Assembly (NCBI GenBank): GCA_944392945.1
Contig: CALXYJ010000003.1
Span: 93,189-133,188 of the forward strand
Source: an uncultured Clostridia bacterium
GTDB lineage: Bacteria > Bacillota > Clostridia > TANB77 > CAG-508
Direction: 5' to 3'
DNA length: 40,000 nucleotides
The notes beneath the pieces are model-generated. The model did not search any database. It was not told where the DNA came from and saw only the letters and a program-made list of their open reading frames with translations. The position numbers and the translations under genes are program-made. Below are positions 1 to 40,000 of the stretch, piece after piece. Within the stretch, counting starts at the first letter, position 1. The number at the start of each line of letters is the position of its first letter.

Positions 1-808
1 AAGATGTTAATATTGTTCTTCCCTTTTTAGTCTTTAAATTATTAAAGCTAAGAGATAAAGATGTTAGAAATGACATTGAAGTTTTCCCTAATTTTTTATG
101 AATTGGCTTTTCTCGCTCTTCATTATCTACTATACAAGGATTAGTATCAGAACGTATTTTTCCATCTCTTAAATTTACGATACGTGTAGCATACCTTTCT
201 GCTAATTCTGGATTATGTGTTACCATTATTACTAAACGATCTTTGGCAACTTCTTTTAATAGATTCATAACTTGAATACTAGTATCACTATCTAAAGCTC
301 CTGTTGGCTCATCTGCCAGCACAATATCTGGATCATTTACTAACGCTCTTGCAATAGCCACTCTTTGCATTTGTCCACCTGACAACTGATTTGGTTTTTT
401 ATGAAGTTGATTCGCAAGTCCAACTTGTTCAAGAGCTTTTATTGCTTTCTGTCTACGTTTATTTCTAGATACTCCAGAAATAGTTAGGGCTAATTCTACA
501 TTCGCTAAAATCGTTTGATGTGGTATTAAATTATAACTTTGGAATACAAAGCCAATTGTATGATTTCTATAAGAATCCCAATCTCTGTCTTTATAATTTT
601 TAGTAGAAATTCCATTAATTATTAAATCACCTTTATCATAACGATCTAAACCTCCAATAATATTTAGAAGAGTAGTTTTTCCAGAACCGCTTGGACCAAG
701 AATTGCAACAAATTCATTATCTCTAAAATTCAAACTTACATTATCTAAAGCTTTTTGTACTAAGCCTCCTGTTTTATATTCTTTATAAATGTTTTTAACT
801 TGTAACAT
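1..808 (-). CDS. ABC transporter, fused ATP-binding domain + FtsX-type permease (MacB-like); 3' part lies outside the window
   Basis: Absent from the ORF track because no stop lies in the window. My translation from ATG (806-808, minus) reads MLQVKNIYKEYKTGGLVQKALDNVSLNFRDNEFVAILGPSGSGKTTLLN (Walker A), later PNQLSGGQMQR (signature). It stays open to nt 2 and ends KLGKTSMSFLTSLSLSFNNLKTKKGRTILTS, which looks like the start of the permease. Confidence 0.85.
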   Translation of the reverse strand, partial: MLQVKNIYKEYKTGGLVQKALDNVSLNFRDNEFVAILGPSGSGKTTLLNIIGGLDRYDKGDLIINGISTKNYKDRDWDSYRNHTIGFVFQSYNLIPHQTILANVELALTISGVSRNKRRQKAIKALEQVGLANQLHKKPNQLSGGQMQRVAIARALVNDPDIVLADEPTGALDSDTSIQVMNLLKEVAKDRLVIMVTHNPELAERYATRIVNLRDGKIRSDTNPCIVDNEEREKPIHKKLGKTSMSFLTSLSLSFNNLKTKKGRTILTS

Positions 809-1073
809 ATTCTATCTCCTGTCTTATAAAAATATTTATATACATATTTAAATTTGGATATTCATATTGTACCATAATTTTTATTTTTATCTAGTAATTT
901 TATAAATATTATAATTATATTTATGTATTGATGAAATAATATAATTATTTATATAGTATTAAATTTGGTTTATTTTTACATTTGCATATAGTAGTGTATT
1001 TGGAATAACTGCTTTAACTATTCATTTATTTTCTAAAAATAATAGGGATTATAAAGAACTTAAAAATATATGC

Positions 1074-1106
1074 AAAAAACACCGAAAAAAATTAACGGTG
1101 TTTTTT
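1074..1106 (-). terminator. Weak intrinsic terminator downstream of the carboxypeptidase gene
   Basis: CACCG (1080-1084) / CGGTG (1096-1100) stem extended by an A-run and a T-run. A T-tract follows on the minus strand. Confidence 0.4.
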
Positions 1107-1194
1107 ATTTTATTATAATCTATAGATTTTTACGTATATAATAAATATATATGTACAATTATTAAGCAGTCTATATAAAATAAAGGCATTTTCG

Positions 1195-2133
1195 CTATTT
1201 TAAATAATCTGATTCATCTATTGTCTTTATAATATATGTAACATCATCATATCTAGAAGTATCTGATTGTGATCCTAAGCTACAAATTAAAAATTCTTTA
1301 TTATGCATTTTATAAAGTACCACTAAATTATAGTCATCAGATAATGAGCCTGTTTTTACTCCAATTACATTTTTATTATAATATTCTGACGTTGAATCAA
1401 GGAAAGTATTTGTATTTTTCCAGGTTTGTGTACTTCCATCAGGTAAAGTTGCTGTATATGAGACTTTAGATATAATATCTCTAAACCATTGATTTTCTAA
1501 TAATTTTTCTACAACTTTTTTTAAATCTAATACTGTGGTTCGTGCATCCATATCATAACCACTTGGATCATATAAAATTGTATCTGTATATTTTTGTTCT
1601 TTTAAATAATTATTTAGTTTGTCCATAAAAATTTCTATACGTTGTTTACTGGTTGTAGAATCTGGTGAAAGAATACTTCCACAATAGTCAGCAAGTGCAT
1701 ATGCAGCATCATTCCCAGATGGTACTAACATTGCAGCAAATAAATTATGTATATAATATTTTTTTGCCTTAATATTTGCTACTGATGAACCTTGTTTAGT
1801 TAAAGAAAGTGCTTCTTGATTTACTTTAACAATATCATCTAAATCTGTTAATGTTGTTGCATATTCTATAACAAATAATTTAGCTAAACTTGCTGGTAAT
1901 TCTTTTTCTTTTGGATTTTTAGACATAAAATTTTCATTATTCGATAAATCTACCAACAGAAGCGATTTAGCATTATATGAATCCTTCATATTTATTCCAT
2001 ATATATATGATTCAATTTTTTGTTTTGCTTCTCTAAAATTTTCCGGTTGCATTGCCCATGCCAAAAATGCCAAAATCATAAATAATATAATTAAAATAAA
2101 CTTTAAATGTTTCCTTTTTGTTTTATGTTTCAT
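1195..2133 (-). CDS. Serine-type D-alanyl-D-alanine carboxypeptidase (peptidase S11, PBP5-like) with N-terminal membrane anchor/signal
   Basis: SxxK (ASLAK), SxN (PSGND) and KTG (VKTGS) motifs in the right order. Hydrophobic N-terminus. Confidence 0.85.
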   Translation of the reverse strand: MKHKTKRKHLKFILIILFMILAFLAWAMQPENFREAKQKIESYIYGINMKDSYNAKSLLLVDLSNNENFMSKNPKEKELPASLAKLFVIEYATTLTDLDDIVKVNQEALSLTKQGSSVANIKAKKYYIHNLFAAMLVPSGNDAAYALADYCGSILSPDSTTSKQRIEIFMDKLNNYLKEQKYTDTILYDPSGYDMDARTTVLDLKKVVEKLLENQWFRDIISKVSYTATLPDGSTQTWKNTNTFLDSTSEYYNKNVIGVKTGSLSDDYNLVVLYKMHNKEFLICSLGSQSDTSRYDDVTYIIKTIDESDYLK

Positions 2134-2335
2134 AGTAAAACTCCTTTTAGTAAATTATACATATAACATAAAAAAGAAACAATTAAGGTTTTCTTAATTT
2201 TTTATTTAGTAAATTATTTCTCTTACTAGGAGAAATTTATGTACTAAATAATTATAGCAAATGTAAGATTTTCTAACATTGCTAATATGTAGAAAGTCTT
2301 ACATTGTTAATTTTTATTACTCTTAGACAATTTAT

Positions 2336-4954
2336 CTACAGCCATTCTTTATTCTTTTTTAAGTAAATTTTTTTATATATTTGAATACATAAAGCATAAA
2401 TACATAACATAATTAACATCCACAATATATATTCATAAGGTAATTTTCTTAAATCAAATATTGTTGCAATATTTGTAAAAGTAATTAATAACGTGATAAG
2501 AGTTATTGTAAATGTAGATATAATCAATTGTTTAGAAGATTTACTTTGAATAAAAGGTATTTTATGTGTTCTAATCATATGAATTATTAAAGTTTGTGAT
2601 ATTATGCCGAAAGCAAACCATCCAGTTTGGAATAATACTGCTTTTTCTAAAGTATTAAATCCAAAAACAAACCATAAAACTAAAAAACATATTATATCTA
2701 ATATTGTACTAATAGTTCCAAAAACAAACATGAACTTTTTAATTCCTTTTGTGTCCCATTTTTTCGGCTTTTGTATATACTCTTTATCAACATTATCAAA
2801 TGGCATTCCCATTTGTGCAAAATCGCATAATAAATTTTGAATTAATATATGAATTGGTAGAAGAGGTAAAAATGGTAAAAACATACTTGCAATTATTACA
2901 GATAACATATTTCCAAAATTTCCACTTGTAGCCATTTTTATATACTTTAAAACATTAGTAAAAGTCTTTCTTCCATTGATTACACCTTCTTCTAATACAT
3001 TTAAATCTTTTTCTAGCAATATAATATCTGCTGTTTCCTTTGCAATATCTACTGCTGTATCTACTGATATTCCAACATCTGCTTGTTTTAATGGAGGACT
3101 ATCATTTATTCCATCTCCCATGTATCCAACAGTATTTCCGTTTTCTTGATAAATCCTAACAATTCTTTGCTTTTGTATTGGAGAAAGTTTGGAATATAAA
3201 TGACAATTTGGAGCTTTTTTCTTTAATTCTTCATCAGTCATATTTTCTATATCTTTCCCTGTTAATCTATTTTCTACTTTAATTCCTACCTTTCTACATA
3301 CGTTAAGAGCAACACCTTCACTATCACCAGTTAATACAACTGTATCTACTCCATGTCTTTTTAAAGCAGAAATTGCCTCATTTGCACTAGCTTTTGGAGG
3401 ATCTAAAAATCCTACAAAACCTATTAATACCATTTCTGATTCATCTTGTACACCAAATGTTTCTATTCCATGAATATCATTTTTCTGTGCGATTGCTAAA
3501 ACTCTTAACCCATCTTGATTATGTCTTTCATAGATATTATATACGTCTTTTTTTAATTTTGGAGTCATCTTCTCTACTTTCCCATTTATCTCAATAAATG
3601 AACAAATATCAATAATTTCATCTACTGCTCCTTTAGTTATTAATTGTCTTTTACCATTATCATCTTTCAAAACAACACTCATTCTTCTTCGTGAAAAATC
3701 AAATGGTATTTCATCTTCAGCAACATATTTTTCTTTTAGGATATTTAATTTTTCTTTTTCAGCTCTTTTTATAATTGCAACATCTATTAAATTCTTTAAA
3801 CCTGTTTGAAAATAGCTATTCAAGAACGCATGTTTCAAAACTCTTATATTTTCATTACCTGTTACATCCATATACTTTTCTAGTACAATTTCATCCTCAG
3901 TTAATGTCCCTGTTTTATCTGTACACAAAATATTCATTTCTCCAAAAGTCTGAATAGCACTTAATCTTTTTACAATCGTTTTCTTCTTAGACATATCAAC
4001 TGCACCTTTTGCCATTGCCTGCGTCATAATAACAGGTAGCATTTCTGGTGTTAAACCAACTGCTATAGTTATAGCAAAAATTAATGATGACCACCAATCT
4101 GCCTTAGTTAATAAGTTTATAATTAATATAATTGGTAACATAACTAACATAAATTTAATTAATAACTTACTTACTTCATCAATGCCCTTTTCAAAACTAT
4201 TCTTTTCATTGACACTAAATAAAGATTTAGCCATATTTCCAAAATATGTGTTATTTCCTGTAAATAATACCATTGCAGTAGCAGTGCCACTTATAACATT
4301 AGTTCCCATAAATCCAATGTTTGAAATATCTGTTAAATCCTCATTTTCTTTGAAAGTACTAAATTTTTCTACAAGATTGGATTCTCCTGTTAATGAAGCT
4401 TGATCTATAAACAAATCTTTTACTTCTAAAAATCTTACATCTCCTGGTATCATATCTCCAGATGATAATTTTACAATATCTCCTGGTACAATATTTTCCA
4501 CTTCTACTATGGATGGAACCTCATCTCTTATCACATCTATTTTATTTGAAATCATATTTTTTAATTTCTTTACTGCATTATCAGACTTTGTTTCTTGCAC
4601 TATGGAAATAATGGCAGATATAATAATTGTACTTATAATTAATAAAAAGGTAGCATAATCTTTATTTGTTGCAATTATTACATCTGTTATAAAAGTTATT
4701 ATTGCAACCAAAATTAATACTGTATTAAATGGATTAATAATAGCATCTTTTAATTTATGCAAAAAGCTATTATTTACCTTTATCTCTATATTATTTTTCC
4801 CATATTCTTCTATTTTTTCATCTATTTCTACAATGCTAAGTCTTGCATATGAAGTGCCAAATTCTTTAAACAATTCATCAATTGTAATCTTACTATACTT
4901 TTTTAATTTTTCTTGAACCGTTTTCTGTTTTTCCTCAATTTTATTTTCTTTCAA
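2336..4954 (-). CDS. mgtA: Magnesium-translocating P-type ATPase
   Basis: 872 aa. Motifs TGES, the phosphorylation motif CTDKTGTLT, and the hinge MGDGINDSPPLKQADVGISV. Ten-TM-type architecture and length typical of MgtA/MgtB. Confidence 0.85.
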   Translation of the reverse strand: MKENKIEEKQKTVQEKLKKYSKITIDELFKEFGTSYARLSIVEIDEKIEEYGKNNIEIKVNNSFLHKLKDAIINPFNTVLILVAIITFITDVIIATNKDYATFLLIISTIIISAIISIVQETKSDNAVKKLKNMISNKIDVIRDEVPSIVEVENIVPGDIVKLSSGDMIPGDVRFLEVKDLFIDQASLTGESNLVEKFSTFKENEDLTDISNIGFMGTNVISGTATAMVLFTGNNTYFGNMAKSLFSVNEKNSFEKGIDEVSKLLIKFMLVMLPIILIINLLTKADWWSSLIFAITIAVGLTPEMLPVIMTQAMAKGAVDMSKKKTIVKRLSAIQTFGEMNILCTDKTGTLTEDEIVLEKYMDVTGNENIRVLKHAFLNSYFQTGLKNLIDVAIIKRAEKEKLNILKEKYVAEDEIPFDFSRRRMSVVLKDDNGKRQLITKGAVDEIIDICSFIEINGKVEKMTPKLKKDVYNIYERHNQDGLRVLAIAQKNDIHGIETFGVQDESEMVLIGFVGFLDPPKASANEAISALKRHGVDTVVLTGDSEGVALNVCRKVGIKVENRLTGKDIENMTDEELKKKAPNCHLYSKLSPIQKQRIVRIYQENGNTVGYMGDGINDSPPLKQADVGISVDTAVDIAKETADIILLEKDLNVLEEGVINGRKTFTNVLKYIKMATSGNFGNMLSVIIASMFLPFLPLLPIHILIQNLLCDFAQMGMPFDNVDKEYIQKPKKWDTKGIKKFMFVFGTISTILDIICFLVLWFVFGFNTLEKAVLFQTGWFAFGIISQTLIIHMIRTHKIPFIQSKSSKQLIISTFTITLITLLITFTNIATIFDLRKLPYEYILWMLIMLCIYALCIQIYKKIYLKKNKEWL

Positions 4955-5007
4955 TTTTTACACCTCTTTTCTATTTATTAGTAGTTATCACATATTTATA
5001 ATATCAT

Positions 5008-5056
5008 AAAAAAAGAATTATTTTATACCTAAAATTTTATAAAACAATTCTTTTTT
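5008..5056 (-). terminator. AT-rich hairpin terminator just after the MATE fusion gene
   Basis: AAAAAAGAATTATTTTATA / TATAAAACAATTCTTTTTT, about a 19-bp stem with one mismatch. A T-run follows on the minus strand. Abuts stop codon 5058-5060. Confidence 0.5.
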
Positions 5057-5057
5057 A

Positions 5058-7022
5058 CTAGTCATTTTCTAAAAATAATGTTATTCTATTTTTTACAAAA
5101 TCGCAAATAATATTAGCAACTTTTTCATTTCCTATCTGACAATCAATACAAAGGTCATAATTTAATTTATCTCCCCATACTTGGTTTGAAATAAGTTCAT
5201 AATAATTAGCTCTAGATTTATCAGACTGTATAGCATATTTTTTTGCTTCTTTAACATTATCTTTATAAATTTCTTCTATCTTGCTAATTCTATATTCTAG
5301 AGGTGCATATAAGAATATACTAATTAAATTTGGATTATCCTTTAAAATATAGTCAGCAGCTCTACCTACAATTACACAATTTCCACTATTTGCAATCTCC
5401 TTTATTACTTTTGCTTGCTTTATAATAGCTCCTTTATTTGCATCTAATGAAAGGAAATCTCTATATAAAGATTCTTCATCATTTTTATTTTCGACTAAAG
5501 CATTTTTTACAGCAAATTCTTTAATTTCTTCTTTGGCATAAAATCGTATTCCTAATTGCTTTGCAACTTTTCTTGCAATTTCTTTACCATTTGTACCATG
5601 TTCACGAGAAATCGCAATAACGAGATTTTTAGCACTCTCTGTTATTTTTATACCTTCCACTTTTTCTTTATATGATTTCTTTAATATAAATAAAGATATA
5701 ATTGCTGTTAAAACCTCTGCAATTGGGAAAGTCCACCAAACAATATTTGTAACATTATCTGATAAAGTAAATAAATATGCTATTGGGAATACAAATATAA
5801 CTAGTCTTAACAGAGATATCCATAATGGTCTTCCTGCATATCCTAAAGATTGTAAAATCCCTTGTACAGCAACAGAAAATCCCATAAAAATATATCCAAT
5901 ACTTGCAATTCTAAGTGCTGTAACACAAATATTAATAATTTCTGTTGTACTGCCTCCTGCTAAGCCAAATAAATTTGATAAAGGCCTTGCTAAAATTTCA
6001 AATATAATTGTTAATATAAATGTAACAATTAAAGTATCAATAATTCCATATTTAATACAATCATCTATTCTTCCCTTATCTTTTAAGCCATAATTAAATG
6101 ATAAAATAGAAATAATTGTATTTGATAAACCAAATGCAGAAAATAATGCTATTTGTTGAACTTTATAGTATATTCCAAATGAACCTACTAAAATTGTTTG
6201 ATCAGCATGTGCTAAATTAAGTATGGCGTTCATTCCTGCCATCATAACTGCAAGTAATCCCTGCATTATGGCTGCAGATATACCAATATTATAGATACCT
6301 TTAATTATATTAATATCTGGTTTTATATATTTTATATTTCCGTTTATTTCTTTATTTAATGAATAATGGAATATCATCGCAAGTACTAAAGAAACAATTT
6401 GTCCTATTACAGTAGCCCATGCAGCTCCTGCTACTCCCATTCCTAATGGAAATATAAAAACATAATCTAATACAATATTTGTAAGTGCTCCTGATATTTG
6501 TGCTATTGTTGAAAATATAGTCTTACCGGTTGACTGTAAAAACCTTTCATAAACTGTATAACCAATAGACCCTATTGATACACAAGTACAAATTTGTAAA
6601 TAGGTTGTTCCCATAGAAATAACTTCTTCGTTCCCACCAGCAAACAATGAGATAAACCATTTAGAGCCAAATATTCCAAATAATAAAAATACAAAAAATA
6701 TACATATGCTAAGAAAAATTCCATTTCCAGCTACTTTGTTAACTTTTTCGTTATCTTTTTCGCCAAGACTCTTTGATAATAACGCATTTAATCCAACACC
6801 TGTACCTACACCAACAGCAATAATTAATATTTGTATAGGAAAAGCCAGTGTTAAAGCTTGATTAGCCAATGCACCCTTTTCTCCCATATTTGTTACAAAT
6901 ATACTATCAACAACATTGTATAATGCTTGTAGCACCATAGATATTATCATAGGTAAACCCATTTTCCAAAACAACTTCTTCATAGGTGCGACAGCCATTT
7001 TATTTTGTTTTACTTCTTCCAT
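5058..7022 (-). CDS. MATE-family efflux transporter fused to a C-terminal cytidylate-kinase-like (PF13189-type) domain
   Basis: I prefer the start at ATG 7020-7022 (MEEVKQNK), with GGAGGAG about 4 nt upstream, over the track start at 7094. The N-terminal ~460 aa are polytopic MATE-like. The last 190 aa (about 5061-5630) read KNLVIAISREHGTNGKEIARKVAKQLGIRFY...VIVGRAADYIL and resemble stand-alone cytidylate-kinase-like proteins. Confidence 0.75.
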   Translation of the reverse strand: MEEVKQNKMAVAPMKKLFWKMGLPMIISMVLQALYNVVDSIFVTNMGEKGALANQALTLAFPIQILIIAVGVGTGVGLNALLSKSLGEKDNEKVNKVAGNGIFLSICIFFVFLLFGIFGSKWFISLFAGGNEEVISMGTTYLQICTCVSIGSIGYTVYERFLQSTGKTIFSTIAQISGALTNIVLDYVFIFPLGMGVAGAAWATVIGQIVSLVLAMIFHYSLNKEINGNIKYIKPDINIIKGIYNIGISAAIMQGLLAVMMAGMNAILNLAHADQTILVGSFGIYYKVQQIALFSAFGLSNTIISILSFNYGLKDKGRIDDCIKYGIIDTLIVTFILTIIFEILARPLSNLFGLAGGSTTEIINICVTALRIASIGYIFMGFSVAVQGILQSLGYAGRPLWISLLRLVIFVFPIAYLFTLSDNVTNIVWWTFPIAEVLTAIISLFILKKSYKEKVEGIKITESAKNLVIAISREHGTNGKEIARKVAKQLGIRFYAKEEIKEFAVKNALVENKNDEESLYRDFLSLDANKGAIIKQAKVIKEIANSGNCVIVGRAADYILKDNPNLISIFLYAPLEYRISKIEEIYKDNVKEAKKYAIQSDKSRANYYELISNQVWGDKLNYDLCIDCQIGNEKVANIICDFVKNRITLFLEND

Positions 7023-7144
7023 AACTCCTCCTTCTATCTTTACATAAAAAAATAAGGCATAAATCCAACAACTGGATTTACGCCTTTTAGCCACACGCCT
7101 GTTTGTATTCTAACATATTTTTTTTGTTTTTACAAGTTTAATTT

Positions 7145-8860
7145 TTAAATTTTAGCATTTAATTTTTCTATTACTTCTAAATTAGCCTGTCTTTTTATTT
7201 TGCTGGTTGTAGTTTTTATTAATGGTTCTTCAGAAATTAGTATTCCCCTTATAGCTTTATATTTTGGCATTACTTTATTTACTTCTTTAATTTTATCTGC
7301 TAAAACCTTATAAATTTCTTCATCTGTTTCTACTTTATATGCTTCTTTCATAATTTCTCTGTCAAATATAATCTTTACATTTATTTTTATATCTTCTTTA
7401 TCATCAGATTGTTGTTTTCCAAATATAAAGGATTCTTTTACACCTTCTATTTTATTTACTAATGCTTCCATTTCTTCTGGAAATATATTTTTACCATTTT
7501 TTAAAACAATTACACTCTTTTTTCTTCCACAAATAAATATATAACCATCTTCATCCATTTTAGCTAAATCACCTGTATGGAACCATCCATCTTCCATTAC
7601 TTCCTCTGTAGCTTTTTTATCATTATAATATCCAAGCATAACATTTGGTCCTTTTACAACTAATTCTCCCATACCTTCATCATTCGCATCATCAATTCTT
7701 GCTTGAATATGTGGAAGTGGTTTTCCTATTGAGCCAACTCTAAAGTTTTCATTTGTTTCTACACCAATAACAGGAGATGTCTCTGTTAATCCATAACCTT
7801 GGCATAAATTAACTCCCCAAGCTCTAAAAGCTTCTTCTACTTCTTTATCTAGCGCAGCAGCTCCACTAACAAATAATTTTATATTTCCACCAAATATATT
7901 ATGAATATCTTTAAATATTTCTTTTTTCTCTGCCATTGTTTTGTCTTTGTTTGCTTCCATAAGTTTCTTAACTGCTTCAAGTTTTCCTTCTTTTTCTAGA
8001 GTTTTTATTATATTTTTATACATACTCTCATAAATTGCAGGAACAAATGATGTAAATGTTATTTTATATTCATTTAAATTTTGTACTATATGTCTTATTC
8101 CTTCACAAAAAGATCTTTCTGCTCCTATATATAATGAATATAGCATACCAACAGTACATTCAAATACGTGGTGCAAAGGTAAAAAAGATAATATTCTGTC
8201 ATTTGAATTTATATCTAATACAGATGCAAAATCCATTAGATTTGAAACTAAATTTCTATGAGAAAGTGCTACTACTTTTGATTTTGATGTTGTTCCTGAT
8301 GTAAATAACATAATATTCATTTCTTCTGGATTTATTTTAGCATCTAAAAATTCTCTATTTCCGGCATCAATTAATTCTTTTCCCTTTTCTATTAATTCTT
8401 TTTGTGAATAAATTCCTTCTTTATGTACATCTGAATCCATAGATATTAAATGTTTTAATTTATTTTTATCATCATATTTTATTTTTTCAACAGTTTCTTC
8501 ATATTTTTTTGTATAAAAAATTGCTTCAACTTCTGATCTTTCTATTAATTCTTCTAATTCATTTGCTGGTAAAGATTTATCTAATGGAACTACAATTCCT
8601 GTACCACATACAACTGATAAATATGCAAGTTCCCATTCATATCTATTTTCACCTATAACAGCAATTCTTTTACCTTTTAATCCCAAACTAATTAATGCTG
8701 TTCCTAAATAATTTATCATATCTCTTATTTCGCTATGTGTATATGTTTTATATTTTCCTTCTTCAATTTTTATTTTGTATCCTGGTCTTTCTCCATATAA
8801 TTTTCCTGTTTTATTTAACATATCTTTTAAATCTCTTACTTCTAAAATCTCTTTGCTCAT
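7145..8860 (-). CDS. AMP-forming long-chain acyl-CoA ligase (FadD-like)
   Basis: AMP-binding motif LFTSGTTSKSK, then GYGLTE and HTGD motifs. 571 aa. Confidence 0.8.
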   Translation of the reverse strand: MSKEILEVRDLKDMLNKTGKLYGERPGYKIKIEEGKYKTYTHSEIRDMINYLGTALISLGLKGKRIAVIGENRYEWELAYLSVVCGTGIVVPLDKSLPANELEELIERSEVEAIFYTKKYEETVEKIKYDDKNKLKHLISMDSDVHKEGIYSQKELIEKGKELIDAGNREFLDAKINPEEMNIMLFTSGTTSKSKVVALSHRNLVSNLMDFASVLDINSNDRILSFLPLHHVFECTVGMLYSLYIGAERSFCEGIRHIVQNLNEYKITFTSFVPAIYESMYKNIIKTLEKEGKLEAVKKLMEANKDKTMAEKKEIFKDIHNIFGGNIKLFVSGAAALDKEVEEAFRAWGVNLCQGYGLTETSPVIGVETNENFRVGSIGKPLPHIQARIDDANDEGMGELVVKGPNVMLGYYNDKKATEEVMEDGWFHTGDLAKMDEDGYIFICGRKKSVIVLKNGKNIFPEEMEALVNKIEGVKESFIFGKQQSDDKEDIKINVKIIFDREIMKEAYKVETDEEIYKVLADKIKEVNKVMPKYKAIRGILISEEPLIKTTTSKIKRQANLEVIEKLNAKI

Positions 8861-8980
8861 TTTCTTCCCCCTACTATTGTTTTATTTAAAATATCTCGTC
8901 TATTATACCATAAAAATAATAAATGTCATCTGTTTTTTATATTATTTAATTTTCTATGTTCTTTCATCATTAAAATTTTT

Positions 8981-9670
8981 CTATTTTATTATCCATTTTA
9001 TTCCTTTTGCTACCCTTAAAATTGTATTTTGAAAATGATTTCCCACATTCATTTCGTAAATCGTTTTTATTCCTTTACTTCTGTATATTTCTTCTATTTT
9101 TATAGTATTTTCTCCAACTGTAGAAAACACTTTATTTTTGACTTTACTTTCTTTATTTCCTAATGAAAAATATATATCTTTAACATTTGGTGATATATTA
9201 TTTTTTTCAACAAAATCTACGAAATCAGGAAACCAAAATGATCCCGAAGCAGATACTATTTTTGTAAATATATTTGTTTTATATCCAGAATAAACAGAAA
9301 ATAAACCTGCTAAAGAATAACCAGCTATTGAAAAATATTTTATATTTACCTTTAAAGTATTTTTTATATATTCTTCAACAATTGGAATAATTTTATTTAT
9401 TAGTATTATTATATAGTCATCTGCTTTCCCTAGACAATCTGAAGAATCTTTATTCAATTTAGGAGCAAACCATGGTGACAAATCATTATTCCAATCTAAA
9501 TTTGATATAGCAACTAAAATGAAATTTTTACATTGTATATTAACACATTCTTTAAAAACATATTGTCCTTCATCATTATATGTATTAAGTATTACAACTG
9601 GCAATTCTTCTTCAAGATTATTGCAATAAATTTGTATATTTTTATTATCAATTATAAATTCCTTTAACAT
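8981..9670 (-). CDS. Alpha/beta-hydrolase, putative esterase family
   Basis: Nucleophile elbow GYSLAG. I prefer the start at MLKEFIID (ATG at 9670) behind TAGGAGAA over the track start at 9715. Confidence 0.6.
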   Translation of the reverse strand: MLKEFIIDNKNIQIYCNNLEEELPVVILNTYNDEGQYVFKECVNIQCKNFILVAISNLDWNNDLSPWFAPKLNKDSSDCLGKADDYIIILINKIIPIVEEYIKNTLKVNIKYFSIAGYSLAGLFSVYSGYKTNIFTKIVSASGSFWFPDFVDFVEKNNISPNVKDIYFSLGNKESKVKNKVFSTVGENTIKIEEIYRSKGIKTIYEMNVGNHFQNTILRVAKGIKWIIK

Positions 9671-9757
9671 TATAAAATATTCTCCTATGCTTGTTTTACA
9701 TTGGCATAATAACATAAAAGTATCTAATTATCAATTAAATATATTTATGTTTTGGGA

Positions 9758-10180
9758 TTAAATCTCCCATAGCATTGTATATTCTTTTTCATTAGTATTT
9801 TCATCAAACTTTTCTTCAATAATTATAAAAGCATTTTTCTTATAAAAGCTAATAGCTTTTTTATTCTTTTTATATACATTTAATGTTAATCTCTTTTTGT
9901 TTCTTTTCACTTTATTTAATAAAGCGGTTCCAATTCCTTTGTTTTGACTAGTAGTATCTATAAAAATTCCCTCAATATAATTATTATTTATTCCTATAAA
10001 ACCTTCTATCTTATTTTTATTTGTATATACATATATTTCTGAATCAGGAAGAACTTTTTTTACATATTCATAATTATTCTCCCAATATTCCTTTGAAATA
10101 AAATAATGTGCTTTTATATTTTCTTTCTTCCAAATTTGCATTATTGCATCTATATCTTTTTTATTAAATTTTTCTATCAT
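9758..10180 (-). CDS. GNAT-family N-acetyltransferase
   Basis: 140 aa. Acetyl-CoA motif QNKGIGTALL, followed by AISFYKKNAF. Confidence 0.75.
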   Translation of the reverse strand: MIEKFNKKDIDAIMQIWKKENIKAHYFISKEYWENNYEYVKKVLPDSEIYVYTNKNKIEGFIGINNNYIEGIFIDTTSQNKGIGTALLNKVKRNKKRLTLNVYKKNKKAISFYKKNAFIIIEEKFDENTNEKEYTMLWEI

Positions 10181-10289
10181 ATATTTTTTATGATTTTTAG
10201 CTAAAATTAATCATATCCTCCTTTCATTGTATAATTTATGATTAACCATATTAAAAATTATACATATAATATTCAGAGAGGTATTAGAT

Positions 10290-10446
10290 ATGCAAGATTG
10301 TGAATTTGTAATTTTTATTTCGAGTTTGGCATGTGCTATTGCTAAAGATAAATCACAAAAAGAAATAAATATTTTATCTGCTTTTTTTACTCAACTTCGG
10401 AGATACACTAGCTACTCTTTCTACATTAAGTACAGACGATAATTAA
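10290..10446 (+). pseudogene. Small clostridial-type protein (DUF6774-like, from memory) with an apparent +1 frameshift
   Basis: RBS GAGAGG upstream of ATG 10290. Frame 0 gives MQDCEFVIFISSLACAIAKDKSQKEINILSAFFTQL, then RRYTSYSFYIKYRR* (stop 10440-10442). Skipping C10398 gives ...FTQLGDTLATLSTLSTDDN* (stop 10444-10446), which matches the QLGDTLATL-type tail I recall for this family. Confidence 0.45.
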
Positions 10447-10458
10447 TTATTTATTGAT

Positions 10459-11154
10459 TTAATTAATGCCTAACCTTTTAGCATAATTCACTCCTTTATC
10501 ATCTTTTTCTACTTTTAAGACAAATTTAAATTTGTTTAATTCTGTTGATAAGTAAAAATCTCTTTCTGGGAAAATGTCCTGTAATTTCGGATCAAAAAAT
10601 CTTTTTCCAGCTATATTTTTTAAATCTTCAATTTTTTTATCTAAATTAAGCTTTTTCCCTTCCAATAAGCTTTTTATGTATTCTGCACATAAAGTATCTT
10701 CCTTAGCTTCTGATTTGCCTCCATTCCCCATACAAACTAATGAAACATCTTCTGGATTTTGCATTTTTATATATTCAGCTATAGCTTTAGCATTAACTAA
10801 ACTTCCCGTTAAAATCTCTTTGGCATTTTTAGCATTTGCAATTCCTTGAGTACCTGCACTAGTAGTATGTACAACTGTTTTTCCAGTAAAATTTATCTTT
10901 TCTATTTGAGATGGTGAATTTCCATAGTCAAAACCATCTAACATTATTCCATGTCTTTCGCCAATTAATATACAATCCTTGTGTTTTTCTTTATAATCAT
11001 ATGCTATTTGCTTGTCTCCAACTGGTATTAATTTTTTTACGCCATTATTTACCAAATATGCTTCTACAGTAAAAGCTCTAAAAACATCTATAATAACAGC
11101 TAAACCAGTTGCTTGTTTTGCACCTTCTATTAGTTGCAAAATTTTAATATTCAT
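10459..11154 (-). CDS. comB: 2-phosphosulfolactate phosphatase family protein (ComB-like)
   Basis: 231 aa. The N-terminal AVIIDVFRAFT motif and overall length are typical of the ComB/PF04029 family. Confidence 0.6.
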   Translation of the reverse strand: MNIKILQLIEGAKQATGLAVIIDVFRAFTVEAYLVNNGVKKLIPVGDKQIAYDYKEKHKDCILIGERHGIMLDGFDYGNSPSQIEKINFTGKTVVHTTSAGTQGIANAKNAKEILTGSLVNAKAIAEYIKMQNPEDVSLVCMGNGGKSEAKEDTLCAEYIKSLLEGKKLNLDKKIEDLKNIAGKRFFDPKLQDIFPERDFYLSTELNKFKFVLKVEKDDKGVNYAKRLGIN

Positions 11155-11175
11155 AAATTACCACTCTTTTCTTTA

Positions 11176-11667
11176 TTAAATAAGGATGGAAGTAACATGT
11201 ACAGGAATTACATTTTCTTTAATCATTTGAACTTCCCTTAATACATCAATACTATCATCTATTAAAACTATAATTTTATCTTTTGTAATATTCTTTTCTA
11301 TGTATTCGGCCTTTACAAGATTCCTATTTTCTCTAGTATAATCTCCAGATTCCTCTGAAAAAATAATTCTATCATTTTTGTCTATAAATGGCATATAAAT
11401 ATTTAACCATTCGTTTTTCTCGTCTCTCATTTGATTTGTTTTTGAACAGCTTAATATTTTAAATTTAATTAATGGAAATCTATTTTTTATTTCTTCTATC
11501 CTATCAATTACTGGGATTATTGGTTTCTTATTTAAATATACTCCCTTTTGGGTATAGCTACCCTTTTTATCAAATAAAAGTTCTACAATTGTGCCATCCA
11601 TATCCAAATAAATTTCGATATTTTTATTTTTTTTATAAATATTATCTATTTTTTCTATAAAATCCAT
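11176..11667 (-). CDS. HAD-superfamily hydrolase (possibly a 5'(3')-deoxyribonucleotidase-like enzyme)
   Basis: HAD motif I, LDMDGTIV, near the N-terminus. A late acidic motif, LIDDS, is also present. Confidence 0.5.
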   Translation of the reverse strand: MDFIEKIDNIYKKNKNIEIYLDMDGTIVELLFDKKGSYTQKGVYLNKKPIIPVIDRIEEIKNRFPLIKFKILSCSKTNQMRDEKNEWLNIYMPFIDKNDRIIFSEESGDYTRENRNLVKAEYIEKNITKDKIIVLIDDSIDVLREVQMIKENVIPVHVTSILI

Positions 11668-11688
11668 TTTGACTCCTCATAAATATTT

Positions 11689-13011
11689 TTATTTTAAATT
11701 ATCTTTTAAATAATCTAAAAACTCCTGTATTTTCTTTTCATTTCCTGTCCCAGATAATTTAAAATATTGCTTATTTTTTAATTCATCCGGCATGCAATTC
11801 TTTCCCGAATAATGATTAGGAAAATCATGAATATCATCTAAACCTATTCCTCTACCAAGTTTATATGCATTTTTATAACTTGAATCTTGTAAAAATGACG
11901 GAATAGGAATATTTCCAGTTTTCTCTACATCTTTCATAGCATTCAAAATTCCATATACAGTAGAAGATTTTGGAGAACAGCAAACATATAATGATGCATG
12001 TGCTAATATTTTTGCAGACTCTGGCATTCCTACTCTTTCGACTGCAAGCATAGCAGTCGTTGCAACTTCTAAAGCTTCAGAATTTGCAAGTCCTACATCT
12101 TCTGATGCACATACACAAATTCTTCTTGCAATATATTTAATATCTTCTCCAGCAACTAACATTCTTGCAAGATAATATAAAGTAGCATCTGGATCTGTAT
12201 GTTTCATAGATTCTATGAAAGCTGAAATTGCATTATAATGGTTATCTCCATTAACATCATATCTTATTGCTTTTTTCTGAATACACTCTTCTGCAACTTC
12301 AAGAGTTATATGTAAGCTTCCATCACTTTCAGGAGTTGTAGTTAAATATGCTAATTCTAACGCATTTAAAACACTTCTGGCATCTCCATTTGCCATGTCG
12401 GCTAAAAATTCTTTTGCATCATCGTCAATAGATATATCTATTTCGCCCAATCCTTTTTCTTTATCTTTTAATGCTCTATCCATTATGTCTATCAAATCAT
12501 TTTTTTCTAATGGCTTTAATTCAAATATTCTACATCTTGAAAGCAATGCATTATTCACTTCAAAATATGGATTTTCTGTAGTTGCACCAATCAAAGTCAC
12601 CACGCCATCCTCAACGAATGGAAGCAAATAATCTTGTTGATTTTTATTAAATCTATGTATCTCGTCTATGAATAATATTGTTTTCTTTTTATATGCTCCA
12701 TAATTAAATTTAGCATCTTCTATAATTTTTTCCACATCTTTAATTCCTGCATTTGTTGCATTTAGTTTACTAAAATATGAGTCTGTTGTATTGGCTATAA
12801 CTTTCGCAATAGTAGTTTTCCCTGTCCCTGGTGGTCCATATAATATTATTGATCCTAATCTATCTGCTTTTATTGCTCTATAAAGTAATTTATCCTTTCC
12901 GATTATATGTTGTTGTCCCACAATTTCATCCAATTTTAATGGTCTCATTCTACTTGCAAGAGGCGCCTGCCTAATATCATTACTATCTTCAAATAAATTG
13001 AAATTTTTCAT
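11689..13011 (-). CDS. rarA: Replication-associated recombination protein A (AAA+ ATPase, MgsA/RarA)
   Basis: LYGPPGTGKTT Walker A, ILFIDEIHRFNK Walker B/sensor, and a C-terminal MgsA-type helical domain. 440 aa. Confidence 0.85.
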   Translation of the reverse strand: MKNFNLFEDSNDIRQAPLASRMRPLKLDEIVGQQHIIGKDKLLYRAIKADRLGSIILYGPPGTGKTTIAKVIANTTDSYFSKLNATNAGIKDVEKIIEDAKFNYGAYKKKTILFIDEIHRFNKNQQDYLLPFVEDGVVTLIGATTENPYFEVNNALLSRCRIFELKPLEKNDLIDIMDRALKDKEKGLGEIDISIDDDAKEFLADMANGDARSVLNALELAYLTTTPESDGSLHITLEVAEECIQKKAIRYDVNGDNHYNAISAFIESMKHTDPDATLYYLARMLVAGEDIKYIARRICVCASEDVGLANSEALEVATTAMLAVERVGMPESAKILAHASLYVCCSPKSSTVYGILNAMKDVEKTGNIPIPSFLQDSSYKNAYKLGRGIGLDDIHDFPNHYSGKNCMPDELKNKQYFKLSGTGNEKKIQEFLDYLKDNLK

Positions 13012-13091
13012 TATTATCCCTACTTATTTCTCTTAATATTCTAATACCGAACTAGTTTTGGCGTACCTAAATTATTTTTTAAAATTATTAC

Positions 13092-13748
13092 TTATTTTTT
13101 AAGGACATATACTAACCATTTGTTATTATTGGCTCCACCTTCCTTATAAAAATCGCAAATTTTATATCCGGTCTTAGTAATAATTTCATTTAATTCATTT
13201 TCACTAAAATATTTGTAGTAGCGTTTAGCTCCCATATGATATTCGTTAGAAAAATCAACCCATTCTTCATCAACATTTTTAATTTCACGATTTATTGCAT
13301 TAAATATAAATAGTCCACCATTTTCTAGTGTTTCATAAGTTTTTTGTAAAACAATTTGTGCATCTTCTTTAGTAAAATGAACAAAGACTCTCCAACAAAA
13401 GATTGCAAAATATTTTTCTGTAAATTCATCTTCTAATGCATTAAATTTAATTGTTTTTAAACCTTTAGATTTAATCTCATTAATAAATACATCTGCCATA
13501 TCACTTGCTGTTACATCATATCCTAAATCTTTAATATATTTTGCATTTAATCCATCTCCAGAACCAATCTCGAAAACTTTTGCATCTTTAGGTAATAATT
13601 CCATATTTTTCTTAATAAATCCTTCTAATTTCTCACGTTTGCGTTTGGCTTTATCCGGATCAAGATTATTATGTTTAATACTTGTTTTTAAATATACATC
13701 AGCTTTTTGGTCATATATTTTAAGAGTTTCTTTATTTTCTTTACTCAT
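13092..13748 (-). CDS. Class I SAM-dependent methyltransferase
   Basis: Motif I VFEIGSGDGLNA. Start moved to MSKENK (ATG 13746-13748) behind GGAGGAAG. The track start at 13781 lacks an RBS. Confidence 0.65.
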   Translation of the reverse strand: MSKENKETLKIYDQKADVYLKTSIKHNNLDPDKAKRKREKLEGFIKKNMELLPKDAKVFEIGSGDGLNAKYIKDLGYDVTASDMADVFINEIKSKGLKTIKFNALEDEFTEKYFAIFCWRVFVHFTKEDAQIVLQKTYETLENGGLFIFNAINREIKNVDEEWVDFSNEYHMGAKRYYKYFSENELNEIITKTGYKICDFYKEGGANNNKWLVYVLKK

Positions 13749-13788
13749 ACTTCTTCCTCCATATATCTTGATTTGCATCATAACCTAT

Positions 13789-14325
13789 TTAGTTTTGTTT
13801 TATAAATGTATATTCTCCATCTGGAATTTTATAATCTTGTAAATCTGCATTAATGATGTCTTTTGCTTTTATATCTATTTTTATGCTATTATAATCATAT
13901 TCTATATCATTAAAGCTATAATTTGCTATAGAATATTCATTTTCGTTATTTATTAGCTCTATATTTTTATACTCGGTATTCCAAATTCCCCATAATTCTT
14001 CGCTTGCATGAACTGATCCATTTGGATAATACATCAAATAATAATATATCTCATCATCTTGTTTTATCAATTCAAAATTAATAGTATTATCACCGTTTTC
14101 CCATAAATAGTCACCTAAATAACTCTCATTAAATTCATTTATATCATTCTCCAATTTAGGATTTTCTAAAACATTAGATGTATTAGTATTTTCCCCTATA
14201 GTAGAAATGTTACTATTTATTTGATTTTTATTATTAATGCTGTTCTTATTCATAAATATTATAAGTATAATGGCTATAATAATTAGTATTCCAATCACTA
14301 TTTTAATTAATATTTTCCTTTTCAT
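13789..14325 (-). CDS. Hypothetical membrane-anchored/exported protein
   Basis: N-terminal hydrophobic helix followed by an Asn-rich linker. I recognise no motif. Confidence 0.4.
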   Translation of the reverse strand: MKRKILIKIVIGILIIIAIILIIFMNKNSINNKNQINSNISTIGENTNTSNVLENPKLENDINEFNESYLGDYLWENGDNTINFELIKQDDEIYYYLMYYPNGSVHASEELWGIWNTEYKNIELINNENEYSIANYSFNDIEYDYNSIKIDIKAKDIINADLQDYKIPDGEYTFIKQN

Positions 14326-14360
14326 ATTGCATTCTCCTTTTATTTATATACCTAATAGTA

Positions 14361-14397
14361 GAAAAGCAGGTAAATTAAAACAAAATTACCTGCTTTA
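14361..14397 (-). terminator. Intrinsic terminator after nrdG
   Basis: AAAGCAGGTAA (14363-14373) / TTACCTGCTTT (14386-14396). TTTTCT follows on the minus strand. Confidence 0.6.
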
Positions 14398-14403
14398 TAA
14401 AAA

Positions 14404-14892
14404 CTATTTTATTAAATTGATTCCTCCATTTTTTAAACTTTTTTGAACATCTATTACTCTTTGATTAGAAGAACCTTTCCATTTTAATGTTGGATCATGT
14501 AATTCATCTTCATAATTTCCATCAACTAAGACATCTATATATTTTAAAGCTTCTTTATCCTTTATTTGCTCAAATTTATAACCTGACCAAGCCCATACAT
14601 TTTTTTCTGGATATTTTTCTTTGAATGCTTTTGCAAGCTTCGCGGTTCCTTCTATATTAACTGGTGCCATTGGCTCTCCTCCTAATATAGATAATCCTTT
14701 TACTTCATTTTTATTACTTAGTTCTAATACTTTATCAATCGTTTCTTGTGTAAATTCCTTTCCACCTTCAAAATCCCATGTTTCAGGATTAAAACAATTT
14801 TTACAATGAAAAGGACAACCTTGCATAAATATAGATACTCTAACTCCTGGTCCGTTTGATATATCCATTTTTCTAATTAAGTTGTATCTCAT
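14404..14892 (-). CDS. nrdG: Anaerobic ribonucleoside-triphosphate reductase activating protein (radical SAM)
   Basis: CPFHCKNCFN cluster motif. 162 aa, immediately downstream of nrdD. Confidence 0.9.
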   Translation of the reverse strand: MRYNLIRKMDISNGPGVRVSIFMQGCPFHCKNCFNPETWDFEGGKEFTQETIDKVLELSNKNEVKGLSILGGEPMAPVNIEGTAKLAKAFKEKYPEKNVWAWSGYKFEQIKDKEALKYIDVLVDGNYEDELHDPTLKWKGSSNQRVIDVQKSLKNGGINLIK

Positions 14893-14897
14893 AATGA

Positions 14898-17087
14898 TTA
14901 TGCCTCCTTATTATCAATATGTAAAACCCTTTCTTTTATTTCTTGAGTTCTTCCTTTATTCCAGAAGTTTGTTCCAATATATCCGCAGGTACGTCTTGCA
15001 ACATTTAATGTATTATGATCTCTATTTCCACAGTTTGGGCAGTACCATTCTAAATTATCATCAATTAATATTTCTCCTGTATAACCACATTTTTGGCAAT
15101 AATCAGATTTAGTATTAAGTTCTGCATACATGATATTATCATAAATAAATTGTATAACTTCAATTACAGCATCTATATTTCCTTGTAAATTTGGAGTCTC
15201 TACATAAGAAATAGCTCCACCTGGACTTAATCTTTGGAATTCACTTTCTAATTTTAATTTAGAAAATGCGTCTATTTCTTCAAATACAGGAACATGGTAT
15301 GAATTTGTAATATATCCTCTATCTGTAATTCCTTTTACTGTTCCAAATCTTTCTTTTAAGCATTTAGCAAATTTGTATGTTGTTGACTCTATTGGTGAAC
15401 CATAAACAGAATAATCAATATCTTCCTCTGCTTTCCATTTGTTAGTAGCATCATTTAAATGTTGCATAACTTTTAAACCAAATTCTTTTCCAGGTCCATT
15501 ATCTGTATGGCTATGATCTGTCATAACTTTAACACATTCATATAATCCTGCATATCCAAGTGAAATTGTTGAATATCCATGATGTAATAATTCGTGTATA
15601 GATTCACCTTTTTCAAGTCTTGCTAATGCCCCATGTTGCCATAAAATAGGTGCTACATCACTTGTTACTTTACTTAATCTTTTATGTCTTATTTGTAATG
15701 CTCTATGGCATAACTCTAATCTTTCATCAAATATTTTCCAGAATTGATCCATGTCACCATCAGCAGAAAGTGCAATATCTGGTAAGTTTAATGTAACAAC
15801 ACCTTGATTAAATCTTCCATAATATTTTCCTTTTCCTTCTACATAATTTTTAGCCTTTGCTATATTTCCAAGATGCATTGTTCTATCAGGTGTTAAGAAA
15901 GATCTACAACCCATACATGGATAACATTCTCCATTTCCTAATTCATTTTTCTTTAATTGTAGCATTACTTTTTCTGATATATAATCTGGTACCATTCTCT
16001 TTGCTGTACATTCAGCAGCAAGTTTTGTTAAATACCAATATTTGCTATCTTCATGAATATTATCTTCTTCAAGAACATATAGAAGTTTTGGAAACGCTGG
16101 TGTTATATATACGCCCTTCTCATTTTTAAATCCTAAAATTCTTTGTCTTAAAAATTCTTCAATTATCATTGCTAATTCTTCTTTGTATTCATCTGTTTCA
16201 CCTAAATACATACAAACTGATAAGAATGGTGCTTGTCCATTTGTATTTGTCATAGAATTTACTTGATAATTAAATGTTTGTACACCGTCTTCAACTTCTT
16301 TTTTAGTATCTTGCATTGCATATTTTTCACAATCTTTTTTGCTGAAATTTCTTGCTTGATATTTTTTTAAGTATTTTTCATAACTTAATCTTACAAATGG
16401 AGCTAAATGTGTAAGTGATACTGTTGCACCACCATAACTTGATGATGTAACTGCTAAAATGATTTGTGTTGCTATCGTTGCTGCTGTTAAAAATCTATGT
16501 GGTTTTTCTATCATGACTCCATTTATTACTGTTCCATTTTGTAACATATCATCTAGGTTAATTAATTCACAATTATGAAGAGCATTTTGTGCAAAATAAT
16601 CTGCATCATGAAAATGGATTATTCCTGCATCATGTGCTTCTACTATATCTTCAGGGAGTAAAAATCTTCTCGTAATATCAGTACTTGTAATTCCTGCTAA
16701 GTAATCTCTTTGTGTTGTAACTACTTCCGCATTTTTATTAGAATTTTCACTATTCCAATATTCGCTTTCTCCTTCAATTAATTCTTTAATTGATTTATCT
16801 GTTGTATTTGCTTTTCTTACTAATTCTCTAGTATATCTATATGTAATATATTTTTTAGCCAATTGATACTTGCCAAATTCCATTAATTTTTCTTCTATTA
16901 TATCTTGAATATCCTCAACTAAAATTCTTTTTTTGTTTAGATCTTCAATATACTTTATTATTTCTTTTATTTCTTCTTTTGTTGCTTTTTCTCTTCCTCT
17001 TACCTCCTCATTTGCTTTTCCAATTGCTATCCTGATTTTTTCTGGATCATAATCTACAATATGTCCATCTCTTTTTACGATTTTCAT
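14898..17087 (-). CDS. nrdD: Anaerobic ribonucleoside-triphosphate reductase (class III)
   Basis: N-terminal ATP-cone. C-terminal CQKCG...CPNCG zinc site and glycyl-radical motif RTCGYIG. Strong RBS AGGGGAGGAA. Confidence 0.92.
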   Translation of the reverse strand: MKIVKRDGHIVDYDPEKIRIAIGKANEEVRGREKATKEEIKEIIKYIEDLNKKRILVEDIQDIIEEKLMEFGKYQLAKKYITYRYTRELVRKANTTDKSIKELIEGESEYWNSENSNKNAEVVTTQRDYLAGITSTDITRRFLLPEDIVEAHDAGIIHFHDADYFAQNALHNCELINLDDMLQNGTVINGVMIEKPHRFLTAATIATQIILAVTSSSYGGATVSLTHLAPFVRLSYEKYLKKYQARNFSKKDCEKYAMQDTKKEVEDGVQTFNYQVNSMTNTNGQAPFLSVCMYLGETDEYKEELAMIIEEFLRQRILGFKNEKGVYITPAFPKLLYVLEEDNIHEDSKYWYLTKLAAECTAKRMVPDYISEKVMLQLKKNELGNGECYPCMGCRSFLTPDRTMHLGNIAKAKNYVEGKGKYYGRFNQGVVTLNLPDIALSADGDMDQFWKIFDERLELCHRALQIRHKRLSKVTSDVAPILWQHGALARLEKGESIHELLHHGYSTISLGYAGLYECVKVMTDHSHTDNGPGKEFGLKVMQHLNDATNKWKAEEDIDYSVYGSPIESTTYKFAKCLKERFGTVKGITDRGYITNSYHVPVFEEIDAFSKLKLESEFQRLSPGGAISYVETPNLQGNIDAVIEVIQFIYDNIMYAELNTKSDYCQKCGYTGEILIDDNLEWYCPNCGNRDHNTLNVARRTCGYIGTNFWNKGRTQEIKERVLHIDNKEA

Positions 17088-17170
17088 TCTTTTGTTCCTC
17101 CCCTGATTATTTTTTTATTATTTATTACGTCTAAATCTTATATATAATTCTCTATATATACAAGTTGCAC

Positions 17171-17199
17171 TTGCAACTTTTCTATTTTTTTGTTAAAAT
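17171..17199 (+). promoter_or_regulatory. Sigma-A type promoter for the Crp/Fnr-family gene
   Basis: TTGCAA (17171-17176), 17-nt spacer, then TGtTAAAAT (extended -10, hexamer at 17194-17199). It lies inside the track's TTG-start extension, which supports the ATG at 17217. Confidence 0.55.
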
Positions 17200-17216
17200 T
17201 TTTTCAGGTGATAAAA

Positions 17217-17852
17217 ATGAGGCTTCCATTTGAAGGATTAACGAAATTGCAAATTGGCAAACTCCTTGTGTTACTAGGCGTTCACAGGTATAAGTATACT
17301 AAAGGTGAAGAGATCTTACCTACTATAAAAAATGAAAATATTATTGGGATTATCTTAGAAGGATTTGCCCAAATTATGAATATAGAGTACAATGGGAACG
17401 AAATAGTACAGGAAAATCTTGGAAAAGATAGTGTGTTTGGTACAACTATTTCTGCAACAAATAGTGAAAACTGCCAAATAATCGCAAAAGAAGATACAGA
17501 AGTACTTGTTATAGATTATATAAAACTTATAAACCCAGAAAATTTAAATCATAATTATTTTAATATATTTTTAAGTAATTTATTTGATATTATTAATACA
17601 AAATTTAGAGAAACAAATGAACGAGTAAAAATACTAGAAAAAAAACAAATACGTGAAAAATTATTAAAATATTTTGAAATAGAACATAAAAAAAGTCGTT
17701 CTAAGAATATATATTTAGATTCTTCTTTTAAAGATTTAGCTGATTATCTAGCTATTGATAGATCAGCAATGTTTAGAGAACTAAAACATTTAAAAGATGA
17801 TAAGCTAATCGAAGTAAACGGCAGAAAAATACGAATTTTATACGAAATATAA
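17217..17852 (+). CDS. Crp/Fnr-family transcriptional regulator
   Basis: cNMP-binding-like beta-roll region plus C-terminal HTH (DLADYLAIDRSAMFRELKHLKDDKLI). ATG 17217 is preceded by AGGTGA. Confidence 0.75.
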   Translation: MRLPFEGLTKLQIGKLLVLLGVHRYKYTKGEEILPTIKNENIIGIILEGFAQIMNIEYNGNEIVQENLGKDSVFGTTISATNSENCQIIAKEDTEVLVIDYIKLINPENLNHNYFNIFLSNLFDIINTKFRETNERVKILEKKQIREKLLKYFEIEHKKSRSKNIYLDSSFKDLADYLAIDRSAMFRELKHLKDDKLIEVNGRKIRILYEI

Positions 17853-17878
17853 ACTTTAGGGACGTTCCTTAAAGTTCA
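17850..17878 (+). repeat. Hairpin repeat copy A (sense on +)
   Basis: TAAACTTTAGGGACGTTCCTTAAAGTTCA. Its first 3 nt are the TAA stop of the Crp/Fnr-family gene. It has one G>A change relative to the consensus. Confidence 0.85.
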
Positions 17879-17897
17879 AAGTGTGATCTTTAATATC

Positions 17898-17940
17898 AAA
17901 AAAATCCGTGGTAATACATGCGGATTTTCTTTTAATTTTT
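17898..17940 (+). terminator. Intrinsic (bidirectional-looking) terminator
   Basis: AAAAAAATCCG (17898-17908) / CGGATTTT (17921-17928), followed by CTTTTAATTTTT. Confidence 0.6.
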
Positions 17941-17988
17941 ACTATATAGACTAAAAAGCAATTTTTTGATTTTTAATAAATAAAATTT

Positions 17989-19083
17989 TTATTTTCCAAA
18001 ATATTTTTTTATTTCTTGCATCCTAGCAATTTGATCTACTTTAAAAGGGCATCTTTGGTTACAATGTCCACAGCTTATACAATCATAAGCTGTTTTTTCT
18101 AAATTTAAATAGTGGTCTTTTGCTAATTTATCACCTGCCACAGCTAAATCATAATATTTATTAATTAAACCAATATCAAGTTTCATAGGACATGGCATAC
18201 AGTGATTACAATAAACACATTTCCCTGTTACATTAGCTGGAGCGAATTCGCCAAGAATAGAATAATCCTTTTCCTCATCAGTTGCAGTATTATATTCTAA
18301 TATTTCCTTTAAATCATCCATTCCTCTTATTCCTGGAAGTACTGTTAATACACCTGGTCTATCTAAAGCATATTGTATACATTGTATTTTAGTTAATTTC
18401 TTACTAAATGGTGATGTTTTTTCGTCTAATAGTTGACCTCCTGAAAAAGGTTTCATAACAGATATTCCTATTCCTTCTGCCTCACATCTTTTATATAAAC
18501 TTGTTCTTTCGTCAGTTGTTCCATTGGCATAATCGCCATGATGATAATCATATCCCGGATTAATACTAAACATTACCATATCAACCAACTTTGTATCTAA
18601 TATTTCATTAATTAATTCTGGAGTGTGTGATGAAACTCCTATATGTTTTACGACTCCCTTTTCTTTTAATTCTAATATATAATCCAAAATACCATTTTTT
18701 ACATAACTTTTCCAGTCACTCTCTTCATCTAAACAATGTATAAATCCATAATCTATATAATCTGTTCGTAATTCTTTTAATTGCCATGCAATTGATATTT
18801 TTACTGTGTCTAAATTAGTTGTCCAACCATATGTACCTGTTTCATAATTTGCTCCAAAATGAATTTGATAAATTACTTTATCTCTTTCGTTTTCAAAAGC
18901 CTCTCCATAATACGAAAAACATTTGGCATCTCCTGCTGCTAAGTCGAAATAATTAATTCCATTTTCGTAAGCATATTTTAATGTTTGTATTGCTTCTTCT
19001 TTATTAGAATTTGATATAGAACTTGATCCTATACCTATAACACTTATCTTATCACCAGTTCTTTTATTAATACGATAATCCAT
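17989..19083 (-). CDS. Aldo/keto reductase with C-terminal 4Fe-4S ferredoxin-type domain
   Basis: AKR N-terminal region plus two Cys clusters, CVYCNHCMPCP and CISCGHCNQRCP. Confidence 0.8.
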   Translation of the reverse strand: MDYRINKRTGDKISVIGIGSSSISNSNKEEAIQTLKYAYENGINYFDLAAGDAKCFSYYGEAFENERDKVIYQIHFGANYETGTYGWTTNLDTVKISIAWQLKELRTDYIDYGFIHCLDEESDWKSYVKNGILDYILELKEKGVVKHIGVSSHTPELINEILDTKLVDMVMFSINPGYDYHHGDYANGTTDERTSLYKRCEAEGIGISVMKPFSGGQLLDEKTSPFSKKLTKIQCIQYALDRPGVLTVLPGIRGMDDLKEILEYNTATDEEKDYSILGEFAPANVTGKCVYCNHCMPCPMKLDIGLINKYYDLAVAGDKLAKDHYLNLEKTAYDCISCGHCNQRCPFKVDQIARMQEIKKYFGK

Positions 19084-19105
19084 ATATATTTCTCCTTTTC
19101 TTATT

Positions 19106-19990
19106 TTAGCTTTGAACTTTAAGGAACGTCCCTAAAAGTTCATTCCTAATAATCACTTTTCCATTAACTTCCATAATTGAATCTTCATTTATAATTTCTC
19201 CAACAGAATCAACAATTATTGTTCCTAATTTCGGATTCTTTATTGATAGTACATTTCCCTTTATATCTGCTTCTACTTCTGAATACTCGAAAGCTAAATC
19301 TGTATCTTCCATTGTACAATTTATTAATTTTAAATTCTTGCAATAGCAAAGTGGCTGTGTCCCAATAATTTTACAATTTATAAGTGTTAAACCTTCAGAA
19401 AACCAAGCTAAATATTCTCCCTTTACAATAGAATCCCTTACAGTTACATTTTTACTATGCCAGAAGGCATCTTTTGTATCTAATTTACAGTTTTTTATTT
19501 CTAAATTTTCCATATATTGAAAAGAATATTTCCCTTGAAATTCTATATTCTCTAATTTTACATTTTTGCTATCTAAAAAAATATATTCTGATGTTATTTT
19601 TGTGTCCTTCATATCTACATTATTACATTTCCAACCAAATTCCGGAGAAACTATTGTAGAATTTTTTATTATAGTATTATTACATTCTCTTAGCATTTTA
19701 ATTCCATTTAGTATGCATCCATTTATTAATCCATTATCAGAATACCATATTGGTGCTCTTGTTTTTTCATCAAAGTTAGAATCTATTAATTCATATTTTT
19801 TTGCATGCCATAACGGATATCTTAATGAAAATGTACAATTTTGTACTAAAATATTTCTGGTTTCCTTTAAAACAGATTCTCCATCTTGAGGTCCTGCAAA
19901 TGTACAATTTATAACCTCTGCATCTTTCAAATTATATAATGCTCTTTCTTCATCAAATGTTTTATTTTTAATTGTATTATTAATCTCCAT
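19106..19990 (-). CDS. DUF3737-like beta-helix repeat protein
   Basis: The N-terminal FDEERALYNLKDAEVINCTFAGPQDGESVLKE...YPLWH pattern matches what I recall for DUF3737. The last 12 codons (NELLGTFLKVQS) are read through hairpin repeat copy B and its immediate flanks. Confidence 0.55.
   Translation of the reverse strand: MEINNTIKNKTFDEERALYNLKDAEVINCTFAGPQDGESVLKETRNILVQNCTFSLRYPLWHAKKYELIDSNFDEKTRAPIWYSDNGLINGCILNGIKMLRECNNTIIKNSTIVSPEFGWKCNNVDMKDTKITSEYIFLDSKNVKLENIEFQGKYSFQYMENLEIKNCKLDTKDAFWHSKNVTVRDSIVKGEYLAWFSEGLTLINCKIIGTQPLCYCKNLKLINCTMEDTDLAFEYSEVEADIKGNVLSIKNPKLGTIIVDSVGEIINEDSIMEVNGKVIIRNELLGTFLKVQS
19113..19142 (-). repeat. Hairpin repeat copy B (sense on -)
   Basis: Minus strand reads TGAACTTTTAGGGACGTTCCTTAAAGTTCA. 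It is 30 nt, with one extra T relative to the consensus. Confidence 0.85.
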
Positions 19991-20053
19991 ATCTATTCCT
20001 TTCGTGTAAATTATTATATATTACTGTTATAATTAAATTTAACCTATATTTTT

Positions 20054-20632
20054 TTAATTTGCAAGCTCAAATCTAATATTTACACTTCCACTCCCAAGTT
20101 CAGATACAAACTCTTCTACATTATCTATTTTTCCTAAATTTGTATAGCTATATGAATTTTTAAAATCATCATAAAACACAACTAAACAATTATTACCATA
20201 TAATTTGATATCACCTGCATATATCATACTTGGAATGGTACTATTTGTTGTTAAACTTGAATCTAAATAATTATACTTTTCATTGGAATGTAAGTCACTC
20301 ATATTAAGCGTCATAGGGAAATTTTGTATTAATTCTTGTACAGTTTTGTTGTTTTCTAAAGTCGCAGTAAAATATTTATTATTTATTATTAAATTTATCC
20401 TTATTTCTTCACTATTCATTGTATTTATCTCCTTTTCTAAATCTGTTGTCTTTTCAGTAATATTATCTGCATTTATTACTTCATTTACTTCCAAGGCGGT
20501 TTCTTTATTTTCTTCTGAATTTACACCTATTGTTTCATTTGCTGTTTCATCACTAGCAGACTTAACAAATAAAACAATTATAACAATTACTATAACTAAT
20601 ATAAAAATTGAAATTAATATCTTTTTATTCAT
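20054..20632 (-). CDS. Cyclophilin-like-fold protein with N-terminal membrane anchor/signal
   Basis: C-terminal ~115 aa (FTATLENNKTVQELIQNFP...GDIKLYGNNCLVVFYDDF) resemble the cyclophilin-like family often found next to AKR genes. Hydrophobic N-terminus. Confidence 0.55.
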   Translation of the reverse strand: MNKKILISIFILVIVIVIIVLFVKSASDETANETIGVNSEENKETALEVNEVINADNITEKTTDLEKEINTMNSEEIRINLIINNKYFTATLENNKTVQELIQNFPMTLNMSDLHSNEKYNYLDSSLTTNSTIPSMIYAGDIKLYGNNCLVVFYDDFKNSYSYTNLGKIDNVEEFVSELGSGSVNIRFELAN

Positions 20633-20647
20633 TTTTTCTCCCTTCTA

Positions 20648-21607
20648 TTAATACCAATCATGTTTTTCATTACGATTAAGTTCTTCAATTTTTTTCATTT
20701 CTTCATCAGTCAGCTCAAAATCATATATTTGTGTATTTTCTTTTATATGTTCTGGATTACTTGAACCTGGAATTACTACTATTCCTCTTTGCAAATTCCA
20801 TCTTAAAATAACTTGTGCTGATGTTACATTATGAGCATTTGATATCTCTACAATTGTTTCATCATTTAAAAGTTCGGAAGTATATCCTCTTCCTCCAAAT
20901 GGATACCACCCTTGCATTACAATTCCTTTATTTTGAATATATGGTACTACGTCTAATTCTTGATAATATGGATGAATTTCATTTTGAACAAGAGCTGGCA
21001 TTATCTCTATCTGCGGTAAAAACTCTTCTAATTCTTCTATATACCAATTTGAAAGACCAATAGAATGGATTTTTCCCTGTTGTACATATTTTTCCATTGC
21101 CTTATATGCTTTTACATCATTAGTTCCTGGATGATGTAATAACATCATATCAATATAGCCTATATCTAATTTTCTTAAAGCCATTTCTATAGCTTCTTCT
21201 GGATTATCAAATTGACTAGGATATATTTTAGTAATAACAAATATTTCTTCTCTTGGAATTCCAGAGTCTCTGATTGCTCTTCCTACCTCTTCTTCATTAT
21301 TATACATATATGCTGTATCAATTAGCCTAACTCCAGAATTTAAAGCACTTATTATTGAGTCATAACATATATCTCCTGTTAAACTATATGTTCCTATGCC
21401 ATTTAAAGGCATTTCATACCCACTATTTAATGTTACAGTTTTCGTTTCAAAATTAAATTCTTTAGGACTATTATTACTATTAGTAATTATATTTTGCATT
21501 TTCATTTCGTTACCCATCTCACTTTTTATATTATTTTGATAAATTAAACATCCTATTATAATTATCGCAATAATTACAATAATTAGAACTAAAATTTTCT
21601 TTTCCAT
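20648..21607 (-). CDS. Aldo/keto reductase with N-terminal signal/lipobox-like sequence
   Basis: AKR motifs (LIDTAYMYNNEEEVG, LLHHPG, IGLSNW). N-terminus MEKKILVLIIVIIAIIIIGC has a lipobox-like IIGC. Confidence 0.75.
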   Translation of the reverse strand: MEKKILVLIIVIIAIIIIGCLIYQNNIKSEMGNEMKMQNIITNSNNSPKEFNFETKTVTLNSGYEMPLNGIGTYSLTGDICYDSIISALNSGVRLIDTAYMYNNEEEVGRAIRDSGIPREEIFVITKIYPSQFDNPEEAIEMALRKLDIGYIDMMLLHHPGTNDVKAYKAMEKYVQQGKIHSIGLSNWYIEELEEFLPQIEIMPALVQNEIHPYYQELDVVPYIQNKGIVMQGWYPFGGRGYTSELLNDETIVEISNAHNVTSAQVILRWNLQRGIVVIPGSSNPEHIKENTQIYDFELTDEEMKKIEELNRNEKHDWY

Positions 21608-21649
21608 AATCCCTTCCTTTCTTTAATTAATCTTACTTTTTTCGCGATT

Positions 21650-21889
21650 TTAATTTTCTTTTTTTAAGCTCATTATTAGATAATCTAATATGTCTATTTC
21701 TTTTTGATTTTTATGTATTGTCTTTAATAGCATTTCTCTATGTTTTCTAAGTAAATCATAGATTTTTTCAAACTCGTCCTTCTCTAATAAAGAAAAAAAT
21801 TCTTCTGTTAGCTTCTGATTACAACCTGCATCTTGCAAATTTTCAATTAGATATTCTTTTTTATTCTTATTATAAATCAAATTTATCAC
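21650..21889 (-). CDS. Small helical hypothetical protein
   Basis: 79 aa. The LRKHREMLLKTIHKNQKEIDILDYLI pattern recurs in small Firmicute proteins. Function unknown. Confidence 0.4.
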   Translation of the reverse strand: MINLIYNKNKKEYLIENLQDAGCNQKLTEEFFSLLEKDEFEKIYDLLRKHREMLLKTIHKNQKEIDILDYLIMSLKKEN

Positions 21890-22032
21890 CTTCTTAGTAT
21901 ATTATAATTATATTTTTTTATTGATAGCCAATACTTATTTTGAATGATTTATCATAGTCAAAAAGCATGGTAATATGATATAATGATTTTATTACTAATG
22001 CCAATAATGCTTTAAATTCAGGAGGATATATT

Positions 22033-22900
22033 ATGGAACTTAGAGTATTAAAATATTTTTTAGAAGTTGCAAGAGAAGAAATATTACTGCTGCAGCCGAA
22101 AGTTTACATATAACTCAACCAACTCTTTCTAAACAAATTATGGATTTAGAAAATGAACTTGGAAAAAAATTATTTATTAGAGAAAAAAGAAGAATCATAT
22201 TAACAGAAGATGGAATTCTTCTTCGTAAAAGAGCTAGCGAAATAATTGAATTAGTAGAAAAAACCGAATCTGAATTACAAAGAAATGATGAATTAATATT
22301 TGGAGATGTCTATATCGGATCTGCTGAAACCGATGGTATAAAAATAATTGCAAAATTATGTAAAAACTTACAAAATAAATATCCAAATATTCGTTATCAT
22401 CTCTTTAGTGGTAATAGTCAAGATGTTCTAGAAAAACTAGATAAAGGGCTTATTGATTTTGCAATTTTGTTTGAGCCCTCTGAACTTAAAAAATATAATT
22501 ATATTAAATTACCTGTATATAATAATTGAGGACTTTTAATGAGAACTGATAATTCTTTAGCCAAACATAAATATATAAGTCCTAAAGATCTTTTAAATAT
22601 TCCATTAATTTTTTCTAAACAAGCTCTTGATAATAATGAACTTACTGGTTGGTTTGGATATAATATAGAAAAATTAAATATAGTCGCAACATATAATTTA
22701 ATATATAATGCTTCTTTCTTTGTGGAAGAAGGGATTGGAAGTGCATTAACTTTAGATAATTTAGTAAATAATTCTAAACTATGTTTTAAACCTCTTGAAC
22801 CAAATTTAAAGTCAAATTTAGTTATGGTTTGGAAAAAATATCAAATATTTTCTAGAGCTTCGCAAACATTTTTGGATGAACTGCAAAATGAACTCCAGAG
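22033..22900 (+). pseudogene. LysR-family transcriptional regulator, disrupted
   Basis: MELRVLKYFLEVAREE, then the frame is lost. Observed GAAGAAATATT, where GAAGAAAATATT would give ...NITAAAESLHITQPTLSKQIMDLENELG. There is also an in-frame TGA at 22527-22529 where family members have Trp (PVYNN*GLLMR). The frame runs into repeat copy C without its own stop. Confidence 0.8.
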
Positions 22901-22915
22901 CGTCCCTAAAGTTCA
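22889..22915. repeat. Hairpin repeat copy C (degenerate, shared by convergent gene ends)
   Basis: Plus strand reads TGAACTCCAGAGCGTCCCTAAAGTTCA. The right 15 nt match the other copies exactly and the left arm has diverged. It contains the TAG (22906-22908) of the ABC remnant. Confidence 0.6.
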
Positions 22916-23193
22916 AATTGGCTATTATAAAGTTCTGCATAAGCTCCATTTTGTTCTAGTAATTTTTTATGATTTCCTTGCTCTATTATTGTTCCATTTT
23001 TCATAACAAAAATCATATCTGCATCTACAATTGTAGATAACCTATGTGCTATTACGAAACTTGTTCTATTAGCCATAAGTGTTTGCATGGCCTTTACAAT
23101 TTCTGTTTCTGTCCTTGTGTCGACACTTGAAGTTGCTTCATCTAATATCAACACACTAGGATTGCAAAGCATTACACGAGCAATCGTTAATTG
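22906..23193 (-). pseudogene. C-terminal remnant of an ABC exporter ATP-binding domain
   Basis: (Q)[24 protein letters not shown] (Walker B) ... [10 protein letters not shown] (H-loop). Everything upstream of about 23193 is replaced by intron sequence. Confidence 0.8.
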
Positions 23194-23914
23194 ATGCTAA
23201 AACTCGGTTAGCTGCTTTTTCACTTTTAACAAGTATTATACAATCATCTGCGTATCTTACAAAGTTTAGTCCTCTTACCTCTAGTTCCTTATCGAGTTCA
23301 TTTAACATTATATTGCTTAGTAATGGACTTAAATTTCCTCCTTGCGGTGTTCCTACTTCTGTTGCTTTTACTATTCCTTTTTCCATTACCCCTGCACTTA
23401 GATATTTTCTTATTAATGATACTACGTCTCCATCTTTTATTGTCTTTCCTATTATTGTTATTAATCTATCCTGATTTACTGTATCAAAGAACCTTTCTAA
23501 GTCAATGTCTACTATCCATTCATACCCATCGTTTACATATTCTAATGCCCTTATCACTGCTTGTTCACAACTTCTATTTGGTCTAAATCCAAAGCTATTA
23601 TCATTAAATTGCTTTTCAAATATTGGGCTTATTATCTGTACAATTGCTTGTTGTATTATTCTGTCTGTAACTGTTGGTATGCCTAGATTTCTCTTTTTGC
23701 CATTCTCTTTGGGTATTTGAACTCTTTTCACAGGTTGTGGTTTGTATCTTCTTTTCCTTATTTGATTTATTATTCTGTCTTTGTTTTCTTTTAGATAATC
23801 AATTTCTTCTTCTACTGTTATTCCGTCAACTCCTGCTACTCCTTTGTTTGATACTACTTTCTTGTATGCCTTGTTTAAATTGTTTGGGTTAAGTATTTCT
23901 TCTAAAAGTTCCAT
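23156..23914 (-). pseudogene. Group II intron reverse transcriptase, C-terminally truncated
   Basis: MELLEEILNPNNLNKAYKKVVSNKGVAGVDGITVEE...RYADDCIIL (YADD). The ORF leaves RT sequence after ...NRVLASI and ends in ABC-remnant DNA. No maturase (X) domain is present. Confidence 0.85.
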
Positions 23915-24445
23915 ATCTGTCTCCTCTTTTCCTTTCCGTAGATAGATAAATCATTGATTTTGAGTAACCATTTGAGATACGCTCATACTCTCCTCATTAA
24001 CACATTCTAACTATTATCTACCACTAAATTTTAGGTAGTGAAAACACTACAAATTGTTCAGTCCTTCAAAAAATTTTCTACTATGACCTCTGCTGACTTC
24101 TTGTGATAAACCTTTTCCGACCGTATTTTGTTCTATGTACTCCTCGTCGTTTCCTAACTACTCTACGTCCACAAGACCTCACAGGGTAAGTCGTTTAACT
24201 TTCCTCATTTACTCGCTTGATTTACTGCATAAGGTTACGTATATCTTTTGGGCTTTGACTTGTAATGTAGCCTTACCCTCTTATACAGCCTTAGTATCAA
24301 GTTTTTGTACATCGAGCCATGATTTTGATACACACTTCCTCTACTTTCATCTCACGATGAATAGCTTGTGTTTCTCTATGTGGTTGGCGATATCTACCTC
24401 CACTACGGACTTTCACCGACTAGCCAAACGACATGCCTGTCGCAC
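23190..24445 (-). mobile_element. Group II intron, 5' portion only (ribozyme domains I-III/IV + partial RT), IIC-like insertion context
   Basis: The minus strand starts GTGCGACAGGCATGTCG...GGTGAAAGTCCG at 24445. The segment is GC-richer and structured. No domain V/VI or 3' exon junction is present. Confidence 0.8.
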
Positions 24446-24450
24446 ATTTA

Positions 24451-24484
24451 AAAAAAGCACATTTCTATAAAAAATGTGCTTTTT
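24451..24484 (-). terminator. Intrinsic terminator of dagK, which is also the intron target
   Basis: AGCACATTT (24456-24464) / AAATGTGCT (24472-24480). On the minus strand it is followed by TTTTTTT, then AAAT, then the intron 5' end. Confidence 0.75.
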
Positions 24485-24554
24485 GATTTTCATATCTCCT
24501 ACTTTCCAATATTTATAAAATTAAACACTTTCGTATTTATTCTTCTAAAATTAA

Positions 24555-25457
24555 TTAACTACTTTTTGATGGCGGTACAAGATATTCTATACATTGCTTT
24601 TTAATATGTATTGTTACTTCATCTTTTGCTCCACCATATTCTCCATCTATTGAAAGATCTATTGGTTTATTACATTTTATGTTTAAATTTGATGTTTGCA
24701 AATAATATATACAATCATCTTCCAGCTTTCCTCTTAATACCTTTAATATTAGATTTATCATTTGCAAAAAGTTTTTAGGTTTTTTTACAAAAACTGCTTC
24801 AAATTTTCCATCATCCAATTTTATTAATTTCTTTTTAAACAAATTAAATCCACCTATATACTTTGAATTACTTATACTTCCATAAATAAATTCATCTTCT
24901 ATTTTTGTTTCTTCTGTTTGTATCTGTAATTTATATGTTTTATAATTAAATATATTTTTTATTCCATAAAGCACATATGCTAATCTTCCAATTTTTTGCT
25001 TTAACTTTTTGTTTGTTTTATAAGATGATTCAGAAAATAATCCAAATGCTACAACATAATTAAAAACTTTCTCATTTATTATACCTAAATCTACTTTTTT
25101 AGGACAATATCTACCTATATTTTTTGATAAATGCAATTTGTTAAATGAAATATTTAAGCTATTTGCAAAATCATTAGTAGTTCCACCTGGTATAAAACCT
25201 ACTGGAACATTTATATTTGCATAATTAATTCCTTGAACTGCTTGATTTAAAGTTCCATCTCCTCCACATATAACAATTATATCAAATTTTTCTTTACAAT
25301 TTTTTATAATGCTTCCTGCATCATTTTCGATTGATGTATATTTTATTTCTGTCTGGAAATTGGACTTTTCAAAATTTTCTTTAATTTGCGGTATATATTT
25401 TTCAATATTCCTTTTTCCTGATACTGGATTAACTATTATCAATACTCTATAATTCAT
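24555..25457 (-). CDS. dagK: Diacylglycerol-kinase-family lipid kinase (DagK/YegS type)
   Basis: 300 aa. NPVSGK N-terminus and the GGDGTLN motif. Confidence 0.8.
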   Translation of the reverse strand: MNYRVLIIVNPVSGKRNIEKYIPQIKENFEKSNFQTEIKYTSIENDAGSIIKNCKEKFDIIVICGGDGTLNQAVQGINYANINVPVGFIPGGTTNDFANSLNISFNKLHLSKNIGRYCPKKVDLGIINEKVFNYVVAFGLFSESSYKTNKKLKQKIGRLAYVLYGIKNIFNYKTYKLQIQTEETKIEDEFIYGSISNSKYIGGFNLFKKKLIKLDDGKFEAVFVKKPKNFLQMINLILKVLRGKLEDDCIYYLQTSNLNIKCNKPIDLSIDGEYGGAKDEVTIHIKKQCIEYLVPPSKSS

Positions 25458-25490
25458 TTATTTATACATTCCTTTTTCATTAATTTACTT

Positions 25491-25898
25491 TTAAATACAT
25501 TTTACATCAAAATCTTTTTTACAAGAAGGACATGTGCATACATGTTTACCTTTCTTTCTTGGTAGTCTTATTTCTGCTTTGCAATTAGGGCATCTTCTAT
25601 ATATGTGTGTTTTTCTATCATTCCATTTTCTTTTTTGAAGTTTTATTTTTTCTTTAACTTTATCTCTTAATTTTAAATATTTCATATTCTCACTTTGTCT
25701 TTTATAGATATCTCGTGAAAATAATCTATATATCATAAAAATACAAATTAACATTTCCAAAAGATATATAATTGGATTTCTTAAAAATATGCCCAAAATA
25801 GCAATTATCCAAAACAAGATAAATAAAAATTTATATAATTCATCTATTCCATATCTACCTTGTAAAAAATTAAACATTTTACCAATAAATTTATTCAT
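25491..25898 (-). CDS. Two-TM membrane protein with C-terminal zinc ribbon
   Basis: Two hydrophobic helices, a basic linker, then CPNC...(15 aa)...CPSC. Confidence 0.5.
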   Translation of the reverse strand: MNKFIGKMFNFLQGRYGIDELYKFLFILFWIIAILGIFLRNPIIYLLEMLICIFMIYRLFSRDIYKRQSENMKYLKLRDKVKEKIKLQKRKWNDRKTHIYRRCPNCKAEIRLPRKKGKHVCTCPSCKKDFDVKCI

Positions 25899-25913
25899 AA
25901 TCTTACTTCTCCT

Positions 25914-26510
25914 TTAACACATAAATCCTGGTCTACAACAACAATTACAAATTGTATCTGCAACACACCACCAAAAGCATATGTTCTGCATATCAAATGG
26001 TCTTCCATATGTTCTGCTTCTTTCTTTATATACATTTCCTCCATTTTGTATCTGATTATATAATTCTTGATATCTTAAATTATTTGGTTCCATTTGTACT
26101 GCTATCTTTGCATGATTTAAAGCTGTTATCCTATTATTAGTATAGTAATTTGCAATACTACTTAAATAATACCATTCAGCTGTTTTATTTTGAATTTCAG
26201 AAAGTACTCTTAATGCTTCCCTATACATTCCAACTTGTATAAAATGACTTGCTACTTGGTAGAGATTTGCACCTTCATTATTATTGTATGAATCATTTTG
26301 ACTATTTGAATATCCATTATACTGATTCACATTACCATTTTTTATTTGATCATATGCTTCATTTATCTCTCTCATTTTTCTTGCAGCCTCTTCATCTCCT
26401 GGATGTAAATCTGGATGATATTTTTTTACTAATTTTCTATAAGCTTTTGTGACTTCTTCGTCAGTTGCTCCATATGATAGTCCTAATATTTCGTAAGGAT
26501 TTTGTATCAT
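25914..26510 (-). CDS. J-domain protein with TPR-like middle region and Cys-rich C-terminal tail
   Basis: YEILGL...KKYHPD (HPD motif). C-terminal [23 protein letters not shown] contains 7 Cys. Confidence 0.75.
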
Positions 26511-27314
26511 CTATTTTTCTCCCTTCTTTTTGTGTATTTCATATTTTGTCCATATACCTGAATACAGAATATTCTCGATTATTTTACTTGAAATGTTTAG
26601 TTCTTTGTAATTTTCCATGCAATCTGATAAAAGCAAATTAAGCATATCATCAAATTCTGTTTTTGAGTTTGTAATTAATGGATTATATTTTTTCTTTTTT
26701 ATATCTTTTTCAAAATCTATACAAGCATCCAATATATAGATAAACTTTCCTAGTGAATCCCCAAATTTTCTTAATTTTTCTTCGTGTTCATCATCATATG
26801 GTACAAATATTTCTCCAAATAATTTGCCACAACAATTTGCTGATAAATCTGGATTTATGATATTTTTAGTTTCTAAATCATTTAATTCTTTTAAACTATT
26901 TTGTACAATTTCAGCTTTTTTAGGATATTGCTTACACACTTTTTTAAAACTCTTTTTTATTAGTTTTGCATAGCAATTAGCAAATACATTTTTATCATCT
27001 TGCCAATCATCAATTAAATTATAATATGATAATAAAATATTCATATCTGCTACATAATCTACAAATTTGCCCTCAATATAAGTATGTTTATTAATAGGAT
27101 GCATCATACATCTACATTCTAATTTTTTGTTTTTTTCCTTATAAACTTCATTTAATAATAAAATTAAAAAAGTCATATCATAATTTAATGTCATCATACT
27201 TATATTATTGTGATTTTTTTGTAATGCTTTACATAATCCGCAATAACATTCTCTATAGTATTTTTTATCTATATCATCTAATAAATTGGGATTTGTAACT
27301 ATATTTCCAAGCAT
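26511..27314 (-). CDS. DUF5685-like protein of unknown function
   Basis: Start moved to MLGNIV (ATG at 27314) behind GGAGGA. Contains CYCGLC and CRC cysteine motifs and the Asp-rich IDDWQDD. Its stop (26511-26513) abuts the ATG of the J-domain gene (26508-26510). Confidence 0.5.
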   Translation of the reverse strand: MLGNIVTNPNLLDDIDKKYYRECYCGLCKALQKNHNNISMMTLNYDMTFLILLLNEVYKEKNKKLECRCMMHPINKHTYIEGKFVDYVADMNILLSYYNLIDDWQDDKNVFANCYAKLIKKSFKKVCKQYPKKAEIVQNSLKELNDLETKNIINPDLSANCCGKLFGEIFVPYDDEHEEKLRKFGDSLGKFIYILDACIDFEKDIKKKKYNPLITNSKTEFDDMLNLLLSDCMENYKELNISSKIIENILYSGIWTKYEIHKKKGEK

Positions 27315-27330
27315 TTTTGATCCTCCATCT

Positions 27331-27744
27331 TTATAATTTTGCATTTTCTAATATTTTGTTACATATTTTTATAAACTGATCTTTTTCATTAACAGAAATA
27401 CCTTGGAATAATTGTTCTAATAATTGATTTTGTTCTTTTTCAAAAATTTGTATGATTTTTTCTGCCTTTTTAGTTAATTTTAAATGGAATTTTTTCTTAT
27501 CATTATTATCTTGTATCCTTTTAATATATTTCTTATTTCTTAATGTTTCTACTGAGTATGATACATGTGATTTGGAAATCATAAGATTTTCTACAATATT
27601 TGTTGCAATATCTAATTTTTCATTTTTATATAAAAATAATAGTACTCTTATTTCATTTGAATTTAAATCAGTTTCTTTTGAAACCTTTATAAATAAATTA
27701 TCAGCAACTTTTTTTAAAACCTGTATATCTTCCAGTAAAGTCAT
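27331..27744 (-). CDS. MarR-family transcriptional regulator
   Basis: Start at MTLLEDI (ATG 27742-27744) behind AAAGGAGGAAG. Winged-helix region NEIRVLLFLYKNEKLDIATNIVENLMISKSHVSYSVETLRNKKYIKR. Confidence 0.75.
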   Translation of the reverse strand: MTLLEDIQVLKKVADNLFIKVSKETDLNSNEIRVLLFLYKNEKLDIATNIVENLMISKSHVSYSVETLRNKKYIKRIQDNNDKKKFHLKLTKKAEKIIQIFEKEQNQLLEQLFQGISVNEKDQFIKICNKILENAKL

Positions 27745-27781
27745 GCTTCCTCCTTTTGTTCGTTTTTGAACTAATGATAAT

Positions 27782-27810
27782 AGTTTACTTGCTTTTATAG
27801 TATAAGTCAA
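27782..27810 (-). promoter_or_regulatory. Candidate sigma-A promoter of the marR operon
   Basis: Minus strand reads TTGACT (27810-27805), 17-nt spacer, TAAACT (27787-27782). It lies inside the ORF-track N-terminal extension, which argues against that extension. Confidence 0.45.
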
Positions 27811-27884
27811 CAGTTGGTATGAATATTTCACATAAGTTTCACATAAAAATAGAATTCGTATCACGTTATATAAAATAATAATTA

Positions 27885-27926
27885 TAAAAAAGAGCTACTT
27901 AAATCAACTTTAAATAGCTCTTTTAT
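27885..27926 (-). terminator. Intrinsic terminator after pheT
   Basis: AAGAGCTA (27889-27896) / TAGCTCTT (27915-27922). A T-run follows on the minus strand. Confidence 0.6.
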
Positions 27927-27969
27927 TTGATATTCTATATTGTTAAATTTTAAGTTTATGTCTACTCCT

Positions 27970-27998
27970 TGAACTTTAAGTAACGTCCTAAAAGTTCA
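27970..27998 (-). repeat. Hairpin repeat copy D (sense on -)
   Basis: Minus strand reads TGAACTTTTAGGACGTTACTTAAAGTTCA and begins immediately after the pheT TAA (27999-28001). The inner stem is degenerate. Confidence 0.75.
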
Positions 27999-30422
27999 TT
28001 AGTCTCTTAATTTAGCTCCACATCTCTTATCTAGAGTCTTTAGTATGCTGTTCATTTTTTCATTTATTTGCTCAGATGTCATAGTAGTTCCTTCATTTAG
28101 TATTTTTACTTTTAATGTCACTGATTTCTTTCCTTCTGGAATTTGATTTCCTCTATATTCATCTACAAATTCGATTTCTTTTACCTTAGATTGAATACTT
28201 TCTTCAATCTCTTTCCAAGAGACTTGCTCATCGACTATAATTGATAAATCTTTTTCTACTAATGGTAGTTCTGGCAATCTTTCATATTCATTTGTTCTTG
28301 AAGCATATGGAACAAATTTATCTGTATTAATTTCAAACATTGCTACATTAGTTCTTTTTATTTTTGTATCTGCCATTACTTTTACAGAAACTAATCCTAA
28401 TGTTCCAATTACTTCATTACCTTTAACTACATTTAAGTAAGCATTAACATCCGCCCAATATGGTTTCTCCATTTTTTCTAATTTAAGATCTTCCATATGG
28501 CAATATCTAGACATATTTTCGATTACTCCTTTTGCTTCATAGAATATTTCTTTTGCATCTTTTCCAACTATGCATCCTGTTAAATAATTCTTTTGAATTG
28601 GCAAAATTTCATCTTCTGAAGATGGTCTATAATCACCTTTTTCATAAACTTCTTCACAATCAAATAATCTAAATTCATCATAATATCTTAAGTTTTTAGA
28701 AACTGCTTCTAACATTCCTGGTATTAAAGAACTTCTTAAATAGGCTAAATCTGGTGCTGGTGGAGTCGCTAATTTTAAGCATTTATCCATATTTGTTCCA
28801 ACTGCCTTAATATATTTTTCCTCAATCCATGGATATGTAAAAATTTCATAAAATCCACATCTAAATGCTAAATATTCTTTAATTCTTCTTTCTAATAAAA
28901 CGTCATTTTGTTTTACAGAATGTTCAAAAGTTATAGTAATAGGTTTAGCCTCAAAACTATCAAAACTTAATATTCTTGCAATGTCTCCCATAACATCATC
29001 TTTAATTGTTACATCACCTGTTGATCTCCATGTTGGAACTATTACATCATATTCCCCATTATGTAATGATATTTCATATCCAAGAGCTGTTAAAATTTGT
29101 TCAATTTTTTCTTGTGGTATTTTCTTTCCTAATCTTGTATCTAAGAATTCTTCACTTACTTTTATTTCATTCTTCTTAGTTTCGTTTGGGTAAACATCTG
29201 CATATTTAATTATTTTGCTATCTGGAAATACTTCTTTAATTAATCTTAATGCTAAATTTAATCCTTCATCTACCCTTTGTGTATCAACACCTTTTTCAAA
29301 TCTCATTGAAGCTTCTGTTTTTTCTGCAAATTTTTTATCTGTTTGTCTAACTGAATCTGCTGAGAAGTTTGCTACCTCTAATACAACTCCCTTTGTATCT
29401 GGTAATATAGAATCCTTCTTACCACCCTTAATTCCTGCTAATGCCATTGCATCATTTTCATCACATATTACTAAATCATCTGTTGAAAGTTCAATAAAAT
29501 TATTATCTAATAATAATAATTTTTCATTTTCTTTAGCATTCCTTACTATTATTTTTTCTCCACTTACATGTGTTTTGTCAAAAGCATGAAGTGGCTGACC
29601 TACTGCCATCATTACATAATTTGTAATATCTACAATAGCATTTATTGGTCTTTGACCTACTTTTGATAATAATGATTGCATCCACATTGGAGATGGTTTT
29701 TCATATATACCATCTATTTCTACTGCTACATATCTATTACATTTAGTTGTATCTTTTATTTCTACACTGTATTCTGGTAACTTAGGTAATTCGTATTTTG
29801 GTAGTTCTTTTAATGGTGCATCATATATAGCTGATAATTCCCTTGCAATTCCATAATGTCCCCATAAATCTGGTCTATTAGATAAAGATTTATTATCTAT
29901 TTCTAATACTGTATCATTCATTCCAAATAAATCAGCAACACTATCTCCTGGTTTGCAATCAAATCCTTTTAAATCAACTATTTCTTCTTCACCTTCGTTT
30001 GGGAAGAAATCGCTTAAATATACTTCTGTTGAAGCACAAATCATTCCATAGGAGCTTTCTCCTCTCATTTTTGTTTTTGTTATTTTAACAGGTTCTCCTT
30101 GACCATGCCAAACAACTTCTGCACCTGGTTTTGATACTACTACATATTCTCCAGCATAAAGATTAGAACCACCACATACAATTTGTACAGGTTCTTCTTC
30201 TCCAATATCTACCATACATATTCTTAATTTATCAGCATTTGGATGTTCTTTTATTTCTAAAATTTTTCCTACAACTATGTCATGAAATTTTTTAGCAATA
30301 TTTAGGGTTTCTTCTACTTCTACTGTTCTTAATGTCATATCATAGGCAATTTGTTCATCTGTTAAGCCTTCAGGTAAATCAACATATTTTCTAATTAAAT
30401 TTAATGATACTTTCATATTCAA
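27999..30422 (-). CDS. pheT: Phenylalanine--tRNA ligase beta subunit
   Basis: 807 aa. N-terminal tRNA-binding domain (HPNADKLRICMVDIG), B3/4 and B5 regions. Directly downstream of pheS. Confidence 0.92.
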   Translation of the reverse strand: MNMKVSLNLIRKYVDLPEGLTDEQIAYDMTLRTVEVEETLNIAKKFHDIVVGKILEIKEHPNADKLRICMVDIGEEEPVQIVCGGSNLYAGEYVVVSKPGAEVVWHGQGEPVKITKTKMRGESSYGMICASTEVYLSDFFPNEGEEEIVDLKGFDCKPGDSVADLFGMNDTVLEIDNKSLSNRPDLWGHYGIARELSAIYDAPLKELPKYELPKLPEYSVEIKDTTKCNRYVAVEIDGIYEKPSPMWMQSLLSKVGQRPINAIVDITNYVMMAVGQPLHAFDKTHVSGEKIIVRNAKENEKLLLLDNNFIELSTDDLVICDENDAMALAGIKGGKKDSILPDTKGVVLEVANFSADSVRQTDKKFAEKTEASMRFEKGVDTQRVDEGLNLALRLIKEVFPDSKIIKYADVYPNETKKNEIKVSEEFLDTRLGKKIPQEKIEQILTALGYEISLHNGEYDVIVPTWRSTGDVTIKDDVMGDIARILSFDSFEAKPITITFEHSVKQNDVLLERRIKEYLAFRCGFYEIFTYPWIEEKYIKAVGTNMDKCLKLATPPAPDLAYLRSSLIPGMLEAVSKNLRYYDEFRLFDCEEVYEKGDYRPSSEDEILPIQKNYLTGCIVGKDAKEIFYEAKGVIENMSRYCHMEDLKLEKMEKPYWADVNAYLNVVKGNEVIGTLGLVSVKVMADTKIKRTNVAMFEINTDKFVPYASRTNEYERLPELPLVEKDLSIIVDEQVSWKEIEESIQSKVKEIEFVDEYRGNQIPEGKKSVTLKVKILNEGTTMTSEQINEKMNSILKTLDKRCGAKLRD

Positions 30423-30430
30423 AATCCTTT

Positions 30431-31468
30431 CTAATTAAATTGTTTTAAAAATCTTAAATCTCCACTATGGAATAAACGTACATCATCTACTCCATATCTC
30501 ATCATTACTAATCTGTCTAATCCAATATTAATATAGAATCCTGTCCATTCGTCTGGATTTAATCCTGCTGATTTTAATACATTTGGATGAATTACACCAC
30601 CTGGCATAACTTCTATCCATCCATTATGATTACATACTTTACATCCTTTTCCACCACATACTAAACATTCCATATCTATTTCATATCCTGGTTCAGTAAA
30701 TGGAAAAAATCCTTCTCTCATTCTTGTTTTTATTTTTCTTCCAAAAACTTTTTCTAATATTGTTTGAATCATGACCATACCAGATGAAAAAGATATATCT
30801 TTATCAACTATTAATGCTTCATATTGGAAGAATGCTCTTTCATGTCTAGCATCAGTTGTTTCATTTCTATACACTTCTCCTGGATATACAAATCTTGCTG
30901 GAGCTCCATGCTTTAGTAAATATCTTACAGAACCACCTGTTAAATGTGGTCTTAAGCATAATCTTTCTGCACCTTCTTTATCTTCTGTTCCTTCAAGCCA
31001 ATAAGTATCCATAGATTGACGTGCAGGATGGTTTTTAGCAAAATTCAAATTATCAAATGCATATTTTTCACTACTTATATCATCTTCGCTATATACTTCA
31101 AAACCTAAAGATAAAAATGCATCATTTAAGTCATGTTTCATTTGGGTTATTGGGTGAAGTGCTCCTCCACTTACTTTTTTTCCAGGAATGGTTAAATCAA
31201 TTGGTTCATCTAATACACTCATAGAAGCAATAATTTCTTCTTCTTTTTCTTGTAAATTACCTAAAAAAGTATTTTTTATTTCTGTTGCCAACATTCCAAT
31301 TGTCTTTTTCTCTTCTACTGATAAATCTTTCATAGTTTTTAGAACTTCTGATAATTCGCTTTTTTTACCAGTTAATTCTTTTCTAACTTCTTCAAGTTCA
31401 GCAATAGTTTTTACGTCTTTAATTTTTTCCAAACCTTTTGTTTTGATTTCTTCTAATCTCTCTTTCAT
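30431..31468 (-). CDS. pheS: Phenylalanine--tRNA ligase alpha subunit
   Basis: Class II core motifs (HPARQSMDTYWL, FRNETTDARH, GFFPFTEPG). Start moved to MKERLEEIK (ATG 31466-31468), giving the usual ~345 aa. Confidence 0.9.
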   Translation of the reverse strand: MKERLEEIKTKGLEKIKDVKTIAELEEVRKELTGKKSELSEVLKTMKDLSVEEKKTIGMLATEIKNTFLGNLQEKEEEIIASMSVLDEPIDLTIPGKKVSGGALHPITQMKHDLNDAFLSLGFEVYSEDDISSEKYAFDNLNFAKNHPARQSMDTYWLEGTEDKEGAERLCLRPHLTGGSVRYLLKHGAPARFVYPGEVYRNETTDARHERAFFQYEALIVDKDISFSSGMVMIQTILEKVFGRKIKTRMREGFFPFTEPGYEIDMECLVCGGKGCKVCNHNGWIEVMPGGVIHPNVLKSAGLNPDEWTGFYINIGLDRLVMMRYGVDDVRLFHSGDLRFLKQFN

Positions 31469-31603
31469 ACGCTCTATCCTTTCTAATATAGTAATTAGGA
31501 GACGGTCTTTTTTATTTTTAGATAGGAATATTATGACCGTCAATTCTCCCTATTTAATATGGCTTTTTATTTTGAATGCTTACTCGATCATTTTTTTAGC
31601 AAT

Positions 31604-31780
31604 CAAAAAACGAGCAATCTTCCATAAAGGACGATTTGCTCGTGGTACCACCTTTTTTTATAGTATTTCTACTACCTCATTACAGATTAACGCTCTTACA
31701 CGATTTGACTCCATTATTGAAATTCGTTAATTTGTCTTTCTATTGTAGCTTCCAGTCTATGACTACAATTCCCTGATTAG
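31604..31780 (-). promoter_or_regulatory. T-box leader (tRNA-Phe sensing) with terminator/antiterminator
   Basis: The minus strand contains the T-box sequence AAAGGTGGTACCACGAGCAAATCG, which overlaps the 5' half of the terminator CGAGCAAATCGTCC...GGAAGATTGCTCG + TTTTTT. Stem I distal hairpin is TTGTAG...CTACAA (31743-31768). A UUC triplet followed by A (31719-31721) sits on the 3' side of stem I. Confidence 0.8.
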
Positions 31781-32011
31781 ATTTACATACTAACTACTTT
31801 GATAATTTCTTCGTCAACATTTATTAATCTACTAAATTATATTGCCTTTTTTCCTATTTGTCAAATATTTATACTAAATTTGTTGCTTAGTAATACGTAA
31901 AATAAGACTTTATATAAATTACTATTAATCTATTACATCATAATCATCAATTACATCCTCACCATTATTTGGATTACATTTTAGGTATTTTGTCAAAATG
32001 GATACACCATA

Positions 32012-32046
32012 AAGGGCAGGTAGTTTTTGGCGAACTATCTGCCCTT
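32012..32046 (-). terminator. GC-rich hairpin after the flavin reductase gene
   Basis: AAGGGCAGGTAGTT / AACTATCTGCCCTT, a 14-bp stem with one mismatch. The U-tract on the minus strand is weak. Confidence 0.5.
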
Positions 32047-32058
32047 TAATTTATATTG

Positions 32059-32625
32059 CTATTTTTTTAATTTTAAACCATCTTTAAAAGCTTCTCCTAC
32101 TCTTTCAGTAACTTTATAGTATCCATGAGTATATGGATCAAATGCAATAGCATTAACTAACTCGATATCAACATTTTCTCCATTCATTACACTTTCATCA
32201 GCTGTTACATTTACCACTTTTCCTATTACTCCACAACCATATTCGTCATCTTGATATTCTATAAATTCACATTCAAAACAAATAGGAAATTCATTTATAA
32301 TCGGTGCATCTACATTTTCTGATTTTGTAGCTGTTAATCCACTATTTTCAAATTTATTAGGAGTATTATTTCCTGATACAACTCCAAAATAATCTGCTTC
32401 AACAACATGTTTGCTATCAGCAATGCTTACTGTAAATGCTTTTCTTTTTTTAATATTTTTAACAGTCTTATGTGTTTCTGTTAAATTTAATATTACTTGA
32501 TTTCTACTTAACATAGTTCCCCATGCTGCATTCATAACATCAATACTTCCATCTTCGTTATATGTTGCTATCATTAATACAGGCATTGGAAATATTGCTT
32601 CAGTAGTTTTAATATTTTTTCTCAT
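32059..32625 (-). CDS. Flavin reductase-like (FMN-binding split-barrel) protein
   Basis: 188 aa. The N-terminal PMPVLMIATYNEDGSIDVMNAAW pattern is typical of the flavin reductase domain family. Confidence 0.7.
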   Translation of the reverse strand: MRKNIKTTEAIFPMPVLMIATYNEDGSIDVMNAAWGTMLSRNQVILNLTETHKTVKNIKKRKAFTVSIADSKHVVEADYFGVVSGNNTPNKFENSGLTATKSENVDAPIINEFPICFECEFIEYQDDEYGCGVIGKVVNVTADESVMNGENVDIELVNAIAFDPYTHGYYKVTERVGEAFKDGLKLKK

Positions 32626-32787
32626 TTTAAATTCCTCCTATTAAAATTTTGTAAATATTTCCGTTAGTACATTCCAACCTTCAGCTTTCGTTCTTAATAT
32701 ATAAATTCATATATTATTGACGATATAGTCTTCTATAGTAAATCTAAAATTGAATATTCATTATTATTTCCATACTTTCTTAAAATA

Positions 32788-32816
32788 TTTACAACTGCAT
32801 TATATAATGCTATAAT
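32788..32816 (+). promoter_or_regulatory. hxlR-family gene promoter with embedded palindromic operator candidate
   Basis: TTTACA (32788-32793), 17-nt spacer, TATAAT (32811-32816). The spacer contains the perfect 14-bp palindrome GCATTATATAATGC (32797-32810). Confidence 0.55.
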
Positions 32817-32852
32817 TCCTTTGTAAAGTACTAACCTAAAGGAGAGTGTAAC

Positions 32853-33188
32853 ATGAAAGAATGTATAAAACCTAATATGAATTTTGAAGAAACTGGATTT
32901 GCATATAGTATGTCTTTAATATCTGGTAAATATAAATTATCTATTTTATATTCTTTAGCATTTTATGGTCCATTTAGATATAATGAACTAAAAAGATTTT
33001 TAGATCCGATTTCTTTTAAAACATTAACCTCTAATTTAAAAGATTTAGAAAACAATAAATTAATTATAAGAAAAGAATATCATGAAATACCGCCTAAAGT
33101 AGAATACTATTTATCCAATAAAGGAAAATCTTTAATGCCAATATTAGATCAATTATGCGATTGGGGTCAAAAAAATAAACAAGTTTAA
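32853..33188 (+). CDS. HxlR-family winged-helix transcriptional regulator
   Basis: 111 aa. Pattern SLISGKYKLSILYSL...GPFRYNELKRFL..ISFKTLTSNLKDLENNKLIIRKEYHEIPPKVEYYLSNKG. Confidence 0.8.
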   Translation: MKECIKPNMNFEETGFAYSMSLISGKYKLSILYSLAFYGPFRYNELKRFLDPISFKTLTSNLKDLENNKLIIRKEYHEIPPKVEYYLSNKGKSLMPILDQLCDWGQKNKQV

Positions 33189-33209
33189 ATGATCTTGTTT
33201 ATTTTTTAT
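33171..33209 (+). terminator. Intrinsic terminator overlapping the end of the hxlR-family gene
   Basis: AATAAACAAG (33174-33183) / CTTGTTTATT (33194-33203) followed by TTTTT. An A-run upstream makes it look bidirectional. Confidence 0.6.
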
Positions 33210-33309
33210 TAAAATTCATCTACTATATTCAATATATCTTTATCTATTGTTTCTATTATGATTTTATTTAAATCCCATTTATTTTAGCAATAAGTGTTTA
33301 TTCTATCTT

Positions 33310-33338
33310 TGAACTTTAAGGAACGTCCCTAAAGTTCA
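33310..33338 (-). repeat. Hairpin repeat copy E (sense on -, consensus copy)
   Basis: Minus strand reads TGAACTTTAGGGACGTTCCTTAAAGTTCA. Its TAG (33329-33331) is the stop codon of the sirtuin gene. Confidence 0.9.
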
Positions 33339-34153
33339 TTTAAAACTTTCTTTATGTCATCTTCAATTAATATACTTCTGTCATTAATATCTAAAAATGT
33401 ACTACTGTTGTCTTTATTTATTCTAACTAGTTTCCAATTAGAGTTTTTATAAATCATTTGTTCAAACGGAATTCGTATAATTCCAGGAGTATTAAATCCC
33501 ACTCCTAACTCCAATAATACAACATGTTTATCTTTAGTTGTATCTAAAAATTCTCCATATCTTTCATCTTGTTTATACCAATGCTCATCTTCTACGAAAT
33601 ATGCATCTTTCCTAATGTTTACATCCATTGTTTCTCCGCAAGCCGGACAAACAGGAACAAGTTCTGAAGGTATTTTACAATCATGAATATTTTGTAACAT
33701 TTTTGATACTAAATCTTTCGCATCATATAACTTATTATGACAAGCATTACTACATTGAATATATCTATAACTTCCTTGTGTTGCAAATATCTTATTTTTA
33801 TCAAATCCAGACTTATAAAATTGATCATCTACATTTGTAGTTATAACAAAGTAGTTTTTGCTTTTCACTATATCGAATAATTTTTTATATAGCTCTGTAG
33901 CTCCCATTCCGGTATCATTTACATATATGTGTTTTGCCCAATATGCCCATTTTTCTTCTTCTGTATCAAAATCATAGAATGAAGATGTATACATATCAGT
34001 AAAATTATATTTTTTAATAAAGTCTGCAAAATTATCTTCAAATCTTTTACCAAAATATTCGATTCCTGATGCTGTAGAAAGTCCCGAACCCGCACCTATT
34101 AGAACATATTCGGCTTCATCTATTAATTTATTAATTTCCGATATTTTGTTCAT
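33329..34153 (-). CDS. SIR2-family protein, class-M-like sirtuin (putative ADP-ribosyltransferase)
   Basis: GAGSGLSTASGI NAD motif, TTNVDD, QGS where canonical sirtuins have HG(S/T), and a Zn site CSNAC...CPACG. I prefer the start at MNKISE (ATG 34153) behind AGAGGAGGA. It overlaps the macro gene by 23 nt. Confidence 0.75.
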   Translation of the reverse strand: MNKISEINKLIDEAEYVLIGAGSGLSTASGIEYFGKRFEDNFADFIKKYNFTDMYTSSFYDFDTEEEKWAYWAKHIYVNDTGMGATELYKKLFDIVKSKNYFVITTNVDDQFYKSGFDKNKIFATQGSYRYIQCSNACHNKLYDAKDLVSKMLQNIHDCKIPSELVPVCPACGETMDVNIRKDAYFVEDEHWYKQDERYGEFLDTTKDKHVVLLELGVGFNTPGIIRIPFEQMIYKNSNWKLVRINKDNSSTFLDINDRSILIEDDIKKVLNEL

Positions 34154-34919
34154 AAATTCTATAATCCTCCTCTTTATAAACATTAAATACTATTTTGTCA
34201 ATCTTATCTTTATTTTCCTTTAAAAAGTTTTCTACTGCTGATATTGCAATTTTGCAAGCCTCATCTTGTGGAAATCTAAATTCTCCAGTTGATATACAAG
34301 GAAATGCAATAGTTCTTATTCCTTTTTGAATTGCTAACTTTAATGAATTTATATAACAATTGCTTAACTCTCTTTTCTCCTTTTCTGTTACTCTTTCATA
34401 AATTATTGGTCCAACTGTATGAATTACATATTTAGCCGGTAAATTATACCCGTTTGTAATAAAAGCTTTCCCAGTTGGAAGAAAATAATTTTTCTTCTTC
34501 ATAATTTCATTACATTCAAGTCTAATTGATACTCCTGCATTACTTCCAATGATGTTGTCCACACAAGAGTGTAATGGTACAAAACAACCTAATCCCTGTG
34601 AATTTGCAGCATTTACAATAGCATCTATTTTTAAAGTAGTTATATCTCCTTTCCATAAACATATCTTATCATTGTATGGTAAATTAGGATTTTGAATTGT
34701 TTTTATGTCTACTACATTTGTAATATTCTTTTTATTGAGCTCTTCTTGTAAATACTCATTTTCAATTTTTAAATATTTTTCTGAAATTGGTTTTGCATCT
34801 CTTATATTACATAATGAACGGTATATTCTTTTTTTATCTTCATAAGATAATTTATTAATTTCTATAATTTCATTTCTTTCCTTTAACAAATAACCTATTA
34901 AATAATCTAATTTCTCCAA
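34131..34919 (-). CDS. Macrodomain protein (protein-ADP-ribose hydrolase type) with ~70-aa N-terminal extension
   Basis: LWKGDITTLKIDAIVNAANS, HSCVDNIIGSNAG, PCISTGEFRFP. TTG start behind AAGGAGGG. Confidence 0.8.
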   Translation of the reverse strand: MEKLDYLIGYLLKERNEIIEINKLSYEDKKRIYRSLCNIRDAKPISEKYLKIENEYLQEELNKKNITNVVDIKTIQNPNLPYNDKICLWKGDITTLKIDAIVNAANSQGLGCFVPLHSCVDNIIGSNAGVSIRLECNEIMKKKNYFLPTGKAFITNGYNLPAKYVIHTVGPIIYERVTEKEKRELSNCYINSLKLAIQKGIRTIAFPCISTGEFRFPQDEACKIAISAVENFLKENKDKIDKIVFNVYKEEDYRIYEQNIGN

Positions 34920-35070
34920 GATATCCCTCCTTTTGTTATAATAATTATACTCTCGTTTATTTTTATTGTTAAGTAGGCACTTTTTTGTAATATAGTTTCC
35001 TTTTAGATACTATTAGACATTTGGAATAATTATTACTTGTTTTTCAACAAAAAATCTCTTACTATACAAT

Positions 35071-35106
35071 AAAAAAGGAACTACTTTGAATAAAATAGTT
35101 CCTTTT
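35071..35106 (-). terminator. Intrinsic terminator downstream of the antiporter gene
   Basis: AAGGAACTA (35075-35083) / TAGTTCCTT (35096-35104). TTTTTT follows on the minus strand. Confidence 0.65.
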
Positions 35107-35293
35107 CATCCTACATATTATCTGTAACTACATGTAGAACTTTAAAAATAAAAGGGGATGTTTTTGTGCTTCCTGTATCATTACAGTAGCACCCTTAAAA
35201 TAAAATAATTTATCTTAAGTATATAGTATTATATTTTTTGAAAGTATAGATATGGTAAATTTAAAGTAAATAAATTGTGAATTTTTATATTTT

Positions 35294-36264
35294 CTAACTA
35301 ATACAAAAAATATAGATAAAATATATAATTATTAACATTAAACCACTTTTTCTATTTAGTTCACTATTTTTATTTATAGTCGTAACAAATTGTAAAAATA
35401 TAGTTACAATCATCAAAATTATAATAGAAAAATTAAAATCTGTAGCAAATGTTAACGGATTAATTACTGCTCCTAATCCTATTAATAAGCACAAATTTAT
35501 AATATTTGAACCCGAAATATTTCCTAAAAGTAAATCTGTTTCTTTTTTCCTTGCTGATATGATTCCAGTTATAATTTCTGGTAAAGCTGTTCCAAGAGCT
35601 ACGATGGTAGTACCTATAAATCTTTCAGATAATCCTAATGTATTTGCTACAGCTACAGAATTATCAACAACAAAATCCGAACCTAATTTTAAACCTAAAA
35701 TTCCTAAAATCGTATATATTATGATACTAAATATTGAATAATTCTCTTTAGATTTTACTTCTTTTATCATTTCTTCGTCTGCTTTTTCATTATGAATCTT
35801 CTTTTCTTCATAAATCGAATAAATTATATATAATATTGTACTAAAAATAAGTATAACACCTTGTCCTCTAGTAATTGTTTGTGCATCTCCAAGTTTTTCT
35901 GTATTTCCTAAAAATAATAGTAATAACATTGCAATCATACCAATTGGAAGATGTCTATTTATAATTCTTTTGTCAAATTTTACTGGTCTTATCAAACTTG
36001 TAATTCCTATTACAAATAAAAAATTGCAGATGCAACTACCTATTGCATTACCAATTATTAGGTCAGAGTGTCCATCTATTGCAGAAGTAATAGTAATAAA
36101 AATTTCTGGGAGAGATGTTCCCACAGCCAATATTGTTAAACCTATTACCATTTCTGATAATCCAAATTTTCTAGCTATACTTATATTCCTGCTTTTACTA
36201 AAAAATCTGCTCCTTTTATTAAAAATATGAATCCTATTATTATTGATATAATTTCTACTGCCAA
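35294..36264 (-). pseudogene. Ca2+/Na+ antiporter (CaCA/YrbG family) with an N-terminal frameshift
   Basis: The track ORF starts inside alpha-repeat 1 (GLTILAVGTSLPE). Upstream, a TTG start (36262-36264) behind AAAGGAG gives MAVEIISIIIGFIFLIKGADFLVKAGI* (stop 36181-36183). One extra A in GGAATA (about 36186) would join it to ...NISIARKFGLSEMVIGLTILAVGTSLPE. Confidence 0.7.
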
Positions 36265-36390
36265 ATATTTTCTCCTTTCTTTTGTATTTTAACTACTTTT
36301 TCTTTAGTTGTTTCTTTCAATAGTATTTTTATTATTATATCTTAATTTAGTTTTTTTATAATATCATAAAACCAAGTAATCAGCAACTAA

Positions 36391-36416
36391 TTACTTGGTT
36401 TATATTTTTATATTTA
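36391..36416 (+). repeat. Left copy of the 26-bp direct repeat flanking the IS
   Basis: TTACTTGGTTTATATTTTTATATTTA, identical to 37561-37586. Confidence 0.9.
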
Positions 36417-37560
36417 TGAAGGTTAGTCAAACATATGTCACACTTTTTTGAAAAATATATACTTTGAGTACTCTATATTGTTATAACCGATTCTTCTTGA
36501 CTTTTATATTTTTTTAGGAATTCCTTTGGACTCAACCATCCTAGTGGTCTCATTGGAAAATTATTATATTCTTTTCTCCAATCTGCTCCTCTTTTTCTTA
36601 AATCTTCTAAATTCCAAAATATCTTATTGTAGTAAAACCTTTCTTGGTCTTTCCTATGACTTCTTTCTACTCTTCCATTTTGCTTTGGTGTATGTGGCTT
36701 TATTGTTTTATATTCTATTCCTAATTCTTCTAATGTCTCTTCAAATAGCGTTTTTTTATTCTTTAAAAATGCCTGCCAGCTTAATCTATTTGTGAATTCA
36801 AATCCGTTATCTGTTTGTATTGTTTTTATTTCTATTTCATATTGTTCTCTGAAATATCTTACCATCCTTTTTACAAATTCACTCGACGTATATGTACTAT
36901 GCTCATTTGTATACCATATATATCTTATTCTCGTGAATTCATCTATTCCTGTATATTGATAATATTTTTCTCCTTTTTCTTGTAGCTCTGGGCTCATACA
37001 TTTCTTTGGTACATATTTTACATCTACTTGTACTTTCTCTCCTGGATATGTTCCTGTTACCCATTCACTTGACTCTCTCTCTTTTTTCTTACTTGGTGTT
37101 TTTTTATATATTCCTAGTCGTTGTAACACATGATACAATCCTTGCACTGTTCTTGTATATCCTGCTTCTCTTAATTTTACCCATAATACTACTAATCCCG
37201 TATCTTTATTATTGTTTTTGTAATTTTTTATCATTTTTATTTCTTCTTCTGTGTGTTGATTTGGATGATAATGTGGTCTTCTTGATCTATCCCTTAAGCT
37301 CTCTAAGGTACCATCATATCGTTTTCTCCATCTATATATTGTTCTTCTGCATTCGCAAAATTTTATTGCTGCTTTTGTTACTCCATATTTATATGAAAAC
37401 TTTACTACAGACTCTTTATATTTTAACTTTTGTGTGATATTATTACCCATATGAGAGTACCTCCGATACCGTTTATTTGTGGTTATTTAAACAATATCAT
37501 TTTTGGTACTCTCTTTCAATATTTTCAATATTGGTGTGACATATCTATTTTAAACCTATA
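36417..37560 (-). mobile_element. IS481-family-like insertion sequence (about 1.14 kb)
   Basis: Single DDE (rve-type) transposase. Imperfect terminal inverted repeats: TGAAGGTTAGTCAAACATATGTCACAC... (left) versus the reverse complement of the right end, TATAGGTTTAAAATAGATATGTCACAC..., with further similarity for about 55 bp. Flanked by the 26-bp direct repeat. Confidence 0.7.
36473..37450 (-). CDS. DDE transposase, IS481-family-like (HTH + integrase core)
   Basis: 325 aa. RRTIYRWRKRY HTH, SRRPHYHPNQ, D...TDNGFEF...HTPKQNGRVERSHR catalytic core pattern. RBS GGAGG. Confidence 0.7.
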   Translation of the reverse strand: MGNNITQKLKYKESVVKFSYKYGVTKAAIKFCECRRTIYRWRKRYDGTLESLRDRSRRPHYHPNQHTEEEIKMIKNYKNNNKDTGLVVLWVKLREAGYTRTVQGLYHVLQRLGIYKKTPSKKKERESSEWVTGTYPGEKVQVDVKYVPKKCMSPELQEKGEKYYQYTGIDEFTRIRYIWYTNEHSTYTSSEFVKRMVRYFREQYEIEIKTIQTDNGFEFTNRLSWQAFLKNKKTLFEETLEELGIEYKTIKPHTPKQNGRVERSHRKDQERFYYNKIFWNLEDLRKRGADWRKEYNNFPMRPLGWLSPKEFLKKYKSQEESVITI

Positions 37561-37586
37561 TTACTTGGTTTATATTTTTATATTTA
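37561..37586 (+). repeat. Right copy of the 26-bp direct repeat flanking the IS
   Basis: Identical to 36391-36416. It contains the TAA (37584-37586, minus) that ends the extended reading frame of the upstream gene. Confidence 0.9.
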
Positions 37587-37712
37587 ATTATTTGGGAAAA
37601 AATATCCTGCTGTCATATCTAAATAATTTAATCCACTATATTCTGGGTATTCTGCTTTTACTTTTTCTTTAAATTCATTAGAATTTAAGCAATCTTTAGC
37701 AATTTTCTTAAG

Positions 37713-38378
37713 TTATTCAAGATATGCTATTTTTGTATCTACATCTTTTAATGTCTCTGGAGTATAATGACTAGAAAGTACAAAGTTATATCCCTTACCT
37801 TTATATTTTTTTAACTGTGATATTATCACATCTGCATGACCTTCACCTGCTACTATTGAATGGCAATCATGTCCTAGCATATGTGTATACACACAACCAA
37901 TTTGAGGAAATTCAATTTCTATATTTTCATCATGATATGTAATGTTTAATTCAAATCCTCCTATATTTTCTTTATTATCTTTTAATGTGTCTGTAATTTC
38001 ATGATATTCTTTTGCAAAGGTTCCTCCAAAAGACTGTTCAAATCCTGTTACTAAATTATGGATTGTTCCTTCTTTCATTGATTTTATTGTACCTTCTGAA
38101 GCATATCCTTTTACATCTTTAAAAATAGTTCCACCATTTGGATGATCAGAAAATACTTTTCCTACAATATTTTTTCCTATACCTTTTACATATGTTTCAA
38201 ACTCTTGCAAATTATCATAAAATGCTGGGAATTCTATTAATAGCACATTATCTTTGTTTTCTAAAATATAACTTTCATCATACATTAAATCATTTGTTTG
38301 ATAAGCATGTAATTTAATTTCTCCAAAATCATATACTTCTACATATCCTTTTTTTAAATTTACTTTTGTTTTTTCCAT
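37713..38378 (-). CDS. Hypothetical protein (possibly a degenerate MBL-fold relative), perhaps prematurely terminated
   Basis: 221 aa, RBS AGGAG. I found no clean HxHxDH motif. The same frame stays open for 42 further codons after TAA 37713-37715. Confidence 0.4.
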   Translation of the reverse strand: MEKTKVNLKKGYVEVYDFGEIKLHAYQTNDLMYDESYILENKDNVLLIEFPAFYDNLQEFETYVKGIGKNIVGKVFSDHPNGGTIFKDVKGYASEGTIKSMKEGTIHNLVTGFEQSFGGTFAKEYHEITDTLKDNKENIGGFELNITYHDENIEIEFPQIGCVYTHMLGHDCHSIVAGEGHADVIISQLKKYKGKGYNFVLSSHYTPETLKDVDTKIAYLE

Positions 38379-38529
38379 ATAAATACACTCCTATCTCTAT
38401 AAATGAACGATTATCTCTCGATATCTCCATTTATCTTATTTTTTTATTTTATATTAATTAAATTTAATAACATCTTTAATAGACACACTAAAAAGTGTAC
38501 TTTTAATAATTTTATTTAATTTGAATTTA

Positions 38530-38716
38530 CCTAGAATCTTTCTTTACCATTAACCCTATCTTTTCTCTCTGGATCTGATTTCGTCAGTCCTTACCATCCT
38601 TCGTTCAATGTATAAAGATAAAGTGACATGGCATTACTGCTTTAAAACTGGCTCATTTAAGGCCTTATGGAGTGTTCTCCTCTCATGCCACTTTTATCTA
38701 GCTAATTTATATATTT
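38530..38716 (-). ncRNA. Candidate structured non-coding RNA in the IS110-family 3' end (bridge-RNA-like?)
   Basis: On the minus strand, AGATAAAAGTGGCATG...CATGTCACTTTATCT forms a long stem with one bulge. It encloses GGAGAACACTCC and AAGGCCTT hairpins. A second stem-loop is GGACTGACGAAATCAGATCC. GC content is visibly higher than the surroundings. Confidence 0.3.
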
Positions 38717-40000
38717 TTATGCTACTTTTAGTTGTTCTAATCTGTCTTGTGAAAATACTCTTGTAACCTTGTATTCTTCATTTTTTGTTACTACTGCATA
38801 TATTATCTGTAATATCTTTCCTATTACTGCTACTATTGCTTGTTTCTTCTTTAGTTGATTTACTTTTCTTGTTGTTAAATATTTGTATAATTCTTTTATT
38901 TCCTTATTTTTGTTTACCATTGTAAATGCCATTCTGTACAATATACTCCTCAACAAACTTCTTTCTCTTTTTGATATTGTTGTTTTTCCTTTATGATTTC
39001 CTGAGCTATTTTCCACTAGATTTAATCCCGCATATCTTCTTATCTGTTCATAACTATCAAATCTATTTATATCTCCAACTTCTCCTACAAATGTTGCTGC
39101 ACTTACTATTCCAATCCCTTGTATGCTTATTAAACTTTCATAAAATCCTGTCTCTTTTAATTGTTTTTCTAATTCTTGTTCTGTCATTTTTATTTGCTTT
39201 TCTAATAGTTTTGCTTCTTCTATATACATGTTTAATTGGAATTTTGCTCCTTCTTTTCCTTCCATTGTTCCTATGCTCTCATTTGCTAATTCGTATATTG
39301 TTTCTACTTGTTTTTTACTATATCCTCTTTTTACTGTTTTCTTTATATGCTTTAGTAATTCTTCTTTTCCTATGCTTTTTATGTCTTCAGGAAATGGACA
39401 TTCTTTTAGTATTTCTTCTGATGTTCTACTTAATACATTCTTAAATACTTTTGTATATTCTGGAAAGTATTCATCTATTATTGCTACTAATCTACATTTT
39501 ACTGCATTTTGCTTTCTTATCAATTCTGCTCTTGTATTCGACAGGTTTCTTAAATCTGCCCATATCCCTTCTGGTAAATATGGCTCAAAAAATCTTGCAT
39601 CCTTTATTAGTCTCGCTATTGTTATACAGTCTTTTTTATCATTCTTTGTCTGACAATTATCATCAAATTCTTTTGAGTTCTTTACATGGTATGGATTTAC
39701 TGTTACAACTTTTATCCAGTCTATTTTCTTTAAATATCTAGCACAAGATTTCCAATAGTGTCCTGTTGGTTCCATTCCTATTATTGCTTTCTTGAAATTT
39801 AACATTGTTAATACATTTTTTACTGTTTCTACTAGACTTTCAAATCCTTTTTTGTTATTATTAAAAGAGAAAGATTTTTTTATTTCTTTCCCATTTGGTA
39901 GGATTATTCCTGCCCAATGTACATTTTTTGCTATGTCTATTCCTACGATTGCATCTGTGTTTTCAATAGCATCAAATTTTAAATTTTGTGATTTAGTCAT
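38717..40000 (-). CDS. IS110-family transposase/recombinase (DEDD N-domain + Transposase_20 C-domain)
   Basis: N-terminal VGIDIAKNVHW. C-terminal LISIQGIGIVSAATFVGEVGDINRFDSYEQIRRYAGLNLVENSSGNHKGKTTISKRERSLLR. The ATG lies on the last 3 nt of the window. Confidence 0.85.
   Translation of the reverse strand: MTKSQNLKFDAIENTDAIVGIDIAKNVHWAGIILPNGKEIKKSFSFNNNKKGFESLVETVKNVLTMLNFKKAIIGMEPTGHYWKSCARYLKKIDWIKVVTVNPYHVKNSKEFDDNCQTKNDKKDCITIARLIKDARFFEPYLPEGIWADLRNLSNTRAELIRKQNAVKCRLVAIIDEYFPEYTKVFKNVLSRTSEEILKECPFPEDIKSIGKEELLKHIKKTVKRGYSKKQVETIYELANESIGTMEGKEGAKFQLNMYIEEAKLLEKQIKMTEQELEKQLKETGFYESLISIQGIGIVSAATFVGEVGDINRFDSYEQIRRYAGLNLVENSSGNHKGKTTISKRERSLLRSILYRMAFTMVNKNKEIKELYKYLTTRKVNQLKKKQAIVAVIGKILQIIYAVVTKNEEYKVTRVFSQDRLEQLKVA

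Follow-up and report, generated by a model that had tools for sequence, protein, structure and literature searches.

A REP-like palindromic repeat of uncultured gut Clostridia that often supplies gene stop codons and flanks a RAYT-class Y1 transposase gene

Repeats of the REP/REPIN (BIME) type and their RAYT (TnpA-REP) enzymes, together termed "REPtrons", have been described in Enterobacteria and Pseudomonas. Y1/RAYT enzymes use single-stranded DNA, and only one of the two strands, as their substrate. Correia elements of Neisseria and ERIC elements, by comparison, are thought to depend on DDE-type transposition. Rickettsia RPE-4 and RPE-6 are classed among the CGTC repeats, and no dedicated transposase was found for them (Di Nocera et al., 2013, PMC3733652). 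Enzymes that are RAYT-like with a C-terminal HTH extension have been described as TIRYT of the "TIRtron", in which some TIR families are self-complementary and moderately repeated (Di Nocera et al., 2013), as TnpA-Y1 subclass 2.1, with no REP-like hairpins found near the gene (Quentin et al., 2018, PMC6006769), and as RAYT Group 1, which is reported in Clostridia and has flanking 16-mers that number only about 12 per replicon (Bertels et al., 2017, PMC5581495). Firmicutes go unmentioned in two REP and TIR surveys of prokaryotes (PMC3733652; PMC6006769). We conclude that the 29-nt hairpin described below is a REP-like mobile palindrome, not described before and very abundant, that is native to a lineage of low-GC uncultured gut Clostridia. 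The family, which often supplies gene stops, is probably of the REP/REPIN type, its palindromes being mobile but non-autonomous and dependent on a chromosomal RAYT-class Y1 transposase for their spread and maintenance.

In the window, the whole 40,000-nt stretch analysed here, there are five copies, four of them good (A, B, D and E) and one decayed (C), with none expected by chance (Table 1); all five are singletons of the repeat family. Copies A, D and E were recovered by a pattern search allowing up to 3 mismatches (0 expected from 100 shuffles), and copy B, with its extra T, by a repeat finder and blastn. A covariance model run with filters off returned exactly these five sites and no sixth copy in the window. 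For A, B, D and E the model prefers the chosen strand over the opposite one by 17–27 bits; the margin is only 3 bits at C, whose orientation the original prediction had rightly called ambiguous. Folded as the sense strand, the window copies reach −11 to −15.6 kcal/mol (z-scores between −2.2 and −5.9). Copy C has an intact 5′ half (TGAACTTTAGGGACG) and a mutated 3′ half, folds at −15.2 kcal/mol on the minus strand and retains an exact TTTAGGGACG on that strand. No U-tract follows the hairpin at any window copy, and the separate terminators that had been noticed beyond A and D are present.

Table 1. Copies of the 29-nt hairpin in the window, the genes that end at or cross them, and nearby terminator-like hairpins.
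Feature	Positions	Strand	Details
Crp/Fnr-type regulator gene	17190..17852	+	HTH_Crp_2, cNMP_binding; stop (TAA, 17850-17852) is copy A positions 1-3
Copy A	17850..17878	+	TAAACTTTAGGGACGTTCCTTAAAGTTCA; singleton; 1 mismatch to master sequence; −11 kcal/mol, z −3.9; covariance 50 bits
Terminator-like hairpin and T-run, conventional	17901..17928	+	22 nt past copy A
DUF3737 gene	19106..19990	-	reads through copy B; last 12 residues NELLGTFLKVQS element-encoded, then stop
Copy B	19113..19142	-	30 nt, 1 extra T in 5′ arm; 43.8 bits; between DUF3737 gene and following gene of the same operon
Split LysR-family gene, 3′ fragment	22539..23006	+	crosses copy C from the other side
Copy C	22889..22915	- (weak strand call)	decayed, 27 nt; 16.4 bits on - vs 13.0 on +
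ABC-transporter ATPase remnant, C-terminal 88 aa	22906..23172	-	ends ...FEL*, TAG within copy C; HRLSTI among motifs
Terminator-like hairpin and T-run, conventional	27888..27924	-	45 nt past copy D
Copy D	27970..27998	-	3 mismatches to master sequence; 41.7 bits
pheT	27999..30422	-	TAA (27999-28001) immediately adjoins first base of copy D
Copy E	33310..33338	-	identical to family master sequence; −15.6 kcal/mol, z −5.9; 54.1 bits
Sir2-family gene	33329..34183	-	last three codons and TAG (AAT GAA CTT TAG) from copy E

The relations between hairpin and stop codon that had been read at B, C, D and E all hold. At copy A the TAA does coincide with the start of the element, but the G>A change proposed to have created it did not: the consensus TGA at these positions would equally stop the Crp/Fnr-type gene in frame, so the change merely turned TGA into TAA. 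Comparison with homologues demonstrated that the element encodes both the "NEL" with which the sirtuin ends and the last 12 residues of the DUF3737 protein. None of 120 Sir2-family homologues ends in NEL, and relatives are 3–4 residues longer; none of 119 DUF3737 homologues ends in EL, the native ends being ...KVIIRKN and ...IIRKKV. The native end of the LysR fragment would fall at ...NEL, as the Pfam profile stops at aa 119.

Beyond the window, the element occurs in over 105 contig tiles, which derive from at least 15 MAGs of uncultured Clostridia. We counted 239 copies in 835 kb, 140 of them identical to the master sequence, and one MAG alone has at least 64 in 214 kb, although apparent conservation and density are inflated because loci were sampled by an exact 22-nt match to the element. 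In the family alignment, 94% of cells are paired in the hairpin, whose AT-rich 13-bp stem contains three G-C pairs. Five stem pairs show changes on both sides, including those of a TGCAA...TTGCA subfamily. Conserved, directional departures from symmetry occur at 10/20 (G.T), in the loop and in the common variants A9>G and C19>T, which retain pairing on the sense strand only. Whichever strand and frame is read, the palindrome offers a stop codon. A T-rich 3′ flank follows 85 of the 239 copies (about 17 expected from base composition), including 34% of gene-end copies and 25% of antisense copies beside gene starts; the absence of a U-tract is therefore a feature of the window copies that does not extend to the family. 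The original prediction had found no named family for the element; it matched no Rfam family and no paper in the literature collection searched. Viral contigs contained no element matches, and the 3-kb window stretch with copies A and B (17000-20000) had no match among plasmid records.

Close neighbour pairs are arranged tail-to-tail in 57 cases, directly in 22 and head-to-head in none. It is the 5′ end of the element that abuts a gene boundary. With genes called as simple ORFs of at least 100 aa, the 5′ side of 129 of the 239 copies faces the end of a co-oriented gene, while on the 3′ side the nearest gene is mostly at least 40 nt away. The stop of the co-oriented gene falls inside the element in 50 copies (TAG 27, TGA 13, TAA 10) and no more than 15 nt from it in 42 more, so that 92 of the 129 gene-end copies lie over or this close to a stop. 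Convergent genes receive their stop from only 8 copies, a clear departure from random orientation and position, and singletons between co-directional genes are sense in 32 cases versus antisense in 14. A further 85 of the 239 copies are antisense and just upstream of a gene start, about half of them 11–31 nt away, an arrangement that results from the tail-to-tail doublet architecture; the earlier description as a 3′ element is thus only partial. The 5′ flanks of family copies show no clear target motif, and we therefore attribute the gene-end preference to tolerance rather than to a demonstrated choice of target.

Presence and absence of the element were demonstrated at orthologous sites, with no transposition event seen directly. 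The 3′ end of nrdG is filled in locus L059 (...CEL*) and empty in the window. The nrdD-nrdG junction holds a doublet in L012 and a cluster in L101, whereas the window has just 5 nt there and L054 a plain terminator; the 3′ end of the DUF3737 gene is filled in the window, bears a decayed relic in L108 and is empty in L109. Orthologous copies are 96% identical versus 82% for their coding flanks, a figure biased by the choice of loci. Species that are 82–92% identical have filled sites in common, indicating that many copies are old.

Five genomes, four MAGs and one that is more distant, have a Y1 HUH transposase gene between inverted element copies; no such gene lies within the window. A RAYT-class gene is thus found beside the element in relatives, where the original prediction had looked to a RAYT or TnpA, and together with copy number, inverted doublets and orthologous presence and absence it bears out the suggestion of a possibly mobile, REP-type palindrome. 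The ORF in L039 (3326-4156) sits between inverted double copies, exceeds the cut-off of Pfam Y1_Tnp with 40.5 bits, and reaches 65 bits with NCBIfam REP_Tyr_transpos (below that model's equivalog cut-off of 80) versus 17 bits for IS200. Homologues in L017, L002 and L016 each have a sense copy before and an antisense copy after the gene, and the neighbouring gene is the same one in two species. Residues H60, H62, Y120, N124 and P125 are invariant and constitute the HUH and class-2 Y---NP signature. At its C-terminus the enzyme has an HTH; among homologues, a precomputed Pfam match to HTH_23 is present in one and Sigma70_r4 matches in some. The top structural match of an AlphaFold model (pLDDT 85) is 4ER8 (E 2.6e-6, TM 0.72), E. 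coli TnpA-REP bound to a REP hairpin, with ISDra2 and IS608 TnpA lower. A homologue in the distant genome (L106, 50% identical) is flanked by TGAAATTTAGGGACGCTTGAAAAATTTCA, a palindrome that keeps the TTTAGGGACG tag and is altered on both sides of the outer stem; enzyme and flanking palindrome have diverged jointly. This RAYT-class Y1 HUH transposase with a C-terminal HTH is the likely mobilising enzyme, its catalysis of spread being our inference, and it resembles the TIRYT or TnpA-Y1 subclass 2.1, a placement made by domain layout.

We propose that the RAYT-type enzyme would recognise one element strand as a single-stranded DNA hairpin, which would explain the conserved asymmetry, namely the G.T wobble and the invariant TTTAGGGACG. 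The G.U pair had earlier been taken to indicate function at the RNA level. The asymmetry is real, but it does not single out RNA, since G.T in a single-stranded DNA substrate is equally strand-specific. The basic spreading unit appears to be the tail-to-tail doublet or a RAYT-containing parent; repeat 5′ ends would then form the outer borders of the unit, such that each repeat abuts the gene boundary flanking the insertion. Because these genomes have tiny intergenic spacers and the element carries stops in all frames of both strands, insertions in or just past the last codons would be tolerated, and the gene hit would gain an element-encoded stop and tail (...EL*, or longer after a frameshift, as in B). 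In every such gene a 13-bp hairpin then lies over the stop codon or no more than a few nt from it. This hairpin may shield the mRNA 3′ end, may terminate transcription where a T-run follows, and may also slow translation termination.

Selection of the element as a functional RNA 3′ module, for transcript ending or protection or for tuning translation termination, with mobility as a mere route of arrival, is an unlikely alternative. The sense bias of stops and singletons, the sense-only G.U pairing of the common variants, the excess of T-rich 3′ flanks and the closeness of gene-end copies to stops would all suit it; E. coli REPs no more than 15 nt from a stop are reported to stall ribosomes, as cited in PMC12306157. 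In two comparisons, empty sites also have an ordinary terminator hairpin where filled sites have the element (the window versus L059; L054 versus L012 and L101), and orthologous copies are better conserved than coding flanks. However, the orientation bias follows automatically from the tail-to-tail layout and a single-stranded DNA substrate, the conservation figure is skewed by locus choice, and the L108 copy decays freely. Also against an RNA module are the 85 antisense copies beside gene starts, T-rich tails that are nearly as frequent in them as at gene ends, and the window copies, which lack a U-tract while A and D retain their own terminators.

It is very improbable that selection, and not transposition, multiplied the palindrome as a DNA-uptake signal or as a duplex DNA site bound by a dimeric global regulator or nucleoid protein. 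Such a role would account for a near-perfect 29-bp palindrome of extremely uniform sequence between species and for an HTH domain in the associated protein, but not for directional asymmetries, compensatory stem changes that keep pairing and not sequence, location at gene ends and inside coding tails instead of promoters, the use of just one of two inverted arrangements, or the HUH Y1 nature of the flanked gene. Slightly less credible still is that the copies serve a different mobile system as recombination sites or targets. Integron attC sites, which mark the 3′ ends of cassettes, are likewise imperfect palindromes and are used as single strands, but the copies here flank core genes (pheT, nrdD/nrdG) and are scattered in both orientations, with no cassette array or integrase found. 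Group II intron class C targets might be suspected from an intron of this group 250 nt away from copy C; the intron's 5′ end, however, adjoins a different hairpin (24452-24484), and copy C is beyond its truncated 3′ side. IS200/IS605 ends are suggested by the relation of the flanked enzyme to IS200/IS605 TnpA and opposed by its RAYT and structural matches, by inverted copies in place of direct left and right ends, and by the shared neighbouring gene.

Like intrinsic (Rho-independent) terminators, the element forms a stem-loop just past genes, with a T-run after about a third of copies; it differs in its AT-rich stem and in window copies that lack a U-tract, A and D being followed by separate terminators. 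Rickettsia RPEs, Neisseria Correia elements and ERIC are also short repeats that can insert in or beside genes, change the termini of proteins and give rise to RNA hairpins at 3′ ends, but differ in sequence and size. The RAYT-like enzyme with its C-terminal HTH extension and a G-rich motif in the flanking inverted repeats (GGGGACGT in one subfamily here versus GGGGWSAS) are shared with TIRYT/"TIRtron", subclass 2.1 and Group 1; in contrast to subclass 2.1 and Group 1, the flanking repeat here is a compact, highly amplified 29-nt hairpin. With REPtrons the family shares a short imperfect palindrome in hundreds of copies, singletons and inverted doublets enriched past gene ends, a Y1 HUH gene between inverted copies, a matching palindrome for each enzyme, vertical inheritance of copies and gene, and an enzyme whose top structure is E. 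coli TnpA-REP. It departs from them in lacking the canonical 5′ GT[AG]G (GTAG) tag, with the internal TTTAGGGACG invariant instead, in its AT-rich (27% GC) Clostridia host, in doublets that are tail-to-tail only, in the C-terminal HTH of the enzyme, and in that one fifth of copies overlap a gene and give it its stop codon.

The original prediction placed five copies (A to E) of a 29-nt hairpin element at gene ends in the window. A consensus search allowing at most three mismatches recovered copies A, D and E and gave 0 matches in 100 shuffles; copies B and C were added by a repeat finder and a blastn-short scan. Copy B carries one extra T, and copy C is reduced to 27 nt, its 3′ half gone, with an exact TTTAGGGACG still on the minus strand. 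A covariance model built from the element family and run on the whole window with filters off found these five sites and nothing further above noise; it assigned the strand clearly at A(+), B(-), D(-) and E(-) and weakly at C(-). On the sense strand every copy forms the predicted hairpin of 13 bp, with folding energies of -11 to -15.6 kcal/mol that lie well under those of shuffled controls, and the relations to stop codons (overlapping, abutting or within 3 nt) were confirmed at all five copies. At copy A the stop codon does lie inside the element; the further claim that a G>A change created it fails, because the consensus TGA at positions 1-3 also stops the gene, so that the change merely exchanges stop codons. 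The window has 26-30% G+C, with most genes on the minus strand, and its copies are singletons only, kilobases apart, on both strands and flanking core genes.

A scan of a species-level genome collection with a 22-nt degenerate core matched at least 105 eight-kilobase tiles. Among the matches listed, all are from MAGs of uncultured Clostridia, Clostridium or Clostridiaceae from animal or human guts, in at least 15 assemblies, and the closest (L059; L numbers denote contig tiles of related Clostridia MAGs) shares 85% identity with the window across nrdD. A blastn-short census of the listed tiles and the window yielded at least 239 copies in 835 kb of related DNA, 140 of the 239 being identical to TGAACTTTAGGGACGTTCCTTAAAGTTCA. 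With A9>G and C19>T, the variants seen most often, Watson-Crick pairs become G.U/G.T pairs, and this holds for the sense strand alone; a TGCAA...TTGCA subfamily has two stem pairs altered on both sides. In the named structure 94% of cells are paired and double changes occur at five pairs, and slid controls were all far worse; the invariant block is the internal TTTAGGGACG. The element pattern had no match in viral contigs, nor had window positions 17000-20000 (3 kb, with copies A and B) in plasmid records. Rfam at the gathering score returned only group II intron domains from the window, and a permissive search around copy E returned nothing at E ≤1. A literature search for the element sequence brought up unrelated primers alone and no paper containing it. 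The conserved 29-mer is a handy lineage marker for metagenomes.

The same MAGs carry a second repeat family, whose hairpin combines the conserved loop GGGGACGGAGGAAAA with stems altered on both sides (TTGCCAAA...TGGCAA or GGTGTTTTT...AAAAACACC). At least 12 copies lie in 10 tiles, often directly beside copies of the main element, with which they have GGGGACG in common, and the second repeat matches GGGGWSAS at 7 of 8 positions. Rfam at permissive thresholds gave no family for this repeat, only generic long-hairpin (miRNA-like) noise.

Coordinates of element copies and associated features in the window and in tiles of related MAGs
Feature	Sequence	Coordinates	Strand	Remarks
Copy A	Window	17850-17878	+	Crp/Fnr-type gene
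Copy B	Window	19113-19142	-	DUF3737 gene
Copy C	Window	22889-22915		ABC ATPase remnant and LysR fragment
Copy D	Window	27970-27998	-	pheT
Copy E	Window	33310-33338	-	Sir2 gene; identical to master sequence (commonest exact form)
LysR-family regulator, split	Window	22140-22529, 22539-23006	+	Two ORFs
Group II intron with preceding hairpin	Window	23156-24484	-	Rfam D1-D4 domains 24061-24361; RT ORF 23156-23914
Terminator-like hairpin before intron	Window	24452-24484		Follows gene at 24555-25457
Sites with element or terminator	Window	14325-14404
	L059	6166-6240
	L054	760-1000
G-run motif region	L017	3882-3960
	L002	2535-2580
	L016	2535-2600
	L106	1440-1500
Nitronate-monooxygenase/FabK-like gene	L039	1897-2979		Adjoins transposase gene
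	L106	341-1396		Adjoins transposase gene
Composite repeat	L039	3041-3146, 4189-4296
	L101	2399-2860
	L091	7650-7955
	L105	6070-6460
5′-arm duplication (examples)	L040	4540-4552
	L057	3058-3070
	L014	988-998
Second repeat	L040	4583-4649, 4660-4725
	L025, L034, L053, L056, L065, L091, L092, L095, L105

Placement relative to genes, approximated by ORFs of at least 100 aa, is strongly directional. Of the 239 copies from the listed tiles and the window, 129 have their 5′ side towards the end of a co-oriented gene. The sense strand holds one stop per frame (TGA at position 1, TAG at position 8, TAA at position 21), as does the antisense strand when read from the sequence, and 50 of the 129 gene-end copies contain the gene's stop codon (13 TGA, 27 TAG and 10 TAA). 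A further 42 of the 129 have it at most 15 nt upstream of the element. About 21% of copies extend into the final codons of a gene. In 85 copies the 5′ side faces the start of an opposite-strand gene, about half of them at 11-31 nt, right up against the ribosome-binding site. On the 3′ side the nearest gene is usually at least 40 nt away, and a convergent gene takes its stop from the element in only 8 cases.

Neighbouring copies follow a strict doublet layout: of pairs no more than 200 nt apart, 57 are tail-to-tail, none is head-to-head and 22 are direct, the majority of the direct pairs coming from one composite repeat of a single MAG. Tail-to-tail pairs have spacers of 7-100 nt, apart from one pair overlapping by 9 nt. 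Among the 91 singletons, those between co-directional genes are sense in 32 cases versus antisense in 14. The 5′ border reads N-TGAAC, with N variable and no GTAG or GTGG, and a sequence logo of this border, examined for a target-site motif, was A/T-rich without a clear one. The simplest reading is that the spreading unit is the tail-to-tail doublet, with the 5′ ends as its outer borders; singletons, among them all five window copies, would be doublet halves that are lone or have survived.

Directly upstream of 16 copies, part of the 5′ arm (TGAACTT or TGAACTTTAGG) is duplicated in tandem, and in L006 three tandem TTGAACT units precede a copy near 5700; the mirror image at the 3′ side was never seen. 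These duplications may be the footprint of a cleavage or joining step. The composite repeat, about 105 nt long and found in one MAG (CALXJQ01), consists of two direct copies 47 nt apart. It forms the inverted ends of a transposase gene, and is likewise found on both sides of a non-coding unit some 245 bp long, recurring in several contigs, that looks like a transposase-less derivative of the gene-carrying element.

That gene, in L039, is a 276-aa ORF between two inverted double copies of the element. No RAYT gene (REP-associated Y1 HUH transposase class) was found within the 40,000-nt window, and in relatives such genes are flanked by inverted element copies in five tiles (L039, L017, L002, L016 and L106). 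The L039 protein scores above the Pfam Y1_Tnp threshold, and its best NCBIfam model is the REP-associated tyrosine transposase at 65 bits, the strict equivalog cut-off being 80. Homologues 59-64% identical to it occur in three other MAGs (L017, L002 and L016), where a sense copy precedes the start codon by 45-60 nt and an antisense copy lies at the stop codon or immediately past it, the same tail-to-tail topology as in the doublets. Two of these MAGs, from two species, also have the downstream gene next to the transposase in common. The transposase family comprises 2008 proteins at E ≤1e-5, some of which JGI names RayT. PDB searches with a single sequence and with a profile of the enzyme gave no usable match (4ER8 at E 0.8). 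An AlphaFold model (pLDDT 85) had as its top structural match 4ER8 (E 2.6e-6, target TM 0.72), the structure of E. coli TnpA-REP in complex with a REP hairpin, ahead of the transposases of ISDra2 and IS608. The enzymes are 253-277 aa long, and in the AlphaFold model the C-terminal third is a helical, HTH-like domain. The enzyme profile matches a DeoR-type HTH weakly (E 0.027), and precomputed hits among the homologues include HTH_23 in one and Sigma70_r4 in some. Residues H60, H62, Y120, N124 and P125 are invariant among the homologues, which fits the HUH motif and the Y---NP signature of class 2 (TnpA-REP-like) enzymes (PMC6006769).

A more distant homologue, 50% identical, comes from another genome (L106). 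The palindrome flanking it, TGAAATTTAGGGACGCTTGAAAAATTTCA, is related to the element but not the same: TTTAGGGACG is kept and the outer stem is altered on both sides. Enzyme and palindrome thus diverge together, which is the REPtron pattern (PMC6006769, PMC3733652). In all five genomes the stretch from the upstream copy to the start codon of the transposase contains a conserved G-run motif (GTGGGGGC/T AAAATTT, TGGGGGACAAAATTT), which may serve as a promoter or be bound by the HTH domain of the enzyme itself. A nitronate-monooxygenase/FabK-like gene adjoins the transposase gene in both L039 and L106, in differing arrangements; the two transposases are only ~50% identical, and the shared neighbour could reflect chance or an old common location.

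The element is present in some genomes and absent from others at orthologous sites. In L059 nrdG ends ...CEL* within a copy; in the window the tail of the gene differs, there is no copy, and the hairpin found is that of an ordinary terminator. The nrdD-nrdG junction holds a doublet in L012 and a four-copy cluster in L101, starting 2-6 nt past the TAA, and is 5 nt long in the window and a plain terminator in L054. Pairing of orthologous flanks by blastn at E ≤1e-8 gave ten sites that hold the element in two different species, so that many of the insertions must be old; global alignment with free end gaps was discarded, having produced ~1,470 spurious 70% matches in AT-rich DNA. The elements at shared sites are 96% identical versus 82% for the coding flanks, a difference that we do not count as a sign of selection, since an exact 22-nt match was the basis on which the tiles were chosen.

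The element also writes protein tails. None of 119 DUF3737 homologues ends in EL (their ends are ...KVIIRKN or similar), and the last 12 residues of the window protein are thus encoded by copy B. An 85%-identical relative (L108) has a decayed element relic straight after the native DUF3737 TAA, and L109 has nothing there. Likewise, 0 of 120 Sir2 homologues end in NEL, the ending at copy E, and the closest are 3-4 residues longer. At copy C, the domain profile of the LysR fragment stops precisely at ...NEL; had the antisense copy been intact, the fragment would have ended NEL* there, and with the decayed copy the ORF runs 34 codons on. Such a repeat can set the C-termini and stop codons of about one-fifth of its neighbouring genes, and genome annotators and builders of protein families should expect spurious "...NEL" tails and read-through extensions to recur.

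Copy C lies in a decaying genome stretch, marked as such by the split LysR gene, whose stop codon was lost inside the copy, an ABC ATPase remnant and a truncated group II intron. The intron starts just downstream of a terminator-like hairpin, as class C introns typically do. Truncated to 252 aa, the RT ORF of the intron overlaps the ABC remnant of 88 aa, so a deletion probably fused the two.

Could the hairpin be an intrinsic terminator? A T-rich 3′ flank follows 85 of the 239 copies, against ~17 expected from base composition, but such tails do not discriminate as a selected terminator feature, occurring in 34% of gene-end versus 25% of gene-start copies. The window copies have no U-run, the bases directly 3′ being AAAG or AAGG; a terminator scan of the window lists other hairpins, and the separate terminator-like hairpins predicted after copies A and D are both there. 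We therefore reject this reading for the window copies. At two orthologous sites that hold the element in relatives, the genome lacking it shows an ordinary terminator hairpin, which suggests that element and conventional terminators replace one another.

An integron attC site would also be a short palindrome; it was rejected, as there is no cassette array, copies flank core genes on both strands at kilobase spacing, and no integrase was found. An IS200/IS605 element or a MITE derived from one would bring a related Y1 enzyme, and was rejected because the L039 protein scores 17 bits with the IS200 model versus 65 with the RAYT model, the flanking copies are inverted, where such an element would have distinct left and right subterminal hairpins in direct orientation, and the same downstream neighbour recurs in two species. 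A class C intron target was considered for the element copies and rejected too.

From the behaviour of IS200/IS605 and RAYT enzymes (PMC6006769), the RAYT-class enzyme would recognise the sense strand of the element as a single-stranded DNA hairpin, with directional features such as the G.T pair and the TTTAGGGACG block as putative recognition features, and would spread or homogenise the repeats. Copies on stop codons would be expected from the very short spacers and from a palindrome that closes any reading frame within at most 8 codons; since every frame is ended, insertions in last codons would be survivable. Effects on RNA are plausible: the hairpin may protect the 3′ end, may terminate transcription if followed by a T-run, and may hinder ribosomes that are terminating, an effect reported for E. 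coli REPs at most 15 nt from a stop codon (cited in PMC12306157). We consider it improbable that the RAYT-REP pair became part of normal gene expression here, with the palindrome as the 3′-end signal for a large share of genes. If that were true, many proteins would owe their last residues and their stop codon to the palindrome, which would stand in for ordinary terminators and put a hairpin within the footprint of the ribosome as it terminates. A single mobile sequence, kept uniform by a domesticated transposase, would then link mRNA decay to the termination of both transcription and translation.

The original prediction of a REP-type element is borne out: the sequence spans 29 nt and its stem 13 bp, and it occurs 5 times in the window and at least 239 times in 835 kb, forms inverted pairs and has a RAYT gene in relatives. 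Like REP/REPIN-RAYT systems, the element is a short imperfect palindrome in many dispersed copies, forms inverted pairs (REPIN/BIME; here 57 tail-to-tail) and has, in relatives, a RAYT (Y1 HUH, Y---NP) gene between inverted copies. Unlike canonical REPs, it has no unpaired 5′ GT[AG]G at the hairpin foot. Its enzyme resembles TIRYT/TIRtron enzymes (TnpA-Y1 subclass 2.1) in joining a RAYT-like core to a C-terminal HTH extension, and by domain layout only it looks like a member of this HTH-bearing class (TIRYT, subclass 2.1 or Group 1). Because it combines a missing GT[AG]G tag with a TIRYT-like enzyme, the element is filed as a REP/REPIN variant rather than a canonical REP. To our knowledge, REP/RAYT systems have been worked out almost wholly in Proteobacteria. 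Firmicutes go unmentioned in two prokaryote-wide REP surveys (PMC3733652, PMC6006769). The HTH-bearing class is the largest among RAYTs, and TIRYT C-terminal HTHs are Bac_DnaA_C, HTH_23 or HTH_28-like. TIRYT flanking repeats carry GGGGWSAS (PMC3733652); the copies flanking the L039 gene read TTTGGGGACGTTC, in which GGGGACGT matches at 6 of 8 positions, and the master sequence has AGGGACGT. Subclass 2.1 genes have been described as without REP-like hairpins nearby (PMC6006769), and the 16-mers flanking Group 1 genes as having only ~12 copies (PMC5581495). In uncultured gut Clostridia, an enzyme of the HTH-bearing class is linked to a compact, highly amplified hairpin, which offers a concrete substrate for testing what HTH-bearing RAYT enzymes do.
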